IMG/VR virus record: IMGVR_UViG_3300028591_000074
Coordinates: 160,001-224,000 of that record
Length of the DNA stretch: 64,000 bases
Source: a virus
Taxonomy: Duplodnaviria; Caudoviricetes
Strand: one strand, 5' to 3'
Below are positions 1 to 64,000 of the stretch, in pieces. The notes beneath the pieces are model-generated. The model ran no database searches. It was not told the origin of the DNA and saw only the letters and a list, made by a program, of their open reading frames with translations. Numbering within the stretch: position 1 is the first letter of the stretch; every line of letters begins with the position of its first letter. Made by a program: the position numbers and the translations under genes.

Positions 1-37
1 TCGCACCGATGTAAATAATCTTTACTGCTACTGACAT
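1..37 (-). CDS. 5' end of a gene running off the window (MSVAVKIIYIGA...)
   Basis: ATG at 37 preceded by an AAAGGAG RBS and the AACCTTATATA motif at 116-126. Confidence 0.5.
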   Translation of the reverse strand, partial: MSVAVKIIYIGA

Positions 38-148
38 ATTATCTCCTTTCCGCATTTCTGCGAATTGTGTTGTAATTGTATCAAGCTCTCACCCTCGTTC
101 AATTACCTACAATTATATATAAGGTTAATGCATCAGCAGAGAATTTTA

Positions 149-559
149 TTAGTCAAATTCTGGTTCTCTTGCATATTGTGATGGAGTTAAATCAGTTTCA
201 GATTTCCACTCTTCCCAGTCATCTTTAAGTATATATGGTAAAGTTCCACCACAATCATATGTTCCTTCATCCTCATTGATTTCGAAGTAGAAATCATTGT
301 CCTGATTCCACCCCCAAAACGTGCAGGTATCATCATCTGCACTATCAGCGATTTCCTTAAATGCATTAAGTTTCTCTTCGAAACCATAGTAGTTGTCAAG
401 TTCGTCCTGAACACATTCCCACATATAATCAGAAATTGCAGCATACTCGCCGTAGGACATATTATAACCTTCTTCATCTGTGTCATAAATATATCCTTCA
501 TCAATCAAATCATAGAAAACATCTGTAAGATTTAACATAGCAATCACCCCTCCATGCAA
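149..559 (-). CDS. acidic hypothetical protein
   Basis: 136-aa ORF, D/E/Y/W-rich, coupled to the upstream ORF. Confidence 0.6.
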   Translation of the reverse strand: MHGGVIAMLNLTDVFYDLIDEGYIYDTDEEGYNMSYGEYAAISDYMWECVQDELDNYYGFEEKLNAFKEIADSADDDTCTFWGWNQDNDFYFEINEDEGTYDCGGTLPYILKDDWEEWKSETDLTPSQYAREPEFD

Positions 560-1200
560 TTGGATAATTTTAATTCTAAATTATCAGCCACAGATGGATC
601 AAAGAACTTTGCTCTGGATGGATACTTCCTTGGTGCTTTTACTTTTGAAGTGGACCAACCAAGCAGATAATCCACATGATCTACTAAATTAGGCTTTGCA
701 TTTATATAAGGTGCGGATGGACAACTCTTTTTAAGAAATGTCCGAAATACCATATCATCACCACGATTTGTCTGTTTCCACTTCTCATATCCGGCACAAT
801 GATTAAAACTAAATGCACAACTTCTTGCTAATACATCTGGTATGCGAATACATGGAAAAGATAACCACATTTGATTCCTTTCTGTGGCAGGTGTATTATA
901 GACAGGTTTCTTACCATCATCATATCTAGTACAGATTCCGCAAACAATACCATCAAACCAATCATAAGATTCTGCAAGTTCCCTAAAATTAGGTGCAATA
1001 ACTACATCATCCTGAAGATGCCAAGTATGTCCATCACCAGTGCATAAACTAAATGCTTTCATACAGGCATAGACACATCCAAGATGATTTATATCTAAAA
1101 ATATATTTACATCATCAATACCCTGTGCCTTTAAAGACGGAACAAGGTATTTATGCACATACCAAAGTCGTTGGTTACATGCATGAATCATTACTTTCAT
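544..1200 (-). CDS. putative glycosyltransferase (GT-A fold)
   Basis: HLQDDVVI DxD-like motif and NLVDH motif typical of GT2/GT25-like enzymes. Confidence 0.55.
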   Translation of the reverse strand: MKVMIHACNQRLWYVHKYLVPSLKAQGIDDVNIFLDINHLGCVYACMKAFSLCTGDGHTWHLQDDVVIAPNFRELAESYDWFDGIVCGICTRYDDGKKPVYNTPATERNQMWLSFPCIRIPDVLARSCAFSFNHCAGYEKWKQTNRGDDMVFRTFLKKSCPSAPYINAKPNLVDHVDYLLGWSTSKVKAPRKYPSRAKFFDPSVADNLELKLSNCMEG

Positions 1201-1577
1201 ATGATAATCTTCTTTTCTGCTGGCGTATCTTTTACAATGGAAATTTTTGCTTTCATACCATCAAGCATCTTTAATGCGTCATCAGCTTGTTGCACAAGGA
1301 TATCCATATCTGAAAGTATACCTATTTTCGGAACGCCCGGGTATATAGCATCCAAGTATTGAATTACACTACTGACACCTTCAGCATAACCATCTTTATC
1401 TGGGAACATAATAGCAATCGTATCACCTTCTGATAATTCAAAGGTATCTAATGTCGCACACTCATCATCTGACAATTTCTCAAGTTTGTCTTTCACTTCC
1501 CAAGTCGAAACACATTCGTCAAGAAGTTTATTGATAACTACATCTGAATATAATCTATGCAAATATAACACCCCCAA
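1197..1577 (-). CDS. hypothetical protein
   Basis: 126-aa ORF with ATGA overlap to the next gene. Confidence 0.5.
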   Translation of the reverse strand: MGVLYLHRLYSDVVINKLLDECVSTWEVKDKLEKLSDDECATLDTFELSEGDTIAIMFPDKDGYAEGVSSVIQYLDAIYPGVPKIGILSDMDILVQQADDALKMLDGMKAKISIVKDTPAEKKIII

Positions 1578-1651
1578 TCGTTATTATATTAGTATTCTAC
1601 CATTCAGATGTAAAATTTTCAATAATTTGCAAAATTTTTCAAGAATAGTTG

Positions 1652-1720
1652 TTGACATATATACTTATATGCTATATACTTATAAGTGTAAAGAACAGAT
1701 CAAGTATCCAAAAGGAGGGT
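1652..1720 (+). promoter_or_regulatory. sigmaA-type early promoter and leader, copy 1
   Basis: TTGACA(1652)-17 bp-TATACT(1675), then TCAAGTATCCAAAAGGAGGGT with RBS. Confidence 0.75.
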
Positions 1721-1726
1721 TCTATT

Positions 1727-1885
1727 ATGTTTACACTCACAGTTGTTTGGTTAGATGGTGACAAGTCTGAATACAGATATGACAATGAGCAGGATGCTCG
1801 TAATGGTGAAAGAAATATGATTACTGCTTTCGGTAGTCAGATTTCCTGGACTGGAATCCGAAAAGAAGTTTCAGTAGCATTCTAA
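1727..1885 (+). CDS. small early hypothetical protein (MFTLTVVWLDG...)
   Basis: ATG at 1727 follows AGGAGG; more likely start than the 1649 start in the track. Confidence 0.6.
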   Translation: MFTLTVVWLDGDKSEYRYDNEQDARNGERNMITAFGSQISWTGIRKEVSVAF

Positions 1886-1927
1886 CCAATAATAGGATTC
1901 TGCAAATTTATAAGTATTAGCAAAAAA

Positions 1928-2113
1928 ATGGAAGGAGTAAACAAAATGAGAAGTGAAGAACAAATCAAAGAAAAACTTGCAGTACTATATGACATAGCTA
2001 AGGAAGATGACCCAACTTTGCAAAAATATGTTGAACCACCACTTATCAAAATCAAGCGTGATTCACTTAGACTAGCAATTTACGAATTGTTATGGTGTTT
2101 AGATATACTATGA
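1928..2113 (+). CDS. hypothetical protein
   Basis: ORF in the early operon; GGAG RBS before ATG at about 1946. Confidence 0.5.
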   Translation: MEGVNKMRSEEQIKEKLAVLYDIAKEDDPTLQKYVEPPLIKIKRDSLRLAIYELLWCLDIL

Positions 2114-2131
2114 TAAGAAAGGAGAACGGAA

Positions 2132-2302
2132 ATGAGATCAATTTTTGATGACTATATAACAGATGAGTGCAAAAACTGCCCATGTTGACATGATGGAAGC
2201 GACTTGAAAAGTTACGGATGCGGGACACCAACGAAAATTGATTTGTGTCCGGCATTTAAGGAAACAATGGAACTATATGAGCGAAAGGAGAGATGGATAT
2301 GA
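2132..2302 (+). pseudogene. Cys-rich small ORF interrupted by an in-frame TGA
   Basis: AAAGGAG RBS, ATG 2132, reads MRSIFDDYITDECKNCPC*HDGSDLKSYGCGTPTKIDLCPAF..., ends in ATGA overlap with the next gene. Confidence 0.5.
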
Positions 2303-2568
2303 AAAAGAATTTAACATACATATACAGAAAACTTAACAAACCCATCACACAAGAATTATCTGCTGAAGAGGAATATGAAGTGTTGTCTGAAACGGAGAAA
2401 AGTTTGTATGTACTTCGTGAACAGATGTTAACAGGAAAGATACCGCTTAGTGCAAATGGAAATGAAACTTGTTATCAAGATGCTATAAGTTTTACATTAC
2501 ATTTGGCAGTACAGGACAATTTAATCACACAGGATGAAAGTGACAGACTGTATGAGAAATATATCTAA
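2293..2568 (+). CDS. hypothetical protein
   Basis: 91-aa ORF with AAAGGAG RBS. Confidence 0.55.
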   Translation: MDMKKNLTYIYRKLNKPITQELSAEEEYEVLSETEKSLYVLREQMLTGKIPLSANGNETCYQDAISFTLHLAVQDNLITQDESDRLYEKYI

Positions 2569-2583
2569 AGGAGGAATTGTAAT

Positions 2584-2835
2584 TTGGCAACATCAGAAGC
2601 ATTAAAGAAAGCTATTAGAAAATATGACAAGGAGCATACTAAGCAGATCCTACTAAAACTGAATAAGGGTACGGATGCAGATATACTACAAAAACTGGAT
2701 GAAGTCGATAATAAACAGGGATATATAAAGGGCCTGATCCGAGATGACATTAAATCCGGAACGCAGAAGCAGGATGTGAATACACATTCAGAAAATGAGG
2801 TGGTCAATGATGGGGACAAACAGGACAACATTTGA
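2584..2835 (+). CDS. small putative DNA-binding protein (RHH/Arc-like)
   Basis: AGGAGG RBS; KKAIRKYDKEHTKQILLKLN...NKQGYIKGLIR pattern common in Firmicutes phage small regulators. Confidence 0.5.
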   Translation: MATSEALKKAIRKYDKEHTKQILLKLNKGTDADILQKLDEVDNKQGYIKGLIRDDIKSGTQKQDVNTHSENEVVNDGDKQDNI

Positions 2836-3097
2836 AAAGCATTACGACTACATTACAAGAGTTGCACCTAAACTTATAGAAGCTGAACGTACTGTAGACG
2901 AGATCAAGCATTCAAAAGAATGGAAAGAAGCCTACGGATACTTCCAGACGCTATATAACCGTGGACATCTAAAAGAACGTCCTACTCAGAAAAACGGATA
3001 TAAGATAATCGCCGGACACAATATTGTAAGTATATCTGACATAGAAGATATACTTACCGAAGAACAGTTGCAGATCATCCGTGAAAGAATTTTGTAA
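2795..3097 (+). CDS. hypothetical protein
   Basis: ORF with GAGGTG RBS, overlapping the previous gene. Confidence 0.5.
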   Translation: MRWSMMGTNRTTFEKHYDYITRVAPKLIEAERTVDEIKHSKEWKEAYGYFQTLYNRGHLKERPTQKNGYKIIAGHNIVSISDIEDILTEEQLQIIRERIL

Positions 3098-3117
3098 AAA
3101 TATTTTCATTATAGGTA

Positions 3118-3188
3118 TTGACTTTTTATACATATTAGTATATACTTATACTTGTAAGGAACGAATATCAAGTATCCAAAAGGAGGGT
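3118..3188 (+). promoter_or_regulatory. sigmaA-type early promoter and leader, copy 2
   Basis: TTGACT(3118)-17 bp-TATACT(3141); same 21-bp TCAAGTATCCAAAAGGAGGGT as at 1700-1720. Confidence 0.75.
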
Positions 3189-3195
3189 ATCAAAT

Positions 3196-3882
3196 ATGTG
3201 TACAGAGAATATGGATAAGATGATTGAAAAGATCAGTAACCTGCTTGATTTGGCAAACAATAATCCGAATGAACATGAAGCGTTGGCAGCTGCTCTGAAA
3301 GCACAGGAGCTTATGGCTAAATATCACATCGAACTTGCAGATTTGGATCATGATGCAGGAGTTGAAATTGTGGAAGAATCTTGTGGAGTTGATGTTTCCG
3401 GTCCATCCAAATGGAAAGTAAAGTTGGCAAATATCATTGCAGAAAACTTCTGTTGTAAGGTATACCATAGGGAAGAACGTAGCATCTTTAGTCGCACATC
3501 CAGGAACTATGTTGTATTCTACGGATATGAGCATGATGCAAAGATTGCAAAGGAAGTATTTACCTTCCTGTTCAATACCGGAATCAAATTGGCAAGACAT
3601 GAATACTACGAAGCAAAGAAAGCCGGAAAGTACACAAAATATGTAATGAATACATATCTCATGGGATTCTGTGATGGAATCGGTGAAGTTCTTGCAAAAC
3701 AGTGCACAGCACTTATGGTAGTAACTCCGAAAGAAGTAATTGACTCTTATAATGAAATGTCACAGGGATTTAAGGTACAAAAATCAAGAGTAACTATCAA
3801 TAGTGATTCTGGTGTTTATGAGCGAGGAATCCGAGATGGTAAAGATGTTGCAAATGCAAGATCAATAGAAAAAGCATGTTGA
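3196..3882 (+). CDS. DUF2786-domain protein
   Basis: N-terminal IEKISNLLDLA-NNPNEHEA-AAALKAQELMAKY signature. Confidence 0.75.
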   Translation: MCTENMDKMIEKISNLLDLANNNPNEHEALAAALKAQELMAKYHIELADLDHDAGVEIVEESCGVDVSGPSKWKVKLANIIAENFCCKVYHREERSIFSRTSRNYVVFYGYEHDAKIAKEVFTFLFNTGIKLARHEYYEAKKAGKYTKYVMNTYLMGFCDGIGEVLAKQCTALMVVTPKEVIDSYNEMSQGFKVQKSRVTINSDSGVYERGIRDGKDVANARSIEKAC

Positions 3883-3898
3883 AAGGATGTGAATTCAT

Positions 3899-4075
3899 AT
3901 GAATAGATATACAGTAGAATTCAAATATGCAGATATCCTGTCAGGTTGGGAATGGAGAAATCAGAGTTGTTCTGTATATGCAGATAATGAATCCGGAGCA
4001 AGAAGAGAATGCATAAAGATTTACGGACTTGGTGTAGATTGTGACTATCAGATCACAAAAGTCACGATGGAATAG
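3899..4075 (+). CDS. 58-aa hypothetical protein (not in ORF track)
   Basis: ATG 3899 after AAAGGA; reads MNRYTVEFKYADILSGWEWRNQSC...; TAG at 4073-4075. Confidence 0.55.
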   Translation: MNRYTVEFKYADILSGWEWRNQSCSVYADNESGARRECIKIYGLGVDCDYQITKVTME

Positions 4076-4092
4076 AAAGGGGTGTAAATGTT

Positions 4093-4686
4093 ATGACGAA
4101 GAAAGAACTGTGTAAGATTTTTACAGATAAAGTTACAGAATATATCAGAAATGGGTATGTAATCACTCCAAATAGTTTCTCCGGGTCTGATGGGACAAGC
4201 CGTGTGGACTTGGTTAAAGATGATAGTTTCACCAGAATTTATATGGATGAAGAACCTGATTTTGATTCATATATGGATAGAATCTACATTAGGGTTGCAG
4301 AAAGAAAACTGATCGGACAAGAAAAGAAAAATATCTACAATATGGATATTATCTGGACAAGTGAACTTACAACAATCTATGAACTTAGTTTCATCGTCAT
4401 CAGTAAGTATAGGCATCCATACTACGTTACAGAGGAAGAATATGCGGAACTTAAAGATAAGATTGCGGAAAGAAATAGACGCAGATATGATAAGTATGCA
4501 TCCGCATTACGAAAGATCTATACATTCCCGGATAGTGCAAAGAAAATTGTTCTACCATTCATTCAGAGTAAACCAAAATGCAAATCCGTAAAACTGAAAG
4601 ATATTGGAAAAGTTGAAAAGTATGTATATGATGACTTCGTAACCTACAAAGTTTACTGCAAAGGTAAAACTTATACACTTCACTGA
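4093..4686 (+). CDS. hypothetical protein
   Basis: 197-aa ORF with RBS. Confidence 0.6.
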   Translation: MTKKELCKIFTDKVTEYIRNGYVITPNSFSGSDGTSRVDLVKDDSFTRIYMDEEPDFDSYMDRIYIRVAERKLIGQEKKNIYNMDIIWTSELTTIYELSFIVISKYRHPYYVTEEEYAELKDKIAERNRRRYDKYASALRKIYTFPDSAKKIVLPFIQSKPKCKSVKLKDIGKVEKYVYDDFVTYKVYCKGKTYTLH

Positions 4687-4783
4687 TGTAACTTAAATTC
4701 ACTATATAAAAATAGCAAATCAATACGGAAAGAATATGTATTGGATTATGACCAAATCGAAACTACAGTAGTACTTATATAGT

Positions 4784-4824
4784 AAAATAAAACCCTTTGA
4801 AAATCTCCAAAGGGTTTTATTTTT
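4784..4824. terminator. bidirectional intrinsic terminator
   Basis: AAAATAAAACCCTTTG...CAAAGGGTTTTATTTT hairpin with A/T tails. Confidence 0.75.
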
Positions 4825-4894
4825 ATATTGACTGTATATTCAATACATTGTAAAATGATTGTAGTGAATAATTTAATTAGGGAGGATATTTAAT

Positions 4895-7222
4895 ATGAAT
4901 AGGGTATGTGCATTATGTGGTAACACATTTGAAACCAATAGTCCAAGACAGAAATATTGTAATGCGGATATCATAATAAATTGCATAGTATGTGGAAAGC
5001 CGATACATACGAAGTGTAATCCTAAAAGAGTTTCTGTATGTGGTAGGTCCTGTTCTGCTAAAGCATCTACTAAGAAACTATTCACCTGCGCTATCTGTGG
5101 TAGTAAATTCACACCAGCATCTTCAAGACAGAAATATTGTAAGAAACCTATAAAAAAGATATGTGCAGTTTGCGGAAACACATATGAATCATTCTGCGGA
5201 GATATTGACAGAAATACATGCGGCAAGAAGGCATGTAAAGTTGAATATACACATAAAATGTCAGTAAATCACTATTTAGCAACAAATAGGATATGTGCTA
5301 TTTGTGGAAAAGCATTTCATCCAGTAAACAACACACAAAAATATTGCAAAGTAATGCATGAAATTAACTGTGTAGTATGCGGAAAAGAATTTATAACAGA
5401 CACAAGTAAACAAGATTTTGCAAAAACATGCTCTATGGAGTGCCACTATAAATTGGCAAGTGCAAATAAATCTGAAGAAACAAAGAAAGCTGCAATTATA
5501 AAAGCACGAAAAACATACAAAGATCGTACTGGATATGATATGCCTATGCATAATCCAAAAGTGATAGAAAAGATTAAGCAGACGAATGTAGATAGATACG
5601 GTGATACTGCATTTGTTCGTACAGATGCATATATAGAAAAAGCAATACAGACAAATCGTGATAGGTATGGAACAGATTGGCCTGGACAATCCGATCAAGT
5701 AAAGGAAAAACGTAGAAACACAAATATGAAAAAATATGGTGTCGAAAACCCGGCATCTTTGGAAGTCTATATTCAAAAAGCAAGGGAAACTTATTTTAAG
5801 AAAACTGGGTATATCCACCCATCAGTTAATCCGGATGTTATTGAAAAACGAAATCAGACTAATATCAAAAAATATGGTAGTGTAGGTATTCTAAATAATC
5901 CGGATGTAAAATCAAAATACCAAAAAACTATGATTGAACACTATAATGTTACAAGTCCCCAATTATCTGAAGAAATTCGCAATAAGACTTATGAAACAAA
6001 TTTACAGAGATATGGGAATATATCGTACTTAGGTTCAAAACAAAATCAAGATTATGTCCAACATGTGATGATGGAACTCCATGGAAAGAGACGATATTCA
6101 CAGACTGCTGATTGGAAATCTGATAGGATGGCTGATCCATCGAAAGTGGATGAATGGGTGAAATTTTTAGACGATCCTAAAGGATATTTATGCAGATATG
6201 ATGAACTACCTACAATGCACAAATTGGAATTAGACTTAGGTGTTACAGAAACAACTATCGGATACTGGGTCAATTATTACAATCTTTCTGAGTATATAAA
6301 ATATACATTATCCGGTATGGAAGATGAACTTGTAGATTTCATAAAATCTGTAGATCCAACCATATATGTAAAACGGCATGAACGAAAATTGATTAGTGGA
6401 TACGAATTGGATTTATATCTACCAGACTACAAATTAGCAATCGAATGCAATCCAACTTGTACACACAATTCAAGTATGTCTGATCCTTGGGGTAGTAGTC
6501 CAAAATTACCTTCATACCACAAAAAGAAAACAGATTTATGTGAAGAACATGGTGTATTCTTATTTCACATTTTTGGCTATGAATGGAAATATAAACGGGA
6601 TATTATTAAATCAATGATTCGAGGATTACTTAGTAAATCTGAAAATAGAATTTATGCCAGAAATTGTGATATACGAAATGTATCCGCATCAGACGCAAAT
6701 AAGTTTTTAGACAAAAATCATAAGCAGGGTGCATCCGGTTCATCCATACGATTAGGATTATATTACAACAATGAACTTGTAAGCCTAATGACATTTGGAA
6801 AAATGAGGTACACAATAGGCACATCCAAAAGAGAAGATTTATCAGATTGTTGGGAGCTTATAAGATTCTGTTCAAAATTAAATACATCTGTAGTTGGTGG
6901 TGCAAGTAAATTATTCAAACATTTTATAATAAACACCAAACCTAAAAGAGTTAGATCATTTTCTGATAGGGCACATACAAAAGGTACATTATATTCAATA
7001 TTAGGATTTACAGAAATAAGAAGAAGTAAGCCATCATATGTTTGGGTAGATAGCAGAACAGATGAAAGTTACCACAGATACAATTCTCAAAAGAAAAATT
7101 TAATTAGGTTTCTGCACGATGATGCAATTGATTTAACAAAATCAGAAAAACAAATTATGGAAGAACATGGATTCCTACAGGTCTATGATTCTGGTACAAT
7201 TACATGGGAATGGAAAAAATAA
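4895..7222 (+). CDS. Hef-like (Vsr/PD-(D/E)XK-type) homing endonuclease with tandem zinc-ribbon and KxTNxxRYG repeats
   Basis: about 6 CxxCG repeats, 6-7 TNxx(K/R)YG-type repeats, YELDLYLPDYKLAIECN nuclease core, YHKKK, C-terminal RFCSKLNTSVVGGASKLF and VYDSG motifs. Confidence 0.7.
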   Translation: MNRVCALCGNTFETNSPRQKYCNADIIINCIVCGKPIHTKCNPKRVSVCGRSCSAKASTKKLFTCAICGSKFTPASSRQKYCKKPIKKICAVCGNTYESFCGDIDRNTCGKKACKVEYTHKMSVNHYLATNRICAICGKAFHPVNNTQKYCKVMHEINCVVCGKEFITDTSKQDFAKTCSMECHYKLASANKSEETKKAAIIKARKTYKDRTGYDMPMHNPKVIEKIKQTNVDRYGDTAFVRTDAYIEKAIQTNRDRYGTDWPGQSDQVKEKRRNTNMKKYGVENPASLEVYIQKARETYFKKTGYIHPSVNPDVIEKRNQTNIKKYGSVGILNNPDVKSKYQKTMIEHYNVTSPQLSEEIRNKTYETNLQRYGNISYLGSKQNQDYVQHVMMELHGKRRYSQTADWKSDRMADPSKVDEWVKFLDDPKGYLCRYDELPTMHKLELDLGVTETTIGYWVNYYNLSEYIKYTLSGMEDELVDFIKSVDPTIYVKRHERKLISGYELDLYLPDYKLAIECNPTCTHNSSMSDPWGSSPKLPSYHKKKTDLCEEHGVFLFHIFGYEWKYKRDIIKSMIRGLLSKSENRIYARNCDIRNVSASDANKFLDKNHKQGASGSSIRLGLYYNNELVSLMTFGKMRYTIGTSKREDLSDCWELIRFCSKLNTSVVGGASKLFKHFIINTKPKRVRSFSDRAHTKGTLYSILGFTEIRRSKPSYVWVDSRTDESYHRYNSQKKNLIRFLHDDAIDLTKSEKQIMEEHGFLQVYDSGTITWEWKK

Positions 7223-7223
7223 A

Positions 7224-7262
7224 AAAATAAAGCCTTCAGATTTCTCTGAAGGCTTTATTTTT
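7224..7262. terminator. bidirectional terminator between convergent genes
   Basis: AAAAATAAAGCCTTCAGA-TTTC-TCTGAAGGCTTTATTTTT. Confidence 0.8.
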
Positions 7263-7310
7263 ATATTGAGACGAGGGTGAGAGTTTTCGTCTTATAAAAT
7301 TTGGTAGGTC

Positions 7311-8849
7311 TTAGAATACACCAAGAATCTTACCCTTTACTACAGTCGCGGGATTCACGATTTCCATAGCCATCATGCTTGCAAATCCCTGCTGTACTGA
7401 AGCATTTGCAAGTCCGATTGCATCTGTATTCGTAATCGGCATATATTCACCGAACAGACCGGAGTTTCTACGAAGGTCGTTACTCTTGCAGCACATTACC
7501 CATGTATCCGGATTGTAGTTCGGGTCGCAGTAAACTTCAAACTGATCCAGCTTACCGGACTTGAACGGACCAACATTATCAGTTGTGCTATCTGCCTGGA
7601 AGCCATTAATCTGCTTGAGGTAGGAGTTTACATTTGTACCAACAATCAGACGGTTCGGCTGAGAAAGACGAGTTGCCTGATAGATAGAAGCAGCTGCCTG
7701 ATCCAGTTTCAGCTTGAACATCTGGAGGTAATCAGACGGAACAACTGCACCTGTCAGTACCGGAGATGCATCCCAGTTGAAGTTCGGATTGTAAGTAGCA
7801 GCCTCAGCCATCTTTGCAAAACCTCTGGAGTTGATTTCTGCGGTCAGCTCTGAGAAAGCGGCATCCTTAGACATCTCAGCGATGTTTGCGCCATATTCCT
7901 GACTAGCTGCAAATGCAGAATATACAGACCAGTAGCAAGCAAGTTCATATGCTTCTGCTACAAGGTTAATCTCATCCAGCTGCAGGTAGCCCTTAGCCAT
8001 CTGTGCACCATAGTCATAACCATAACCACCGTTGCCAGGTGTTCTAGGTCCAACATTCTCGTTGTCATACTGATAAGTGATCTTTACATCATTACCAGCT
8101 GCCGGAGTAAACAGACCGGATGTGCTAACAGTACCTGTAGAGTAATCAATGTAACCAACCGGAGTTGTGGAACCTGCTACTACAATGTTACCGTTTCCAT
8201 CATCAACATAGTCAACAGTAGCTGTACCATCGAAGTACTTGATAGTTACGGACTTCGGAAGAACCGGAGTATAAACGATTGCAAGGTTGTCGGTAATCTC
8301 AGTACCTTCAGCCATAAGCTCGTTCTTTACTACACGTCCTGTGAAGTTCGGATCAAGACCCTGACGGTTTACGAACGGACTATTCAGGATATCGCCAGCC
8401 TTTGTCTCACCCTTTGTGTTCTCAGCGATGAACTTGAAGTAAGGGATCAGCTGTTGACGAGACTTCATTGCTACAGAACCATATACATCAAGTACAAGCA
8501 GCTTCTGAACGAACATAGGAAGCAGTTCGATGAAGTCGGGGCGAGCCATGATGTTAGTTGTATTTGTTGCGGCAGTTACTGCCTGAGCGGAACGTCTCAT
8601 GTTCTGCTGAAGTTGACGGGTAAACATCTTCTGCTCAGGTGTCAGACCTGCAAGTGGAGCATTAGACAGAGATGCCTTACGATTCTGAACACCAGCTGTA
8701 ATGCTTGTTCCAGCAGTAATAGGACGACGCATAGCCGGACGAGCCTGTGCTACACTCTTAAATGACGGACGAGCCTGTGCTACACCACGGGAAGCGGTAA
8801 TCTTCCGTGAAGATGGAGTAGCCCTATGGATTGTCTTTTTAATAGCCAT
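7311..8849 (-). CDS. major capsid protein (T4 gp23-like)
   Basis: 512 aa, biased codon usage, Arg-rich propeptide, ELTAEIN motif, GKLDQFEVYCDP and GLFGEYMP C-terminal motifs; adjacent to the prohead protease. Confidence 0.8.
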   Translation of the reverse strand: MAIKKTIHRATPSSRKITASRGVAQARPSFKSVAQARPAMRRPITAGTSITAGVQNRKASLSNAPLAGLTPEQKMFTRQLQQNMRRSAQAVTAATNTTNIMARPDFIELLPMFVQKLLVLDVYGSVAMKSRQQLIPYFKFIAENTKGETKAGDILNSPFVNRQGLDPNFTGRVVKNELMAEGTEITDNLAIVYTPVLPKSVTIKYFDGTATVDYVDDGNGNIVVAGSTTPVGYIDYSTGTVSTSGLFTPAAGNDVKITYQYDNENVGPRTPGNGGYGYDYGAQMAKGYLQLDEINLVAEAYELACYWSVYSAFAASQEYGANIAEMSKDAAFSELTAEINSRGFAKMAEAATYNPNFNWDASPVLTGAVVPSDYLQMFKLKLDQAAASIYQATRLSQPNRLIVGTNVNSYLKQINGFQADSTTDNVGPFKSGKLDQFEVYCDPNYNPDTWVMCCKSNDLRRNSGLFGEYMPITNTDAIGLANASVQQGFASMMAMEIVNPATVVKGKILGVF

Positions 8850-8896
8850 AATTCTATTGTCTCCTTTGATAAATATTTTATAAATCTCGACTGATT

Positions 8897-10420
8897 TTAC
8901 AATGTAACGAGGTCTCCATCAGTACCATCATCGATAAAGTCAATATCAGCAAGTTCAGTTGCCTGAATTGCTGTCTGATTTGTACCTAATTGGGTATTCC
9001 CAATGATGGTCTGTAATTCTTTTACTGATGTAGATGCAGTCACACGCACATCTTCGAGGTGGACGCCAATTGCGTTTGCATATAAATTAGCATACGCATC
9101 CTGATATTCTTGTATCAGTTTAGTTGCCGCCGACACCTCTTGTTTAAGTTTCTGAATCTTTGCATCCAGGTTAGATGTCCGATTTTCCGCATCCGTAGCT
9201 GCCATGACGGTTTCATGTAACTCGGAACGAAGATCGGAAATGACAGAATCTTTTTCAGTAATGTCATTAGCGGTGGCTTCAATCCTCTGCTTATATATAA
9301 GGTTAGAACTTGTGAGCGATTTATTTTCTGATTTCAAACGCTCGTTTGCAAGAATCAATTGCTTGTTCTTATCAGAAAGTTTTAAAGATTCGCTCTTTAA
9401 TCTGTCACTGGATGCCTTAATTGTTTGATAACGCATCTTGGACTTCTTAAGTTCCTCCTTCATAGAATCCATCTGAGAAGCAGTGATTCGTTCCATAGTT
9501 TTCATCTTTCTTCCAGATGCGGATTCCATAATAGCAATATGATTATTTAATGTAGAAACTTCTGAAGTAAGGGAAGCATTGATTTTCTGTAATTCTGCAA
9601 TCTTACTTCTGGAAGATGCATGAAGTTTCTTGTATCTATCTTTTGTACGCATAAGATCATTCTTTGTATCCAGATAAAGTTGTGTCATACCATCAACTCT
9701 TTGATCACGAATATCTACTTCTTCGCAATCTTCACAATCTTCAGTAGATTCAATCTTGTTGCACTCACGAATCTGATTCTTCTTATCTTCAATCATCTGA
9801 TATTCTTCAGATTGCTTTGCAAACTGTGCCTGAATTACATCAAGTGCTTCTGCGGAAGTAATAGAATCAAGATTTGTACGAACTGCGGCACATACTGCCT
9901 TATACTTCTTTTGAGTTTCAATGTCTGTAGATGCAGCAATTGCAGTAAACTCCGGTATAGATTCTGGATATGCAGGGAATGCTACAAGGTCAAATCCACG
10001 GAATACAAATGTATCCGGATCAACGGAATTGTTATAGATGTCACCTGCACCACGTACAGAGATACCAAACTTTACTCCGGCATCAATAAACTTCTTTACG
10101 ATTTGACCAACGGGTGTATCAATCAGATTGAATTTACCATAGATTTTTCCATCATCTTCTAGGTGTCCTTCGGTCATTACGATACATCCATTGCGGAAAT
10201 CCATGCAATTCGGATCTTTGGGATGTCCACAGAATCCAATGTACCACCCATTTGCAATTCCTTCAGCATATTCTTCAGATGCAAAGACAGTTTCCCAAAC
10301 TTCCCGTGTAATATCCAATCCATTCTTATTGGTGATATTTGCATCTGCGCATTCACCATCAAATGTTCCAATAATTACCGGGGAATTTACATCTGTTGCT
10401 TTAATAGTTGACTTCAACAT
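8897..10420 (-). CDS. prohead protease (gp21-like) fused to a coiled-coil scaffold-like tail
   Basis: NKNG, GHP (His), LIDTPVGQIVK, GISVRGAG (Ser) and FDLVAFPA motifs; about 250-aa coiled-coil C-terminus. Confidence 0.85.
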   Translation of the reverse strand: MLKSTIKATDVNSPVIIGTFDGECADANITNKNGLDITREVWETVFASEEYAEGIANGWYIGFCGHPKDPNCMDFRNGCIVMTEGHLEDDGKIYGKFNLIDTPVGQIVKKFIDAGVKFGISVRGAGDIYNNSVDPDTFVFRGFDLVAFPAYPESIPEFTAIAASTDIETQKKYKAVCAAVRTNLDSITSAEALDVIQAQFAKQSEEYQMIEDKKNQIRECNKIESTEDCEDCEEVDIRDQRVDGMTQLYLDTKNDLMRTKDRYKKLHASSRSKIAELQKINASLTSEVSTLNNHIAIMESASGRKMKTMERITASQMDSMKEELKKSKMRYQTIKASSDRLKSESLKLSDKNKQLILANERLKSENKSLTSSNLIYKQRIEATANDITEKDSVISDLRSELHETVMAATDAENRTSNLDAKIQKLKQEVSAATKLIQEYQDAYANLYANAIGVHLEDVRVTASTSVKELQTIIGNTQLGTNQTAIQATELADIDFIDDGTDGDLVTL

Positions 10421-10447
10421 ACTATCTCCTTTCGAACATACATTCGT

Positions 10448-10819
10448 CTATAGTAGTTTCTTTGCTGCCCCAGCAGAAAGACGAACTAAACCGCCGACAA
10501 GTAATGTCTTTGCAATCTCCTTGATAATTCCAGATTCCACAGGTTCTTCCCCATCACCCGGAAGGATAACATCTACGGAATCATCTAAATTATCATATGC
10601 TTCAAAATTTGTATCTTCTACTTGTTCGACAGTATGTTCATCTACTGGAACATCTGTTGCATTATTGGTTTCTATTATATACAAAGAATCTCCTACATTC
10701 AATTGGATCTTGTTATCAATTGTTTCGGAAATACCAACATCTAAATCCTGTAGTTCTTCTATTTTCGATAAAAGATCGATGAGTGATGCAGGAGTAAATA
10801 CAATACTGTCCATAAACAT
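10448..10819 (-). CDS. acidic head-operon protein
   Basis: GGAGG RBS, upstream motif at 10851-10863, directly precedes the protease. Confidence 0.6.
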   Translation of the reverse strand: MFMDSIVFTPASLIDLLSKIEELQDLDVGISETIDNKIQLNVGDSLYIIETNNATDVPVDEHTVEQVEDTNFEAYDNLDDSVDVILPGDGEEPVESGIIKEIAKTLLVGGLVRLSAGAAKKLL

Positions 10820-10880
10820 TTGTCCTCCATATAAAAAATCTAACCTATATATTATACAAGGTTATTTTGTAAATACAAAA

Positions 10881-10905
10881 AAGTGGCAGATATAATCTGC
10901 CACTT
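10881..10905. terminator. hairpin terminator
   Basis: AAGTGGCAGAT-ATA-ATCTGCCACTT with T-tail on the minus strand. Confidence 0.7.
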
Positions 10906-10921
10906 AAATAGTTATTAATTA

Positions 10922-11737
10922 TTAAATTTGTTGCAATCCTAATTCTTCGAGTGTACAATTACCACCCTGCCGTTCAGGAGCATTACCACCTAGTATTTCC
11001 GCTACATCAAAATCGTCAAGTAATTTATTTACACGTATTGCACCTGTGATTACCCATGGAACTGTATCAGGATTCGGATTTGTTCTATATCGATAATACC
11101 CATTCTTCGGTAATTTTGGAAGTCCAGCTAATGAGTGCTGGTATTTATCAGATCTATATTGGCTACCATCTGGGTTTGTTCTCATATATCCTTGTTCGTA
11201 TGCTTCGTCATTATAATCAATATCCATGACGTAATCGCACTCTGCCCAAATGAAATCATATGGAAAATATGGTGCGTTATTATCAACAACTTGTAAATAC
11301 TCATCAATGTCTTTTACATAGAATATTTTCCCAATGTTTGATTGTTTAGCAACAGAATTTATGAATGTTCTATAAGCATTTACAGTTTTAGATATCTCAG
11401 TAGAATCATCAATATCAACTATTTCCCAACTAAATGAACGATCAAATTGCTTTGCTCTTGGGATGTCACCAAGATGCCATCCAGGTCTATATGCCAAATC
11501 CCCACCGCCAGTAGACTTAACCTTCTTTCTACCAGTTTTTGACAATCCAGCAAATTCACCCTCTTCGGCATCAAGCCATACACCTACTGGTGTATCTTCC
11601 CCACCTGGATTTGCCACCATAGGTGGATACAATTTGCCATTCTTTATGCGAAACACTTTGTAAGCCTTACCTGTAACGGAATTTGAATAATCATTCGTGG
11701 AAATTCCTGACATAATCGGTCTTAAATATCGATACAT
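10922..11737 (-). CDS. hypothetical protein (LYPPM / YRPGWH motifs)
   Basis: likely start ATG 11737 after GAGGTG; N-terminus MYRYLRPIMSG. Confidence 0.65.
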   Translation of the reverse strand: MYRYLRPIMSGISTNDYSNSVTGKAYKVFRIKNGKLYPPMVANPGGEDTPVGVWLDAEEGEFAGLSKTGRKKVKSTGGGDLAYRPGWHLGDIPRAKQFDRSFSWEIVDIDDSTEISKTVNAYRTFINSVAKQSNIGKIFYVKDIDEYLQVVDNNAPYFPYDFIWAECDYVMDIDYNDEAYEQGYMRTNPDGSQYRSDKYQHSLAGLPKLPKNGYYRYRTNPNPDTVPWVITGAIRVNKLLDDFDVAEILGGNAPERQGGNCTLEELGLQQI

Positions 11738-11781
11738 TTTCGCACCTCGCCAAAGTAAAAAAATTATATAGATATACAAGG

Positions 11782-12777
11782 TTACGCAATCTTATGTTCA
11801 GCAAAGAACTTTCCAATATTTGCATCCCGTGTTAAATCAGAATAAATCTGCAACATACTAGCAGAATCCCAGTTTACCATATCTTGAATAATGTCGATAG
11901 GAACATTCTGCTTAATCAGCATAGTAGTAAAATAATGACGGATCGAATGCCAATAGAAATCTTTACCTAAGATTTTTGTAAAATATCTCGCCCATTCATT
12001 CAGAGATTCTATAGATAATGGTTTATTATGAAATTTATAGGAAACAAACATGCAATCGCCACGGATATTATGTTTCTTGTAATCTTCTAGTAGCAAATCA
12101 AGATACGGTTTGAACTGATCTTTTAAAACATATAGATGGATAGGTTTTCCATTTGCCCCTCTACCTTTTGTCTTTATCGGTTCACTGGATTTCCACAAAG
12201 AATCATAAATGATGTTTTCATCTTTGAAATCGGAAATGCGAAACCTGAACAACTCTGATTTTCTTCTTCCGGAATACATCGCAAGGGCAAGAGCAGTTGC
12301 TTGCCGGATCTTATCATTCTTTACAAGATGCTCCAATAATCCATTTAATTCTTCTTCAGTAAATACAGATTTTGTCAGGACCTTACGTTTTGTAGGAGAA
12401 TCAATCTTCTGAATTACATTCTTATATCCAGGATATTCATCATCTAAGATGTTCTCTATATAGTTCGACATAGTAGATAATGAAGATTTCACTGTATGTA
12501 ATCTATTTGAAGACCAATTTAACGTATGTAAGGCATGATCTTGAAACCGGATAAAATCCCTCTTTGTAATTTCTGTAAAATCCTTATTCTGATTATGTAT
12601 CAGATTGTAAACAAAAAATGCTTCGATGTTTTTCTGATATATATGAATTGTAGATGGTGCCCTGTCTATGGATTTAAGGTAGGATAGAAAATCCCTCAGT
12701 AGTAATTTGTTTTCTGATTTTATCATTTTTATAGATTCATCATCTGTTAGAATATTTTTCTGTACTTTTCTTGACAT
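11782..12777 (-). CDS. tyrosine recombinase/integrase (XerC/D-like)
   Basis: SGRRKSEL (R-I), WHSIRH (HxxR), C-terminal catalytic Tyr in LQIY, N-terminal core-binding domain. Confidence 0.85.
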   Translation of the reverse strand: MSRKVQKNILTDDESIKMIKSENKLLLRDFLSYLKSIDRAPSTIHIYQKNIEAFFVYNLIHNQNKDFTEITKRDFIRFQDHALHTLNWSSNRLHTVKSSLSTMSNYIENILDDEYPGYKNVIQKIDSPTKRKVLTKSVFTEEELNGLLEHLVKNDKIRQATALALAMYSGRRKSELFRFRISDFKDENIIYDSLWKSSEPIKTKGRGANGKPIHLYVLKDQFKPYLDLLLEDYKKHNIRGDCMFVSYKFHNKPLSIESLNEWARYFTKILGKDFYWHSIRHYFTTMLIKQNVPIDIIQDMVNWDSASMLQIYSDLTRDANIGKFFAEHKIA

Positions 12778-12898
12778 AGCATTACCTCCTATTGGATTCT
12801 TGATATTGTAATATCCTTAAATATTATAACGATTTACTACATGAAATTTTGGTAAATACTAAAAATGACAGTTCACCATTTATGATGGACTGTCACAG

Positions 12899-12943
12899 TA
12901 TCTTTTGATTTATCTTTAAATTTCAAAAGATAATCAAAAGATA
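12899..12943. repeat. 18-19 bp inverted repeat with 8-bp spacer upstream of the recombinase
   Basis: TATCTTTTGATTTATCTTT-AAATTTCA-AAAGATAATCAAAAGATA. Confidence 0.7.
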
Positions 12944-13185
12944 AGATATATTATATTATCTCTCATTTATTCTATGATAATAATCATGCTGGAAACTTAA
13001 GGAAAGTTAAATCAATTTACTATCAACTTAGAAAACGCCATGTTTTAGCCATTTTTCATTTTTACCATTCTCATAAAACCCTGTTTTGGAAAGTTACCGG
13101 AAAGTTAAAATAACCATCTCGCCAATTTCCCACAAGTTGTAGGCGATTTGTTCTGTATATAATTGCTGATACATTCAAAAGATAG

Positions 13186-13425
13186 TCAAAAGTTATTCTG
13201 TTTCAAATATTGATTCAACTTCATCCTTACATCTTCTGCTCGGTTTTCTAATGCGCAATAATCTGGATAAGGTGATTGTAAGATGCTATCAACAATATGA
13301 TTGTACATATCTTTCGGAATATCCATAGACAAAGAATACCTGATACCAGTTTTCTTATATGTTGGATACAATAGATGTTTTCCATAGGCTTCTGGTGTGT
13401 AGTAATCAAAATTGGACTTTATCAT
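13186..13425 (-). CDS. hypothetical protein
   Basis: 79-aa ORF with GGAG RBS. Confidence 0.5.
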   Translation of the reverse strand: MIKSNFDYYTPEAYGKHLLYPTYKKTGIRYSLSMDIPKDMYNHIVDSILQSPYPDYCALENRAEDVRMKLNQYLKQNNF

Positions 13426-13445
13426 AATAGATCTCCATAATGATT

Positions 13446-13598
13446 TTATGCTGGTTTATTTTCTGTGTATTTTGTGATGATTTTTAATACATCCTCAATT
13501 CTTACAACTCCGTCAATCGTAAGGCTATTTCCGATACAAACCGAGCCTTCCATTTCTAAAATTTCATTTTTAATTTTAGATGATTCCTCTTTGGTCAT
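13446..13598 (-). CDS. small hypothetical protein (MTKEESSK...)
   Basis: GGAGG RBS before ATG at about 13598; AATCGTTATAAT motif at 13630-13641. Confidence 0.45.
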   Translation of the reverse strand: MTKEESSKIKNEILEMEGSVCIGNSLTIDGVVRIEDVLKIITKYTENKPA

Positions 13599-13976
13599 AT
13601 TTGTACCTCCCCATATATTCATTATATACATTATAACGATTCCAATCAAGAAAAAGAACAGCCCACCCTTCCGGATGGACTGCTCTAATTAAGTGGGACA
13701 CCGTGGTCCGCTGGATCCAGCGTGATGCCCTCATTTTTACATTTTCTCCCCCATGAAATAACGGTTTGATGGGGTTTATCCGTTAGAATTCTGTTTATCA
13801 AAATATGCCTTACAAGTGTCATATCTGTAACACTCAATGCAATCATCGTGAACTTTATCTGCAATATAATCACAATCTGTGTCGAATATCATAATATTAT
13901 CCATTGTGCCACCTCAATTATTTGATGTGGTTTTTGTTCTCCCGTTTTGCTCCGTAAATCTCCGCTAACGGGTCGA

Positions 13977-15713
13977 TTATACCTTTTTCGGGTACATTTT
14001 AATAAACTGCGCCATCATTTTTCCCATCTTAACTCCCATCTGACTGTTCCAGTGCAATCCATCGCTTGTGTAGCTTGAAATGTTGATACTGTTCATTCCA
14101 CTGCACCCCCACAAGTCAAGAACAGGAATGCTATATTCTTCGCACATTTCAATAATTACATCACGGTAATCTTTCAATGTGTGTCCGGCGGCGTTGATGC
14201 CAGATATCGGATCGGTTGAATAATTTCGCTTTGTCGGAGTAAAGAAAACAAGTGTTGATGTTGGTTTTCTCGTTGTCAATTCTTCGATAATATGTTTTAC
14301 TGCTCCATAGAATGTGGTCAGATCGGTGTCTGTTTTTACTCCTATGGGGATATTCGAGCCGAAATCATTAGTTCCGCCCATAACGGTAATCAATGTCACC
14401 CCGGCTAAATCAACGGAATCCACACGGACACAAAATGCGGAAGTGTCAGATTCGCTTGCTTTCGCCATTGATGTTCCTGAAACTCCGTAATTGTACAATA
14501 ACGCAAGTTCAAGATTATTTTTCATGGTATTTATATATGTTGCCTGTGCTGTAATGCTATCACCGATGGATGCTCCCATCATTCCTTTATACCATGATGT
14601 TGCATTTATCTTTTCGTTTACAAGTGCTTCGACTTGTTCGATACCTTTGGAATAATCATTGAATATCGTCTGCATCACTGTTCCATCTGCGTAATAATTG
14701 CTTGCTATACCACCCAAGCACCACTTCATATTATTTTCAGCAACATCGGAACGCTGTGAAATATCAACAGAAAATGTATTAGTGCCATCAGACAGAACAA
14801 ATGTCCCGTCCTGATTATTCGTAACGGTCAACTTTGACATATCAAACGAAGGTATTCCGCTTACAGCCGCCCCATCAAATGTATATGTCCCAGAATTAAA
14901 CAAAACAAACTTTCCATAAGATGATCCGGATGCAAGACATAATGCTAATGCCTTGAATGCGCCAGTGTAATAATCCGTATATGCCATTGTAACATATTTG
15001 TTTGTGGAATAATTGCAACTGATTTTATATATTCTATCGAATCGGTAATATCCCCATACTGTTGTCGGTTTCGTGGTCTGTATGACATTCTGCCCACTGA
15101 TATCCATTACAAGATCCACACCACGATATATAATTTTGATTGCTAATCTATTATAATCGACATCAGATTGTACCACATCAATTTCGCCCTGAAGTTTAGT
15201 ATCACACCCTTGAACCATTGCTGCCGGAGACGAATATTCTTTGCCATCAAATCCTGTTTTCATGTCATAAAGCTGGTTTGCGTTTGCCCTAATAGCATCA
15301 CCTGCGGAGTTATAAGTCTGACCATGAACACCAATATGGGTGTCTGCTAATTCTGCATCTCCTGTGGTAGAACCTTCTGGAAGTGCTATAATGTTATCAA
15401 TACGGCTATTTGCAGTTGCAAGACCACTTGTTAAGTTATCAATGTCACTACTAAGATCATCAATCTCACTATCGACATCATCAAACTTCGCATTATAGTC
15501 ATTTGCTACTGTATCGAACTTATCTTTCAAGTCTGTCTGATCATTCAGTGTACCGGAGATAGTTCCCCATGCTACACCATGTTTTGTGATTTCTTCTGTC
15601 AGGTCATCCCCTGTCATGTAATAGGATTCACCGCCACCGACAATGTATGTTTTGTCAGTAGACTCTAAGGTTCTTTTCCGTCTTAATTCGCCTAATTTCT
15701 TATCTTCTGCCAT
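13977..15713 (-). CDS. tail-associated protein with C-terminal SGNH/GDSL hydrolase
   Basis: SIGDSIT, GVSGT, GGTND and DGLH blocks; N-terminal coiled coil. Confidence 0.8.
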
Positions 15714-15734
15714 TGATAAATTACCTCCGTTTTC

Positions 15735-17354
15735 TTATAACAGTAGAAGTCCACCATCTTCTAATAATAGATTTCCACCTTCTTCTAATTCCATATATCT
15801 TACGTATTCATACCAATCTGTTAAATCCGCTGATGTTACATTTAAACCGTCAAACATATCTTCTACATATGGATCCTCGTAATGTACTTTTCCAGTTTGT
15901 GTCCACCAGTAGATGATTTGTTCATTTTCCGATACGGTGAAGTATAAATACAATGGTTCTTCTGTATTAAATATTGTGTAGGGAACTAAACATCCCTGTT
16001 TATATTTCGATTTTACAAAAGATACAGGTCCAGATTTATTTGGAAGTTTCTCCGTTAGTAACTGGTTTAGTGCATTTGGATAATCTGATGTATCTCCTAA
16101 TAATGCATAAGGTATGTTATCATTGAATGGGTAAGTTACCTTTGTTGCAAATTCGGAAACACTACCAATTTGTATTTTCCATACTACCTGTACTACTTGA
16201 TTTACACCAACCTTTAAGACATTTTCCTTTAATATCTTCCGGTTTTCTGGAACATGCATATCCCAGTTTTCCTGATTGGGTGGAACAATACGATATCCAG
16301 CAAGTAGTCCGTTTTCATTACCTGATTGGAATGTTTTCTTAGACCAAAGACCTGCTTCTGTGATGAAGATATAGTCATTGTCTTTCGGTCTAAATTGCTT
16401 TAATGCACCTGTACTTATAATGGAACTAAATACAATGTCTATGGTTTTAGGTACTTCTGCTTCGTATTCTGGAACTACATCCCGGTAGGAAATGTCCATT
16501 CTTGGGAAGGTTGGACTAATCAGTTCCATATTGATTGTAGTATCTAAAGATGGTTGGTAGACATCATCTTCCTGTTCCCATAAATTGGTATCAAATACAC
16601 TTGCCGGAATTGGTGTATCAGAAGTACATTTATATAAAATACCTTTATAGGTTACTTCATCACCAACACGATAATTGGATGTCACATCATAGGAACTCCA
16701 AGGCCAACCTAATCCGAACCATTTTCGGTTATTGTTCTTATCCGCAGAATAACCATCAGCACCATAGCCAGGAACATGTTCCATATATTCAACAAATCGT
16801 GCTTCTTCATTATATTGAAGAAATGCATTTCTTGCTAAATCATAATTTTCCTTCGCACGTTCGACTGCGCGTTTCTTCCTTTGGATTCTATCAGAACATA
16901 TCGTACAATTTGCACATTCTTCGGTTGCAGGCCAATATTTACATTCATTCGACATAGCAACATTGGCTGCATCTAAAACTTCTTTGGCTTCGTTCATTGC
17001 CTGAAGAAGTGCCTGATATTCTGGATCGGATGAGTTTGGAACAGAATCACCAATACCTGCCGGAAGTCCTTCTGAATCTTGATCTTGATTGATAAGTCCC
17101 ATTGTACCGAGGGAAATATATCTTGGTACAAAATTAGACAGCATAGAATAACCAGGATTCAGTCCATGTGTTTCATTTGGAAAGAAATCACCAATCAGAT
17201 GATGTGCTATGCCAAATAACATGGAATTGGTAGCCTGATTATGTCCAATATGTTCTTGAACTACCTTTCCTGTAATTCGATCTATTACCTGTATGGAAAC
17301 ATTTTGCTTAATGCTAAGATGCTTTGCGGCATCTAATATTCCTTGCTTAGTCAT
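15735..17354 (-). CDS. tail/baseplate structural protein with CBM5/12-like module
   Basis: YRVGDEVTYKGILYKC...W module; ITEAGLWS motif typical of tail-fibre N-terminal/collar domains. Confidence 0.6.
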   Translation of the reverse strand: MTKQGILDAAKHLSIKQNVSIQVIDRITGKVVQEHIGHNQATNSMLFGIAHHLIGDFFPNETHGLNPGYSMLSNFVPRYISLGTMGLINQDQDSEGLPAGIGDSVPNSSDPEYQALLQAMNEAKEVLDAANVAMSNECKYWPATEECANCTICSDRIQRKKRAVERAKENYDLARNAFLQYNEEARFVEYMEHVPGYGADGYSADKNNNRKWFGLGWPWSSYDVTSNYRVGDEVTYKGILYKCTSDTPIPASVFDTNLWEQEDDVYQPSLDTTINMELISPTFPRMDISYRDVVPEYEAEVPKTIDIVFSSIISTGALKQFRPKDNDYIFITEAGLWSKKTFQSGNENGLLAGYRIVPPNQENWDMHVPENRKILKENVLKVGVNQVVQVVWKIQIGSVSEFATKVTYPFNDNIPYALLGDTSDYPNALNQLLTEKLPNKSGPVSFVKSKYKQGCLVPYTIFNTEEPLYLYFTVSENEQIIYWWTQTGKVHYEDPYVEDMFDGLNVTSADLTDWYEYVRYMELEEGGNLLLEDGGLLLL

Positions 17355-17363
17355 TACTACCCC

Positions 17364-17765
17364 CTACGGAATCTCTGTAGTTGTAGATTCTTCATCATGT
17401 ACTGTAATTGTTGTAGTCCTATATGAATTTGTTCCCTTGATCTCTAATGTATATTCTCTTGGTGCAAGTTCTTGATTCAGTTGATTATCCTCATGTTCCG
17501 GTTCATGCGCATCAACACGTCTATGTAAATTTGGATTGGTGAAACCTGTTACAATATCGTTATCATATTCAAATTGATTTAATATATTACCATCGGAATC
17601 TTGAACAACAGATGATTTCTGATAAACAGTAGATGGATACGGCTTATATATCGGTGTTGGTGGATTAGTGAAAGTGTCATATCCTGCAATATATTGTAGA
17701 TTTTCAAAATCAGATCGAGTCCAATGTTTGTCATCACCACTTGTAGTTGTTTGCGTATTTGGCAT
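17364..17765 (-). CDS. hypothetical virion protein
   Basis: 133-aa ORF behind the AACCTTTTATAAT motif. Confidence 0.55.
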   Translation of the reverse strand: MPNTQTTTSGDDKHWTRSDFENLQYIAGYDTFTNPPTPIYKPYPSTVYQKSSVVQDSDGNILNQFEYDNDIVTGFTNPNLHRRVDAHEPEHEDNQLNQELAPREYTLEIKGTNSYRTTTITVHDEESTTTEIP

Positions 17766-17828
17766 AAACTTTGAACCCCCTTCTGCATAGTTTTCCCTAT
17801 AAGATTATAAAAGGTTTGGTTAAGCAAA

Positions 17829-17881
17829 ATAGAAAGTAGATACAATGTCAGAAATATTTCTTCACTGTATCCACTTTCTAT
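17829..17881. terminator. long imperfect hairpin downstream of the DGR-like target gene
   Basis: ATAGAAAGTAGATACAATG...CACTGTATCCACTTTCTAT. Confidence 0.6.
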
Positions 17882-17971
17882 GTGTTGTTATTTAATTATT
17901 TTTTCTCACTATAGTGTTTGTGTTATGGTAGTTTTGTGTTACTTTTATCTTATGTTTACGATTATTGTTGG

Positions 17972-18808
17972 TTATAAGCAGCACGCGGGTGCAAGGCCAC
18001 GAGCAATGGACGCGAAGCTGTCGACGGCATCCCCGTCGTTATAGACAGCACAGAAGCGACCGGAACCGCTACCACGAGGTGAACGCTCCCACCAGCTATC
18101 GGACACTAAACTACTATTCCATTTCGGTAATTTGTATCTATTTGCTGTGGCATTAGCAAACCAAGCATATTGACTACCTTCACCCGCCTTGCTATAAGTC
18201 ACACTACCAAAAATCTCAATTTCTGATAATAAGAAGCAATAATTACTGTCTGTGTTTATAATAGAACTTTGATTTCCTGCACTAGTTAATTTATCAACAG
18301 GCTTAACTAAATTCTTAAAGTAAGAAGGTAATGCATTATAGAATACATTATTACACCATGTTCTTCTAGCGCATGAAGTCCAACCGCCGACATTAGTATT
18401 ACTACTATTCATGTAACCATGTTCTGTATTAGATGAACCTGTTGTATCAGTAACCGTAGCATCTCTCAAACAATTCTTTAAATCAACCGTAATCAATGCT
18501 TTTGTAATATTACCTACCGGAGTAGTTAAGGTATCATGATCGAAATCTAAAATCTGAAACTCTACTGTCTGTGCTCTATGGCTTTCCCCAACTCCAGTAG
18601 CTTCCATAGCTGCAAGGTCAACACTTCTCGTATCACCCAAATCCCAAACAGACTTAATCTCATCTAAACTTAGTATTCCATTATAATAAGCATTCACCAT
18701 AGCAGTTATTTCATCATTTGTTCCGGTAGCCCATGAAACAAGTGCAGGTTTCTTTGGTTCATATGCCTTACGAGTATAATTTACACCATTATACATGATA
18801 ACGCCCAT
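17972..18808 (-). CDS. DUF6273/CLec-like tail protein, putative DGR target
   Basis: GGW...RRTW, FLLSEIEIFG, GSQYAWF and WWERSP...F..V...G......A....GLAPACCL C-terminus. Confidence 0.7.
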   Translation of the reverse strand: MGVIMYNGVNYTRKAYEPKKPALVSWATGTNDEITAMVNAYYNGILSLDEIKSVWDLGDTRSVDLAAMEATGVGESHRAQTVEFQILDFDHDTLTTPVGNITKALITVDLKNCLRDATVTDTTGSSNTEHGYMNSSNTNVGGWTSCARRTWCNNVFYNALPSYFKNLVKPVDKLTSAGNQSSIINTDSNYCFLLSEIEIFGSVTYSKAGEGSQYAWFANATANRYKLPKWNSSLVSDSWWERSPRGSGSGRFCAVYNDGDAVDSFASIARGLAPACCL

Positions 18809-18830
18809 AATGTTATTCTCTCCTTTATTA

Positions 18831-21419
18831 TTAAACAGATTTTGTGTATCTAAGTACTACATATACTGGGCAAGATACAAAATCATTTCCTACTTGGTAG
18901 TCAAATGATGTTGAATTTACTGCACCTTGGAACCAATCATTTCCTGTCAATCCACCAACCGGAGCCATTTCCTGTGTATAAGATGATCCAACAACAAATG
19001 CTTTTTCTACATAGATCATAGATACATTTGCAATACTATGTGCTACACTTGCCAATGTATCTGCGGAACTTGTAGATGTAAATTGTAATGTTTTTTCGTA
19101 TATCGTCTCACCGTCGATCCATGTTCCCACAACCTGTTCCTCAGTAGAGTAGGTGTGCATATTGGATGCTTCCGGGATCAGGTCAATCAGCGGTTGCTCC
19201 TTTGCAGGGAAGTATTCAATCCCCATCTCTCCAGTACTGCTCTCTATGTGGTTATAACCAAATAGTGATTTGATGGGTAGGTTGGTGGGAGTGACGGATG
19301 AGGTGGTGGGGGTGGCGAGTTCGTAGGCAACCACAGTGTTATATTGACTTATCAATGCCTTGGCGGCGGTTACATCACTGCCAATGGACGTAGGCAGATA
19401 AAACTCAATAGCACCTATATTGTTTCTACCCATCATAGAATACGGATTGTCGTTAATTTTTGTAACGCTAAAAACATTCGATATAAAGTTATCCATGCCG
19501 GGTTTTTTCCCGGTAGGTGGTGTCCAGATAAAATGGCTTGACGCACTGCTAGTTCCGTTGTGACTTAATGTGCCGTCTATCGCCGGATCGGCAACTGCCC
19601 ATTCTTTCCTCACTTCCCCATTCACCACATCCTCACTTCCTCTGTATATAGCAGAGGGGTAGGTGGTGGTGTGGGTGGTGGAGGTGTAGGGTTCGTAGGT
19701 GGTTGGTGTTGTTCCCTTTTCACATTGATGATATTGATATGTATCAGTGGCTCTAAAAATCACATAACCCGTGATGGGTGCTGTGAAAGTTTTTGCTCCA
19801 ATTTCACGGCGTCCATTGTATGTTATTGAACCCAAAGAAGGCATTGACGTGAAAAACCCGCCCACAAATTCTGCTTCGTCTGTTGTTACAGTATATTTTT
19901 GACCGCTTATAACAGGGGCAACACCAAACGAATACCCTGAAGCTGTTACAATTTCACCGTGCCCACTTATATTGACACCTGTTAATACTTCAAAAACAAA
20001 GTTTTTCCCTACCACTGAAATCGTACTTTGAGTGTATGCGTGAATCGGTCGCACATTGTCGGGGGACGGCGTTCCTGTGCCTTCCTGATATCCCTGAATC
20101 GTGGTGGTACACTTGACAAGCGGTGCGTCTGCTCCGTCCTCAAACTCAATCGGGTTGCCGCTTGCAGTCTTGGTCACGTCTGCATCCGGAAGGTCGGAGT
20201 TGTGCCACTTGTCAGAGGTTGGATCATAGAGCAGAGCCTGTCCGTCGGTAGGGTTGGTTATTTCGGTATCGGTCAAACCGGAAAGTGTTCTTATAATTTC
20301 TGAGTTTGTTTTAGAACTACTCCATACAGTATCAACATCCGTATCACTATCGTTGATGATATCTGTTGGATCTACTTCTTCTGCTGCTACCCATTCACCA
20401 TTTACAACTTTAAGGATTTTTCCATCATCTTCTGAATCAACTTCGGGAAGTTCCGCCGGAACATAGTAAATAACACCATCAATAGAAAGTTTTACTAATG
20501 GTTGTTCTGGATCATCTTCTGGATTTGCAGTTACTTCAAGTGCAGGTGCATCATAAATGAAGTAGATTGTTCCATTATGGATTTCTTCATCAGTAAGACT
20601 ATCATAAGTTTTCTGCGAAATTGGCATAAAATGTGCATTACCTACGGAGTAAACATCGTCAAAGATTTTCAGTTTATTCAGTTCAGCAGTAGCATCTTCT
20701 GCTGGATTTGCTTCTACCGGAGTTGCATTTTCCAATTCATATGCAATAGATGTTTCATTCCACTTTGCAGAATCCCAAGTACCTGTTGTACCATCTGTAT
20801 TACACTTATACAGTTTCTTGTTATGAATAACAAGTCTGCCCTCATCATAGGATTCAGATGGATTGTAGGTTTCAGAGATAATAGCAAGTATTGCCTGAAT
20901 ATCTGCGGAAAGTAAATCTACATCACCTTCAATCTCAGACAGAATCTGCGTAATGGTAATCTGATCCCATTTTGCTGGATCAAAGTCACCTGTTACATTA
21001 TCATCGTTGCATTCATATAATACATTGTTGTTGTAAACCCTGTCACCTGTATTGTATTCTTCAGATGAAATGTATTGTGGTGCGATACTGGACATAACTG
21101 CGACAACAAGTTCAAGATCGCCAAGTTCTTGCCAAGCATCTCCATTCCATACAAATTCTTTTCCATCGTAGGCAACAAAATCACCTTCTTTTGCTTCTAC
21201 TTCCTGACCATCAATTACAATCGGATTCGTAGTAGAACCATCGGTAAGTTCGGTAGTTGTTACACCTTTGTAAGTTACACCACCAAGACCTTGTTGTAAG
21301 ATTTCAAGTAGGAGTTCTTCTACTCTTGTCTGTGGTGGATAAAGTTTATTTTCTTCTCCAAGGATATTTTGCAGAATTGCTTCTATCCTTGTCTGCGGAT
21401 CATCATGTCTTTTTCCCAT
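18831..21419 (-). CDS. tail fibre / receptor-binding protein
   Basis: 862 aa, two CBM5/12-like repeats, DTEITNPTDGQALLYD motif, EKGTTPTTYEPY, YELATP, C-terminal YSTEEQVVGTWIDG..IY..LRYTK domain. Confidence 0.75.
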   Translation of the reverse strand: MGKRHDDPQTRIEAILQNILGEENKLYPPQTRVEELLLEILQQGLGGVTYKGVTTTELTDGSTTNPIVIDGQEVEAKEGDFVAYDGKEFVWNGDAWQELGDLELVVAVMSSIAPQYISSEEYNTGDRVYNNNVLYECNDDNVTGDFDPAKWDQITITQILSEIEGDVDLLSADIQAILAIISETYNPSESYDEGRLVIHNKKLYKCNTDGTTGTWDSAKWNETSIAYELENATPVEANPAEDATAELNKLKIFDDVYSVGNAHFMPISQKTYDSLTDEEIHNGTIYFIYDAPALEVTANPEDDPEQPLVKLSIDGVIYYVPAELPEVDSEDDGKILKVVNGEWVAAEEVDPTDIINDSDTDVDTVWSSSKTNSEIIRTLSGLTDTEITNPTDGQALLYDPTSDKWHNSDLPDADVTKTASGNPIEFEDGADAPLVKCTTTIQGYQEGTGTPSPDNVRPIHAYTQSTISVVGKNFVFEVLTGVNISGHGEIVTASGYSFGVAPVISGQKYTVTTDEAEFVGGFFTSMPSLGSITYNGRREIGAKTFTAPITGYVIFRATDTYQYHQCEKGTTPTTYEPYTSTTHTTTYPSAIYRGSEDVVNGEVRKEWAVADPAIDGTLSHNGTSSASSHFIWTPPTGKKPGMDNFISNVFSVTKINDNPYSMMGRNNIGAIEFYLPTSIGSDVTAAKALISQYNTVVAYELATPTTSSVTPTNLPIKSLFGYNHIESSTGEMGIEYFPAKEQPLIDLIPEASNMHTYSTEEQVVGTWIDGETIYEKTLQFTSTSSADTLASVAHSIANVSMIYVEKAFVVGSSYTQEMAPVGGLTGNDWFQGAVNSTSFDYQVGNDFVSCPVYVVLRYTKSV

Positions 21420-21524
21420 AATTCACCTCGTTATGATATGTTTTATAAAATTATATAAGGTGTGGAATAAAAAATGTAGGGCAGATATAATTAGATTACA
21501 TCCACCCTACGGACATAGAAGGAA

Positions 21525-22667
21525 TTATTTGCTGATTACATATCCATCCTTATCGAACTCGTATTCGATTTTATCAATCTTCATACTACGATTCTTAGGA
21601 TACCAACTGGTTTCTGTCTTGAACCGCTTACCATTAGAAGTTGTAACCCATGAACCCTTCTTGCTATACATCTGCTTACCGGACATATCAAGTGCAAGTC
21701 CATCAATCCATTCACCGTAAGCCCTATGACCATCTGGATAGAAGAAATACTTGAACTTATCTACTTCCTTCCAACCTGTGTACATTATACCATTTGCACC
21801 TAAATAATAGTAATCGCCTTTGTATAGTACCCAAGAGGAAGTTACCATCTCACCGTCCTGATTGTAGTAGTACCACTTACCGTTCTTCTTAACCCATCCG
21901 GTCTGAATCGGATTCTGACCGATGTAACGCTTTGCACCTTCATGTGCACAACTCCATCCTGCCTTATGTTGCATCCAAGTTCTATTAGAACTGTCAGAAG
22001 TAAGCGCCTTACATTCTACTCTATCACCCTTATTCAGAGTACCGATAGATGAATAGTTGTTTCCAGGTCCTTTACGAATCTGTAAGTCATCATACATTAC
22101 ATTGTATGTATCACCTACTTTGTATCCATCAAGTTCCTGCGGTCCGGGTTCTGGACTTTCATCATAAACAGGATATCCATAATCAAGAATATCATTACTA
22201 GACCGATTGTAACTTTTTGCTTTTACACCAGATACTCCGTTGGATACATAACAGTTACCTTCATAGGTGTAAATCATCTTGTCAGTTACTTTGTAAACAA
22301 ATCCAATGTGTCTTGGATATGGTAAATCTCCAAAGTAAACTGCACAACCTACTTTCGGGGTGTTACCTACTCTACCGATTGATTTCAGATATTCTCTTGA
22401 ATATCTTACACCAGCACCCATGGAATTCTTCGGTCTGTTTAGAACTTCTCTTGCTCTATCTACACCTAGGGCTTGTATGAAATTCCAGTCGAAAAACACA
22501 GTACACCAATCGTAGCCGTATTTTCTACCGTTATACCACTGCCAAGAATCCATATGCTCATCAATATCGAGAGCATACTTCGATTTCTTGTCCTTGCAGG
22601 TGTATCCGGTATCAACTTGAGTAGCAAATGATTTTATTACTCTTTCAAGTTCTGTCAATACTGTCAC
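21525..22667 (-). CDS. endolysin (CHAP + SH3b + choline-binding-type repeats)
   Basis: WCTVF, HIGFV, TYEGN (CHAP); LQIRKGPG..Y (SH3b); GWVKKNGKWYYY repeats. Confidence 0.85.
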   Translation of the reverse strand: MTVLTELERVIKSFATQVDTGYTCKDKKSKYALDIDEHMDSWQWYNGRKYGYDWCTVFFDWNFIQALGVDRAREVLNRPKNSMGAGVRYSREYLKSIGRVGNTPKVGCAVYFGDLPYPRHIGFVYKVTDKMIYTYEGNCYVSNGVSGVKAKSYNRSSNDILDYGYPVYDESPEPGPQELDGYKVGDTYNVMYDDLQIRKGPGNNYSSIGTLNKGDRVECKALTSDSSNRTWMQHKAGWSCAHEGAKRYIGQNPIQTGWVKKNGKWYYYNQDGEMVTSSWVLYKGDYYYLGANGIMYTGWKEVDKFKYFFYPDGHRAYGEWIDGLALDMSGKQMYSKKGSWVTTSNGKRFKTETSWYPKNRSMKIDKIEYEFDKDGYVISK

Positions 22668-22703
22668 CTTCCTTTCTATTTAATTATTATATGATAAAGG
22701 GGA

Positions 22704-23248
22704 TTATCCCTCTCTCCATTCAAATACCTTTGTGAATCCTTGTCCTGCCGGAACTACAATAGGTTCTTCGAGAACATGATGGACAAACATAAAGTGGTAA
22801 ATATATTCTGAATCCCCAGGTATTGAATTGTGTACATTTTTGTAGATTCCAAGTTCTCGAATAGTTATCTCCGAATCAGTATTATTATCCCCACCAAATT
22901 CAATAGTTGTTACCATCTGATTACCACTAGAATTGACACGTATTTCTGTAGTATAGTTGTCAAACGAACTTGTAATATCTGCATTTAAATCTGTATCAAG
23001 TGCAGTAGGTGCAGCATCACTTGATCCAACTTTACTGTATAATTTATATCTAAGAGACCTATTTTCTGTTATTCCTTTAAATGCATCATTGTCAATTTGT
23101 GTAGAACTATATCCAACCATAACATCCGAATATGATGGACCTTCTACACTTACACAACCAGGAATTGTTATAGATGAAGTAGATCCGAGCTGAGGTGCAG
23201 TTTTCTCCATATACTGTTTATATGCCCAATAGTTACTTAATATCATAA
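22704..23248 (-). CDS. hypothetical tail protein
   Basis: AGGAGG RBS before the likely ATG at about 23248; ITIRELGIY motif. Confidence 0.55.
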
Positions 23249-23271
23249 TTATGTTCCTCCTACTAACTATG

Positions 23272-23625
23272 TTATGCATCATGTACTGATATTGTAGATG
23301 TGCTACGTTCAATTTCTGTGATTGTAACTGCACTTATAGTTGATCCACCACCCTTAGGGAGTGGAACCCATTCACCATTCACCTTGTTATACATTGCTAC
23401 AATCTTGTTATTTATATCATACTGTGTATAGAAATCACCATTATTTCCAAATGGATCGGATGTATCATCAGGTGCATCCATACCACTAAATGTAAATGTA
23501 CCTCGCACGTTTGCGTAAGATGTTTTTCGTGTTCCTAGTTCTTCATTGTCAATTAGTACTACATCGTCTTCAGTTAGTTCATACTCTGCCGGAACGTCTG
23601 GATAGTTACAAATGCGTCTGCCCAC
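23272..23625 (-). CDS. hypothetical tail-fibre-associated protein
   Basis: GNNGDFYTQ...YNKVNGEW tail-fibre-like motif; coupled to the previous gene. Confidence 0.55.
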   Translation of the reverse strand: MGRRICNYPDVPAEYELTEDDVVLIDNEELGTRKTSYANVRGTFTFSGMDAPDDTSDPFGNNGDFYTQYDINNKIVAMYNKVNGEWVPLPKGGGSTISAVTITEIERSTSTISVHDA

Positions 23626-25073
23626 TATTCACTGCCTCCTTCGTCATCATTGTTATAATTTGTAGCTCTTACATAAGAATTGTTTTCATCAAGTACAACA
23701 ACATCCTCGTTGTCAAGTATTGCATCTTCCGGTTCGTGAATGTTTGGAATTTCTTCATCCATATGTAAATCACCTACCGCAATTTCACCATTCTGAATAT
23801 GTGGTGTAATTTCGCCATTGATAGAAATATTTTCATCTGTAATTGGATAAGATCCATCATGGTTATATGCAATACCGAATCTCCTGTTATCTGGTTGCAA
23901 TGAAAGTGCATCACCGATAACACGCATGATAGGATTAACTGCCGGACGTGGATTGAGAATATCTTTGGATCGTTCAGAATCAATTGTATACACTTCATCA
24001 CTAACTGATTCTTCACGTGCCTTATCATATCTAAGATTCCAAGGTTTATTTCTCCCACCTGGTAAATCATCCATTTCTACATCTGGAAGAACATAATCAT
24101 CAGGATATTCCATTGTTACATCCTGTGGGTTCCACCCAAGTCCGAAAATGGGTTTCTTCATTGGAATAAGAGATTTCATAATATGTTCATTATTACAAAG
24201 TTGCAGAGAATATAATGTTCTATACCCAGGGTTTATATCATTTGATCTTGCCTGAACTGGATCATCATCTAATCCACCTTCATAATCTGCATTACGATAC
24301 CAAACATCCCTACGTGTATCTGACAAATGTTCTGGATATTTTGGATTACGAACCATAGAATCTTCATGACCATATACTAAGTCACTCGGTTTTAATCTTT
24401 GCATCCTTGCATAATCAGTTCTACTATAGTGTCCAACATGAGTAGAACCGATAGAAAGTCCAACATCATTCCTATTTGTAAGTCTTGCATCAATGGATAA
24501 CTTTGTTCTTGCGTCCATACGTACACCGGAATTTTGGAAACAATACATACCTAGTGGTCGTACATATTCAATACAAGCATCTACAGGAATCTTTTCTGAA
24601 AAATAGACTACATCAATATATCCTTCCGCAGTATGTGGTGTAACAGATACTGTATTTATCGGAAGGGACGTATCTTCCAATCTATCGTATAGTATTTCAT
24701 TCGGTTCTACAGTTTCTCCATTATTATTTACGTATCCTGTACCTGCAACTAAATCAATGTCAAACTGTTTCAAGTTTGCTTCTGCTGCAAGCGTAACACC
24801 ATCTTTGCTTCCACGATTTCGAATCATGGACATGAAATATACAAGTACAAATCGATTAAAGGAAGTGGGAAGTCTATCATCATATTTAAATCCCATAGTA
24901 TCTGCAAGCATCCAAAGAAGATTCGCAGGACACCGAAGCGGATCATACAAATCAAGTCCATTTTCCGTATCATAATGGATTTTCTCAAGACTTGTTGCTA
25001 TCCAGTTTAGAAAAAATCTGAAGTCCTGACTATCTGTATAAATGTCAGGTACAGATATATCTTTAATCTGCAT
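23625..25073 (-). CDS. baseplate wedge protein (P2 gpI / T4 gp7-like)
   Basis: LYDPLRCPANLLWMLADTMG and RNRGSKDG motifs; follows the baseplate J-like gene. Confidence 0.65.
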   Translation of the reverse strand: MQIKDISVPDIYTDSQDFRFFLNWIATSLEKIHYDTENGLDLYDPLRCPANLLWMLADTMGFKYDDRLPTSFNRFVLVYFMSMIRNRGSKDGVTLAAEANLKQFDIDLVAGTGYVNNNGETVEPNEILYDRLEDTSLPINTVSVTPHTAEGYIDVVYFSEKIPVDACIEYVRPLGMYCFQNSGVRMDARTKLSIDARLTNRNDVGLSIGSTHVGHYSRTDYARMQRLKPSDLVYGHEDSMVRNPKYPEHLSDTRRDVWYRNADYEGGLDDDPVQARSNDINPGYRTLYSLQLCNNEHIMKSLIPMKKPIFGLGWNPQDVTMEYPDDYVLPDVEMDDLPGGRNKPWNLRYDKAREESVSDEVYTIDSERSKDILNPRPAVNPIMRVIGDALSLQPDNRRFGIAYNHDGSYPITDENISINGEITPHIQNGEIAVGDLHMDEEIPNIHEPEDAILDNEDVVVLDENNSYVRATNYNNDDEGGSE

Positions 25074-25076
25074 ATG

Positions 25077-27146
25077 CTATCTCCTTGTACTTACTAAACA
25101 TTCCGGTGCGATTGTAAGATTTGTTGCAGAAGTACCTGGGTCAAGAAACCTCGCGAACGAAATTAAATTGAAGTAGGATGGGTCACAATTACTCCAAACT
25201 ACAACAGGATTGGTTGCGGAACCTGCATCAAAGTAATCAATTCTGGTATCTGAGTTCTGCACAATCTTAACAATTTCCATAGTAGTCGGCTTCTGCCCCA
25301 TACTACGATTTGCAGGTGAAAAATATAATGCTAAGTTTTCTTTTACCTGTGCAATAATTGTTTTTGCTACATCATTTGATACAGGTTTCTTTGTATATAT
25401 CTGACCTGCAACATAGAAATTGAATACTCTAACATCACCGAACTCAAGTTCGACTGACATAGCCTGTAATGGTCGATAATCACGTTTTATCGCTTCAATA
25501 AACTGTGCTGGTGGTTTATACTTAATGAACACCTGTCGATTTGAAAACTTTGCGGTAGATACTTGACTTCTTCCCCACGTAGATGAAGTTGCAAAATCAT
25601 TATGAATTGCAAAACACATTGCTGTGTATGTCTTAAAGTTTGATACGAATTCCTGTGTAGGTACAGTATTTACACTTACCGGAATCTTAATCAAATATCC
25701 AGGATATACTACGCTATCTTCTGTCAGATTGTTATATGCAAGAAGTTCTGCATAGGATACACCGTATATTTCTGCAATCTGCAATAATGTCTGACCTGCT
25801 ACAACTCTATGTGTTGTCTGTGTTGTAAGAAGTTCAGTATTAACTTTTGAAATCCAATCAATATTTTGATCTCCGGCAGGAAAATCATAATTTGTAAGAT
25901 ACATCTTGCGTTTTTCGGTATCTGTTAAGTTGGTATCCTGATAGATAGCAAGATTTGTTTCCATTGCCTTTTGGCAATCAAGCACGATACCACAATCAAC
26001 CCCAGCTTCACGATTTAAGAATCTTGTAAAGTCTGGAAGTGTAATAAGACTATCCCAAGTATTGATGTAATTTCTACTATTCAGATATGCTTCCTTAGCA
26101 GTTTCAGGACTTCTACCTGTTACAGTATAGGTATTTGGAAGTTCTACTGTATTGGAAAGATTTGAAATCGACCATTCGTTTGAAGTTTCATCCGGTAATA
26201 ATGCGGAATCCTTTGCCTGAAGGTAATTTGATAAAACATCCTGACCGACACATCCAATCACACCAGAACAATCAATCCAATAAACCATAAGATAAGAATT
26301 GGCATCATAATTTTCCAACTGATCCAAATAATTACTAATCTGAATCTGTGCATTGGAATATGAATCATAAGTTACTGCGAATCTAGGCTCAGGTGTAATA
26401 AAATCTGATGGGCTTGCTACTTGCACCCACTGAGTTGCTAAGAAGTCATCATCATCTTTTGATGCCTTTGCCTTAATCCAAATAGCAGTAGTATCAATAT
26501 GCTGAGAAGGGATGTTGATGATATAATTATTCTTCTTAATGTAATCAACTGATACAGAGTAGTATCTAAACTCACCTTCAATAGCAACACGTGTAACGCT
26601 TTCACCGCCCTGAAGTGTTACTTCATCTGTATCTACAAACACGTTGATATTATCAGACACTACGGATCTATGACTTCTGGAATTCGTAGAACCATAGGTA
26701 CTTGAAAGTGGAAGGATGTTATAAGTGATAATCCTTGACTGATTTGTAATATCGGTATAGGCATTGAGTGTTGCAAAATTAGCACCATTGAATCCAAAGT
26801 CAAATGTAATTGGATTATCTGTATTATTTGTAAAGGTTACTTCTGTTCTTGCGGCTGTATACCATCCAAGTTCATAACCAATCAAAGAGAACAGACGTTC
26901 GGCATCTTTTCTTTGACGAACCGTAGGTGCAAACATTTCTGTAGCAAGTGAATCAAGGTTTACACCAAGCATATCTGCTACACTTGCTAAAAACTTACCA
27001 AGAACTACACCAGGATCAGCATCTGCTTCCGGTTTCCAAAGTTCAGTCATCTTTGGAACAAGATCCCAAAAATCTTCCATAATGGATGTATAGTCCCTAC
27101 TTGTATATTTCACTATACCCTTTTCAATGTAATCTTCTGAAGCCAT
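25077..27146 (-). CDS. baseplate wedge subunit (gpJ/gp6-like) with inserted LysM
   Basis: YTSRDYTSI, DPGVVL, GRSPET; LysM HRVVAGQTLLQIAEIYGVSYAELLAYN...LIKIP. Confidence 0.8.
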   Translation of the reverse strand: MASEDYIEKGIVKYTSRDYTSIMEDFWDLVPKMTELWKPEADADPGVVLGKFLASVADMLGVNLDSLATEMFAPTVRQRKDAERLFSLIGYELGWYTAARTEVTFTNNTDNPITFDFGFNGANFATLNAYTDITNQSRIITYNILPLSSTYGSTNSRSHRSVVSDNINVFVDTDEVTLQGGESVTRVAIEGEFRYYSVSVDYIKKNNYIINIPSQHIDTTAIWIKAKASKDDDDFLATQWVQVASPSDFITPEPRFAVTYDSYSNAQIQISNYLDQLENYDANSYLMVYWIDCSGVIGCVGQDVLSNYLQAKDSALLPDETSNEWSISNLSNTVELPNTYTVTGRSPETAKEAYLNSRNYINTWDSLITLPDFTRFLNREAGVDCGIVLDCQKAMETNLAIYQDTNLTDTEKRKMYLTNYDFPAGDQNIDWISKVNTELLTTQTTHRVVAGQTLLQIAEIYGVSYAELLAYNNLTEDSVVYPGYLIKIPVSVNTVPTQEFVSNFKTYTAMCFAIHNDFATSSTWGRSQVSTAKFSNRQVFIKYKPPAQFIEAIKRDYRPLQAMSVELEFGDVRVFNFYVAGQIYTKKPVSNDVAKTIIAQVKENLALYFSPANRSMGQKPTTMEIVKIVQNSDTRIDYFDAGSATNPVVVWSNCDPSYFNLISFARFLDPGTSATNLTIAPECLVSTRR

Positions 27147-27149
27147 CTA

Positions 27150-27587
27150 CTATCCCCTTCCAAATAATTTCTTTTGTTCATCTTGCAAATCGATGGTAAC
27201 ATCTACAGTATCTTTATAGATTGTCTGTAATCCGACTGTCATCTTTAATGTATTCATATCTTCTACAACACTGGAAGTATGATCCATATCTGTAAATAAA
27301 AGTCCATCTGCAAATTTAGTTTGTTCTGCATCTACACAAGGTTCATGTTCGCTTAATTGTGCTTTAATTCGTTCCCGAATAATTGCTTTCGTATTTGGCG
27401 TATTATATTGCCACAAATACTGTTTCAATCCTACACCAAAGGTAGGATTATTATATAATTCTGTAGGTTCAGTAAGAATCAGTAACCTCGTCCTATTGAC
27501 AATTGATTCATTTCCGCGTTTTACAGCAACAGTATTTCTTGCCAAGTCAATCATATTTGGAAAACTTAAACTTGTAGTATTATCCAT
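27150..27587 (-). CDS. gp25/GPW-like baseplate wedge protein
   Basis: LILTEPTELYNNPTFGVGLKQYLW...HEP motif. Confidence 0.8.
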   Translation of the reverse strand: MDNTTSLSFPNMIDLARNTVAVKRGNESIVNRTRLLILTEPTELYNNPTFGVGLKQYLWQYNTPNTKAIIRERIKAQLSEHEPCVDAEQTKFADGLLFTDMDHTSSVVEDMNTLKMTVGLQTIYKDTVDVTIDLQDEQKKLFGRG

Positions 27588-27889
27588 TAGCCATTACCCC
27601 CATCTGTAATTATAGATGAATATGATCCACCAGTTAATCCTAAAACTAAAAATTTAGAGTTCTTGTCATTCGTAGATATGAGTGCAACTACTTCACCATC
27701 ATTCGGAATATGTGGCAACAGCAATGATGGATAGTATGGAAGATTTTCATCTGTAACATAGTTACGAACCTGTTGCCCCTTATATTCTCTTTGGCTTACA
27801 GGACCATGGATAGATGGGATTCTAACCTGTAACATAAGAGTTCCATCACCAGCATATTTATAAGTTTTTACATATCCATTTACAATCAT
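27587..27889 (-). CDS. putative baseplate spike OB-fold protein (gp5/gpV N-terminal-like)
   Basis: LQVRIPSIHG...PNDGEVVAL...VLG motif. Confidence 0.55.
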   Translation of the reverse strand: MIVNGYVKTYKYAGDGTLMLQVRIPSIHGPVSQREYKGQQVRNYVTDENLPYYPSLLLPHIPNDGEVVALISTNDKNSKFLVLGLTGGSYSSIITDGGNG

Positions 27890-29752
27890 CTAAGATACTC
27901 CTAATTTAGGGAAGAAACTTTCTGGATTTAACGCATACTTATTTCTCCAAGATTGGTAATTATTATCATACCATTGACCATTTAATTCACCACCGCTTAA
28001 TGTTTCCATGTGAAGATGTGGTGCCATTCCGGAAAGTCCAGTTGCACCGACATATCCAATCACCTGACCTGCTGAAACAGATGCTCCAACTGATAAAGTG
28101 GATGCAGATTTCATATGCTGATATAAAGTATAAAAGGTGTTTCCGCTTGAGTCTGCTCCATGATCTATAATGATGTAATATCCACGTGCATTTGTACTTG
28201 ATTTTTTATGTACTTTACCGGCCATACAACATTTAATCGGTGTTCCAGATGGTGCACCTATATCAACGCCACTATGATATTTTGTTGCACCACTTACACC
28301 TACATATCCACGATAACCAAAACCAGATGAATATTTTCCAACTGCAACAGATTCTATCGGCCATACTAAATAGGTTGGATTGGTTGTTGGTGATTTTTGG
28401 ACTGTAATGTTATTTGAATAATCTGCACTTTCGGATGTAGATGTAGTTGAAATCTGATTCCAAAAATATTCTGCATTTTGTTGACGTTTTTGGGATGACA
28501 CATCTACATTCGCAGGTCGTTCGAATACACGCACAAACCGATCAGCCGCTTGTTTAGCACCTGCTAATGTGTTAGGTACAGATTTCAATTCTGATACAAG
28601 ATTAGGATAACTTGTATTCAATTCATGCAAAAGATAATCGATCTGACCGGATAAATTCGTTGCCCAATCTTTTCCAACATAATTTTTCATAGCAGTTCCA
28701 CGGGCATTGTGCCATTGGCATATTCCAAATGAAGTTCCTTTATCACCAACACAATCTGTTCTAAAATCACTTTCCTGCTTTATATTTGCAATAATGCCTA
28801 TCGCACCAGCGGTATTGTACCCATGTTGCTTCAAATAAGTAACTATTGTTCGTGGAATACTTGCAAGTCCATCTACATTATCAACAGAACCACCAACTGA
28901 TGTTGTTCCACCACCAAGTCTATAAATACTGCCAAGTAGCCCAGTATAATTCACTACTGCAAGTTTTACATCAGTTTTCTTGGTAGATGGCTTACCTGTT
29001 GAATCTAGGAATGATACTTCACGGATAGATGCATCTGCTTTTGTGCTTTCTGTAGTATATAACTGTGTAGAATAGACTTGATCTACCATATAGGTAGATT
29101 GTTGTGGTTCTGCACCATCTACTACTGTTCCAGATGTTTTTGTAGTATAGGGTACTACACCACCAGACTTAGACCAATCAGGTCTTGCATAAAATGCTAT
29201 ATTTTCGCTATTCCAACTATAGGATGATCTTCGAATCTTATTACTGTTATTTCCTTCAATTGTATGTACCGTGTATTTTGCAGGTGTTTTTGTTGGATCA
29301 CCATTTTGTACTTTTTCCACAGATTCAACAATACCAACATGACTTCCAGACCAATACCGTTTCTTATTACCATTTCGAAATGCAGATAAAGTCTCACTAC
29401 GAAATGCACTCCACAGGAATACAATTAAATCACCTTTAGTTGGTACAAAACTACTTCCCCACGCAGGACCATCATATCTTGTTCCACCATATGTCTTGAC
29501 TATGCTTTCACAAACACCACCTGCACATGCAATACTGGATTGAAAATCGCTCGGTGTACTTTGCCCACGTACAGGGAATGATTTACCTGCAAGACCGGAA
29601 CTAATACCCATAGCAACCATAGTTGCAGCACACCAATCACTATGGACACCAGTAGTTGGACCAACCCAATCTTCTCTACTTTCACCCATATGAGAACTAA
29701 GTGTATTTATTGCAACATTTGCAGGATGTAATGGATTTGAAATATCATACAT
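27890..29752 (-). CDS. virion peptidoglycan hydrolase: CHAP + phage tail lysozyme + M23 peptidase
   Basis: WCAA/HVGIV/TIEGN; GIIANIKQES, GICQW, FERP; HSGVDIG, YQHM, PHLHME. Confidence 0.85.
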   Translation of the reverse strand: MYDISNPLHPANVAINTLSSHMGESREDWVGPTTGVHSDWCAATMVAMGISSGLAGKSFPVRGQSTPSDFQSSIACAGGVCESIVKTYGGTRYDGPAWGSSFVPTKGDLIVFLWSAFRSETLSAFRNGNKKRYWSGSHVGIVESVEKVQNGDPTKTPAKYTVHTIEGNNSNKIRRSSYSWNSENIAFYARPDWSKSGGVVPYTTKTSGTVVDGAEPQQSTYMVDQVYSTQLYTTESTKADASIREVSFLDSTGKPSTKKTDVKLAVVNYTGLLGSIYRLGGGTTSVGGSVDNVDGLASIPRTIVTYLKQHGYNTAGAIGIIANIKQESDFRTDCVGDKGTSFGICQWHNARGTAMKNYVGKDWATNLSGQIDYLLHELNTSYPNLVSELKSVPNTLAGAKQAADRFVRVFERPANVDVSSQKRQQNAEYFWNQISTTSTSESADYSNNITVQKSPTTNPTYLVWPIESVAVGKYSSGFGYRGYVGVSGATKYHSGVDIGAPSGTPIKCCMAGKVHKKSSTNARGYYIIIDHGADSSGNTFYTLYQHMKSASTLSVGASVSAGQVIGYVGATGLSGMAPHLHMETLSGGELNGQWYDNNYQSWRNKYALNPESFFPKLGVS

Positions 29753-29758
29753 AATTCA

Positions 29759-31846
29759 TCACTTCTTCCAGTTATCAATTATATTTACAATTCGGTCACA
29801 ACCGGAATATACCTTTGTTTTACGAACACCCAGATTTTCATTTGCGGCTTCAATAAGTTCATTATTCCCAAGGTACATAGCAACATGGTGTGGATAGTGC
29901 ATTACGTCCCCCGGTTGTGCCTGTTCTAAAGTAACAACTTTTCCAAAGGATGTTGTAAGTGTAGTTCTTGCACCGGATAAATTCATACCAAAATGTTTAT
30001 ATACTGCGCAGATAAAGCCGGAACAATCGAAACCATCCCCAGGCTTTGTACCCATAGCACCCCAAACATAAGGTGAACCAATAAACTCTAAGGAATAAGT
30101 CACTAATTGTTCTCTTAAAGTTTTTCCCTTTGTATTCTGTGTAACTACGGATGCATTATTCATTGTCACAAGTTGATTTGTTGCAACAACACCGTCCTCC
30201 GGCTTTGTTCCATCTACATCAAATAAGGATGGATCTAATAAATTATCAAGTACAGATAAATCTTTTACATGGTCAACTAAATACAGATAAAATTCATCTT
30301 GCCATTTATCCCACGATATATTATTTAATGTATTTCTGGAACATATCAATCCCATCCTACCGCTAAATCCTAAATCGGATAATGAAGTATTGTACTGTGT
30401 TAACAATGAATCATTTAATTTCTTGCTATTTCCAAAACTTGATATATCCAACCATGCACCAAACTTAGGTGGATGCCTATATAATTGATATTGAAAATAA
30501 TCGATTTCTGTTTTGGCATCTGCTACAGTTTTTGCTCTGCATACCGTATACAATCCGTATTCTATTTTAGAAGACTCTAATTTTGATAATTGCTTTTCTA
30601 AGTCAGGATTATCGAACTTTTGCGTTCGCTTCCCCTTAGAATCAAATCTATATCCGGCTTCCACGATTGCACTAACAACACCGAGATTAACCAAATGCTT
30701 ATAATTAACTTCTGCACCCCTACCGAACATAGCAACATATGGATCAAAGTTTGTAGGATTCAGATTTAATGATTCTACAAGATTAATCCCACCAGATAGC
30801 CTTGATGCCTGTGCAATAATTGTTCCATACAATTCCTTATTTGTATTTGTATCATACTGTAGCCCATCCGTAGTAACATATGTGGATAGTATGGATGAAT
30901 AGGCATCTATGTATCCAACACCTGTCATAAGATTTTTCTGTATAGACTTATTGAAGGATACAATATCTTTATTTGTTACATTCTTATATCCACCATCACC
31001 AACAGGTGTTATAGAGGTGAAGTAAATTGCACACCCAACGGATATACATACGGCAACAAGTTCGTTTATCTTATTTGCATATTCCTTAGGTTTTATCGTA
31101 GTTGTATCAAGCCAACTACCCATAATACATACTGCGGAATTATTGTCAATAGAATTGGCAAATGGTAATGTAGATGATAACCAAGTGCATGTTGCACCTT
31201 TATGTGTGAACCATAGATTCAAATCTGTGCCAACTACATTATGTAATTTTGTTGTTCGCTCATCACCAACAAATATAATCTTCCTCATATTATTTCTATC
31301 CACACCAAGTTGTGTGTTAACTACGGTAACAATATCGGAAAGATTATTTTCTACCCAAGTTCCTGGATCTTTCTTCTTTGAATTAAACCATTTATGTATT
31401 AGAATATTCTGTTTTGCTACAGATCCACCAGAACCGGACTTTACACCATAGTCCTTATCATCAAGCCACTTTAGTTCTTTTATATTATTCCGAATACAAA
31501 TATCCACTAATAAATCTTGAAGTGCCTTTACAGATGCGTTACTAAGTGGATAGGGTGATTGATCCGTAGATGCAGAAATCTGTATTGCAATAGACCGATT
31601 ATCACCACCAGTACTTGATAGAGACATAGCAGCATTGGATTCATCTACAAATACTGCAATATTTCCCTTTACATCAATACCATAATGGCATGATGATTTA
31701 TTCTTTGGATCTTTATAGATTTTACCCATACTATCCAATGATAATACAGAACATGGACAATGAATGGATATAGCATCTATATCACGTTTTCTTTCTGTAT
31801 AGTTTGGTGAGATAATTGCTTTCTTTGCTAAACTACTATATGCCAT
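29759..31846 (-). CDS. multidomain hydrolase: amidase_2 + SGNH-like + GH25-like + NlpC/P60
   Basis: SCHYGI, NRSIAI, IHKWF, DPG; VGDE...TDGLQY; PYVWG, DCSGF, HHVAMY. Confidence 0.75.
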   Translation of the reverse strand: MAYSSLAKKAIISPNYTERKRDIDAISIHCPCSVLSLDSMGKIYKDPKNKSSCHYGIDVKGNIAVFVDESNAAMSLSSTGGDNRSIAIQISASTDQSPYPLSNASVKALQDLLVDICIRNNIKELKWLDDKDYGVKSGSGGSVAKQNILIHKWFNSKKKDPGTWVENNLSDIVTVVNTQLGVDRNNMRKIIFVGDERTTKLHNVVGTDLNLWFTHKGATCTWLSSTLPFANSIDNNSAVCIMGSWLDTTTIKPKEYANKINELVAVCISVGCAIYFTSITPVGDGGYKNVTNKDIVSFNKSIQKNLMTGVGYIDAYSSILSTYVTTDGLQYDTNTNKELYGTIIAQASRLSGGINLVESLNLNPTNFDPYVAMFGRGAEVNYKHLVNLGVVSAIVEAGYRFDSKGKRTQKFDNPDLEKQLSKLESSKIEYGLYTVCRAKTVADAKTEIDYFQYQLYRHPPKFGAWLDISSFGNSKKLNDSLLTQYNTSLSDLGFSGRMGLICSRNTLNNISWDKWQDEFYLYLVDHVKDLSVLDNLLDPSLFDVDGTKPEDGVVATNQLVTMNNASVVTQNTKGKTLREQLVTYSLEFIGSPYVWGAMGTKPGDGFDCSGFICAVYKHFGMNLSGARTTLTTSFGKVVTLEQAQPGDVMHYPHHVAMYLGNNELIEAANENLGVRKTKVYSGCDRIVNIIDNWKK

Positions 31847-31848
31847 AA

Positions 31849-32367
31849 CTATTCACCTGAATTGTCGGTCATTTCTGATAATGTAGACTCATCCACCGGA
31901 GCATCCCAATCAGATATGTAATCTTCTTTATACGCATATTCATACTTTGTCTGCAAGCCACCGTAAATTAAAAGATTTGCATCTGCCTTATACCAAGTTT
32001 CCTGCCCCAACCGGACTGGCCAATTCGATACATCCTTTAAATACACTTCCACATGAACATACTTATCAACACTGCCTATGAAGAATTCTTTATCAAGCAT
32101 ATCATTCATATTCACTGTGACAGATTTCAATTGCTTATAGCATACGCAAAAAGACGAACCAGTTTGTACAACAACAGTTCGCCCTGAATTCTCAGAACCA
32201 ATATAAACAACTCTGCCCTTATATGCGGTAAACACATTTGTTGCAGATATATCAAGTCCTGTATGAAATTTGCCTAACTTCTTATAATCTTCACTATTCT
32301 TATCCATTACGCATGGCTTAAGAATTTCGGAATCTTGCATTGTTATCGCACAGTTTGTGATAATCAT
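31849..32367 (-). CDS. degenerate M23-like protein
   Basis: HTGLDI and VHVEV retained; central His not seen. Confidence 0.55.
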   Translation of the reverse strand: MIITNCAITMQDSEILKPCVMDKNSEDYKKLGKFHTGLDISATNVFTAYKGRVVYIGSENSGRTVVVQTGSSFCVCYKQLKSVTVNMNDMLDKEFFIGSVDKYVHVEVYLKDVSNWPVRLGQETWYKADANLLIYGGLQTKYEYAYKEDYISDWDAPVDESTLSEMTDNSGE

Positions 32368-32381
32368 GAAAGTTACCTCAC

Positions 32382-33842
32382 TTAACTAAATTCGGATTGC
32401 ATATGTTCGTAGGTTGGGAAAAGTGTTCCAAAATCTACTTTGTATTTTGATTTTATATTACTCGTAGGTACATAAGAATTTGATGGTGCTCCTTGTGAAC
32501 TACCGGAAACAAAAATACCTTGTGCAGAAGCAACTTGATTTGCAGAGCTTGTTACAAGTCTTTGTAACTTTAATGTGGTTACAAAAGTTTCTCCGATAGA
32601 ATGTCCTACGGAAATTATGTTATATATTCCAGATACAGGTGACAGTGTATTTCCTGACATTACAAGTAATGAAACTGGCTGTGCAACATTATATTTCTTA
32701 ACACTACCTGGAATAGTTACTTGAAAATCACCGGAAAACTGAGTTGCAATTGCATTTAAATCATTGATGATATTCACCGTTTGGAATACATCAGACATAG
32801 ACTGACTCCAACTGTTTACAACTTCAGCATCTTGAATAATTGTATTACCACTACCATCTACTGCAAAACCGACAGATGTAAAATTCATATCAGTCATGTT
32901 ATATGCAACACCATTATAAGAACCAGACAGTGTTAGGATATTTGTTTCGGATGTTCCATACTGTAATGTATCACGAAGTTGTGATACTGTAAGTCCTGCA
33001 TTACTCTTATAATGAATTGTACCTTGGGAAGTCATTGTTGGTTCATCAATCCAATAGGAGAATGAAGAACATTGTGGTGTAAGATCAGTTAAACTCTTCT
33101 TCAAAAACTTTGTTATTGGTGACACAGTTACATTATTTATGACTTGACTTAACTTCTTTATCCCATTAACAAGTCCGGCGCAATCCCTTGAACCACTGTA
33201 AGATTTGGATAATTTAAGAAGTCCTGGGAATGTATCATAATCATCTTGCCCATTATATGTACCTCGAACATATTGATTGAAACTTGTAGTGAGCGCACCG
33301 TGAGTAATCAATGTTGGTGCATCATTATGGTCTATATCCAAATTGTAATAAGTATCTGCCTTTACAGCCTTTGCTAAACCTTCAACTACTGCGGAAGGTT
33401 GAACAATTCCAGATAATTCAGGAATACGAAGAACAGGTAAACTACTTTGTGTTGCCTGAGATGCATATCCAGAAATATCATAAGTCATATACAGACCGGA
33501 TGTTGATACTTTAAACTGCAAAGTAAACCCTTGATAAGATAAATATTCAGAAATATTCCCCTGTTCGTCTAACCAACCAAATGCAAAAGCTACAGGGATT
33601 CCAGATGAATTTGGGTATGCACTTGCAGCTTGTGCAGCTGAATATAATAGTGCTTCAAACGCTGCAACATTGGATTTCTTAGATGAATCACCACCAACAA
33701 CAACTTTAAGATTCCATGAAGTAAAACTTGCTATTTCACTATTGGAAAGTTCAAGTCTTGAAAATGGTGATGGTATCTCAAGGCCAAAATCTGTTAAAGA
33801 TACATTTGCCAGTGCGAATGACACCCATGCCTGTTTCTTCAT
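32382..33842 (-). CDS. baseplate hub-like protein
   Basis: position in the baseplate operon; C-terminal SGIYNIISVGHSI..FVTTLKLQR motif. Confidence 0.6.
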   Translation of the reverse strand: MKKQAWVSFALANVSLTDFGLEIPSPFSRLELSNSEIASFTSWNLKVVVGGDSSKKSNVAAFEALLYSAAQAASAYPNSSGIPVAFAFGWLDEQGNISEYLSYQGFTLQFKVSTSGLYMTYDISGYASQATQSSLPVLRIPELSGIVQPSAVVEGLAKAVKADTYYNLDIDHNDAPTLITHGALTTSFNQYVRGTYNGQDDYDTFPGLLKLSKSYSGSRDCAGLVNGIKKLSQVINNVTVSPITKFLKKSLTDLTPQCSSFSYWIDEPTMTSQGTIHYKSNAGLTVSQLRDTLQYGTSETNILTLSGSYNGVAYNMTDMNFTSVGFAVDGSGNTIIQDAEVVNSWSQSMSDVFQTVNIINDLNAIATQFSGDFQVTIPGSVKKYNVAQPVSLLVMSGNTLSPVSGIYNIISVGHSIGETFVTTLKLQRLVTSSANQVASAQGIFVSGSSQGAPSNSYVPTSNIKSKYKVDFGTLFPTYEHMQSEFS

Positions 33843-33852
33843 AAATAAACCT

Positions 33853-34428
33853 CTAAACTGTAGTTATAGGAACATTCATACATTTAATCAATTCATCTAC
33901 AAGTTCCTGTGTTTTATCTGAAAATCTAAATTCATCCTTATGTTCTGTGTACCATGAAAGTGCAGTTGATTCAGGATTCTTATAAGAAAATGAGTGCCAA
34001 TCACAAAGCATTTCGCAGATATAATCTAATGGCATATCCATAGGAACAATATCACCGGAATCTCTTACAAGTACCCAATATTGCCAATGATGGGGATTCA
34101 CATGCTGATGATGTAACCAAGCAAGATCAAAAGCAAGTTCATCATTATGGAAATCATCACCGTGTGGATAAAAATGGTTACAATATGGAATGAACTCCAC
34201 ATCTTCTAACTTAGAAAGATCGTGTTCATTCACATGTGATTCTGCAAGATCGATAATATATTGTTCATATCCATTCTCAACCATGTATGGCTTCAATACA
34301 TTATACCAAGACGACTTTACACCACCAATATGATCGTTGAGATACTGATAATATTCATCTTTCCGTGGATTCATACATGTATCAACGGGTGTAAAATTTT
34401 TGAATTTTTTATGCTTTGTTATAATCAT
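33853..34428 (-). CDS. DUF5662 / HD-like hydrolase
   Basis: HDLSK, HHQHVNPHHWQYW and MP..YICEMLCDW motifs. Confidence 0.7.
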   Translation of the reverse strand: MIITKHKKFKNFTPVDTCMNPRKDEYYQYLNDHIGGVKSSWYNVLKPYMVENGYEQYIIDLAESHVNEHDLSKLEDVEFIPYCNHFYPHGDDFHNDELAFDLAWLHHQHVNPHHWQYWVLVRDSGDIVPMDMPLDYICEMLCDWHSFSYKNPESTALSWYTEHKDEFRFSDKTQELVDELIKCMNVPITTV

Positions 34429-34431
34429 ATG

Positions 34432-34857
34432 TTACTCCGTTCCAAGGTTCAAAGTCAGTGGGCTTACACTTGCTAAACACTCACCCTTGTCAAATAGCTG
34501 AGTGATATTCTTAGGTATAATAAGTTTTTGTCCCGGTCTTGCGGTGAATCCATCTTGAATACCATTCACATAGGCAATTATCCAAGCATATTGTGCTGAA
34601 CCAAGTAGTTTGTATGCAATCAAATCTAATCGGTTAGATTCACTTTGAGGTACTTCATAGTAGTTTACTTCAATATGAGTTTCAAATGGATTCGGTGTTT
34701 CTAAAGCAATAAAACGATTCTCAGGATTTTGTGGATTGTTTATTACTTGTCGAAGCCTACGGTATCTGCATATATGATTGAAATCTCTGCATACACCATA
34801 TTGAATACCTTCATGTTCTATAATTTGATATGGTTCTAATGTATTGTAAAACTTCAT
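34432..34857 (-). CDS. LysM-like baseplate wedge protein (gp53/gpX-like)
   Basis: RLDLIAYKLLGSAQYAWIIAYVN...GQKLIIP. Confidence 0.75.
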   Translation of the reverse strand: MKFYNTLEPYQIIEHEGIQYGVCRDFNHICRYRRLRQVINNPQNPENRFIALETPNPFETHIEVNYYEVPQSESNRLDLIAYKLLGSAQYAWIIAYVNGIQDGFTARPGQKLIIPKNITQLFDKGECLASVSPLTLNLGTE

Positions 34858-34907
34858 CTAAATCTTAGCAGGATACCCAAACTTCTATAAGTCTGGGAGA
34901 AATGCGG

Positions 34908-36155
34908 TTAAGCAGTACCCTGTATTCTCCTTTCCGTTAAATAACTATTAGGCGTATACAGATATTTTAATTTCTTACAACTGATACTGCCTTTGTTTAC
35001 CTTATCCCCATGTAGATTTCTTATATCAAAAAATCCACTGGCTCTTCTTCCAAAAACAAAATACTCTTTACCATCAAAACCTACCCTATCGAATAACCGG
35101 AATCCCTTTACCATATATTCAGCCTGATTACGATTGCGTATGCCACCTTTATTGATCGTACACTTATGTATCTGTCTGTTATGACAACGTACTTTCTTTT
35201 GGAAAAATACTACACCTTCTGATATAGCAGCAGGATTTCCACTGATACATCTTGCATCTACATAATGTTCCTTAGGCAACGAATTCTCAATTCGCGTATT
35301 TTTTGTTATATAACCATATGTGAGACTCACATTAGAATATAATTCTTTTAATCGGTTATAGAAAGCCCACCGCATGATCCCCATGAATGTAGCATCTTTA
35401 AATACCATACCTCTTCTTATGGTCTTGGGAAGCTTGACCGCTCCGCTATGATAGCCTTTATGACATGTCTCGCATAGGGTAATAAGGTTGTTCGGGGCAT
35501 TTCCACCTGTCTTACGGCTCTCTATATGATGTACATTTAGTATCTTGTCTTTTGACTTACCTTTGCAACACTGACATGTATGACCGTCACGGAATAGTAC
35601 ATATTCCCTTACGTTCCAGAAGTTGAGCTGTTCACCTCGCTGATATCCTTCTCCAGAGATATCAGGATTCTTGATTTTCTGAATATCAAAAGAAGCTACC
35701 TCAACAACGATCTTAGATATCGGAAGTATCTTATATGCGTCCTTTACCGCCCGCAGATGTGTATCAACCTTATTCTGAACAGAAGGTGCAAGCCAGCCGT
35801 CAGGTCTTCGTCTGTTATCAAAACGTGCTTTGCGATACCTGGTTTTACGGTTTCTACGGCTTCTTCGCTGTTCTCTTCGTGTGGAAAGCAGTTTTACTAT
35901 ATCGTTTCGCAACTCTACATCAGCCTCATAAAGAACTTTAGTTTCTGTAGTTGCTGAAATGCCGATATGTTTACTTCCAGCATCAACACCGAGAAAAACA
36001 TTTTGTGTATGAATCGAACTCTTGTACATTAGTTGAATCGTAAACGGGCATCTCTTAATGACTCTTGCCTTATTAGTATTAAGCAATCTCCGAACTTTGC
36101 CGTATCTTTCCGTAGGCATAAGTGGATGTCCTGCTATATCTAGTACGTATACCAT
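34908..36155 (-). CDS. iscB: RNA-guided endonuclease IscB
   Basis: PLMP N-terminus, RuvC-I LGVDAG, Arg-rich bridge helix, RuvC-II VVEVASFD, HNH (CQCC, HHI, NLITLCETCH), RuvC-III HYVDA. Confidence 0.95.
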   Translation of the reverse strand: MVYVLDIAGHPLMPTERYGKVRRLLNTNKARVIKRCPFTIQLMYKSSIHTQNVFLGVDAGSKHIGISATTETKVLYEADVELRNDIVKLLSTRREQRRSRRNRKTRYRKARFDNRRRPDGWLAPSVQNKVDTHLRAVKDAYKILPISKIVVEVASFDIQKIKNPDISGEGYQRGEQLNFWNVREYVLFRDGHTCQCCKGKSKDKILNVHHIESRKTGGNAPNNLITLCETCHKGYHSGAVKLPKTIRRGMVFKDATFMGIMRWAFYNRLKELYSNVSLTYGYITKNTRIENSLPKEHYVDARCISGNPAAISEGVVFFQKKVRCHNRQIHKCTINKGGIRNRNQAEYMVKGFRLFDRVGFDGKEYFVFGRRASGFFDIRNLHGDKVNKGSISCKKLKYLYTPNSYLTERRIQGTA

Positions 36156-36164
36156 TTTGATACG

Positions 36165-36452
36165 GCCCCTTTCGTAAGATTTGATATGTTTTTCGCTATA
36201 AGCCGGTACATATAGACCGTAATGCAGCCTTCGCCAATGTTATTGTGAGGTTTGTACGTAAGCAACACTGTTCCTACCCATCAGAACTGTTTAATCACTT
36301 ACCTTAGAGCTACAGATTAGGCTGTACGTCCGTAGGTAACTATATATTCTCACATAACGTAGTTCTCAAAGAACTTAGGCTAGTCAATAAAGGCTTTTCA
36401 AGTCCCAACTTCTAAAATAGCGAAGCTATTTTAGAAGTGGTGGGTTATTGAC
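36165..36452 (-). ncRNA. omegaRNA (HEARO-like) scaffold of IscB
   Basis: GTCAATAA...TTATTGAC pairing, TAGCCTAAG, ACTACGTT and ACATTGGCGAAGG blocks directly upstream of iscB. Confidence 0.8.
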
Positions 36453-36456
36453 ACTA

Positions 36457-37467
36457 TCACCTACCAATCAATGGTAAATTCTTAACTACACTATAGTTCA
36501 GCGGTTCATTCGATACTTCTGTAATCTGTAAATCTAACTTGCATTCAAGCCACCAACCATCAAGTCCTATTGGACCGCTCCATGTTGTATTTACATCTGT
36601 TAATATTCCACGAATAGAAACTTTACCGTGAATGAATAATGTTACGATTGCAGTATCTACCGCAGAACCCCTATATTCTGGATAACAATTTGCTTCACAG
36701 AATCGAATTAAATCATTTGCCTTCCCATCTCTATGGTCGCCTGTCCACATATCTCTATGGAAATGGAAGGAATATGTTTGTGTTCTTGGTCCAGATTTCG
36801 TATAGATTTGCCAAGGCTCATATTGATAAAGCATGTCAGGCATCGTTGTATATTCTGCTTTTCTACTATCAGAAAGTTCTTCAGGATATACTGGAAAATC
36901 TCTTGTATTTCCGTAAATGGATGTTTGTAGTGTTACTTCACCCCATGGGATATGGAATATCTGCATTGGGTTTGGATTTAGTATTGCATTTAACATATCT
37001 AAGTCTGAACTAGATCTGTTTGCATATGCAACTTCATTAAAAATAGATGGGTCAACCTCATTTGTGTTATATAATGAATTTGAAACCTGTTTGAATATTC
37101 CCTGTGAAACCGGAACACCATCACCAAGTACATCTTCAGAACTCGGTAAATAAATTGTGTCTGGTACTTTAATTGTCCCAGGAAGTACATTCCGTGCAGA
37201 AGTAAGTTTCCAACCATCAACATCCATAAGTGCAGCTTTTTGGAATATATCTGTATCTGATGTCATAGAACTAAGAATAGATATCTTCCTAGATGCAGAA
37301 ACTGGTTCAGATTCAGCAACAATCGCATTGCAGGATTCTATGTATGCTTCACCAACATTTGGAACTCTCTGCATATTATTTACATGCAAAAACGAATTTA
37401 AATCAGAACCAAGTCGATCTGACAATTCAGTTAATGTTGTAGATTTATCTATTTCCAAAAATTGCAT
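36457..37467 (-). CDS. tail/baseplate protein (tail-tube-initiator-like)
   Basis: FPVYPEELSDS...YTKSGPRT motif; position in the tail operon. Confidence 0.55.
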   Translation of the reverse strand: MQFLEIDKSTTLTELSDRLGSDLNSFLHVNNMQRVPNVGEAYIESCNAIVAESEPVSASRKISILSSMTSDTDIFQKAALMDVDGWKLTSARNVLPGTIKVPDTIYLPSSEDVLGDGVPVSQGIFKQVSNSLYNTNEVDPSIFNEVAYANRSSSDLDMLNAILNPNPMQIFHIPWGEVTLQTSIYGNTRDFPVYPEELSDSRKAEYTTMPDMLYQYEPWQIYTKSGPRTQTYSFHFHRDMWTGDHRDGKANDLIRFCEANCYPEYRGSAVDTAIVTLFIHGKVSIRGILTDVNTTWSGPIGLDGWWLECKLDLQITEVSNEPLNYSVVKNLPLIGR

Positions 37468-37489
37468 CTAAATCACCATCCAGCACATA

Positions 37490-38044
37490 TCACGAATTTA
37501 AGGCTTTGAGCCTAAGTGATTTTATAACATGTGGCTCACCAAACATTGTTGGTGGCCTGTGTTTTCTCTGTTCCAATGTAAGTTTAGTCAGCCATCCTAC
37601 ACTCTCGTTATAGCAAGCAATCGAACTCTTTGCATCAAATTCATCATATAAGTTATCTGTCCCAAGTAAAACAAACAAATCGTGCTTATCTTTCTGTTCA
37701 GAAGTATCACTTATTACGAAACCAAGCATATAACTATATACCCAATTCGGAAGTTTATAATCTGTTTCTGTGCTAATCTTTAAATTGTGGATATGATATG
37801 CAATTTCCAAAATCAAAGTTTTATAAGCATCAGACAATGAATCATCAAGTAATGGGAAGTTATAGGTAAAGTAGTTTATCTTTGTATGTATAAAATCATA
37901 GTAACCAGATTCTGGGTTGTCCGGATCATACTTGTATGGGAAAAACCCATCACACATCTCCGCATCTGAAATTAGATGCGGAGGATAATCTGGAAGATAA
38001 CCTAATCTTGAAAGTCTAATTTTCACTAAATCATGTATAAACAT
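37490..38044 (-). CDS. hypothetical protein
   Basis: 184-aa ORF in the late operon. Confidence 0.6.
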   Translation of the reverse strand: MFIHDLVKIRLSRLGYLPDYPPHLISDAEMCDGFFPYKYDPDNPESGYYDFIHTKINYFTYNFPLLDDSLSDAYKTLILEIAYHIHNLKISTETDYKLPNWVYSYMLGFVISDTSEQKDKHDLFVLLGTDNLYDEFDAKSSIACYNESVGWLTKLTLEQRKHRPPTMFGEPHVIKSLRLKALNS

Positions 38045-38057
38045 TCGTTTAGTTCCT

Positions 38058-41000
38058 TTACTCTATTGATCCACCATAGAAGATGTGTGGTGTATTTAAG
38101 TCCCAACAATCTACACCCTCACCAACTACAACACCGCTAATCTGTGATACATAGTAAGCATTTGTGCAGAAAGCGATTGAGCCACCTACTTCACTGATAG
38201 GTGAATTGTATTTCTGTGTAAGTGCAGAGAAATCAGTTTCCTTTACAATATACTTATTATCAGAAGTGCTATAATAGCAAGATACAAATGATCCAGATAC
38301 TTTCAATTGATGAACCATCTTATTTGCCGGATACTGAAGTCCTGCGCTCTGCGGTAATGTGAATGATGCTCTAAACAGTGCATGATCTGTAATATCTACA
38401 TTCATTGTAGAAGAATCACCTACAATCATACCGAAGTTTATGATTGTACCATCACTTGCAAATGTGATAGACCGAAGTGCATAGGAATAATGGTTGTCAT
38501 TCGGATTATATTCATCCCAAGGATCAATTGCATCATCTCTGGAAACATCCCCAAGTAAAGTTACAGTCATACCATCTACCTGCAAGTTAGGTGAACTGGA
38601 GTCTGACAAATCTTGTTGATACCAAAGAGATAAGTTCTGTACCCCATCCAATGGTGTATAACTAAGTACGTTTGCGTTATAGTACAGATTTACATTCTTC
38701 AGCATAATGGTTGGACTACCTTGAATGGAATCATCAATTCTAAGCATATCACAGTTCTCAAATAAAATTGTAGCCTCACTTGTAGCAGAGCCATGTAGAT
38801 GTACATACAGTGAACTATTTGCTCTGGAGCCTACATCATGGATATGAAGTACGTATGGATCTGTTGTACTTGGAAGTTCAATTGTAATTTCAATTACATG
38901 TGGATCTTTTGTGGTGTAAGTTCCAGTAGTCGGATCAGTAAAGTTATTTCTCTGCGTTGCATTTGGATAACATATTCTGTCATTTACAGATTCATCCAAA
39001 GCATCTTGAATACCATTTGCATCCAGACCAGAACCAATCTCATCAATGTCCTGCCCAAGTTGTTGGGCTTCAATACCCATAAGCAGAAGATTGAAGTCTA
39101 TGATTCGAAGATGACCATCTTCATCTAATGCTACATATCCTTCACCGTAGGCATCATCCGGTGCATCTAAGAAACCACCAACGGATTCTTGTGTTGCAAG
39201 ATGAATTCCACCTGTTAAAACAATCGGCGGTTTTATATATTCTAACTGTAATTCAGTAGATGTTGGTGTATAGAAAACTGCTATGTATTCTTGCGTATTT
39301 GTTGTTGTATCTATTGGTGATTTATAAATTTCAACGAAATAATCATGATTTACTAGACCACAATAATTTGTATATGTAAATAAATCTGGGTCTGCATCCT
39401 CTAAAGAACTAATGTCTATGCTACCCAATTCTGCACCACCTGCAAGACTTTGTGGAACTGTGTGCCTTGCAATGTTAAGTTCTTGTTTATAAACATCTTT
39501 ATTTGATGTATGAAGTGTTATTTCTACAGTCCCAACAAGTCCTACAGTCAGAATTTTACCATAATTTACTACATACATTGTGGATGGCTGTGTTCCATCA
39601 GGTTCCGCCATAGTTCCATCTTGACCAACCAATACATAGTCACCAGGACTCCAAATGGATGTTGTAAGTACACGTTGTTCATCCATCAGTCGTTCTACTT
39701 CAAGTCGAATATAGGTTTCAATACTTGAAGTAATATTATTTAATTTATTTACACAAGAATTTAATGTAGACTTACAGGATGATAATGTACTAATTAAGTT
39801 AGTAATATCGTTTATATATGTTGTTATGTCTGTGCAATATGTTTTAATAGTACCAGTTTCGGTATCAATGTCACCACATATGTCACGAATATGTCCAACA
39901 TTCGCAATTACATGGTCACGAAGACTCTCTGTATACTTTCTTGCAGACGCACTTGGACCTAATATATCTGATTCTGCTTTCTCTAAAATACCGATAATTC
40001 CATCAGTAGATGAATATGATCCTGTACCAAGAATAGCATCCCGTACTGCGGTTATACCACTTTTTGCATTAGCAATATCCGGTGTAGGTTCTTCCAATCT
40101 AGCAATTGCAGTAGTTAAAGATGTTGCACATCCAGGCAAATCAGGAACACCTGTAGTTTCTGTAGCAACTGAATTTATCCTATTATAGGCTGACTGAAGT
40201 TTTGCATCTAATTTATAATAATCAGAAGATGTAGCAGTTGTAGAAAGTACAGATTCAATATTTGCCAAATACTGATCAATATCCGGTGCAGATGTGGAAT
40301 TTTGCAAATCTGCACGAATATTATCAATTGCAGTGTTAATATCTGTTAATTTCCCAGCAATATTATTCTTCAAAGTAAGAAGTTTTCTGTTTAATGCAGA
40401 GTTACCGCTAGAAGCATATAATTGATTTTCAACACCAACAATATCAGATGTAATATCCGCTATAATTTGTGAAGCATCATACTGATCTACAGAACCATCC
40501 CCAACTGGAATTGGTGGTAATTCATCTGTACTACTAATTGCTGGAATATACTGACGCATCTTACCATTTGGAATACGGTAATAGTGGTCAGTCATATATT
40601 CAATATGCTTAATACGGTTGGTATATTCCGGTGTAACTACGCCACCTGAATTATCATTAAATGTAGCAGATGGAAGTGAATATACTTTATCTGGAAAGTA
40701 CAGATTATTTCCATACTGATCTATTGCACCATCAATCTGCTTATGAGGTACAACTAAAGTTGTCTTATGGGTATCACCGTTATATTCAAAATGTGCTACA
40801 TTAGAATGTGGTTCATTTGGCTTAAGTCTAGGATCTGAATCCCAAATCATTAAACTGTCATCTGCAAGACACCAAGTATCTTTGTTGTCATCCGTTGTTC
40901 CTTTTCCAGCAAATACATATAAATGGTGTGGATCAAGTCCGGTCTTACTCAGATACTGGTCGGACAGTGATGAACTAATATCACCAATTCTGGATGCATC

Positions 41001-41603
41001 AAGAATCTTAACCTTATCCAAATTGTCATGGACATTAGAAACCTTACCACCCGCATAAGAGAATGTTCCAAGAAGAAGATGCATATTAACTTCTGAATAT
41101 TGATATTCTTCTGGAACATCAACAGGTCGCTTCATAGCGGTTTCTGGGACGATAACAACCTGAACACCTTCATAATATCCATCTTCATTTTCCGGTTTAG
41201 CAGAACCTGCAAGTGTAGTATAGTTACTATACATCATTACAAGTCCAATTGCTAAATCACCTTTCAATTCAGTGACACTTTCCTGAGATGCTTTTAAGTT
41301 TACCGCAGCAATATCAATTGTAATTGGTGCAAGAAGTTCTACATAATGACCATTTACAACTGCCCTACCTGGGCTAATCTGAATTACGGTAGAAGAAACA
41401 TCTGAACCACTTGCAGCACTTTGAAGCGAAAAATCATCCATGGAATGTACATAAGATGGTCCAATTGGATATTTTACCGATGGATCAGTTGCTACTGTTT
41501 CTCTGGAACGAATATTATATTCAGATAACAACTGTCCACCTGCTTCACTGTTTGCAAGTGGAAATATATTAGTTGCACTTACTGGAAATTCTATAAAATA
41601 CAT
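38058..41603 (-). CDS. large virion structural protein with central coiled coil
   Basis: 1181 aa; ISPGRAVVNGHY motif; promoter motif at 41631-41642. Confidence 0.65.
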   Translation of the reverse strand: MYFIEFPVSATNIFPLANSEAGGQLLSEYNIRSRETVATDPSVKYPIGPSYVHSMDDFSLQSAASGSDVSSTVIQISPGRAVVNGHYVELLAPITIDIAAVNLKASQESVTELKGDLAIGLVMMYSNYTTLAGSAKPENEDGYYEGVQVVIVPETAMKRPVDVPEEYQYSEVNMHLLLGTFSYAGGKVSNVHDNLDKVKILDASRIGDISSSLSDQYLSKTGLDPHHLYVFAGKGTTDDNKDTWCLADDSLMIWDSDPRLKPNEPHSNVAHFEYNGDTHKTTLVVPHKQIDGAIDQYGNNLYFPDKVYSLPSATFNDNSGGVVTPEYTNRIKHIEYMTDHYYRIPNGKMRQYIPAISSTDELPPIPVGDGSVDQYDASQIIADITSDIVGVENQLYASSGNSALNRKLLTLKNNIAGKLTDINTAIDNIRADLQNSTSAPDIDQYLANIESVLSTTATSSDYYKLDAKLQSAYNRINSVATETTGVPDLPGCATSLTTAIARLEEPTPDIANAKSGITAVRDAILGTGSYSSTDGIIGILEKAESDILGPSASARKYTESLRDHVIANVGHIRDICGDIDTETGTIKTYCTDITTYINDITNLISTLSSCKSTLNSCVNKLNNITSSIETYIRLEVERLMDEQRVLTTSIWSPGDYVLVGQDGTMAEPDGTQPSTMYVVNYGKILTVGLVGTVEITLHTSNKDVYKQELNIARHTVPQSLAGGAELGSIDISSLEDADPDLFTYTNYCGLVNHDYFVEIYKSPIDTTTNTQEYIAVFYTPTSTELQLEYIKPPIVLTGGIHLATQESVGGFLDAPDDAYGEGYVALDEDGHLRIIDFNLLLMGIEAQQLGQDIDEIGSGLDANGIQDALDESVNDRICYPNATQRNNFTDPTTGTYTTKDPHVIEITIELPSTTDPYVLHIHDVGSRANSSLYVHLHGSATSEATILFENCDMLRIDDSIQGSPTIMLKNVNLYYNANVLSYTPLDGVQNLSLWYQQDLSDSSSPNLQVDGMTVTLLGDVSRDDAIDPWDEYNPNDNHYSYALRSITFASDGTIINFGMIVGDSSTMNVDITDHALFRASFTLPQSAGLQYPANKMVHQLKVSGSFVSCYYSTSDNKYIVKETDFSALTQKYNSPISEVGGSIAFCTNAYYVSQISGVVVGEGVDCWDLNTPHIFYGGSIE

Positions 41604-41642
41604 TTAGACCCCTCCAAAATCTGTATAACAATATACAAGGTG

Positions 41643-44600
41643 TTAGGTAGTTTTCTGTGTAAGACCAAGTGACATAGCAGCAAGTTGGTCTATCATAGCA
41701 GAACCACCTGTGTTTTCGGTTTGTTGCATAATCTTACCAACATATACAAGTATCTGCCCAAGTAATATATTTGTCTGAAGTGCAGGATCTGTTTCACCAG
41801 TATCCAACAATTCTTCTGACAATACTTTACCAAGTTGATAAGCGGAACTCTTTCTATCTTCCTTCTTTGTATCTTCCTCTATAGCATCCAGTTTCTTCCA
41901 CAATGCAGAATCCTTAATCGTTTTATCACCGGAAATACCATAATAAGATTTATGTAACATATAATCGGAAACGGTGTTATACATCTTCATAAGTAAACCA
42001 TCTTGCGCACCTTTACCGAATCCCCAAAACTTTGCAAGGGCTGTAGTAAAAGTATTCCAGTTGTATGTTACTTTATCAGAACCACCTTTCCAATTTGACC
42101 AAGATTCCATCCACGATCCAAATGCACCACCATTTTTAAGTCCGGCACCAAGCAAAGCAGACCATTGTATTTCAGATTGCACACTTCTATAATTGATAGC
42201 AGCAAGAATACTTGCCTGACTACCTATTACTGTATTGGAAGCATCAGCAGAACCTAACTTATCAATAATTGTCTGTAAATAATCAGATTCAATTGTAGAT
42301 AATTCTTCAAACAGTGGTGTGCTAAAATCATTTGGGAAGTACTTAGTCCAATGTTCTGTACCTGCTGCCCAAAATTCATCTTCACGCACATTTCGCTCAT
42401 GTTGTTCTTTAGCACCTGCACTTGTTTCCTGTTCACTAAAGTATTTCTGCACTTGGTCTTCAGTATATCCGGCAGATTCTAATGCCTGTTTAAAATCTGC
42501 AATACCAAACTTAGATGCGGTTGCAGCCCAATCTTCATATGTCTTACCTGCTTTTACAAACTGATCTTGAATATAGGAAGATTCAAGCATCTTACTGATT
42601 GCAGATTTTGCAGTGGATGCAGTTGCACTTACTGAACCTGATGAACCTGTGATATTCTTGATAGATGTGACAAGGACATCCAATCCGCTTGTAAGTGCAG
42701 AATATGCCTTTGCTGCCTGACTCTTTGTTGTACCTCCCCATGAATACTTAGAGGTTGGTCCAGAGATAGCACCAAGTTGTTGATCCATAAGTTGTGCGTT
42801 TCTTCCAGCAATAACTGATTGCACATCGGAAATCGAATTATTTGAACTAAATAATGGATTACCGTATGCATTAAGTCGCTTAGTTACCGCAGTTTGAGCT
42901 GCATAAGAAGATGAACCACCCATCTGATTTACAATTGGTGTAGCAAGTCCTAAATCAGTATTACTTGTAGTAAGACGGTATAAATCCATCTGCCTACCTA
43001 CACCAACCTTGCTAAGTTCCAGAAGTTGTCTGACATCTGCCTTTTGTGCCATACCTTCTTCATTGGTACTTATAAGGTTCCCAATCTTCTTCATCCAACT
43101 AAATGGATTAAGGAAGTTGATGATATTCTGAACACCCTGCACAATCTTCTGTAATCCAGATGCAGATTCCCCAGCAAGATCAACAGAATACATTGCTTCC
43201 ATCAGTTCACGATTCATCTGCTCATCCCACATGTGTTGCTGAATCATCTGAGCAACATCATTATCAATGACATAAGCAAGACCTTCTTCAATCATGTACT
43301 GATTAATTTGCTGAGCTTTTAACTGTTCTGTAGATGTAGTAGTTTGACCATCAAGCAGAAGTTCCATGTTCTCATTCAATGAATTATTATTCATATTCAT
43401 GTTGCGAATTGCTTTTGCCAATTCATTGAAATCAATTCTTTGGAATGCCTGAGCATCTAATCCAAACAAGGAAGCATAACCCTCTGCCTTTTCCATATAG
43501 GCATCCGGTGATTGCGTGTACATATTCGCAAGGTTTTCAAACATACTTCCAAGTACAGATTGTGGATTCGATGCAAATGCACGAAGGAACTCTGTATTAG
43601 AAGCATTAATACCTGCCAAAGATCTAAGAGCAACAGTAGATGCATTATTACCACCTGTTGCTAATGTATAAATTGTACTTGTAAGTGAACTTGCAAGGTC
43701 AGGTGCTACTGCACCTACATATCCTTGAATTGCAAGTAATGTACCACTGATAGCATCCAAGTTATCGGAATGTGCGGCTACTGCAATCTTAGATGCTTCT
43801 TCATAAAGAGAACTTGCATTTTGAAGTCCGGTTGTAAACCCACCAGTCAACTCACGTGTTGTATATAACAAGCCGGAAGCAAAAGATTCCAAACTCTTGT
43901 TCGCTTTGGAAATTGCCTCCTGTTGTGATACACCGCTTCTTATTGCATTAGCAGCAATAGATGCATAGGTAGTAGCATATTGGAAGAAATCCTGTGTCGG
44001 AACTGCTTTATTCAGTACAGTGGCTTGATATGCAAACTCTTCGGCTATTGCACCGGACATACCGGATTCCAATACCTTAGAAAGATTGGACATTAAATCT
44101 GTCCCACTAACATACTTAGACAGACCCTCATCCCTTATACGTTCTGCATAAGCAGCCATAAGATCCTGAACATCAGACTTCGTATACCCCTGTGTAGCGG
44201 ATATAGTTGTAAGTGTCTGACTCCAAGTTTGATATAAATCATTTGCAGCATCTTTAAGTAATTCAAATGGGGCTTTTACTAATGCTTCATAGTCAGCCCT
44301 CATACGATCATTTGCAAGTTTTAGATTTTTCTCTCTACTTTCCTGGTCGCGATTTGCAGCCTTTTTCCATGCACCAAGAAGTTGTTTTAACCCCTCACCC
44401 ATAGTCTTAAGGGATTTTGTAACTACAGATGAAACTACTTCAATTGCTACCAGAGCACCTACAACTGCCATACCCTGTGGACCAATTTTGGCTAAACTGC
44501 TAACTGCACTACCGGAAGTTTCACCAAGTTTAGTAACTTGTTCCACAGTTTCAGCCATAGTGTCAGCAGAACTTGGACCGATAATATGTCCCGGCATGGA

Positions 44601-45338
44601 CTGTGGACCAAGTGGTGCTGGGTTTTGAAACATACTTGCTATATTGCCAGGTGCTCCTCGGAGTGCAGACAAACCACTACGTGCTATGTTAAACATACCA
44701 CGAACACCTGTACCTGCACCCTGTAAAAAGTTTCCAATCATAGTTTGTCTAGTACCAAAATTAGACAAACCTTGATTTAATGCATTTGCACCACGTTGAG
44801 CAGTATTACCGCTTAGTACATTTTGCAACATGGAATTTCCACGTTGTTGCAGATTTCCGAGGAAATTAGATTTCCATTTATCTATCTGAGCAGTAAGTGC
44901 TTTACCTGTGTCTGTGTTCTTAAATGCGTCTGCTACTGACTTTCCAAGACGTTTTCCAAATTCATCCGGTATACCTCTAATATTTGTACCAAGCTGGTCT
45001 GCAAAACCTTGAAATACCTTTTTAACATCTGTCTTAAAACCTGAACCGACAAGCCCCTCAATCAGTGCAGATTCAAAACTATCAGTAAAACTACCGCTAC
45101 CACTTCTACCAAAACGTGAGTTACTAAAAGAACCACGACCTGACATCCTATCACGGAATGTAGATCCTGATATCCTTGAACTGTTGTCTTGATATGTTCT
45201 TGCGTTTGCCTGAGATGGTATGTTACCGGATTTTGCAAAATCAGATAATATGGAATCGATGTGTGTAACTCGATTTACCAATACCTGTATGTTATCCAGA
45301 CCACCTGCGGCTTCTAATACTGATCTATCATCAGCCAT
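41643..45338 (-). CDS. tape measure protein
   Basis: 1231 aa, A/S/G/Q/L-rich and helical, downstream of chaperone-like genes and upstream of the baseplate genes. Confidence 0.75.
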   Translation of the reverse strand: MADDRSVLEAAGGLDNIQVLVNRVTHIDSILSDFAKSGNIPSQANARTYQDNSSRISGSTFRDRMSGRGSFSNSRFGRSGSGSFTDSFESALIEGLVGSGFKTDVKKVFQGFADQLGTNIRGIPDEFGKRLGKSVADAFKNTDTGKALTAQIDKWKSNFLGNLQQRGNSMLQNVLSGNTAQRGANALNQGLSNFGTRQTMIGNFLQGAGTGVRGMFNIARSGLSALRGAPGNIASMFQNPAPLGPQSMPGHIIGPSSADTMAETVEQVTKLGETSGSAVSSLAKIGPQGMAVVGALVAIEVVSSVVTKSLKTMGEGLKQLLGAWKKAANRDQESREKNLKLANDRMRADYEALVKAPFELLKDAANDLYQTWSQTLTTISATQGYTKSDVQDLMAAYAERIRDEGLSKYVSGTDLMSNLSKVLESGMSGAIAEEFAYQATVLNKAVPTQDFFQYATTYASIAANAIRSGVSQQEAISKANKSLESFASGLLYTTRELTGGFTTGLQNASSLYEEASKIAVAAHSDNLDAISGTLLAIQGYVGAVAPDLASSLTSTIYTLATGGNNASTVALRSLAGINASNTEFLRAFASNPQSVLGSMFENLANMYTQSPDAYMEKAEGYASLFGLDAQAFQRIDFNELAKAIRNMNMNNNSLNENMELLLDGQTTTSTEQLKAQQINQYMIEEGLAYVIDNDVAQMIQQHMWDEQMNRELMEAMYSVDLAGESASGLQKIVQGVQNIINFLNPFSWMKKIGNLISTNEEGMAQKADVRQLLELSKVGVGRQMDLYRLTTSNTDLGLATPIVNQMGGSSSYAAQTAVTKRLNAYGNPLFSSNNSISDVQSVIAGRNAQLMDQQLGAISGPTSKYSWGGTTKSQAAKAYSALTSGLDVLVTSIKNITGSSGSVSATASTAKSAISKMLESSYIQDQFVKAGKTYEDWAATASKFGIADFKQALESAGYTEDQVQKYFSEQETSAGAKEQHERNVREDEFWAAGTEHWTKYFPNDFSTPLFEELSTIESDYLQTIIDKLGSADASNTVIGSQASILAAINYRSVQSEIQWSALLGAGLKNGGAFGSWMESWSNWKGGSDKVTYNWNTFTTALAKFWGFGKGAQDGLLMKMYNTVSDYMLHKSYYGISGDKTIKDSALWKKLDAIEEDTKKEDRKSSAYQLGKVLSEELLDTGETDPALQTNILLGQILVYVGKIMQQTENTGGSAMIDQLAAMSLGLTQKTT

Positions 45339-45396
45339 AGTAAATCTCCGAAAACAACAAAGGGCAAGTAATTTACACTATACTTGCCCTGTTATA

Positions 45397-45690
45397 CTAA
45401 GGTTTATTGCTGTGCATCTTTCGTTCTTTTTCCTTTAATTCATTATGGAAAAACTCAGCATATTTCCTTCGAATAAATATTGGTTGATTCATTATCCATT
45501 CAGTGGATACAGCACCCTCGGATGCTCTTGATATAAATAGGGCTTCATCAATTATATTTTCATACAGTTGTTGCCTTACCTGATGGTATGTCTTTTCCTT
45601 CCCGTCGATTTTTACTGTTCTTCCATTCCCGTAAATCTCCCAAGGTCGGACGAAAAAACTTATCGTCAATAAGTGCAATATAAGTTGCAT
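45397..45690 (-). CDS. tail/baseplate assembly chaperone, part 2 (gp51/GT-like)
   Basis: EWIMNQPIFIRRKY...ELKE motif; overlaps the upstream chaperone in the +1 frame; start uncertain. Confidence 0.55.
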   Translation of the reverse strand: MQLILHLLTISFFVRPWEIYGNGRTVKIDGKEKTYHQVRQQLYENIIDEALFISRASEGAVSTEWIMNQPIFIRRKYAEFFHNELKEKERKMHSNKP

Positions 45691-46381
45691 CCTTATTTCC
45701 ACACTTCGGGCATATTGTTGAACCACCAGCACGAAGCCCATAGTCAGAAAGTTGACTTACCATATTTCTAAGTATGATGTAGTCAGCAGCGGAAAGTTCC
45801 TTTTGGATAAACAACTTAATTTCCAGTGGTGTAAGATTTTCTTTGTTCTTGATGGATGTAATCATATAGCATATTCTGGCAAGTTCTGTATTCGTCTCAC
45901 CTTCTGCGTTCTTAAATGCCTTATCCTTATCCGCATTCATCATTTTCTGAATTGTCGGCAATTTAAGATGCACGTCACCATCAAAATCAATAAACTCATC
46001 TTTACTGATAACAATATCGTTTACAAAGCCGGGTGGAAGTGGCTTACACTCAATTGTTTCAAGATTTACTTTGTACTCACCCTGTGAAACTTTTTTACAA
46101 TCTGTACAAAAGATTGCATTTGTTGTGTAGTATGGTCCGTAATTCAGAATACGGAGACATCTGCAAATCCACTGAAAATCAATTTCAAGCAATTGCTTAA
46201 AATCAATCTTCTCTTCTACTGCCTTTGGTAGAATTGATTCGAGCATGGTTTTCTCAAAATCTTCACTACCTACATACTCAAGTTCTGATGCTGTTGGAAT
46301 ACTCATTAAAGTGAGTGTATCTGGGATCAGACCATTGTATAATCCCTTACCAAGCAGCTCAATCTTTTCTGACATAGCCAT
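45560..46381 (-). CDS. baseplate hub/tail assembly chaperone (T4 gp26-like)
   Basis: LLEIDFQW..LRILNYG, two CxxC pairs, C-terminal DKFFRP. Confidence 0.7.
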   Translation of the reverse strand: MAMSEKIELLGKGLYNGLIPDTLTLMSIPTASELEYVGSEDFEKTMLESILPKAVEEKIDFKQLLEIDFQWICRCLRILNYGPYYTTNAIFCTDCKKVSQGEYKVNLETIECKPLPPGFVNDIVISKDEFIDFDGDVHLKLPTIQKMMNADKDKAFKNAEGETNTELARICYMITSIKNKENLTPLEIKLFIQKELSAADYIILRNMVSQLSDYGLRAGGSTICPKCGNKDATYIALIDDKFFRPTLGDLREWKNSKNRREGKDIPSGKATTV

Positions 46382-46499
46382 TATTCAATTATCCTCCTAT
46401 TCAACAGTTTTGAATTGGTATATTTCTACTATATTATAAAAGGTTAGTGACAATTTTTCAACCATCACTAACCTTACTAAGCAAGATATAAATATAATA

Positions 46500-46922
46500 T
46501 TAACCATATGTAAATGGTGGAACTTGATCACCCATATCACCGTCACCAAGGAAACCACTACCATTACTACGTACAAATCTCTGTGCAGAATCATATAACC
46601 AGTCAAGTTTATATCCTTGTGGATATTGGCTATCCATCTCCTCAAGAAGATCCATAGTCACAAGGCTTGCAAGGTCAATGGCATCTGATTTGTATTTTGC
46701 CATAATTGCACAATCCATCGGATTTTTACTCTGACCTTTAAACCATCGCCTTATTGCAGCTTTAGGATTGTTTGTATTTGAGGAGTCATATCCACAAACA
46801 ACTTTGTATTTGAATCCATTATATGGATCCCACTCTTCGTAACCTTCGTCTTCCAATTCCTCTAACCGTTCCGGTGACGCATCATACAGTATCTTTGTTT
46901 CACTTTTAATATATCTTTTCAT
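46500..46922 (-). CDS. hypothetical protein with MKRYIKS N-terminal tag
   Basis: ATG 46922, MKRYIKSETK. Confidence 0.65.
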   Translation of the reverse strand: MKRYIKSETKILYDASPERLEELEDEGYEEWDPYNGFKYKVVCGYDSSNTNNPKAAIRRWFKGQSKNPMDCAIMAKYKSDAIDLASLVTMDLLEEMDSQYPQGYKLDWLYDSAQRFVRSNGSGFLGDGDMGDQVPPFTYG

Positions 46923-46938
46923 AAACAATTACCCCATT

Positions 46939-47214
46939 CTACCAATGAACCATTTTCGGCTTAATGCCATTGTTCATAATTTCTAGTTCATCAACTACAT
47001 CATGCCAATCATCAACTTCAAGTCGCTTAACAATGCGTCTTTTGTACACAATTCTCCACTCACCATCGAGTTCATCTGCTTGCGCCCAGTAATATTCTTG
47101 ATCATCGTATGGCCTTGGCTTAGATATTTGATATACGCCAGAGTTCTCATACCATCTAAGGATATAACCCATGTACTCTTCATCAACAGTGGAACTTTTA
47201 ATATATCTTTTCAT
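46939..47214 (-). CDS. hypothetical protein with MKRYIKS N-terminal tag
   Basis: ATG 47214 after GGGAG, MKRYIKSST. Confidence 0.65.
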   Translation of the reverse strand: MKRYIKSSTVDEEYMGYILRWYENSGVYQISKPRPYDDQEYYWAQADELDGEWRIVYKRRIVKRLEVDDWHDVVDELEIMNNGIKPKMVHW

Positions 47215-47228
47215 ATTGTATCTCCCTA

Positions 47229-47573
47229 TCATTCATCTCTAATAATTATGTCATCTTCTGTAATATCATCTTCTGTGATTTCTTCAATACGGAATTCTCC
47301 ATAATGAAGAAGTACATCACCTTCGTTACCACCTTGAACAAACTCATCCGGATAAATAACCCAATCTGGATCATCTATTGGATGAATTGTCTCATATTCA
47401 TCATCCCATTCATACTTGTTTCCATCAAGGATTCTTGAATCCCCTATGGATACAAGATAATCAATAAGGATATCTGTCAGAGCACCATAGTCTGTAGTAG
47501 GTTCTTCTGTTTCAATAATATAACTATCCAACCATGCTGTACCTGTTCCGATATCTACTCGGTAAAATGCCAT
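47229..47573 (-). CDS. acidic hypothetical protein
   Basis: 114-aa ORF with GAGGA RBS. Confidence 0.6.
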   Translation of the reverse strand: MAFYRVDIGTGTAWLDSYIIETEEPTTDYGALTDILIDYLVSIGDSRILDGNKYEWDDEYETIHPIDDPDWVIYPDEFVQGGNEGDVLLHYGEFRIEEITEDDITEDDIIIRDE

Positions 47574-47588
47574 AACAATCCTCGCTCT

Positions 47589-48008
47589 CTAAATGTAATC
47601 AAAGTATTCATTATACTGATCATTTGTAATATAACCATTTTCATAGCACCAGTTAAGACCATCCAGTGAAGATTCTGCAAGGATTTCAAATCCATTTACT
47701 TCACCATTGTAATATGCTACATAGCCATAAGTTCCATCGTAGATGTATTCTACGAAATCAGCACCATCCTTAATTGCAAGTCTTTCTACAGCCTCACTGA
47801 TTGAAAGCAGTTCTGTGTGGTCATTGAACCATGGAGAATCGAAGAAATGTATGAAGTATAGTACACCATCATAATATTCACCAAATCCATTTTCTCTCAA
47901 AGCATCTTGCTGTTGTTCAAACAGAATCTCCATAGATTCTTCTTGATATGAATCTGAATTAAAATCCAAGGCAGAATTTTTGGTAAGTACTTCAAAATCT
48001 GGAACCAT
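47589..48008 (-). CDS. acidic hypothetical protein
   Basis: 139-aa ORF with GGGAG RBS. Confidence 0.6.
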   Translation of the reverse strand: MVPDFEVLTKNSALDFNSDSYQEESMEILFEQQQDALRENGFGEYYDGVLYFIHFFDSPWFNDHTELLSISEAVERLAIKDGADFVEYIYDGTYGYVAYYNGEVNGFEILAESSLDGLNWCYENGYITNDQYNEYFDYI

Positions 48009-48030
48009 TATAATACTCCCTTCATAATAA

Positions 48031-48318
48031 CTAACTAAATATATTAAAGGTTTTTCCTGCTACAAAGAAATGTTTCCAACTAATTTCGTTTGTTGTCCGA
48101 AGTGCAATATTCACTTCATCGTTATCTGTCTGATCTTCAATTGCGTGTACTATGTAGGTGCAATCATTCTTAATAAGTCCTACTGTATAAGTGTGACCGG
48201 AAACGAACCCACAGGTTGATCTTCCAACATAAGTCCGTGTTACATATTCGGATGCACGATAGTTGAAATCAGATTCATTCATATCACCAGATACAATGTT
48301 TGATTTAATTCTACCCAT
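48031..48318 (-). CDS. hypothetical protein (MGRIKSNIVSG...)
   Basis: likely start at the ATG just after the upstream stop. Confidence 0.5.
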   Translation of the reverse strand: MGRIKSNIVSGDMNESDFNYRASEYVTRTYVGRSTCGFVSGHTYTVGLIKNDCTYIVHAIEDQTDNDEVNIALRTTNEISWKHFFVAGKTFNIFS

Positions 48319-48319
48319 C

Positions 48320-48517
48320 CTAATGCACCACCTTATGAGATTCACGATATTCTTCCAGTCTATGAAGTCTGTAGCATACATAAGCACACAGAATTGCAAC
48401 TACCTCCTGAAGTACTGCCTGACCGAAACTGATGGTACCTACAATACAAGCACCTTCCGTACCGATAGCAAAAATGATTGCCAATACCATAATGATTGCA
48501 TAAATGTTCTTCTTCAT
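48320..48517 (-). CDS. small membrane protein
   Basis: two hydrophobic segments in 65 aa. Confidence 0.5.
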   Translation of the reverse strand: MKKNIYAIIMVLAIIFAIGTEGACIVGTISFGQAVLQEVVAILCAYVCYRLHRLEEYRESHKVVH

Positions 48518-48708
48518 ATTTACTTTACCCCCTTAAAATGTTTATTGCAAAGATACTCAACCCGTGTCATACCCTTTACATTAGATTCCAGAATACTTCC
48601 ATCCGGTAATGTAATCGTGTAGAAGTAAGACCTACCGATTTTATCATCCACTTCTATTCTTACATCATATTTCTGTTCAAGATCAATCCTATTCATATCT
48701 GCACCCCA

Positions 48709-50034
48709 CTACGAATTGACGTAATCAATGAAATTACCAATGGCTTCGATAACATCGTTGTCAGAAGATTCCCCCTTCTGTTCAATTGGATCTGAATACT
48801 TAATTCTGCACCTTGTGATCCATGTCTGCTTTACACCATTGAACTCAGAAAGTTTCTTAACTGTTCCTGTGATACTAATGAGATTCCGGAAAGTTCCATC
48901 CATCTGCTGCTCAGAGGATCCATAGATACAGTTGCTTGTATCCCACATAATCACATTACCGTTTGTATCTACTATTTTATAACGATGTGTGATACCGTAA
49001 TCAGTCTGCCAAGAAGTTACAACTTCATAAGAAGATATATTAGAAATTGTAATTCTTTGTCCTTCAGAACTGATATAATCAGATTCCGCTACCTCCTTAG
49101 CATGGGCTTCGTTACGAACACGTTTCGCTTCAAGAATACCCATCTGCTTGCGATAGTAAGAAACCATCGATACACAGTATCCTACATTCTTATTAGGGAT
49201 GTAATCGGATTCTGCGATAACCTTAAGGTTATGGAGATAATCGCTATTACTATCTACAGCCTTAATATAATTGATAATATCATTTGCAGAATCGTTAAGT
49301 TCCTTTGAAGTATAATCTGGATGGTATGTTTCGCGATAAGATTCGATTCGTTCAATATCAGACTTATGAAGTCTTCCACGGTGTGTATCATAAAGAATTG
49401 CATCAACAACTTCTGCTCTAGTTGTTGTCATACCAAACTCAGCAGCTGATGTAGGAACATATCCAAGATGATTTATAATATCAACTGCGTATCTAATCAG
49501 TTCATTTACTGACCAGTAGGAATCGCATCTGAAACCGCCGGAAGGTGCTTCACCCTGAATAAGTGCATCAAACATTGCAATATAGGATGCAGCCAACTCT
49601 GCACTATATCCACCAGTGAAATCACAAAGGCAGGATGATCCAACCTGCTTAAACTCATCAGTTTCCATATTATACACGATGTATGTATCTTTCCGGTGAC
49701 GCTTAGAGTTACAGTGTTCGCACTTAGGTTCGCAGGTACGGTATTCATCAGGAATCTCAACATCATCAGAAATCTTACGAAGGATGTTACCATGCTCATT
49801 AGAATGGTCGATAGTTGCTACGAACTTCCATCCATTGATTACAGCAGTACCCTCTGCTTCAACGATAACGTATCTCTGAATAGACTTTTCACCTTCGGAT
49901 TCAACTTCTACAAATTCCTCACCAACCTGTGAGTAGGAAAAATCACAACCATACTTAATGCACTTGTTATGAATACGAGTCAGTTTATGCTCAAGTCTCT
50001 CAATATTATCTTCATGAATTCTGAATGTTGCCAT
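48709..50034 (-). CDS. early hypothetical protein with CxxC and C-terminal OB-fold-like domain
   Basis: CEHC, QVGSSCL, ITGTVK...NGVKQTWITRC; GGAGGT RBS. Confidence 0.7.
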   Translation of the reverse strand: MATFRIHEDNIERLEHKLTRIHNKCIKYGCDFSYSQVGEEFVEVESEGEKSIQRYVIVEAEGTAVINGWKFVATIDHSNEHGNILRKISDDVEIPDEYRTCEPKCEHCNSKRHRKDTYIVYNMETDEFKQVGSSCLCDFTGGYSAELAASYIAMFDALIQGEAPSGGFRCDSYWSVNELIRYAVDIINHLGYVPTSAAEFGMTTTRAEVVDAILYDTHRGRLHKSDIERIESYRETYHPDYTSKELNDSANDIINYIKAVDSNSDYLHNLKVIAESDYIPNKNVGYCVSMVSYYRKQMGILEAKRVRNEAHAKEVAESDYISSEGQRITISNISSYEVVTSWQTDYGITHRYKIVDTNGNVIMWDTSNCIYGSSEQQMDGTFRNLISITGTVKKLSEFNGVKQTWITRCRIKYSDPIEQKGESSDNDVIEAIGNFIDYVNS

Positions 50035-50085
50035 ATGCTTACCTCCATCCTATTGGACTATTGATGTGATTTGCTACTTTTCTTA

Positions 50086-50114
50086 ATTATAACCCAAAAA
50101 AGATAACCTGTCAA
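50086..50114 (-). promoter_or_regulatory. sigmaA consensus promoter
   Basis: TTGACA-17 bp-TATAAT upstream of 50034. Confidence 0.75.
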
Positions 50115-50219
50115 CTATAACTTTATAAGTTTGTTAATAAACTTATCTTAAACATAGGATAAAAATATCCGAGAACTACAGGAACATTGTAATTCTCGGA
50201 CATAATTTAATACTATATT

Positions 50220-50828
50220 CTACAAATCAGGATATCTATCTTTGAACCTGCGCATAGCCTTTACATATCCGGCAGTAGTAGAATATGGTTCATACTCAGT
50301 AGCACATACATCAATATCTGTAGAACTAAGTACAAAGTCTTTCCCACAGATATTAGTAAAATATTCTTCTGCATCCTGCACTGTAGCATGATCAAACTGC
50401 ATATCTATATTTCCATTTGCATCGTAGTATCTACCAACAACATTCAGGGCATAATTCCTGGACTTATCCTGTGTAGGTGTCGTAATAAGTACTGCCTCTT
50501 GATCATATTTCTTACACCAGCTGACACCAAGTTTAATAAAGTCCTCTGTCCTATAACCATTATTTACAACACAAAATGTATCTTCGGTCACCCGGCTATC
50601 ACCAGTTTCTGGATCAGATTCAATATATCCACCAAAGGCCTTAATGTATGTTAAATCACTACTATGTATATCTGTTGCAAGTTCCTTATTTCTTCGCCTG
50701 TTTTCTTTCCTAGAATATTCATGACGAAACGCAGTAATAAACATACAATCATAGTTATTCATATAGTCAACTACTCGGCTAAATGACGATGCCATTACAG
50801 ATTGATTCGTTCTGACTAATTTTACCAT
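50220..50828 (-). CDS. conserved phage protein (SSxSR / ITAFR / YDQEAVL family)
   Basis: ITAFR, N..RNKEL, GGYIE, KKYDQEAVL motifs. Confidence 0.65.
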   Translation of the reverse strand: MVKLVRTNQSVMASSFSRVVDYMNNYDCMFITAFRHEYSRKENRRRNKELATDIHSSDLTYIKAFGGYIESDPETGDSRVTEDTFCVVNNGYRTEDFIKLGVSWCKKYDQEAVLITTPTQDKSRNYALNVVGRYYDANGNIDMQFDHATVQDAEEYFTNICGKDFVLSSTDIDVCATEYEPYSTTAGYVKAMRRFKDRYPDL

Positions 50829-50848
50829 ACTATCACCACCTAACTTTA

Positions 50849-51289
50849 TTAATTCTTCTGCATTTCGATTTTATCATAATACTGTTCCACCAAATCAAGT
50901 GCAGTTCCTATACCATCTTTAACACCAGAATCATATCGTTCATCACCAGATTCAATCACATACAGTTGTTCAAGATCTGTATAAATGTCTTGAAGCATAG
51001 ATAATGTATCTTCTGGTAAATCACTTTCAAAATGATCCATAAATTCAGAACTTTCTATTGGAACACGCTCACCGGACTTAAATTGCTCTTTCATAACTGC
51101 AACAAGTTCTGTCCATTCATGACAATCACCGCAATCATTTGCATCTGCAATATCTTCAATCGTAATATCATTTTCTTTTGCAAGCGAATGAAGTTTCATG
51201 ATATCCGGCATTGTAAGCGGTCTATTATGTATTGCATGATCATCAAGAATATTCATTATTTCATAATAAGCGATTATCTCTGGGTTCAT
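50849..51289 (-). CDS. hypothetical protein
   Basis: GAGGTG RBS before MNPEII; promoter motif at 51321-51332. Confidence 0.55.
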   Translation of the reverse strand: MNPEIIAYYEIMNILDDHAIHNRPLTMPDIMKLHSLAKENDITIEDIADANDCGDCHEWTELVAVMKEQFKSGERVPIESSEFMDHFESDLPEDTLSMLQDIYTDLEQLYVIESGDERYDSGVKDGIGTALDLVEQYYDKIEMQKN

Positions 51290-51336
51290 AGAAAACACCT
51301 CATTAACTACAATTATATTGATATACAAGGTTTCAA

Positions 51337-52041
51337 CTATTGATTAAATGGATGATCTGGTTCATGAAAAGATACAATAGATACACAATCCCCTGTTGAC
51401 ATATCTAAATCTAATTTAATATATATTTCCATATCAGTATGCATTATACCATCACGAGTAGTCCAATCTGAAACTTTATGAAATACAAGTAGGTCATCAC
51501 CAAACCAATCATCATCAGCCCCATGCATAGATTCAATGTAGTTATCTTCATAAGTAAGAGATTTCAAAACTTCCAGACATTCAGAAATCTTCAATTTACC
51601 ACCAGAATCTAAAACATAATCACCATTCCTGTCCTTACGTCGGCATATAATTGTATTGCAAGTTTGCAACTGGCTAAGAAAAAATTTAACATCTGACTCA
51701 TCTGTCAAAAATGTATAATCAGAATACCATCGTTTCAAAATATCCAACTGATCTTTAAGTAAACGCTCTGGGCAAATACGATTTAACCTATGAAGTAATT
51801 CTCCATCTGTAATCATAGCAATATCAAGATCCGACAGCTTCATAAGATTTTCATCAGAAAGGCGCATAAGTGTTTTTTCATTATCCATCATATTAAAGGC
51901 TTCATTATCAATATCTTCAGTAGCAGATATACTTCTTGGAAACATATTTACATTTTTACATAATTCAATATAAATAATCTGTTTTAATACATCCCTCAAA
52001 TGAAGCTGTGATTGCATATTAGATTTTACATAGATCTTCAT
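51337..52041 (-). CDS. protein with C-terminal MqsR/RelE-like toxin domain and MKIYVKS tag
   Basis: C-terminal LLVFHK...EIYIKL...VSIVSFHE; GGAGGT RBS. Confidence 0.55.
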   Translation of the reverse strand: MKIYVKSNMQSQLHLRDVLKQIIYIELCKNVNMFPRSISATEDIDNEAFNMMDNEKTLMRLSDENLMKLSDLDIAMITDGELLHRLNRICPERLLKDQLDILKRWYSDYTFLTDESDVKFFLSQLQTCNTIICRRKDRNGDYVLDSGGKLKISECLEVLKSLTYEDNYIESMHGADDDWFGDDLLVFHKVSDWTTRDGIMHTDMEIYIKLDLDMSTGDCVSIVSFHEPDHPFNQ

Positions 52042-52043
52042 AG

Positions 52044-52247
52044 TCAATTTACCTCCATATTTCTATTCTTATAATAATCTATAGCAGTTATAATATATTT
52101 ATTGACAGACATTCCATCAGACTTTGCAATCTCTTTCAATTTAGCATGTTCCCCATTTGGTAACATTATTGTAACCCGATCATATTTCCGCTTATTGTAT
52201 TTATTCTGATAGGAAATCCTATCAAATGTATTCTTTACATCTGACAT
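52044..52247 (-). CDS. Arc/RHH-like DNA-binding protein
   Basis: YNKRKYDRVTIMLP.GE...K..A...GMSVNKYI. Confidence 0.7.
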   Translation of the reverse strand: MSDVKNTFDRISYQNKYNKRKYDRVTIMLPNGEHAKLKEIAKSDGMSVNKYIITAIDYYKNRNMEVN

Positions 52248-52262
52248 ATCTTTCTACTCCTT

Positions 52263-52306
52263 ATTATAATAGATATTTATAAATGTGTCAATAGATATTT
52301 ATAAAT
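52263..52306 (-). promoter_or_regulatory. sigmaA promoter overlapped by two 16-bp direct repeats (candidate operator)
   Basis: TTGACA-17-TATAAT; ATAGATATTTATAAAT at 52269 and 52291. Confidence 0.75.
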
Positions 52307-52315
52307 TCACTAATT

Positions 52316-52518
52316 CTGACTGCTCCCACGGGCAAGCCCGTGGTGTTCTGACTACCAAGTGTTGCTCGTAATCGTACATCATTTTCAGACTTTGGAGTTA
52401 CAAGTATAAATCTGTTTGAATCAGGACTTTCATTACCAAGCAGTCCAACGACCACATTAGCGGTAAATTTCTGTCTTGTAACAAGGACGTACAGTCAATC
52501 GCCCTGAATATTTAGTTG
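52316..52518 (-). ncRNA. putative TnpB reRNA/omegaRNA region
   Basis: 200-nt non-coding stretch between the tnpB stop and the right end. Confidence 0.5.
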
Positions 52519-54129
52519 TTAAGCTACTTTGATTCCACTGTTTAATACTTTAATCTTATTAGCCTTAATCCATGTGATTAGGGCTTTTTCTTTTGCGTAG
52601 CACCTATCAAAATCTATATTGCATTTCTCTTTGTTTATGTCGTTTGTTTTGTAATCATAGCAGTAAAGCAAAAATGATGAATACCAATCTCTTTGCACTA
52701 AAGTTCCATCTCGAAGTTTGTAAAGTCTATCGGATAATTTCTTTTTGATATAATCATCAGCCGTATGGTCGTACTGGCTTGCTCTATAATTGTTCGGTAC
52801 TTCTATATATGCACCTCCTGAAACCTTGAATTTCTTTTCTACCGTGGTCTGGAATCCGCTTGGGCATCGGTTCTTTATGGATTTACCAAAACGCTTTTTC
52901 TTGTTGAATTTGCCTTTACTATTTTTAGTAGTTTCTTTGGCTCGTTTCATCAGCTTACTTGCATTTTTAGGCTCAGTTACAAAAACATTTCCAAGACTCC
53001 GTAAGTGATTTGCATCCTCATTTATAGCAAGCTGTCTGTTTACAGCGTTGATACGACATAATTCTGTATGTTTGGCTTTTAGTCTCTTATAATGATTTGA
53101 ATATTTCCAGGTCTTACGACCTTTCTTAATAGTGCCATCATCATTATAGTTCTGTGGATTAGTGGCTCTTCTTGACCTGTCCATAGCCCTGTAATACAGT
53201 CTTTCCAAATGCTCCGATTTCTGTATGCTGTTGCCACGTTCCGAAAGATTCTTAAGACCAACTTCAGTATCAGATGTATAGGCAACTGTCTGTGTTCCAA
53301 TATCAGCGCCTATTATGCCTTTACCATATTTATGTCTTGGATTACCGAATTTATCATATTTTGGTTTTGCCTTACCTTCTATGGTCAGATGCAGATATAC
53401 TCTGTACTTGCCTCTGATAATCTTAGGTACGAGAGTAGCATAGCATGGTCTGTATGTGTCTATACAAATAGCTTCTTCTAAAAGAATATTTACCGCTTTT
53501 GCATCTATAATCTCAGGTTTGGTAAGATATGACAGGACTGCATTCGCTTCATCCTGTTGAAACCTGTCGTTTAACTGCAATCCAAAAACTGTTTTTCCAA
53601 GTTTGAACCGTATCTTGTTATCCTTGACAGATATTGGGATGCCACGGTTTATCTGCTTTGCCCTAATACATGGAAGTTCTCCGTATTGTGAGAAATGAAT
53701 GCTTTTTCCGTTGCCATACAGACATTTCTCAATACCCCGCCATACGTCTTCGGCTTTAGTAAGAGCAAATATCGCATCAATGCCATATTTCTTGCCTATC
53801 GGTATCATGGATATACGACAAAAATCCCATGTGACGTTATATTTAGCCTGCATCTCGTTAAGTTGTCTGGCTAAATCTTTACGTTTATCCTTATCCTCAG
53901 TACCGCCATAAAGTTCACGCAATTTGCGATATTTCTTTGTACGCATAAGCTGGTCATGATTCTTTTTCATAAGACCTACAAGTTCATTGCCTGCTTTGCG
54001 GATCTTATCAGAAAGAGCCACAACCTTTATGACATCGGAATAAGACATATCTGTTTCTACAACTAAGATATGCCTGTCAGACAGCTTATGAAATTTCTTT
54101 AAAACTTTACTGTACTCCTCATCAGCCAT
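52519..54129 (-). CDS. tnpB: long TnpB-like RNA-guided nuclease (536 aa)
   Basis: RuvC-I IGADIG, RuvC-II FVTEP, RuvC-III VQRD; no C-terminal Cys4 zinc finger. Confidence 0.8.
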   Translation of the reverse strand: MADEEYSKVLKKFHKLSDRHILVVETDMSYSDVIKVVALSDKIRKAGNELVGLMKKNHDQLMRTKKYRKLRELYGGTEDKDKRKDLARQLNEMQAKYNVTWDFCRISMIPIGKKYGIDAIFALTKAEDVWRGIEKCLYGNGKSIHFSQYGELPCIRAKQINRGIPISVKDNKIRFKLGKTVFGLQLNDRFQQDEANAVLSYLTKPEIIDAKAVNILLEEAICIDTYRPCYATLVPKIIRGKYRVYLHLTIEGKAKPKYDKFGNPRHKYGKGIIGADIGTQTVAYTSDTEVGLKNLSERGNSIQKSEHLERLYYRAMDRSRRATNPQNYNDDGTIKKGRKTWKYSNHYKRLKAKHTELCRINAVNRQLAINEDANHLRSLGNVFVTEPKNASKLMKRAKETTKNSKGKFNKKKRFGKSIKNRCPSGFQTTVEKKFKVSGGAYIEVPNNYRASQYDHTADDYIKKKLSDRLYKLRDGTLVQRDWYSSFLLYCYDYKTNDINKEKCNIDFDRCYAKEKALITWIKANKIKVLNSGIKVA

Positions 54130-54535
54130 GGTTTTTCTGTCCCTCTATGTATTTGATTACCGTTGCTTCGCTTATATGACCTACCGTTGATACAAAATAT
54201 CCTCTTGACCATAATACGCCGCATCTTGTATAAAACTGTTTGAGTTGCGGGAATGCCTTAAAAAGCTCAATAGCGCATATACTTTTAAGAGTTCTTACTA
54301 CATCGCACGGAGCGACTGTCTGCGGAACATCCACGAATATATGTATATGGTCAGGCATCACTTCAAGTGCCTTAATGCGATAGTTATAATCATCGCAAAT
54401 TCTTTGAAGTATCAGTTTAAGTGTATCCTCAACATCGCCTCTTAAAACTGAAAATCTAAATTTAGGACACCAGATGATATGATACTGTATCAGATATTTG
54501 CAATATGAAGCACTATGATATTGCTCCTCGCTCAT
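54122..54535 (-). CDS. tnpA: IS200/IS605 Y1 transposase
   Basis: YHIIWCPKFR, MPDHIH (HUH), LWSRGYFVSTVG, KYIEGQ. Confidence 0.95.
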   Translation of the reverse strand: MSEEQYHSASYCKYLIQYHIIWCPKFRFSVLRGDVEDTLKLILQRICDDYNYRIKALEVMPDHIHIFVDVPQTVAPCDVVRTLKSICAIELFKAFPQLKQFYTRCGVLWSRGYFVSTVGHISEATVIKYIEGQKNHG

Positions 54536-54710
54536 CGTCCTTAACTCCTAATTGATATTTTTCCTGAATACCCCTCCGCATTAGGTCAAGAAATGTTATT
54601 GTTTCGCCTTCCTCAACAGAATAGATACGTGCAAGGTTTTCAAGCTGTGTCTTCCACTCAGAAGGAATGGAAATGTTAATCTGTACGTTGTCACTCTTTG
54701 GTCTTGCCAT
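54513..54710 (-). CDS. CopG/RHH-like regulator (IS passenger)
   Basis: VQINISIP..WK..LE.LA...DLMRRGI. Confidence 0.6.
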   Translation of the reverse strand: MARPKSDNVQINISIPSEWKTQLENLARIYSVEEGETITFLDLMRRGIQEKYQLGVKDDERGAIS

Positions 54711-54714
54711 GAAT

Positions 54715-55167
54715 TTATCCTTTCTGCCACACCTTTAATAATTCACCTGCGGTAAAGTCAGGTTCTAACTCAAAATTTTTGAGCATTTCTTTTACCTGTT
54801 TTGCATCAAACTTATCGTCAGGACTCCAAGTGCCTTTTGCTATTTCAAAAGCCGTATCATCCATTGCCTTAACAAATGATTTATGTTCTTTCATCCATTG
54901 TTGAATATGCTTCTTTTTAGCAAGTTTTTCTTTGTCATTGCTTTTATCCCTTGTTTTGTAAGCATACGCAGAATAGGCTTTCTGTGCTGTTTTATATCCG
55001 TAGCCTTGTGCATCATCTAAAACTTCACCTGTATCAGTTGATACGATACAAAACCGTGTTTCAGAAGTATCATAGGCAGGTTCATTATTCCAAGGTTCAT
55101 CATTATCGACAACGGCATCATGATGAGTTGTGACTTTATATGGAACTGCTTTATATGTAGAACTCAT
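54715..55167 (-). CDS. hypothetical protein (IS passenger)
   Basis: TGEVLDDAQGYGYKTAQKAY motif; lies inside the element ends. Confidence 0.6.
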   Translation of the reverse strand: MSSTYKAVPYKVTTHHDAVVDNDEPWNNEPAYDTSETRFCIVSTDTGEVLDDAQGYGYKTAQKAYSAYAYKTRDKSNDKEKLAKKKHIQQWMKEHKSFVKAMDDTAFEIAKGTWSPDDKFDAKQVKEMLKNFELEPDFTAGELLKVWQKG

Positions 55168-55391
55168 GTATATCTTCCTTTCTAAAATATTTTATACATA
55201 GATTATATATTTGTTCTATGATAATGTCAAGTAAAAATTAAAACCATGTCGAAATATGGTTTATTGAGCAGTTGTCGCAAATACAGGCAGCTTTCATCCC
55301 ACACGCAAGCGTGTGGGTTTTACGCCGCAATTTATAACGATTTAACAAAACTAAAAACACCCATGATATGTTCACAGGTGTTTTCATCAGA

Positions 55392-55658
55392 TTAATCCTC
55401 TGCGGTTTCTATGTTATCATCATACCGTTTCATAATTTCTTGGAGAACTTTTGCGTGATTAAGTTCATCAGAAATAATTTCACGAACATGATCCACCGCA
55501 TCAGTGTCACCTTTAGATTCCAAGAATGGAATTAATTTCTGATATCCTTCAATGGCATCCCACTCACCTTCGATATTGATAGCAATTTGCGCAGCTACTG
55601 TCTGATCATCATTTACGTCAAAGACTAAACCATCAGATGCTTTTATATATCGTTTCAT
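55392..55658 (-). CDS. ferritin-like (ExxH) protein with MKRYIKAS tag
   Basis: EWDAIEGY...EIISDELNH helices. Confidence 0.65.
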   Translation of the reverse strand: MKRYIKASDGLVFDVNDDQTVAAQIAINIEGEWDAIEGYQKLIPFLESKGDTDAVDHVREIISDELNHAKVLQEIMKRYDDNIETAED

Positions 55659-55674
55659 ATCAATATGCCCCCAA

Positions 55675-55896
55675 CTAAATCTTGTAATTTGTATATTCTA
55701 CTTCCATGCTGGAATTATTTACTTCTCCGCAATATGGACAAATATCATAAGACATATCTTTAAAACCAGAAATCTGTGTTTCCATTTCCTGTTTATATAG
55801 CTTATGACAATTTGGACATGTTACCTTTTCAAAGTAATAAGATACACCTTGTTCCGATAATTCCTGTTCAATAAGTAATTCAGAAACTCTACCCAT
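55675..55896 (-). CDS. zinc-ribbon protein
   Basis: CPNC...CPYC. Confidence 0.6.
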   Translation of the reverse strand: MGRVSELLIEQELSEQGVSYYFEKVTCPNCHKLYKQEMETQISGFKDMSYDICPYCGEVNNSSMEVEYTNYKI

Positions 55897-56026
55897 ATAT
55901 ACTCCCCCAATCTAGAATGTAGTTTATTATAATATCATGTTAATAAATTATCTTTTACAGTAATCAAATCACTATAGAAATCATATAAATAACCATTATG
56001 TTTGAAAAAAAATAAGTATGTAGTAA

Positions 56027-56287
56027 TTATTCAAAACTTATTTCTTTCAAGATATGTTCTTCGTGTGTATCAAAATCATATGAAGTAACTATCAATTTGC
56101 TATATAATTCCTGAGACACAACATAACCATATTCTGAATCATCTGTAAGCATATCTATATATTCATTTACTTCAGACATATTTCGGAATTGCTGTATTGA
56201 GTCTATCTCGCCAGACTTATCATATAGTGTCACATCATATAGAATTGTCGGCAAATATCCAGAATTTGATTTCACATATCGTTTCAT
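56027..56287 (-). CDS. hypothetical protein with MKRYVKS tag
   Basis: GGAGGTG RBS, MKRYVKSNS. Confidence 0.6.
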   Translation of the reverse strand: MKRYVKSNSGYLPTILYDVTLYDKSGEIDSIQQFRNMSEVNEYIDMLTDDSEYGYVVSQELYSKLIVTSYDFDTHEEHILKEISFE

Positions 56288-56297
56288 AATACACCTC

Positions 56298-56603
56298 CTA
56301 TGTCAATAAATTATCTTTTACAGTAATTAGATCATCATGTACTTCTGTAAGTGTTTCTACAGATACATTTGGATTACTAAGTACCGAAATATCTTTATCT
56401 AATAATTCGTCTATCTGTGAAGATTTAAACCGGATTGAATCATTACTTAATTTTTGATCAGCATATTCTTTTCCGCTTTCAAGTAATGTGATTGCATAGA
56501 AAAGTCCCTTTACGAACCATGTTTCCGCTACACGGTTAGAATGTTCAAAATCTTCAAGTTTTGCCTTTAGTTGACAGATTGCTTCGTTGGTTTCATAATA
56601 CAT
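56298..56603 (-). CDS. hypothetical protein
   Basis: GGGGGA RBS before MYYETN. Confidence 0.5.
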   Translation of the reverse strand: MYYETNEAICQLKAKLEDFEHSNRVAETWFVKGLFYAITLLESGKEYADQKLSNDSIRFKSSQIDELLDKDISVLSNPNVSVETLTEVHDDLITVKDNLLT

Positions 56604-56671
56604 TTTTGTATTCCCCCCAATCAAAATATAATTTCCTACAATTTAATCTGCAAGTGCACTTTCAACAATAT

Positions 56672-57607
56672 TTATTCTCTATAACTTACACGCAGCGAAC
56701 AAACTGGACATCCATCACTTGCTTGGAAAATCTCGATAAAGTCGGGATCATCCCACTGAATTTCTACATCAGAAAACTTTGTATTTCTATTGAAGTATCC
56801 CACTGTATCCTTAAGATAGTTGAACAGTTCTTCTTCAGTTGTATCATCTGAAATCCAAATCTTCTCTTCTACAACTGTTTGGTCATTTACTTCCCAACCA
56901 TCTTCTTCGTTACCCCATACATCGAAGTAATCAATGAGATCAAAATATTTTCCGGGATCATTATGACCTACGCAGTTGATTATTGTTGAAGAATTGACAT
57001 ATTTATCATAACTAAAATCTTTCGGTTGTTTCTCTTTTGCCATATCTAAATAATGATCTGCTTTTTTAAGATCACCATTCGAAAAGAAGTCTATAATCTT
57101 CTCTGCCCAACGAATTGGTACAGGAAAATAATCACCGGATCTATCCGTATAAAGAACATACCCATCATCTAAATAACGCATAGTGCAAAAATTATCACTA
57201 TAGTACAATTCATCACGTTTGTAATCATTATGACCTACGCAGTTGATATTAACAGCTGATTCTACAGAAGAACCATTTTCAAATTCATCTGCTTTAAGAA
57301 CATATTCGTCAATAAGGTCTTGAACATTATTTGGACGAATTTGACTATCAATGGCACGTACATCATCAAGAACAAGATCGAAGTAATCTTTCCCATAACG
57401 ATCATAAACATCCTTAAACTCCGGAAGTAACTTATCTGCCGGAATACCTGCATTATAAAGTGTATCTGCGATGTCAACAAGTTTTTCATGTTCATCTGTA
57501 AGATATGATCTGCTAACATCAGCGTAATCACGAAGAATTACCAATTCACTTACAAGATCATAAGGAATTTTGCGTGAGTCACTAGAAGCCTTTACATACT
57601 TTCTCAT
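56672..57607 (-). CDS. multi-module protein with MRKYVKAS tag
   Basis: AGGAG RBS; INCVGHND linker occurs twice (23-bp DNA repeat). Confidence 0.65.
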   Translation of the reverse strand: MRKYVKASSDSRKIPYDLVSELVILRDYADVSRSYLTDEHEKLVDIADTLYNAGIPADKLLPEFKDVYDRYGKDYFDLVLDDVRAIDSQIRPNNVQDLIDEYVLKADEFENGSSVESAVNINCVGHNDYKRDELYYSDNFCTMRYLDDGYVLYTDRSGDYFPVPIRWAEKIIDFFSNGDLKKADHYLDMAKEKQPKDFSYDKYVNSSTIINCVGHNDPGKYFDLIDYFDVWGNEEDGWEVNDQTVVEEKIWISDDTTEEELFNYLKDTVGYFNRNTKFSDVEIQWDDPDFIEIFQASDGCPVCSLRVSYRE

Positions 57608-57634
57608 AATATTATCTCCTTCACAGTATTTTAA

Positions 57635-58594
57635 TCACGATTTGAAATATAAGAATGGAAACTCATACCACCATACATGGTCAATATTATCAATAAATCT
57701 GCTAATCATAGATTTATTATCTAAATGATCTACGATCCATTTAGAAACATCATTTACTCGGAGATACAGATCATCAAGATTATGACCATGACCGTGATGG
57801 TCAATATCTTCCGGCTTCATATACTTTTTTACATAATCAAAAACTTCATCTACATGGATAACTGTATCATCCGGTAAATCTGTAATTCTTGCAACATCTG
57901 TGGAAGATTTAACTGCATACTTTCCGTATTTACGGGCAATAGAATGTTCCATAGTTTCCCCATTTGCGAGTATATCATATTCTTCTTTTGTAAGATAAAC
58001 GCCCTTTCCGGAATTAGTTACGCCATAATAATAAGGGAGACCTTGTGAAATATTGTATTTCTTCTCAAAATCAATGGTTTCACCATCATACATAATAGGG
58101 TTTGTTCCATCAATATCGTCATCACGATACAACACGTACCCGGAACCGTCATCAATAATCTTTCCACCATATGAAAGATATCTTACACCATTGTCTAACA
58201 AATTCTGAAGATCAATAACAATAGTAGATGCCTTTACATATTTCTTCATATTACTATCTCTCCTTATATTACTCGAAGCCTTTATATTTTTCGGATTACT
58301 TAATATGTATTCCTGAATACTATTCAATGATGTATTAGTATCAAATTTCCATGTAGGATTGCCAGTATGAGAATTCCAACCATAAGAATCTGTTTCTGCA
58401 TCTTGAATAAATTTATTATATTTTCTTCTCGCAGAAGACTTGTTGGATGTAGTTAATTCATCTACCGGATTACCTACAGAACCATCTGAATTTAACATTC
58501 CAATCCAAATATTATATGTTCCATAGTCATTCACATCTACTTCTATATAATATTTACCGTATTCTGCACTTTGTATAAAAAACCAATTTTGCAT
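57635..58594 (-). CDS. multi-module protein with internal MKKYVKAS tag
   Basis: internal ATG 58249 with its own AGGAG; linkers IKAS, VKAS, VKSS. Confidence 0.65.
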   Translation of the reverse strand: MQNWFFIQSAEYGKYYIEVDVNDYGTYNIWIGMLNSDGSVGNPVDELTTSNKSSARRKYNKFIQDAETDSYGWNSHTGNPTWKFDTNTSLNSIQEYILSNPKNIKASSNIRRDSNMKKYVKASTIVIDLQNLLDNGVRYLSYGGKIIDDGSGYVLYRDDDIDGTNPIMYDGETIDFEKKYNISQGLPYYYGVTNSGKGVYLTKEEYDILANGETMEHSIARKYGKYAVKSSTDVARITDLPDDTVIHVDEVFDYVKKYMKPEDIDHHGHGHNLDDLYLRVNDVSKWIVDHLDNKSMISRFIDNIDHVWWYEFPFLYFKS

Positions 58595-58598
58595 AGGA

Positions 58599-58943
58599 TT
58601 ACCTCATACCATTAGTATTGTAATATTTATCACCGTGATCATCTAACCAATCAAAAATTTCTGAAAAGAAGTTCCTCGTTTTAGTGCTAGATTCAGCTTC
58701 CGTCCAATATTCTGCTGAATGAGCATCCATCCATTCATTTGTCCACGGTTCTTCGTCATCAAAATCCCTCGCATATGTCGGATCATCATCTACAATTACA
58801 AGATCATGATATGGATATATACTAGCCATAAAAAATTTTCCATTTTTCAATGCCCCAATGAATGTATCACCATTATTCTCAATCCATTTAATATCATCTT
58901 TAGTATAAGTAGTCTGGTTTGAACATCTTATATATCTTTTCAT
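58599..58943 (-). CDS. hypothetical protein with MKRYIRCS tag
   Basis: AGGAG/AGGT RBS. Confidence 0.6.
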   Translation of the reverse strand: MKRYIRCSNQTTYTKDDIKWIENNGDTFIGALKNGKFFMASIYPYHDLVIVDDDPTYARDFDDEEPWTNEWMDAHSAEYWTEAESSTKTRNFFSEIFDWLDDHGDKYYNTNGMR

Positions 58944-58975
58944 AATTACCTGTCTCCTTTGTATTATATAAAAAT

Positions 58976-59167
58976 TTATTCTGATTTAAGCACCTTAAAA
59001 TCCCAATAGGAATCTATAGGCTGTCTTGTGCATCTAAGTTCTTTTTCAACATAATCCGGTGGAAGAATTAAATCATCAAATACTCTTTCGGCATAACTTC
59101 TATTGTCAGTTACAAAGCATACCCATTCAAAATCATCTTGGGCGATAAATACGATAAAATAATTCAT
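58976..59167 (-). CDS. hypothetical protein
   Basis: 63-aa ORF in the operon. Confidence 0.45.
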   Translation of the reverse strand: MNYFIVFIAQDDFEWVCFVTDNRSYAERVFDDLILPPDYVEKELRCTRQPIDSYWDFKVLKSE

Positions 59168-59176
59168 AGTATATAC

Positions 59177-59401
59177 CTACTTTCTAAAATCATCTGGAGT
59201 AAATACAACGAAATTCCAGAAAAATTCAATGTAACCATCATCTAAAAGTTCGTCCATCTCCTCAAATGTTGCAAAAACAACTACTCTGCGTTTATCTTTG
59301 AGCATAACATCCCAAAATGTTCTGCCATCATCAAAATAAGGATATTCACTGTTACTTAAAGCAGCTTTGACTGGTTTTAATAGTTTCTTCACTTTAGACA
59401 C
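59177..59401 (-). CDS. hypothetical protein
   Basis: 74-aa ORF downstream of promoter motifs at 59411-59448. Confidence 0.5.
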   Translation of the reverse strand: MSKVKKLLKPVKAALSNSEYPYFDDGRTFWDVMLKDKRRVVVFATFEEMDELLDDGYIEFFWNFVVFTPDDFRK

Positions 59402-59456
59402 CTCTATATACTATAACGATTCACAAGCCTATATTACTATTAAAGGTTAAACTAAA

Positions 59457-59492
59457 AATAGAACTCAGCAGTTTAATTGTTGAGTTCTATTT
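59457..59492 (-). terminator. terminator closing the minigene array
   Basis: AAATAGAACTCAGCA...TGTTGAGTTCTATTT hairpin, T-run on the minus strand. Confidence 0.7.
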
Positions 59493-59649
59493 CTAATACA
59501 AAAGAATCTTTCTGTACAGTTGTAAGTGCATTTGCTACTCCATCAAAACTTGGTTCTAACCGTTGTTCGAGATAGATTCCAGGAGTACGGTCTGATGGAT
59601 TTTCTGGGTTTCTGCCACGCATAGCACATGAAAAATATAATTTAGTCAT
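59473..59649 (-). CDS. C5-MTase variable-region-like module 8 (58 aa)
   Basis: AMRGRNPENPSDRT...EQRLEP..DGVANALTTVQKDSFVLE. Confidence 0.7.
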   Translation of the reverse strand: MTKLYFSCAMRGRNPENPSDRTPGIYLEQRLEPSFDGVANALTTVQKDSFVLEIELNN

Positions 59650-59650
59650 C

Positions 59651-59776
59651 TCAATCACCAAAATAGATCACAAGAAAATCCATTCTACCAGAACGAAAAG
59701 CTGGTGCATAGTCATTATAGAATCTTGCGTTTCTGACCGTTGCATATGTATCATCAACTATCCACATCTGAATCAT
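59651..59776 (-). CDS. C5-MTase variable-region-like module 7 (41 aa, not in track)
   Basis: MIQMWIVDDTYATVRNARFYNDYAPAFRSGRMDFLVIYFGD; ATGA overlap with module 6. Confidence 0.6.
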   Translation of the reverse strand: MIQMWIVDDTYATVRNARFYNDYAPAFRSGRMDFLVIYFGD

Positions 59777-59967
59777 CTATCACAACCCCAACTATCATCT
59801 ACTTGTATCACAACCATTGGAACTCTGCCACCGCCTTGAGAAGTTGTCAATGATGGACAAAAATAAGCTGGATCCCAAACATTTCCGGCATACCCGGTTC
59901 CAAACTCTTCATTATATATATTAGCAAGTTTCCTTACATTGAATTCCAATACCTTTCCACCATTCAT
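59773..59967 (-). CDS. C5-MTase variable-region-like module 6
   Basis: LANIY...GYAGNVWDPAYFCPSLTTSQGGGRVPMVV; start at 59967 (ATG) or 59949 (TTG). Confidence 0.7.
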   Translation of the reverse strand: MNGGKVLEFNVRKLANIYNEEFGTGYAGNVWDPAYFCPSLTTSQGGGRVPMVVIQVDDSWGCDR

Positions 59968-60121
59968 ACACTGCAACATTTGCAAATCCATACCCATGTC
60001 CTGCACCACCATAAACAATAGCCGGAAATATTCCATCAGTATTGACAACAATACCTCCTTCGGAATTACCTGTGCTATAATTACATATTGTTATTATTCT
60101 GTTCGTATCTTGATTTATCAC
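59921..60121 (-). CDS. C5-MTase variable-region-like module 5
   Basis: IITICNY...EGGIVVNTDGIFPAIVYGGAGHGYG. Confidence 0.6.
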   Translation of the reverse strand: MINQDTNRIITICNYSTGNSEGGIVVNTDGIFPAIVYGGAGHGYGFANVAVYEWWKGIGIQCKETC

Positions 60122-60253
60122 AAATAAGTACCGCCGTTACAGTTCCATGATTTTCTTTGACACATGGCGCAACCCCCCCCCACCCACAGAAACAATTCTT
60201 GAAGCATCATGGTTGCTGAACATATAATTTCCTAAAATGATAATTTCATTCAT
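60081..60253 (-). pseudogene. module 4, frameshifted at a G9 tract (60173-60181)
   Basis: MNEIIILGNYMFSNHDASRIVSVG[G9]VAPCVKENHGTVTAVLI is in frame with G7 or G10. Confidence 0.7.
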
Positions 60254-60410
60254 CTTCACACCAAACTAATACAAATGGTTTATTCCCACCACCCTGCATG
60301 GTTAATATCGTAGGAGCTAAACCATTTGGATCATATAAATCTCCGCGTCCACCAGTAAAATTTGTAGGATTATTGTAAACGAACCCTAACCGAATTATAG
60401 AATCATTCAT
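60246..60410 (-). CDS. C5-MTase variable-region-like module 3 (54 aa, not in track)
   Basis: MNDSIIRLGFVYNNPTNFTGGRGDLYDPNGLAPTILTMQGGGNKPFVLVWCEDE. Confidence 0.75.
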   Translation of the reverse strand: MNDSIIRLGFVYNNPTNFTGGRGDLYDPNGLAPTILTMQGGGNKPFVLVWCEDE

Positions 60411-60566
60411 CTTCATCTCTTACCAAAATAAATAATTTTGCACCAGTTATAATTGTGGTCATCAATGAAGGGCAAATTCCTCCAGAATCATAGGTAGATC
60501 CATCATATCCGGCTTTACATTTACCGGATACCCCCCCCCTAAGAATATGATCTTAAAATTATCCAT
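60403..60566 (-). pseudogene. module 2, frameshifted at a G9 tract (60531-60539)
   Basis: MDNFKIIFL[G9]VSGKCKAGYDGSTYDSGGICPSLMTT... is in frame with G7 or G10. Confidence 0.7.
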
Positions 60567-60733
60567 CACTCACCACAACCCTTATCGGAGTTTTGAAATC
60601 TCTTGCACATAGACTTGGAGATACCACCCCCCCCCGATGAATAAATATAACACCATTGATGCATTTTTCCACTATCATTCTCCGGAAGAAGTAATCCAAC
60701 TGCCAATATTTCGTTTTGTTCAGATAATATCAT
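60559..60733 (-). pseudogene. module 1, frameshifted at a G9 tract (60627-60635)
   Basis: ...ILAVGLL...MHQWCYIYSS[G9]VVSPSLCARDFKTPIRVVV is in frame with G8 or G11. Confidence 0.7.
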
Positions 60734-60780
60734 TGAATCTTCTTTCTGTATTTTTCGTTCCGTACCATTACTTCATGAGC

Positions 60781-61326
60781 CTAAGATATGATTTTGTCAA
60801 TCTTTTCAAATGCAAAAATATAAGATTCGAACTTTTCTCCATTAACAAGAATTTGATCTCGCATAGGTTTGGTTTCTAATCCACCAAGCCTATCAGATAG
60901 TTTCTGTTCTTGTTTTTTCTTCTCCTTCTCAGAATGATCAGTTCTATGTGCCGTATGCGTAGCAATTCTAAGCGTGAAATCAAAATCAATGATAACTAAT
61001 CCATCTTTAGATTTAGCAAGCATTCCGAGATAATCAGAATAATAATCAGATTCATTCTTATAGTACACTTCCATCTTATAAAAGCGTTCAGCTAATTCAA
61101 CTATAGAATCTATAAAATTATGATACCGTTCGATTTCTTCTTCGGTGTATTCAGACTTAGGTTCACCCGAAATAACAGAACCATCCGGAACATTTACATC
61201 TTTATAAGTTGTTGCGGCAATATTAGTATCGGTATCCCCATCAAATTCAATATTAACAATAACATTTACATGTGTTGTTGTAGGTTCAGCATCTGTCGTT
61301 TCTTCAGTTTTAATATATCGTTTCAT
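60781..61326 (-). CDS. hypothetical protein with MKRYIKT tag
   Basis: MKRYIKTEE...NIAAT...FTLRIATH. Confidence 0.6.
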   Translation of the reverse strand: MKRYIKTEETTDAEPTTTHVNVIVNIEFDGDTDTNIAATTYKDVNVPDGSVISGEPKSEYTEEEIERYHNFIDSIVELAERFYKMEVYYKNESDYYSDYLGMLAKSKDGLVIIDFDFTLRIATHTAHRTDHSEKEKKKQEQKLSDRLGGLETKPMRDQILVNGEKFESYIFAFEKIDKIIS

Positions 61327-61328
61327 AA

Positions 61329-61529
61329 TCAAGATTCCTTCCTACTTTCATAAAATTCTATTGTCTTCAAGATGTACTTAGTAACGGACAGATTTTCAGA
61401 TTTTGCATATTCTTTAATCTGACATCTCATCCCTTTAGGAACATTTATAGCAACAGTATCATAATGCTGCTTATTGTATTCTGCCTGATATTTGATTTGA
61501 TCGAATGTCGAATTATCTTTATTTCCCAT
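61329..61529 (-). CDS. Arc/RHH-like DNA-binding protein (paralog of 52044-52247)
   Basis: FDQIKYQAEYNKQHYDTVAINVPKG...SVTKYI; TTGACA-17-TACTAT upstream. Confidence 0.7.
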   Translation of the reverse strand: MGNKDNSTFDQIKYQAEYNKQHYDTVAINVPKGMRCQIKEYAKSENLSVTKYILKTIEFYESRKES

Positions 61530-61602
61530 AAGTATATCCTCAACAATATAGTAACACATATACTAATATATGTCAATCGTAAATGTACTACATATAATTA
61601 AA

Positions 61603-63078
61603 GTGAACTCTCTCCCACCTGTAGAGGTGGGAGCTTCGTAAGAAGATTGGTATTTAAGTTTCCACCTAAAATCAGGCAACCCTTATTCTTACAGGCGTGT
61701 CCACTTCGCCACTACCGTATAGGGCTGTTAAGTCCACAACGCTACTTTTTCTTAAAATGTTCAATGCACCGTTGACATCTGCATTTAGTAATCTTCCGTC
61801 AGCAGTTCTGTACAGTCCTCTCCGTATGCGTGTTCCGCTGAATTTATAAGACTGCGGATTATCTGCATTGTATACAGGAATATTATCTCTGTCCCAGAAA
61901 GATGCCTGTGACGTATAGCTTTCTTCCTGTTCAACAAAAACAATGCCGTTCAGTTCACAAAGATATTCCAGTTTGGAACGCAGTTTACCATACGGAATAT
62001 TGACAAAATTCTGATTGCTACACTTGTTCATGTCAGAATTACGCTGAAATGTTTCATTATAGCCGATTACAAGCGTTCCAATATCGTGATCAATACAATA
62101 ATCAATGATTTTTCTTGCAGTTTTGCTCATATAGTCATTGACTTGTCTGTTCCTTTTATCAGCTAAGATTTTCTGACGGTTTGTTGTTCTTCTTTTATTA
62201 CCCTGTCTGTCTTTGATACCTTGCAGCCGTGCATTTTCTTTGTTAAACCATTGATTGACAGCTTTCAGTTTTCTGCCGTCAATAATGAAACTTCTGCCCT
62301 GATTTGATACAGCAGTTACAAGATTATTCACACCTAAATCCAAAGCAAGTGCATTGTTTTTGTTAAGATTTCTCTGAATACATTCAACTTCGTAAGTATA
62401 CTGAATTTCAAAGAACCTTGCTCTTGATTTTGGAATGATTCTGATTTCCTTGATATGCTTGTCAGCAAGTATCGGCGGCATTTTGATTTCGACAGGCTCA
62501 TGTGTTTTCCTAAATGTATTGGAATATGGAAGAATTAGTTTATTTCCGTTCAGCCTGACAAAACCTATCACAAGTGTTGTAAATCCATCTTTTGGCAGAT
62601 AATGTGGTAGTTTGCAGTCTCTGAAAGAATATTTTCCTTTTTTCGCAAGTTTCAAAAGTCCGAAAAAACTTTTGAACGAACCGTCTACTTCTTTCAGAAT
62701 CTGCTGTGCCATATTAGAATTCAAAGTTTTGTAATTAGGGCTGTCTTTCAGCAATGCGTAATTCTTTTCGTAGTTCAGATATTTTCCCTCTGTGAAGTAA
62801 TACTGACGGATATTGTAGATTGCTTCATTGGCAAGATTTTTTGCTGTATGACACAATTCTCTCAAAATGCTGTATTCTTCCTTTGACAGATGTTTCGCTT
62901 GTTGCTTTACCGTTAGATACATAGTTTCTTCTCCTTTCTTTAGATTTAGGATAATTCCTATGTATCTATTATAGTATATATTTTACTGAACGTCAATAGT
63001 TTCAGTAAAAAACAATCAGCATTCATCCACCACTTTCGCTTCTCTTAGAAGTGTGGGGTATTCTGCCGAGGATCTAAA
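61603..63078 (-). mobile_element. IS1341-type TnpB-only element
   Basis: left end TTTAT|TTTAGATCC...ACCCC hairpin; right-end CTCCCACCT hairpin ending TTCAC. Confidence 0.75.
61672..62922 (-). CDS. tnpB: TnpB RNA-guided nuclease
   Basis: ALDLGVNN, EESYTSQ, NADVNGALNI; RuvC-II region reads LVIGYN. Confidence 0.9.
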   Translation of the reverse strand: MYLTVKQQAKHLSKEEYSILRELCHTAKNLANEAIYNIRQYYFTEGKYLNYEKNYALLKDSPNYKTLNSNMAQQILKEVDGSFKSFFGLLKLAKKGKYSFRDCKLPHYLPKDGFTTLVIGFVRLNGNKLILPYSNTFRKTHEPVEIKMPPILADKHIKEIRIIPKSRARFFEIQYTYEVECIQRNLNKNNALALDLGVNNLVTAVSNQGRSFIIDGRKLKAVNQWFNKENARLQGIKDRQGNKRRTTNRQKILADKRNRQVNDYMSKTARKIIDYCIDHDIGTLVIGYNETFQRNSDMNKCSNQNFVNIPYGKLRSKLEYLCELNGIVFVEQEESYTSQASFWDRDNIPVYNADNPQSYKFSGTRIRRGLYRTADGRLLNADVNGALNILRKSSVVDLTALYGSGEVDTPVRIRVA

Positions 63079-63747
63079 ATAAAGCCATAGGTACGAAAGT
63101 TTTATTTAATCGTTCATTAGCTATCTTACACCATTCTGGATTTAATTCACAACCAAGATATTTTCTTCGAAGTTCTTTTGCACAAAGTAGATGTGATCCA
63201 GATCCTGCGCAAGGATCAAATATGATATCGCCTTCGTTAGAATTGTCGGATATTAACTCTTTCAACAAGTTGTGATTCTTTTCTGTAGGATGAACAGTAC
63301 TTGTTCCAGATGGGTAGTGAAGCACGGTATTCTTACAAAACGCATTAAATGTTGCACCAGACTTCTTAAACCAAACCGCGTTTTCGATTCCGGACAAATA
63401 GATAGTTTTGCCATTCATAGGGGATGGATTCGTTTTCTCCCACACGATCTGACGAACTGTTCCCAAAGAATCGGATTGCTTATCTGCAAAAAATGTATAT
63501 ATCGAAGAAAGTTGTCTTTGACCACAAAATATTATTATACATCCAGATGTTACACGGTAAACGGAATTCAAAAATTCTGATAAATCAAATGTAATTTCAT
63601 CGGCATAGGATTTGTCTAAATTTCGCAATCCACCAGATTTACGATTCACCTCAGCATATGGAATATCGGTTAGAGTTACATTAACCCCCCCCCCGTAGTC
63701 ATAGTTTTCATATAATCAATGCAATCCACATTTAGTATCGTATTCAT
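63074..63747 (-). pseudogene. N4/N6 DNA methyltransferase (beta class) frameshifted at a G10 tract (63685-63694)
   Basis: MNTILNVDCIDYMKTMTT[G10]VNVTLTDIPY (motif IV) ... HPTEK, IFDPCAGSGS (motif I); full length with G8 or G11, as sequenced it stops after 23 aa. Confidence 0.85.
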
Positions 63748-63892
63748 TACCACAATCTCCAATCAAAACAATCATAGGAATATATCCACCACCAGTACCC
63801 ATAGAAGATGTAAGGCAAGTGCAAATTCCATCTGTCTTTACGGATTGATGATCTTGCATCCCGCCTATAATTATATCAAGAAATGTCATCAT
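63716..63892 (-). CDS. C5-MTase variable-region-like module B (58 aa, not in track)
   Basis: IIIGGMQDHQSVKTDGICTCLTSSMGTGGGYIPMIV. Confidence 0.7.
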   Translation of the reverse strand: MMTFLDIIIGGMQDHQSVKTDGICTCLTSSMGTGGGYIPMIVLIGDCGNEYDTKCGLH

Positions 63893-64000
63893 TGATCACC
63901 AAAATCATAGGAACTTGACCACCACCTTCTCTGGCAGCGACCTGAATAGTAGGACTCAAGTAATCAGAATCATATATGATGCGACGTTGAGAACTGTTCG
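63876..64000 (-). CDS. C5-MTase variable-region-like module A (5' end outside the window)
   Basis: ...SQRRIIYDSDYLSPTIQVAAREGGGQVPMILV. Confidence 0.65.
   Translation of the reverse strand, partial: NSSQRRIIYDSDYLSPTIQVAAREGGGQVPMILVINDDIS

Follow-up and report, generated by a model that had tools for sequence, protein, structure and literature searches.

A peptide-level N-terminal tag on unrelated proteins of a rumen phage ends in a capsid-junction and scaffold motif

In phage T4, the capsid-targeting sequence (CTS) MKTYQEFIAE loads internal proteins (IPs) or foreign proteins into the head and is removed by a single gp21 cut (PMC8442874, PMC9958956, PMC3012670). Its presence on IPII and IPIII and its removal by the prohead protease gp21 are credited to Mullaney & Black 1996, in the account that PMC9958956 gives of that work. 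The gp21 protease is active solely within the assembled prohead (PMC9958956). The T4 internal-protein cargo is non-essential and has an injected anti-restriction protein among its members.

The 253-kb rumen phage analyzed here (genome, 253,527 bp) resembles T4 in having a head with a gp23-family capsid protein and a gp21-fold protease. Like the CTS, its tag is a short N-terminal leader on unrelated proteins that ends in the predicted cut motif of the resident protease. The two share an M-K-x-Y start and an aliphatic P3, a likeness that is too short to prove common descent. They differ in P1 (Ala, Ser, or Cys here by prediction, Glu in T4), in length (7-8 residues versus 10), in the number of tagged proteins (33 per genome here and 7-22 in relatives, versus three internal proteins plus Alt that lose an N-terminal peptide by cleavage in T4), and in the bodies, which are acidic here and basic for the T4 internal proteins. 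Moreover, loading and cleavage are established for the CTS, whereas both are predictions for the phage analyzed here.

The head proteases of phiKZ and SPN3US cut after Glu, in the motif [S/A/G]-x-E, and we know of no description of a single short N-terminal tag common to their head proteins. In phage P1, loading of the Dar proteins follows an ordered protein-protein pathway (Hdf, DarA) and is not known to use a common peptide tag. In phiKZ and SPN3US, many proteins are packed into the head, where propeptides are clipped by a T4-related prohead protease (PMC5694885, PMC7411985, PMC10052503); eight cleaved head proteins are described for SPN3US (PMC7411985). The P1 Dar proteins are anti-defence proteins that are packed into the capsid and delivered alongside the DNA (PMC9024508, PMC12810830).

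Census and conservation of the tag

An earlier note on a 64,000-nucleotide stretch of this genome (the window) had listed nine tagged starts and one variant, MYRYLRPIMSG at 11737. All of these are present; the nine lie on the minus strand at the positions given below, each with a ribosome-binding site. The total of about 10 tagged proteins was too low, since a motif search of the full genome found 33 tag-type starts, every one on the coding strand, or about 1 in 12 phage proteins (~8% of genes). Five relatives have 7-22 tagged starts each, on the coding strand throughout, and the reversed pattern matched 0-1 times in the same genomes. Scanning all six frames of the window with M[KR][KRI]Y[IVL][KR] returned only the nine starts on either strand, against a chance expectation of <0.1 by a rough composition estimate. 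Eight of them lie 1-14 codons downstream of an in-frame stop and are preceded, at a distance of 6-9 nt, by a GGAG-type ribosome site, and the ninth (58249) lies inside the open reading frame (ORF) 57635-58594 and has its own AAGGAGA site. The string "MKRYIK" was not found in the literature searched.

Across five related genomes, 92 instances give the consensus M-K-[RK]-Y-[IV]-[KR]-[SAC]-[SAN], with Lys2 in 88 and Tyr4 in 90 of them, and the tag is retained in orthologs of only 31-46% identity. A cut after Glu of the phiKZ/SPN3US type does not fit this peptide, as Glu occupies position 8 in 3/92 instances and is not among the residues listed at position 7. A Sec, Tat, or lipoprotein signal peptide, which would need a basic N-terminus and then a hydrophobic core of ≥10 residues, was also rejected: the tag lacks such a core, positions 9-12 are taken by polar or acidic residues, and the acidic bodies look soluble.

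At the DNA level, Arg3 is encoded by AGA, CGA, CGC, CGT, or AGG and Ser7 by TCN or AGY, the Lys, Tyr, and Ile codons show free wobble, and the DNA upstream of tagged starts is unrelated between copies. Free codon variation and differing DNA upstream place the selection at the level of the peptide. The first two tags (46922 and 47214) do share 21 identical bases, and the remaining copies vary synonymously, both as described earlier. The purely nucleotide-level conservation that the note had set against its own proposal is not what we see, given the synonymous variation and the unconserved upstream DNA.

Tagged genes, their bodies, and their promoters

All genes described here lie on the minus strand. 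The gene at 46500..46922 encodes a 140-aa protein (MKRYIKSE) with an acidic body and no family; its homologs keep the tag in 12/12 cases (40-97% identity), and their stretch directly behind the tag is rich in insertions and deletions. It is followed by the genes at 46939..47214 (91 aa, MKRYIKSS) and 51337..52041 (234 aa, MKIYVKSN), and a homolog of the C-terminal half of the latter product, in the relative G005, starts (I)KRYIRTS. The 88-aa product of 55392..55658 (MKRYIKAS) has a small ferritin-like helical body, that of 56027..56287 has 86 aa (MKRYVKSN), and that of 56672..57607 (311 aa, MRKYVKAS) has a repeat and a YVNSS motif in its interior; the G005 ortholog of this last protein (66% identity) starts MNKYVKASS. 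The remaining two N-terminal tags belong to 58599..58943 (114 aa, MKRYIRCS) and 60781..61326 (181 aa, MKRYIKTE), the latter with a G003 homolog (31% identity) that retains MKRYIKSN and a G005 homolog without a tag.

The internal tag belongs to a 319-aa ORF (57635..58594) in which an untagged N-terminal module is followed by IKA↓SS (the arrow marks a junction or predicted cut here and below), a spacer of 8-9 aa, MKKYVKAS at 58249, and a 197-aa body. The in-frame fusion is kept in 15/15 homolog clusters, and the body behind the internal tag is swapped. Two further genes carry other leaders. The variant MYRYLRPIMS↓G starts a 271-aa protein (10922..11737) that adjoins the head genes and has a late-type promoter motif 48 nt upstream; MYRY-type leaders (MYRYIKAS, MYRFILGA) are also found in locus L168. 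The gene at 50220..50828 has a non-canonical leader (MVKLVRTNQSVMA↓SS) before an S-adenosylmethionine-lyase-like body (Pfam PF23780, 1e-10, from residue 29); its product is possible cargo and was left out of the tagged counts.

The bodies behind the tags are indeed unrelated and mostly acidic, as the note had it. The nine window bodies show no mutual BLAST similarity and all have a pI of 4.06-4.75; only 55658 has paralogs, located elsewhere in the genome, and all 33 tagged bodies yield only 8 BLAST pairs. Genome-wide, 82% of tagged bodies have a pI <5, versus 44% of all proteins. Convincing Pfam matches were obtained for 2/91 tagged proteins and PHROG matches for 7/91, the latter all to families without known function. 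The 55658 body occurs in other phages behind an Ala-type tag (6 cases), behind a Glu-type leader such as MIKIIKE (~14), or leaderless (32), which means that the tag is modular.

The promoters of tagged genes comprise 17 of class L, 13 of class E, and 3 sigma-70-like, and those of other genes 142, 158, and 45, respectively. Over the whole genome, the structural-gene promoter motif is no commoner ahead of tagged genes than of other genes, and about half of the tagged genes have a promoter motif also seen ahead of replication genes. The tagged genes are not clearly grouped with the late genes by promoter context.

Head protease, capsid junction, and co-variation of the leader

The major capsid protein (7311..8849, minus strand; Pfam Gp23, 1.6e-16) belongs to the T4 gp23 family and has a propeptide of ~95 aa ending AVTA↓ATNT. 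The junction [IV]-x-[AG]↓ATNT is found in 50/50 relatives, while the propeptide varies in sequence and length. The gene at 8897..10420 (minus strand) encodes a fusion of a head maturation protease (residues 1-~160) with a coiled scaffold part (PHROG 207, 3e-21; the Pfam S77 match, 6e-5, is below cut-off). The model of the protease domain (pLDDT 86.5) best matches T4 gp21 (5jbl, TM 0.65), with herpesvirus proteases next, and His66 and Ser121, candidates for two members of a herpesvirus-type Ser-His-His catalytic triad, are invariant among homologs. In the scaffold part, [IV]-x-A-[AST] occurs 10 times versus 1.1 expected, a roughly ninefold over-representation, and 0/1000 shuffles reach 10. Two sites are conserved among 28-43 homologs, namely, [IV]AA↓S directly behind the protease domain (residues 161-164) and VTA↓STS ~45 residues before the C-terminal end of the fusion. 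The majority of protease N-termini have [IV]-x-[AS] at residues 6-11, and at the corresponding place, self-cleavage of T4 gp21 removes nine residues (PMC9958956). These sites suggest that the head protease of this clade cuts behind a small residue (Ala or Ser) and not behind Glu, in the general motif [IV]-x-[AS]↓[AST]. The tag end, [IV]-[KR]-[SAC]↓[SAN], matches this predicted motif, and the product of 8897..10420 is the candidate cutter of the tag. The M-K-[RK]-Y half is confined to tagged proteins and was not seen at the predicted cut sites of the capsid and scaffold proteins.

The assemblin (pUL26) of pseudorabies virus has release and maturation sites such as YLQA-T, a release site, and VQA-S (PMC4498786), and herpesvirus assemblin sites have the general form (V/L/I)-x-A↓S. 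The phage protein is like herpesvirus assemblin in its protease fold, its scaffold fusion, and its sites behind the protease domain and near the C-terminal end, although cleavage at the latter is predicted here. At the motif level only, the tag, Y-[IV]-[KR]-[AS]↓[SA], parallels YLQA-T in P4 Tyr, an aliphatic P3, Lys or Gln at P2, Ala at P1, and Ser or Thr at P1', with the specificity of the phage protease being deduced from conserved motifs. Unlike at the herpesvirus release site, P4 Tyr is present here on the cargo tags and not on the protease's own sites. To our knowledge, no large set of cargo proteins carries such a site as its leader in herpesviruses.

At the capsid junction, the alignment column that holds Ala in this clade holds Glu in distant relatives, cultured as well as uncultured, and no MKRYIK tags were found in three cultured Glu-type relatives. 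The Glu-type comparison with genomic context consists of one uncultured 20.8-kb contig, in which 20/30 genes have [IVL]-x-E among their first 9 residues and Ala-type starts are absent; such [IVL]-x-E starts account for 49/424 genes in the source phage (Fisher 3e-11). In these two clades, the leader end and the predicted specificity of the resident protease vary together. Altogether, these results show that the tag is real, selected as a peptide, modular, clade-specific, and ends in the capsid-junction/scaffold motif.

A leader for capsid loading and its alternatives

The earlier note had proposed a label for loading effectors into the capsid, cut after Ala, Ser, or Cys. Of this proposal, the peptide-level tag, the unrelated acidic bodies, and a tag end that matches the predicted cut motif are borne out; "effectors" is a guess because only 2/91 proteins have a convincing Pfam match and no PHROG match has a known function. 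On balance, we consider that the tag is probably a cleaved leader for capsid targeting, as in T4, whose cut site, Y-[IV]-K-A↓S, resembles that of herpesviruses, a reading in which cleavage, packaging, and injection are all predicted steps. The head-assembly machinery would read the tag as a cleavable leader, with its second half serving as a substrate site of the phage's own gp21-type prohead protease. Since the first half, M-K-[RK]-Y, is confined to tagged proteins, it would most likely be the address that brings the protein to the prohead scaffold core. After assembly, the protease would remove 7 residues, and the mostly small, acidic bodies would remain in the head and exit with the DNA. 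The cut motif occurs 9 times in the tagged bodies versus 6.0 expected, which counts against this reading, as cargo exposed to the protease might show depletion. Four further observations sit uneasily with it: one tag is internal (58249), one G005 ortholog has no tag, the structural-gene promoter motif shows no preference for tagged genes, and the bodies are acidic, unlike those of T4.

The undepleted motifs and the acidic bodies would suit a leader that is only a processing site, clipped by the head protease or another one for, e.g., activation or timing, without capsid retention or injection. The evidence indeed concerns the cut motif and not packaging, and the promoter motif shared with replication genes also fits. 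We nevertheless regard this as unlikely: T4 gp21 is active only in the assembled prohead (PMC9958956), such that a cut protein would be inside it, and M-K-[RK]-Y equals the cut site in strength of conservation yet is absent from capsid and scaffold sites, which suggests a second function besides cleavage. Binding and cleavage by the head protease are themselves predictions, and P4 Tyr is absent at the head-protein sites, so that the tag could be another recognition signal (for a chaperone, degradation or stability, or sorting to another phage structure) that resembles the protease motif by chance. Such a coincidence would have to extend to two clades in which the leader end follows the resident protease's predicted specificity and to the small-residue motif at all 50 capsid junctions, and without a hydrophobic core the signal is not for secretion; we consider it distinctly unlikely.

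Both remaining alternatives place the signal in nucleic acid. Ala-type (MKRYIK) and Glu-type (MIKIIKE) leaders are both built from A/T-rich codons, as would be expected if early Lys, Ile, Tyr, and Arg-AGA codons were under selection because they keep the mRNA open and make initiation efficient. However, the residue order is fixed while the codons vary and include the G/C-richer CGA, CGC, TAC, and ATC, positions 7-8 require small residues (GCN, TCN, or AGY), only ~8% of genes carry the tag, and one internal copy is kept in 15 clusters, which makes a translation-start effect very improbable. Homology between relatives ends directly behind the tag, which, with the 21 bases common to the first two genes, could indicate a short common gene-start sequence used for recombination or cassette swapping. 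This DNA-level joint has hardly any likelihood in our estimate, since most copies differ synonymously with short runs of identity, flanking DNA is unconserved, and the copies are more alike as peptides than DNA identity predicts. Capsid loading and the swapping of cassettes at the tag can coexist, and the latter may be a by-product of the former.

A wider proposal, which we put forward tentatively and hold to be possible rather than probable, is that T4-type phages infecting gut Firmicutes generally use such leaders as a code for capsid loading, specific to each clade, with the leader end co-evolving with the protease and shifted here from Glu to a herpesvirus-like Y-[IV]-K-A↓S. The ~30 uncharacterised, mostly acidic, and rapidly swapped proteins would then be injected as a first-wave anti-defence or host-takeover kit. 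If capsid loading is true, a simple 8-residue rule would identify the proteins that an entire clade of large, uncultured phages from gut and rumen delivers to the cell together with its DNA. There would be dozens of them in each genome, nearly all lacking a known family, and they would make up a ready list of candidates for first-wave anti-defence and host-takeover proteins. The tag could also become a tool for bringing foreign proteins into capsids, a use to which the T4 sequence is already put. The clade would also offer a natural T4-type head protease shifted from Glu to the herpesvirus Ala↓Ser rule, with substrates that are apparent from the genome sequence; this would bear on the kinship of phage and herpesvirus capsid maturation.

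Occurrence and conservation of the tag

The nine starts that the earlier note had assigned an MKRYIKAS-like N-terminal tag (46922, 47214, 52041, 55658, 56287, 57607, 58249, 58943, and 61326) were all found at these coordinates, on the minus strand, and the variant leader described at 11737 is also present. When all six frames of the window were scanned with M[KR][KRI]Y[IVL][KR], exactly these nine starts and no others were returned. Eight of them stand 1-14 codons past an in-frame stop, with a GGAG-type ribosome-binding site in front; the tag at 58249 is internal to a longer ORF (57635-58594), yet has its own AAGGAGA site. The genome-wide motif search on N-termini that had been proposed was run on the complete record (a single virus record of 253,527 bp, of which the window is bases 160,001-224,000). 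It gave 29 starts with the window pattern and 33 tagged starts with a slightly looser one, every one on the coding strand in both cases, in clusters at 1-15 kb, 67 kb, 144-145 kb, 207-221 kb (i.e., in the window), and 237-251 kb. A text search for the string "MKRYIK" in the paper library consulted gave no match.

The consensus of 92 tag instances, drawn from the study genome and four relatives, is M(92) K(88) [R54 K28] Y(90) [I75 V15] [K56 R30] [S41 A31 C9 T6] [S44 A23 N9], and the sequence turns variable from residue 9 onward. Such a shared start could also reflect conservation purely at the nucleotide level, an alternative raised in the earlier note, and the first two tags (46922 and 47214) do share 21 identical bases, as had been claimed; they are the only pair to do so. 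Across the 92 instances, however, tag codons vary freely: Arg3 is encoded by AGA, CGA, CGC, CGT, and AGG, Tyr by TAT (57) and TAC (33), Ile by ATT, ATA, and ATC, and Ser7 by TCN and AGY alike. This variation rules out purely nucleotide-level conservation. The DNA upstream of the nine window starts is mutually unrelated.

The tag is a trait of a clade and not of the study phage alone. Homologs of its capsid protein, 58-81% identical, are encoded by fifty IMG/VR loci, and in five whole relatives the tag codon pattern gave 7-22 matches each, all on the coding strand, versus 0-1 for a reversed-pattern control. A stricter tag pattern was found in 81 IMG/VR stretches, many with several tags. When searched at the DNA level, the structural region matched no cultured phage; the nearest cultured phages, with a capsid identity of ~25%, have neither tags nor an obvious leader family.

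Tagged proteins and their genomic context

As the earlier note had stated, the bodies behind the tag are unrelated and mostly acidic: by BLAST, none of the nine window proteins is related to another, and each has a body pI within 4.06-4.75. In the genome as a whole, a pI below 5 is found for 82% of tagged bodies versus 44% of all proteins, and the 33 bodies, with the tag removed, form just 8 BLAST pairs. Most of these pairs connect two diverged regions at the genome ends, both beyond the window (1-15 kb and 237-253 kb). The two regions have tagged genes in common, as diverged copies (five pairs, 46-90% identity), which suggests an ancient duplication or terminal repeats that have since diverged. 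None of the nine window proteins could be placed with confidence in a Pfam or PHROG family; the 88-aa protein at 55658 has weak ferritin-like matches only. Among the 91 tagged proteins of five genomes, two have a convincing Pfam match (DUF5662 and BspA-type LRR) and seven a PHROG match, every one of unknown function. The ESM Atlas gave nothing usable for a 311-aa tagged protein.

The set of tagged proteins turns over quickly, because only 8 of the 33 have a homolog in four relatives. The tag itself is retained in homologs at 31-46% body identity; for the 46922 protein it is present in 12 of 12 homologs, with large insertions in the stretch directly behind it. In one two-module protein, the C-terminal module is a separate protein in a relative, with the tag joined to it directly, and one homolog in the relative G005 has no tag.

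Two sequence motifs, which look like two promoter classes, precede genes of the phage. Motif L (AACCTT[TG]TATA), a candidate late promoter, lies before structural genes; as AACCTT[TG]TATA[AT]T, it stands 37-62 nt upstream of them and precedes tail chaperone, fibre, and head genes. Above 12 bits, it occurs 25 times on the coding strand versus once on the other. In the window it is found on the minus strand at 46443, 41640, 21460, 17814, 10861, 59446, 51334, and 11785, and it also lies upstream of the cluster at 59401-55392 and of several clusters outside the window. Motif E (AAATCGTTATAAT) lies before replication-type, integrase, and Cas12f genes, and the two motifs adjoin at 59446/59421. The tagged genes divide into 17 with motif L, 13 with motif E, and 3 with sigma-70-like promoters, a distribution about the same as for all genes. 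Perfect TTGACA-17-TATAAT promoters are present at 52291-52263, 55230-55202, and 50114-50086.

Several neighbouring genes on the minus strand deserve mention. An IS200/IS605-type TnpA and TnpB pair lies at 52519-54535 and a second TnpB at 61672-62922; a small ribbon-helix-helix-like ORF (52044-52247 and 61329-61559) comes after each TnpB locus, with a tagged gene immediately behind it. The gene at 50220-50828 encodes an S-adenosylmethionine-lyase-like protein (PF23780, 1e-10) with 28 extra N-terminal residues that contain VMA↓SS (here and below, the arrow marks the inferred cut); it is a possible anti-restriction enzyme whose leader would be non-canonical. A run of small ORFs at 59473-60733 and 63716-63998, adjoining an N6/N4 DNA methylase fragment (63074-63649), has a common ...GGG..P[MF][IV][LV]... 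motif and no Pfam match; these represent a small gene family or, alternatively, gene fragments that are repeated. Directly ahead of the 1231-aa tape-measure-like gene, two overlapping ORFs (45397-46381), also with no Pfam match, look like a frameshifted pair of tail assembly chaperones.

The head protease and its predicted cut motif

The window encodes a capsid protein of the T4 gp23 family (7311-8849) and, in the gene before it (8897-10420, minus strand), a 507-aa protease-scaffold protein with a match to PHROG 207 (head maturation protease) and a weak one to Pfam S77. Sequence comparison of the protease with the PDB yielded nothing relevant, which made a fold search necessary. The model of residues 1-166 (pLDDT 86.5) best matches T4 gp21 (5jbl, TM 0.65, E 7e-6), followed by the herpesvirus proteases of PrV, HCMV, HSV-2, KSHV, EBV, and VZV. 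His66 and Ser121 do not vary among 28 homologs, and beyond the protease domain (9923-10420, minus strand) the protein continues as a coiled, scaffold-like part.

Four observations converge on a single cut motif, [IV]-x-[AS(G)]↓[AST(G)]. The capsid propeptide ends in [IV]-[TMN]-[AG]↓ATNTxNI in all 50 relatives, despite its variable length and sequence, and it is at this end that conservation of the capsid protein begins; 4 loose cut motifs lie in the propeptide versus 1.2 expected, and the strict motif is absent from the mature capsid protein. In the scaffold part (residues 155-507) there are 10 [IV]-x-A-[AST] motifs versus 1.1 expected, a count matched in 0 of 1000 shuffles. Two sites are conserved across homologs, [IV]AA↓S[TS] immediately behind the protease domain and VTA↓STSV ~45 residues short of the C-terminus of the protease-scaffold, an arrangement that equals that of the herpesvirus release and maturation sites (PMC4498786). 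In addition, most protease N-termini among the homologs have [IV]-x-[AS] at residues 6-11; T4 gp21 cuts off its own first nine residues (PMC9958956).

The end of the tag is this same predicted motif, and the first half of the tag, M-K-[RK]-Y, is absent from the head-protein sites, so that the tag would consist of an address part (M-K-[RK]-Y) and, behind it, a cut site. The tag, with its P4 Tyr, has the same pattern as the herpesvirus release site (PrV YLQA-T, PMC4498786). Tagged bodies show no depletion of the cut motif. The predicted complex of protease residues 9-160 with the 88-aa tagged protein had a score of 0.01 with no controls, and weighs neither way.

The fused ORF at 57635-58594 (minus strand) joins, in frame, an untagged 105-aa module, IKA↓SS, an 8-9-residue spacer, and the internal MKKYVKAS with its body. 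This layout is kept in all 15 homolog clusters, with the body behind the internal tag swapped, and could yield either nested products of the herpesvirus UL26/UL26.5 kind or a two-part precursor that is then processed. Inside tagged bodies, Y-[IV]-x-[SAC] occurs about three times as often as expected (15 versus 4.9), and in a 185-aa protein (genome position 144542) it marks where a module begins that G005 encodes as a tagged protein of its own. These internal motifs would agree with the processing of multi-module precursors, which we offer as a lead only.

Leader type and comparison with T4

The end of the leader covaries with the type of protease. In an alignment of capsid N-termini, the junction reads AVTA↓A in the study phage, and the same column reads L/M-x-E↓S/T in the cultured phages GXN1, HSE3, and LIS04 and in the contig G006 (L167 and L191; IMGVR_UViG_3300024486_000800, 20.8 kb), a different uncultured phage of the Glu type. 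The three cultured phages gave no tag-pattern match and no recurrent leader. In G006, 20 of 30 genes have [IVL]-x-E within nine residues of the start (MKILxE, MIIKLNE, MIVKE, and the like) versus a background of 49 of 424 in the study genome (Fisher 3e-11), and none of the 30 has an Ala-type start. The G006 leader is in this respect the tag's equivalent in a Glu-type phage, and a still greater proportion of the genes has it.

The body of the 55658 protein, a widespread small domain, occurs with either leader. Among 52 single-domain representatives compared, 6 have an Ala-type tag, ~14 an [IVL]-x-E leader (MIKIIKE, MILNE), and 32 no leader, many of the last beginning 2-8 residues ahead of the conserved core. 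Together with the match at the capsid junction, the existence of Ala, Glu, and leaderless forms argues that the leader is an added element, the last residues of which suit the local protease, with the Glu-type genomic context coming from one contig only. For the context of the MIKIIKE-type homologs, a viral scan and one metagenome scan returned, besides short fragments, only the 20.8-kb contig and a single Ala-type contig; when the G006 protease was used to look for further Glu-type relatives, one distant contig was obtained, without a leader family.

The closest known system is the T4 capsid-targeting sequence, a ~10-residue leader (MKTYQEFIAE) of internal proteins that is removed by a single gp21 cut and can load foreign proteins (PMC8442874, PMC9958956). 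The T-even internal proteins are diverse, with the leader as their sole common feature, and one is an injected anti-restriction protein (PMC3012670). The study system is like it on every feature testable from sequence, but the two differ in leader length, P1 residue, number of tagged proteins, and charge, since T4 internal proteins are highly basic (PMC8442874) whereas the tagged bodies here are acidic. We consider it reasonably probable that the full mechanism is that of a T4-like capsid-targeting and cleavage leader, and we have greater confidence in the narrower prediction that the tag is a substrate of the head protease.

Follow-up and report, generated by a model that had tools for sequence, protein, structure and literature searches.

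A phage C5-cytosine DNA methyltransferase gene divided into two catalytic halves and an array of target-recognition minigenes, with candidate trans-assembly

Multispecific C5-cytosine DNA methyltransferases of Bacillus phages hold only a few target-recognition domains (TRDs). The enzymes of the temperate phages (M.SPRI, M.Phi3TI, M.H2I and M.Rho11sI) combine one catalytic core with several TRDs of about 40-60 aa that have different targets and act against many host restriction systems (PMC12707154). Two-subunit C5 methylases and fragment complementation with the split in the variable region are likewise known, and split M.SssI complements poorly when broken in the distal variable region (PMC3404938). 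Here we describe a phage locus in which a C5 methyltransferase is distributed over about 20 small genes, namely two for the catalytic and tail halves and about 18 for free-standing TRD modules. A literature search found no paper on a C5 methylase split into minigenes in this way, and we know of no biochemical precedent for a C5 methylase that is made of three pieces and takes its specificity from a peptide of 50 aa.

The window, the 64,000-nucleotide stretch that was analyzed, is part of a 253.5-kb phage record (253,527 bases), the remainder of which is dense coding sequence in the standard code. It contains ten TRD mini-ORFs on the minus strand, forming the distal part of a "methylation island". 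Eight further modules and both catalytic halves lie outside it (G000:C1:224001-227747): the N-half, just beyond base 64000, comprises motifs I-VIII and carries an intein, and the C-half, a separate gene, comprises motifs IX-X. Read along the minus strand, the order is N-half, eight modules, C-half, four modules, an N6/N4 methylase, TnpB, two genes and eight modules. We consider it probable that these pieces constitute a multispecific C5-cytosine methyltransferase whose N-half, C-half and roughly 18 TRD minigenes (41-66 codons) assemble in trans, some of them being switchable. The preliminary description had likewise read the modules as possible specificity subunits acting in trans on a catalytic core encoded past 64000, and computation, as far as it goes, supports that reading; the core was found where it had been expected, itself divided in two, and C5 catalytic motifs are absent inside the window, as had been noted. 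The features of the window are as follows, with two close contigs of the same split layout, L004 and L005, serving for comparison.

59473-59649, minus strand: m24, final module of the array, 58 aa, MTKLYFSC...ALTTVQKDSFVLE, "TTVQKD" TRD type (ORF and profile match; pN/pS 0.07 against L004; similar TRDs within fused enzymes P0126 and P0143)
59651-59776, minus strand: m23, 41 aa, short type, YAPAFRSG (ORF, alignable with other modules, scoring under the module-profile threshold; pN/pS 0.00 against L004, and 0.05 for L004 against L005)
59773-59967, minus strand: m21, about 64 aa from the ATG at 59967, open frame reaching 60051, FGTGYAGNVWDPAYFCPSLTTSQGGGRVPMVV (ORF and profile match; pN/pS 0.17; type also found inside fused P0105, P0117 and P0126)
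59921-60121, minus strand: m20, 66 aa, GTG start (ORF and profile match; pN/pS 0.19)
60081-60253, minus strand: m19, broken by G9 and OFF as assembled, G7 or G10 giving an intact 56-57 aa (pN/pS 0.00; L004 orthologue intact with G8)
60173-60181, minus strand: G9 run in m19 (C9 on the plus strand), candidate phase switch; G8 in L004, G5TG3 in L005
60246-60416, minus strand: m18, 56 aa, intact ORF, LYDPNGLAPTILTMQGGGNKPFVLV, present only in this phage as an insertion exactly at a junction
60403-60566, minus strand: m17, broken by G9 and OFF as assembled, G7 or G10 giving an intact 53-54 aa (pN/pS 0.08; orthologues in L004 and L005 intact)
60531-60539, minus strand: G9 run in m17, candidate phase switch; interrupted GGGTGGAG in L004 and L005
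60559-60733, minus strand: m16, broken by G9 and OFF as assembled, G8 or G11 giving an intact 57-58 aa (pN/pS 0.30; orthologues in L004 and L005 intact)
60627-60635, minus strand: G9 run in m16, candidate phase switch; GCTGGTGGATTGG in L004 and L005
60781-61559, minus strand: two unrelated genes between the module blocks, 183 aa (60781-61332) and 76 aa (61329-61559)
61672-62922, minus strand: TnpB (IS605 OrfB, Cas12f-like) insertion in the methylation island (Pfam PF01385, PF07282)
63074-63747, minus strand: N6/N4 DNA methyltransferase, beta class (PF01555, E 8e-26)
63685-63694, minus strand: G10 run in the N6/N4 methylase, candidate phase switch (run count and frame test)
63716-63892, minus strand: m13, 58 aa, DGICTCLTSSMGTGGGYIPMIV (ORF and profile match; pN/pS 0.19)
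63876-64000, minus strand: m12, 51 aa, start past the window at 64031 (ORF and profile match; pN/pS 0.45)

The array had been placed at 59473-60733 and 63716-64000, with its last ORF crossing the window edge. Those positions are right, but the array is larger by the modules and catalytic halves past 64000. The eight consecutive ORFs described at 59473-60733 are indeed eight TRD-like modules, three of which are not intact, each being interrupted by a G9 run, and the size range of 41-66 aa, true for intact or repaired modules, is approximate, the ORFs as listed spanning 35-92 aa. The terminator said to close the array was not recovered: a consensus scan found none after 59473, and the 86 nt that follow show no stronger folding than shuffled sequences (z = +0.83). 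The TnpB gene is absent from the corresponding place in L004 and L005, where the 76-aa gene is conserved (pN/pS 0.01). A promoter-like TTGACA-17-TACTAT element lies near this gene, at 61576-61548.

As had been noticed at the outset, the modules share a loose pattern; it reads M-N-x-x-I-I-x-L-G ... V-Y-x-x-x-G-I-x-P-T-L ... G-G-x-x-P-x-I-V-V-x-E-D-E, and pairwise identity is 20-37%. The similarity to C5 methyltransferase variable regions that had been predicted for them was borne out by profile comparison. Among solved structures the best match of the module profile, a weak one (E 0.06), is the TRD of M.HhaI, residues 228-257 including Thr250-Leu251. The profile also matches 2330 proteins, the best of which carry four to eight tandem copies; the full-length top matches that were inspected are C5 methylases with the modules between motifs VIII and IX. 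Relatives at about 52% identity are fused chains of the form N-TRDs-C. One module type, m19, has 37 clusters of free-standing homologues of 42-65 aa elsewhere, and m16 has a close free-standing homologue in Eubacterium ruminantium (L013:6153-6323).

Is the array a decaying multispecific methylase gene, or an artefact of assembly or sequencing such as homopolymer errors? Homopolymers put three modules and the N6/N4 methylase out of frame, m8 carries a frameshift in each of the three close genomes, and the records are all metagenome assemblies. Yet the pooled modules have a pN/pS of 0.18 in their own frame between this phage and L004, and of 0.17 between L004 and L005, against 1.2-1.7 in the two other frames; this is the purifying selection for which the preliminary description had proposed a test. 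The corresponding values are 0.10 for the N-half and 0.21 for the C-half. Seven further phage contigs have the same split layout, with N-half identities of 53-98%; these are L004, L005 and five remoter contigs (L006-L010, 53-71%). The layout is also present in L012, a contig of 158 kb, and in L013 and L015, both genomes of cultured Lachnospiraceae, with E. ruminantium ATCC 17233 among the carriers. At least 10 independent assemblies, a cultured isolate among them, show the same frame structure, most frame changes at junctions lie away from homopolymers, and coding sequence densely fills the remaining genome; where related phages might have shown one continuous ORF, the frame-shifted mini-ORFs are kept. 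Own-frame purifying selection and recurrence of the layout in independent assemblies thus place the array beyond chance, and decay or artefact, largely refuted already, is scarcely credible as an account of the whole.

G or C runs of nine or more number only four in all 253,527 bases, and they fall in three modules and the N6/N4 methylase. Each is one base away from an intact ORF, and all four are OFF in the consensus. The N6/N4 methylase, which occupies the place of module m14 in L004, is broken after codon 17-20 by its G10 run, and G8 or G11 would give 223-224 aa. At the orthologous sites, L004 and L005 have interrupted glycine codons or a G8 run. Judged from these placements, the G9-G10 runs are most likely slipped-strand ON/OFF switches of individual specificities. 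With all four switches OFF and m8 frameshifted, however, some modules may simply be dying.

How are neighboring modules joined? As had been reported, stop codons overlap with start codons there: the module ATG usually overlaps the end of the preceding ORF by 8, 14, 17... bases, which puts each ORF in the +1 frame relative to its predecessor. The next module is in the +1 frame at 55 of 60 junctions and in frame at none of the 60. Profile position 1 falls exactly on an ATG in 29 of 44 split modules and in 0 of 26 TRDs internal to fused proteins, in a comparison whose profile was built from the split modules; moreover, the ATG signal could in part be incidental, since the GAT-GAx codons of the acidic tail automatically yield ATG. 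AAGGAG or GAGGA precedes the module ATG by 6-9 nt in L008, L010 and L006, and GGTGAT takes the Shine-Dalgarno place in this phage, the element being weak here and in L004. Under independent initiation, the sole explanation for the uniform +1 offset would be common descent of the junction.

That +1 bias, which independent initiation does not require, suits programmed +1 frameshifting or other recoding, by which N-half, TRDs and C-half would be fused into one or more long multispecific polypeptides and the mini-ORFs would not be separate proteins; fused multi-TRD enzymes are common among the relatives, so the covalent form is functional. We nevertheless regard this as unlikely. The junctions differ (e.g., GAAGATGAATGA, TATGAATCAGAATGA and GCTTATGATGTTTCTTGA) and have no slippery or shift-prone sequence in common, and at 8-14-nt junctions a shift would be confined to 2-5 codons, since a stop closes the +1 frame shortly before the ATG. 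Eight consecutive shifts would be needed to reach the C-half, and translation could not bring the TRD ORFs that also sit downstream of it into a canonical N-TRD-C chain. Each module, in addition, has its ATG, and several lineages have a canonical Shine-Dalgarno sequence at a spacing suited to initiation, some 20 nt or more away from the stop of the 0 frame.

The junctions also bear on the idea of a silent cassette library, untranslated in place and recombined into an expression site at conserved junctions, as in pilS, vls or hsdS shufflons. Junction sequences recur (TGAAGATGAATGA), and close genomes gain or lose whole modules exactly there. An expression site with a fused TRD beside the array, however, was found in 0 of 11 genomes examined, and neither a recombinase nor inverted repeats were seen; the N-half, too, ends in a junction of this kind, modules are preceded by start codons and Shine-Dalgarno sequences, and the free-standing ORFs remain 42-65 aa long even where identity falls to 63%. 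We therefore judge a silent library highly improbable.

Modeling of a module with the core, as had been suggested, placed it between the two halves. The three-chain model of N-half, C-half and m18 rebuilds the canonical enzyme with an ipSAE of 0.87, against 0.00 for the best control, and at least 80% of contacts agree among three runs (partner pLDDT 68), with predicted contacts at motifs VIII, IX and X. In calibration, 58 of 80 solved complexes attained this mark, as did 2 of 110 mismatched pairs; the calibration holds only roughly here because our own alignments were used in the model, and the score may reflect the model's memory of solved single-chain C5 methylases. The TRD peptides might also be made without being specificity subunits of the phage core, for instance modulating or competing with host C5 methylases or tuning the split core; the modules are conserved small proteins whose link to any target sequence is presumptive. 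Against such a role, which seems distinctly unlikely, in every case the modules are linked to an N-half and a C-half, which jointly lack any TRD and hence a DNA-recognition part, and the model puts the module exactly at the TRD place of single-chain enzymes.

We therefore favor trans-assembly and propose the following model. Each minigene would be translated from its own ATG, and the N-half and C-half would associate as in two-subunit M.AquI. One TRD peptide at a time would complete the small domain: its last beta-strand would pair with the C-half's motif-IX strand, and its G-x-x-P-T-L loop would pack on the motif-VIII region of the N-half. Each core-plus-TRD complex would methylate one target sequence, and the pool of TRDs would pre-methylate the phage DNA as a defense against many Type II restriction systems of hosts. 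With a separate gene for each module, the phage could acquire, lose or silence a single specificity and leave the enzyme intact. Should the predicted assembly be correct, the C5 family would have exchangeable specificity subunits.

How does the locus compare with known systems? Like the Bacillus phage C5 enzymes, it is phage-encoded and has several short TRDs, here predicted to assemble with the core, and its TRD sequence type is that of fused multi-TRD enzymes from metagenomes. Unlike those enzymes, in which the TRDs stand in tandem between motifs VIII and IX of one polypeptide, it gives each TRD its own ORF in a different frame, cuts the core into two genes and has ten or more TRD genes downstream of motif X; split arrays hold about 18-24 modules rather than a few. 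M.AquI, M.EcoHK31I and the laboratory-split M.SssI and M.BspRI have the same N-piece (motifs I-VIII) and C-piece (IX-X), which assemble non-covalently there (PMC3404938) and are predicted to do so here, but their TRD is covalently attached to one or both halves, whereas here it would be a third, exchangeable chain with many alternatives. As in Type I HsdS, specificity would be provided by a separate, exchangeable gene product, although HsdS systems are an unrelated class, N6-adenine-specific and multimeric, with an HsdS of about 400 aa bearing two TRDs. In phase-variable methyltransferase genes (phasevarions), homopolymer or repeat tracts turn methylation specificities ON and OFF, as the candidate tracts might here; HsdS systems and phasevarions are cellular, whereas these candidate switches lie in single 55-aa TRD genes of a viral C5 enzyme. 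Hypermutable poly-G tracts in coding regions generate phenotypic diversity in Campylobacter phages, where they occur in receptor-binding genes, whereas the runs of this phage are confined to DNA-methylation genes.

Translation in three frames and an ORF listing confirm the consecutive short minus-strand ORFs that the preliminary description had read as target-recognition domain (TRD) minigenes: eight lie in 59473-60733 and two more in 63716-64000, the last of them leaving the window edge. Of the eight, five are intact as described, and three change frame at a run of nine Gs and are either switchable or broken. The array does run past the window and is about twice as long as had been described. 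The catalytic core expected beyond base 64000 exists as well, but is itself in two pieces: a PF00145 search of the phage's own genome (253,527 bp, classed as complete, ~36% G+C) located the absent catalytic parts just past that base. The terminator said to close the array after 59473 was found neither by a terminator scan nor by folding, and Rfam returned nothing on window positions 59000-64000. The island features discussed here are all on the minus strand; with G000:C1 denoting the virus record, of which the window spans 160001-224000, their order from 5' to 3' is as follows.

G000:C1:225804-227747, minus: N-half gene, 647 aa, carrying motifs I, IV, VI and VIII of C5 methyltransferases
Between N-half and C-half, minus: eight TRD-like mini-ORFs
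G000:C1:224353-224736, minus: C-half gene, 127 aa, carrying motifs IX and X
Next, minus: four further modules, the last two being the window pair 63716-64000
Next, minus: beta-class N6/N4 methylase
Window 61672-62996, minus: TnpB insertion
Next, minus: two unrelated small genes
Window 59473-60733, minus: eight window modules

The N-half, which lies outside the window, matches PF00145 with an E-value of 1.6e-36 and contains FSGIGFQ, FSFPC...TDIS, MENV and QNRKR, corresponding to motifs I (FxGxG), IV (PC), VI (ENV) and VIII (QxRxR). The C-half aligns to PF00145 positions 269-323 and scores 19.4 bits alone, slightly below the 22-bit cut-off; its RKLTPEE and AGNG segments, representing motifs IX and X, are kept in four lineages. 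Motifs I-VIII and IX-X therefore reside on separate genes, as in the two-subunit enzyme M.AquI. The division goes further, with stops and frame changes parting N-half, each TRD and C-half in at least ten assemblies, in place of the single polypeptide of the PF00145 family, and 10 of the ~18 TRD ORFs are placed after motif X.

Several other elements reside in the island. The N-half gene holds a Hint intein of ~345 aa with a LAGLIDADG homing-endonuclease domain (G000:C1 ~226300-227330, minus), which interrupts motif IV precisely at its catalytic Cys (FSFP/C...AN/CTDIS); Hint/intein Pfam matches also occur on many N-half homologues. The TnpB gene (OrfB_IS605 plus a Cas12f-like TNB domain) is associated with a near-consensus promoter-like site, TTGACG-17-TATAAT, and is not found at this place in the close relative contigs L004 and L005. 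The N6/N4 methylase start (ATG at 63747; window 63716-63762) overlaps the tail of module m13 and fills the slot of L004 module m14; a junction between modules seems to have received a methylase of a different class. In L005, the C-half gene carries an insert of ~270 bp (L005:7846-8114) that separates motif IX from motif X, perhaps an intron or a small mobile element; Rfam gave only a sub-threshold chance match for it.

What are the short peptides? When aligned, the modules display one common architecture at pairwise identities of 20-37%: an N-terminal strand with the pattern M-N-x-x-I-I-x-L-G is followed by the core V-Y-x-x-x-G-I-x-P-T-L, a further strand, G-G-x-x-P-x-I-V-V, and a tail of acidic residues. 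One single module gave no match in Pfam, being too short and diverged. A profile built from 20 modules fared better. Its top matches among solved structures are all C5 methylases, the best being the M.HhaI TRD, residues 228-257 (RLGIVGKGGQGERIYSTRGIAITLSAYGGG), including the Thr250-Leu251 dipeptide, albeit weakly (E 0.06). Against 1.84 billion representative proteins it yielded 2330 matches, the best with 4-8 tandem copies per chain of 250-1176 aa. Those inspected at full length proved to be C5 methylases whose copies fall between motif VIII and motif IX, where the preliminary description had anticipated them in Dcm-type proteins; the TRD types of window modules m19, m21 and m24 can be recognised among these copies. 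Since the profile's top matches are C5 methylases and fused relatives carry tandem TRD copies, homology of the modules to C5-methylase TRDs holds. Like M.SPRI-type multispecific enzymes, the island has several TRDs with a T-L-type core; unlike in those enzymes, the TRDs do not follow one another in a single frame between motifs VIII and IX, each being its own ORF. Four homologues ~52% identical to the N-half (P0097, P0105, P0110 and P0117) have the ordinary fused order of N-half, TRDs and C-half, with one to four recognisable TRDs.

The geometry of the junctions bears on whether the modules are translated separately. Over eight loci, the next ORF lies in the +1 frame at 55 of 60 junctions, in the +2 frame at five and in frame at none, with overlaps of 8, 11, 14, 17... 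bases. Such a bias invites the interpretation that ribosomes shift by +1 from one module to the next, producing a continuous chain, but the junction sequences have no slippery site in common, and no canonical chain could ever include the TRD ORFs that lie downstream of the C-half. Of 44 split modules, 29 have an ATG exactly at the first profile position and 35 have one within a few codons of it, against none of 26 internal TRDs of fused proteins, in a comparison whose profile derives from the split modules. Putative ribosome-binding sequences also speak for separate initiation: AAGGAG or GAGGA stands 6-9 nt upstream of each ATG in three of the more distant contigs (L008, L010 and L006), and the window phage has GGTGAT 5 nt upstream of the ATG, matching the 3'-terminal AUCACC of 16S rRNA. 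Taken together, the evidence beyond the +1 bias argues for separate initiation of the modules, as judged from these sequence signals. Under separate initiation, the +1 regularity would be best explained if all junctions descended from one overlapping stop-start design; in GAA-GAT-GAA-TGA, for instance, the Asp codon yields a +1 ATG. An alternative genetic code is ruled out: long ORFs are closed by each of the three stop codons, and reading with the standard code (code 11) gives a high coding density, with ORFs of at least 150 codons taking up ~72% of the genome. As the modules are in different frames, recoding would not join them anyway.

Related phages, too, are without one continuous ORF, the split layout being kept in L004, L005 and the more distant contigs L006-L010. 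L004 and L005, both IMG/VR contigs, are 85-98% identical to the window phage in both halves and share its layout, minus the intein, TnpB and N6 methylase; L004 has ~24 modules. Purifying selection on the modules, on which the preliminary description had made its reading depend, is borne out by Nei-Gojobori counts summed over modules: pN/pS is 0.18 (window phage versus L004) and 0.17 (L004 versus L005) in the modules' own frame versus 1.2-1.7 in the two other frames, with 0.10 for the N-half and 0.21 for the C-half. Because the three genomes inherited the split state from their common ancestor, this selection acted on split genes. Entire modules have been gained or lost precisely at junctions: the window phage has an extra module at 60246-60416 and is without m11, m14, m15 and m22 of L004. 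Module m8 (G000:C1:224741-224964; L004:7771-7996; L005:7338-7563) has the same internal frameshift in all three genomes (RRGRAQG/PGSVCPALTCG), and both of its parts show a pN/pS of ~0.1 despite it; the L005 copy breaks at a run of nine Cs.

Homopolymer runs suggest that single modules may be switched. G or C runs of at least nine bases number four in the whole genome, every other run being at most six, and all four lie inside the island: m16, m17 and m19 hold one G9 each, and the N6/N4 methylase has a G10 following codon 17-20. All four stand exactly one base away from an intact ORF and are OFF in the consensus, an arrangement of simple-sequence tracts as in phase-variable methyltransferase loci. 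At the sites orthologous to the m16 and m17 runs, L004 and L005 have interrupted glycine codons and no tract, while the m19 site reads G9 in the window phage, G8 in L004 (in frame) and G5TG3 in L005 (out of frame). By its sequence, this pattern is the signature of contingency loci. A frameshift within a TRD of a fused enzyme would lose motifs IX-X and kill every specificity, whereas in the split arrangement one would be silenced, which would provide a rationale for the switches.

How might the pieces fit together? It is established that C5 methylases can consist of two subunits, and that fragments can complement each other when the cut lies in the proximal variable region (PMC3404938). We folded a complex of the L004 N-half, C-half residues 38-127 and the window module 60249-60416. 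The predicted three-chain ipSAE was 0.87 in three of three runs versus 0.00 for the best of three controls, a mark that in calibration 58 of 80 solved complexes attained, as did 2 of 110 mismatched pairs; the partner had a pLDDT of 68, and the runs agreed in at least 80% of contacts. In the model, module residues 27-40 (the PTL loop) contact N-half residues 225-229 (QNRKR, motif VIII) and 257-294, and the last strand of the module (residues 46-55) is paired with motif IX of the C-half (residues 47-53). The module is thus predicted to sit in the canonical TRD position. Since single-chain homologues have been solved, the result speaks for compatibility and not for binding, and the docking score possibly stems from the model's memory of those enzymes.

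The split layout recurs in other genomes. A 300-aa N-half query recovered more than 80 clusters of ~283-345-aa N-half-only homologues, on contigs of up to 367 kb. For one module type, free-standing homologues of 42-65 aa, the most distant 63% identical, form 37 clusters. Contigs L006-L010 (53-71% identity) are all ordered N-half, single-TRD ORFs, C-half and further TRD ORFs. In L007, a 138-aa ORF 3' of the C-half (L007:9268-9681) has two TRDs fused to a C-terminal zinc-ribbon-like CxxC...CxxC segment. A 158-kb contig binned as Candidatus Absconditabacterales (JAZQNA010000062.1) contains the full split architecture with at least eight TRD ORFs, and is perhaps a phage sequence wrongly assigned to a MAG. 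Megablast and blastn searches of the phage collection, with the region and with the N-half DNA as queries, returned no match. At the protein level, one 56-aa module gave no tblastn hit there at 1e-3, and the relatives that tblastn retrieved for the N-half were all less than 45% identical; hence this collection holds no cultured phage of the clade. The nearest cellular relatives are Clostridia, with fused enzymes in L011, L014, L016 and L018. Two cultured strains, Eubacterium ruminantium ATCC 17233 and E. plexicaudatum ASF492, are also split, into fewer pieces than the phage arrays. The E. ruminantium locus (L013:4890-6738, NZ_FUXA01000010.1) comprises three genes: an N-half fused to a TRD, a free 56-aa TRD, and a TRD fused to a C-half.

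The preliminary description was essentially right in its observation and its interpretation is the best supported, with trans-assembly and specificity being what we infer. We lean, by a modest degree, towards fully modular multi-subunit C5-cytosine methyltransferases, in which a two-piece core would take any of ~20 free ~55-residue specificity peptides, with specificities gained, lost and phase-switched by G9 runs gene by gene: a phage "combinatorial methylome", widespread in uncultured large Clostridia phages and present in E. ruminantium ATCC 17233. Our literature search turned up no account of C5-methylase TRDs encoded by free-standing genes. If this is correct, the C5-methyltransferase TRD would be an autonomous, trans-acting specificity factor, and the plasticity of the family known from M.AquI and fragment complementation would widen to a three-component enzyme with interchangeable parts. 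It would account for a large phage holding ~20 anti-restriction specificities in ~6 kb, and would suggest bet-hedging over single methylation marks, with methyl-dependent Type IV restriction as one threat that this could counter. In many metagenomic phages, rows of "hypothetical proteins" of 50-60 aa beside "truncated" dcm genes are then probably misread as pseudogenes. Such enzymes would also offer a natural three-part scaffold for programmable cytosine methylation with a ready-made library of ~55-residue TRDs, and the three-gene locus of the cultured E. ruminantium strain is a tractable, directly testable case. The exchange of specificity would be comparable to that of HsdS in Type I systems, but here in the C5 class, whose members are thought to be essentially monomeric.

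Follow-up and report, generated by a model that had tools for sequence, protein, structure and literature searches.

Several genes in the methylation island of a rumen jumbo phage change reading frame at a long run of G, which raises the question of whether these genes are broken, misread or switched. The window that we analysed, 64,000 bases in length, corresponds to bases 160001-224000 of one 253,527-base contig of this phage (35.8% G+C), which sequencing-run records assign to sheep and ruminant gut. Genes here lie on the minus strand, so that runs of C on the plus strand are poly-G in the coding sense. A first-pass annotation had placed C9 runs at 60173-60181, 60531-60539 and 60627-60635, and had described them as the only long G/C runs in the window apart from a G10 in a methyltransferase gene; all three runs are present at these positions, and the next longest run in the window is a single C6. 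Together with the C10 at 63685-63694, they make up the full set of G/C runs of at least 7 bases in the 253,527-base genome, and all four lie within 3.5 kb, in methylation genes. From base composition, 0.13-0.14 C runs of at least 9 bases would be expected, as against the three C9 and one C10 observed. Among 165 long ORFs of this phage, GGG accounts for 9.4% of Gly codons, and none of the 189 Gly-Gly pairs is spelled GGGGGG; because GGG is rare and GGGGGG is never used for Gly-Gly, the tracts are strongly atypical for the genome. The four tracts (G9, G9, G9 and G10) each lie in a reading frame, exceed the length of about 7 typical of homopolymers in phase-variable loci, and are more frequent than expected from composition. 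As set out below, we consider it probable that the G9 tracts and the methyltransferase G10 are contingency loci that gate single specificity modules.

Reading frames in the methylation island

The methylation island contains, in order, a cytosine-5 (C5) catalytic ORF, six small ORFs, a motif IX-X ORF, four small ORFs, an N6/N4 methyltransferase gene with the G10 tract, a TnpB element, two small genes, and eight small ORFs at 60733-59473. With lengths of 41-74 codons, these ORFs change frame along the array and are linked through overlaps between the stop of one and the start of the next. Judged from their sequences, they look like free-standing target-recognition domains (TRDs) of a split cytosine-5 methyltransferase, and we refer to them as TRD minigenes. 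Megablast of the island against phage GenBank records gave no match, and an IMG/VR scan with a neighbouring 183-aa protein found no relative.

Poly-G tracts interrupt three of the eight minigenes at 60733-59473, all on the minus strand. Minigene A (module 1; 60559-60733) contains a G9 tract at 60627-60635. The sequence from its ATG at 60733 to the tract is in frame 0 and the conserved half, VVSPSLCARDFKTPIRVVVSDG, is in frame 1, so that the 55-aa ORF in the assembly leaves the module frame at the tract, and the repaired minigene is a 57-aa module with VVSPSLCARDFKTPIRVVVSDG at its C-terminal end. Minigene B (module 2; 60403-60569) contains a G9 tract at 60531-60539 and is truncated to 34-35 aa as assembled; when repaired, it encodes a 54-aa module. 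Minigene D (module 4; 60081-60259) contains a G9 tract at 60173-60181 and is truncated to 38-40 aa as assembled (P0184 is the public gene call), with repair giving a module of 56-57 aa that reads ..LGNYMFSNHDASRIVSVGG(G)VAPCVKENHGTVTAVLI.. across the tract. Minigene C (60246-60416) is intact and has no tract; the B-to-C and C-to-D junctions share the overlapping stop/start sequence GAAGATGAATGA. Four further TRD-like minigenes, E-H (59473-60121, minus strand), are intact and complete the sub-array, and two more TRD minigenes at 63716-64000 on the same strand mark an array that runs on past the window edge.

The first-pass annotation had proposed that in each of the three modules the N-terminal half and the conserved half meet exactly at the tract in different frames, and that a change of a single nucleotide restores the module. 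Three-frame translation of the three modules bears this out, with the N-terminal half and the conserved ..[AS]P[SC][LV].. half in different frames that meet at the tract. Module 1 is in frame at tract lengths of 2 mod 3 (8, 11) and needs G8 or G11; modules 2 and 4 are in frame at lengths of 1 mod 3 (7 and 10 for module 2; 4, 7 and 10 for module 4), so that the G9 tracts need to become G10 or G7. A second proposal, that coupling of module 1 to the next gene survives either state, also agrees with the sequence, since neither of the two module 1 stops (60566-68 and 60559-61) is more than 8 nt away from the next start, the GTG/ATG at 60569/60566. Further decay of the modules had been named beforehand as an observation that would count against the proposal; the three repaired modules contain no other lesion. 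Hence a change of one nucleotide in the tract toggles between a full-length and a truncated product of a gene that is otherwise intact.

The fourth tract interrupts the beta-class N6/N4 DNA methyltransferase gene (63074-63747, minus strand; PF01555). The first 21 codons of this gene, from the ATG at 63747 (MNTILNVDCIDYMKTMTTGGG), do not share a frame with the DIPY motif and the remainder of the gene. The G10 tract at 63685-63694 follows codon 17, and a length of G8 or G11 would let the protein reach VNVTLTDIPY. Directly downstream lies the TnpB element (IS605 OrfB / Cas12f-like TNB) at 61599-63074, which corresponds to 3600-5075 in a subregion, L001 (genome 218000-236000), that we used for reading past the window end. 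The element is absent from contigs of two relatives, one from goat gut (X2) and one from rumen (X4), in which L001 position 3599 is joined to 5076 and 1476 bases are skipped; it was therefore inserted recently, with the RHH gene on one side and the N6/N4 methyltransferase gene on the other.

A split cytosine-5 methyltransferase and its candidate recognition modules

The C5 catalytic subunit (L001 7805-9748, minus strand; PF00145) contains motifs I-VIII and ends after motif VIII. It is interrupted by an intein of 347 residues (139-485) with Hint and LAGLIDADG domains, which sits at the catalytic Cys of motif IV (the PC motif; FSFP/C...SAN/CTDISLAG). Motifs IX-X are encoded by a separate 127-aa ORF (L001 6354-6737) that matches PF00145 profile positions 269-323. 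Motifs I-VIII, motifs IX-X and the TRDs are therefore on separate ORFs, an arrangement distinct from that of the single-chain Bacillus phage C5 enzymes. In relatives (L049 15235-15546 and its homologues), the motif IX-X ORF continues into a motif-I-like FFSGIGAFE segment that the phage studied here lacks; this extension suggests that the core of L049-type phages may be permuted or rearranged.

A further minigene, TRD6 (L001 6795-6965, minus strand), adjoins the motif IX-X ORF on its upstream side and is frameshifted at a plain ACCCACC, where one extra C would link ..RRGRAQGT to PPGSVCPALTCGCENCLVVIEE. Since TRD6 is broken at a plain C3 and not at a long repeat, the array shows either ordinary decay or a second, slower switch. 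A variant contig from the probable source sample (X1) carries a 2-nt insertion within TRD6, at L001 6820; the TRD6 frame stays broken in this contig.

Assignment of the small ORFs as TRDs is based on homology and on a structural model. A Pfam search with a single 56-aa module gave no match. Over 32 aa, the D-type module shares 69% identity with the stretch of P0207 that leads straight into motif IX (RIRKLTPKECWRLMGF); P0207, P0197 and P0208, all of them PF00145 proteins, have this TRD fused to motif IX-X. The D-type module is homologous, that is, to the region between motifs VIII and IX of PF00145 enzymes. We also predicted one complex, consisting of a D-type TRD (with an alignment headed by P0138), the two catalytic extein parts and the motif IX-X subunit. 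The model scored 0.66, as compared to 0.00 for the best of three controls; a score of 0.66 was attained by 58 of 80 solved complexes and by 2 of 110 mismatched pairs, in a calibration whose alignments differed from those used here. Model runs had at least 86% of contacts in common, with a partner pLDDT of at least 62. The model pairs the last TRD strand (residues 36-45) with a segment of the motif IX-X subunit (residues 47-53), at the site where a covalent TRD would enter motif IX. The prediction supports the notion that a free TRD may bind the split core; however, the modelled pieces belong to a fold that is often solved as one chain, and the pass may reflect that likeness.

Tract lengths in related phages

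The first-pass annotation had suggested that tract lengths be compared across related assemblies, and this comparison revealed several lengths at each site, both in frame and out of frame. Close relatives of the minigenes include intact ORFs of 52-58 aa that are 81-96% identical to the repaired modules, beside other lengths that are out of frame. A search with the read-through form of module D identified stand-alone ORFs of 55-58 aa with 87-96% identity, together with dozens of more distant ORFs; in an alignment of 33 stand-alone D-type ORFs, 11 positions are invariant. P0138, which matches repaired D at 96% identity, is in frame with GGG at the tract (..SVGGGVAPCV..); P0139, P0140 and P0142 read ..SVGGVAPCV.., with P0139 and P0140 in frame with GG. 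For module B, there are eight in-frame stand-alone homologues (P0129-P0136; 52-57 aa, 81-91% identical), which read F[LMV]GGVSGK at the tract, and repaired B is 91% identical to P0129. Module A has one in-frame homologue, P0137 (56 aa), which reads YSSGGVSPSLCARDF. The presence in public assemblies of in-frame homologues of all three repaired modules indicates that the restored reading is the natural one.

Identical alleles occur both ON and OFF. The last 34 aa of P0140 match those of P0171 exactly, but the N-terminal halves of the two are in different frames, such that the same D allele is represented both in frame and out of frame. At the N6/N4 methyltransferase site, P0126 (224 aa, in frame, ..TTGGGVNV..) and P0122 (191 aa, truncated) are otherwise identical, and belong to one 90% cluster with P0001 (..ATGGVNV..), P0124 (..ATDGVNV.., with an interrupted tract) and the truncated methyltransferase of this phage from two assemblies, of which P0125 is the Logan/ENA assembly call. 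G lengths inferred from protein sequences, as for P0001, P0126 and P0138-P0140, assume GGG codons. Tract D is also out of frame in P0200 (..SVGGGLHHVSKKIMEQ), a protein in which the N-terminal half of A is joined to module D. Similarly, P0136 joins the N-terminal half of B to an F-like C-terminal half, and P0145 contains E-type and D-type modules in one 90-aa ORF. These chimeric and fused proteins suggest that modules also recombine.

We compared the island with assembled (Logan) contigs from four public runs, X1-X4, which report consensus lengths. The contigs of X1, probably the source sample, repeated the assembled lengths at the B, A and methyltransferase tracts; no X1 contig covers tract D, where depth is lower, and we did not take this as heterogeneity. 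X3, an RNA library from another study, showed no differences at the D (G9) and methyltransferase (G10) tracts. X2 (goat gut) and X4 (rumen) contain relatives that have diverged by 3-5%. In X2, the tract is 1 nt shorter at B, still out of frame, and 4 nt shorter at A, a loss that restores the frame and would match P0137. In X4, the tract is 4 nt shorter at D and 3 nt shorter at B, and both are out of frame. All four of the X2/X4 indels listed in the sub-array lie at, or no more than 3 nt from, the three tracts.

We also scanned metagenomes for more distant gut phages, and identified 80 loci that encode an N6/N4 methyltransferase with 61-73% identity (~1 Mb in total, 31-36% G+C). These loci hold ~70 G7-G10 runs in the same kinds of genes, and all but two of the runs are on the coding strand. 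Many lie at the homologous site immediately ahead of (V/L)TLTDIPY, where ON as well as OFF states occur: L002 and L003 have G8 (ON) and their relative L008 has G9 (OFF), L038 has G8 (ON), L031 has G6 (OFF), and the tract of L035 is interrupted. In twelve loci (L039, L042, L044, L048-L050, L064, L065 and L069-L072), the N6/N4 tract is G7 in the context GATGGGGGGGCAA, ~20 nt before the TLTDIPY motif, and in their relatives L041, L045 and L066 it is G6 with a full N-terminus. The first G of the "OFF" G7 tract completes an in-frame ATG (MGGQFDLTLTDIPY), so that a truncated isoform may be made instead of none.

Other runs in the 80 loci are found in further methyltransferase genes and in split C5 methyltransferases with TRD mini-ORFs (L025, L049). 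An alignment of L041 with L045 over 20.6 kb has 1 mismatch and 2 gaps, and both gaps are in poly-G (at 17073 and 17331). Fusion of the first TRD to the catalytic ORF depends on one gap, and the presence of a start for the ORF containing a TRD plus motif IX-X depends on the other. One TRD minigene has G7, in frame, in L044 and L050, G8 in L042 and G9 in L049, with flanks that are 97.5-98.8% identical; an 87.6% identical copy of this minigene in L041/L045 differs mostly at synonymous positions. On a 104-kb metagenome contig, L025, G9-G10 tracts at 4967, 7795, 7869 and 8837 break two other N6 adenine methyltransferase genes and a putative PAPS-reductase-like gene, as read from translation. Across the whole comparison, three near-identical pairs (P0126/P0122, P0140/P0171 and L041/L045) show changes in tract length far in excess of point substitutions. 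The other phage lineages demonstrate a real mechanism for such genes; they do not establish that it operates in this phage. Overall, the comparative evidence supports the core reading of the first-pass annotation, in which each tract would act as a slipped-strand ON/OFF switch of one module.

Competing explanations and known systems

In the contingency-locus reading, slipped-strand mispairing during phage DNA replication would add or remove G's, which would bring the downstream half of a ~55-codon gene into frame or throw it out. Each such gene would encode one free-standing TRD of a split, multispecific cytosine-5 DNA methyltransferase, whose core would be formed by the catalytic subunit (motifs I-VIII, with the intein) and the motif IX-X subunit, encoded by separate ORFs a few kb upstream. 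An ON TRD is predicted to dock between the two core subunits, adding one target sequence to the methylation pattern, and an OFF TRD would yield a truncated peptide. With all four tracts OFF in this genome and other combinations in relatives, reversible switching within a phage population would give a mixture of methylation patterns, which may serve as a hedge where some hosts restrict unmethylated DNA and others methylated DNA. The first-pass annotation spoke of 2^n methylation states in the population, a number that would apply if free-standing TRDs work with the split core.

An alternative that we regard as unlikely is that the tracts are slippery sites in pseudogenes, with the modules and the N6/N4 methyltransferase dead in this lineage, no selected reversible switching, and poly-G runs that are by-products of Gly-rich loops. 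Against this, the repaired modules contain no secondary lesions, are strongly conserved (81-96% identity, with an invariant core in 33 homologues), and have diverged copies that differ mostly synonymously. The tracts are spelled with the rare GGG codon, in a form shunned elsewhere in the genome (0 of 189 Gly-Gly pairs), long tracts are kept at the same sites across lineages that are only 61-73% identical, and the same allele occurs in both states (P0126/P0122 and P0140/P0171), all of which argues against this alternative. Decay would nonetheless account for several observations that count against a switch: four of four tracts are out of frame here, as are most X2/X4 lengths, and some X2/X4 tracts are only G5-G6, which would switch slowly. 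Decay would likewise fit the break in TRD6 at a non-repeat site, and the ON and OFF states at the methyltransferase site across loci, which occur roughly as random lengths would give.

G runs of 9-10 bases are long enough for some transcriptional slippage. Programmed recoding, by RNA-polymerase slippage or ribosomal frameshifting on the G run, could yield the full-length module, in which case slippage efficiency rather than DNA length would set expression. This explanation would make sense of tract lengths in the slippage-prone range, of four out-of-frame tracts out of four, and of the two frames of module A that both end beside the next start. The required shifts, by contrast, do not share one direction: one base would be skipped (+1) for A, and one base would be read twice at the other three tracts (B, D and methyltransferase). 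In relatives, shorter tracts leave the genes plainly in frame, indicating that the out-of-frame layout is not conserved, and the RNA-library contigs carry the genomic G9 and G10, albeit as consensus only. For these reasons, rescue by transcriptional slippage, which the first-pass annotation had offered as an alternative to switching, is not favoured, and we consider recoding in general to be quite improbable. Least credible of all is homopolymer sequencing or assembly error masking tracts that are truly in frame: long G runs are error-prone in sequencing and tract D is not covered by Logan contigs from the probable source run, but the lengths were repeated in two separate libraries (three by X1, and two of four by the RNA library X3), the Logan/ENA assembly gives the same truncated methyltransferase call (P0125), the corrections needed differ in sign (-1 for one tract, +1 for three), and many different lengths occur at the same sites in many independent assemblies of relatives.

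Returning to contingency loci as the preferred reading, if the modules work as proposed, one phage genome would encode a combinatorial set of methylation patterns. This would affect host range and the outcome of restriction-modification and methylation-dependent restriction, and would change the reading of "broken" genes in viral metagenomes. More tentatively, and with confidence that falls a little short of even, we suggest a widespread phage system in which a split C5 core is served by a library of free-standing recognition subunits, each with its own poly-G tract, and in which a lineage would continually make progeny with different m5C (and m6A/m4C) combinations and so hedge against whatever restriction systems its gut and rumen hosts possess.

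In bacteria, phase variation of methyltransferases is a textbook strategy. That poly-G tracts can drive it is established, and bacterial contingency loci include poly-G tracts in restriction-modification genes of Campylobacter, Helicobacter, Neisseria and Haemophilus (e.g. PMC6321876, PMC3936762). The tracts described here resemble these phasevarions in that poly-G lies inside a methylation gene, is over-represented in an AT-rich genome, and flips the frame with a 1-nt change. They differ in that the carrier is a lytic-type jumbo phage, in that the switched unit is a 55-codon free-standing module and not a whole mod/hsdS gene, and in that the likely purpose is protection of phage DNA and not control of a host regulon. 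Our literature search found no paper on poly-G-gated free-standing TRD minigenes, and the passages returned from a 2026 review of prokaryotic methyltransferases mention no phase-variable phage methyltransferase. On the basis of this search, poly-G gating of single free-standing TRD modules in a phage appears to be an undescribed arrangement; poly-G switching of methylases is itself known.

Contingency loci in phages were first formally described in 2025, as homopolymers in T2/T4 that include one in the DNA-modification gene agt; switching of T2 agt is understood as a way to spread risk between restriction systems directed at modified DNA and those directed at unmodified DNA (Gomez, Barrick and Waters, 10.1101/2025.10.21.683753). 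The same work cites poly-G tracts in Fletchervirus receptor-binding genes (Sorensen et al. 2021, as cited in 10.1101/2025.10.21.683753), and briefly mentions a poly-G in the methylase gene of BPP-1 as unstudied. As with the T2/T4 and Fletchervirus loci, the tracts in the rumen phage would be hypermutable homopolymers in phage genes that give mixed progeny. Those loci each control one whole enzyme or tail protein, whereas here several tracts would each gate one module of a single enzyme.

Multispecific C5 enzymes of Bacillus phages, as characterised by the Trautner laboratory (M.SPRI, M.Phi3TI, M.Rho11sI and M.H2I), are single polypeptides with tandem TRDs of ~50-70 residues, each recognising one target. 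The system proposed here shares with these enzymes one catalytic core, several TRDs and a phage carrier, but the Bacillus phage enzymes have no repeat tracts, and in the rumen phage the core is split between two ORFs and the TRDs are translationally coupled minigenes. The heteromeric C5 methyltransferases M.AquI and M.EcoHK31I consist of two fixed subunits and, like the split core described here, divide the C5 motifs among polypeptides that must assemble. By contrast, M.AquI and M.EcoHK31I have neither an exchangeable TRD library nor repeat tracts; in the rumen phage the switch would act on single recognition modules of a multi-part phage enzyme, an arrangement that recurs in many gut and rumen phages.
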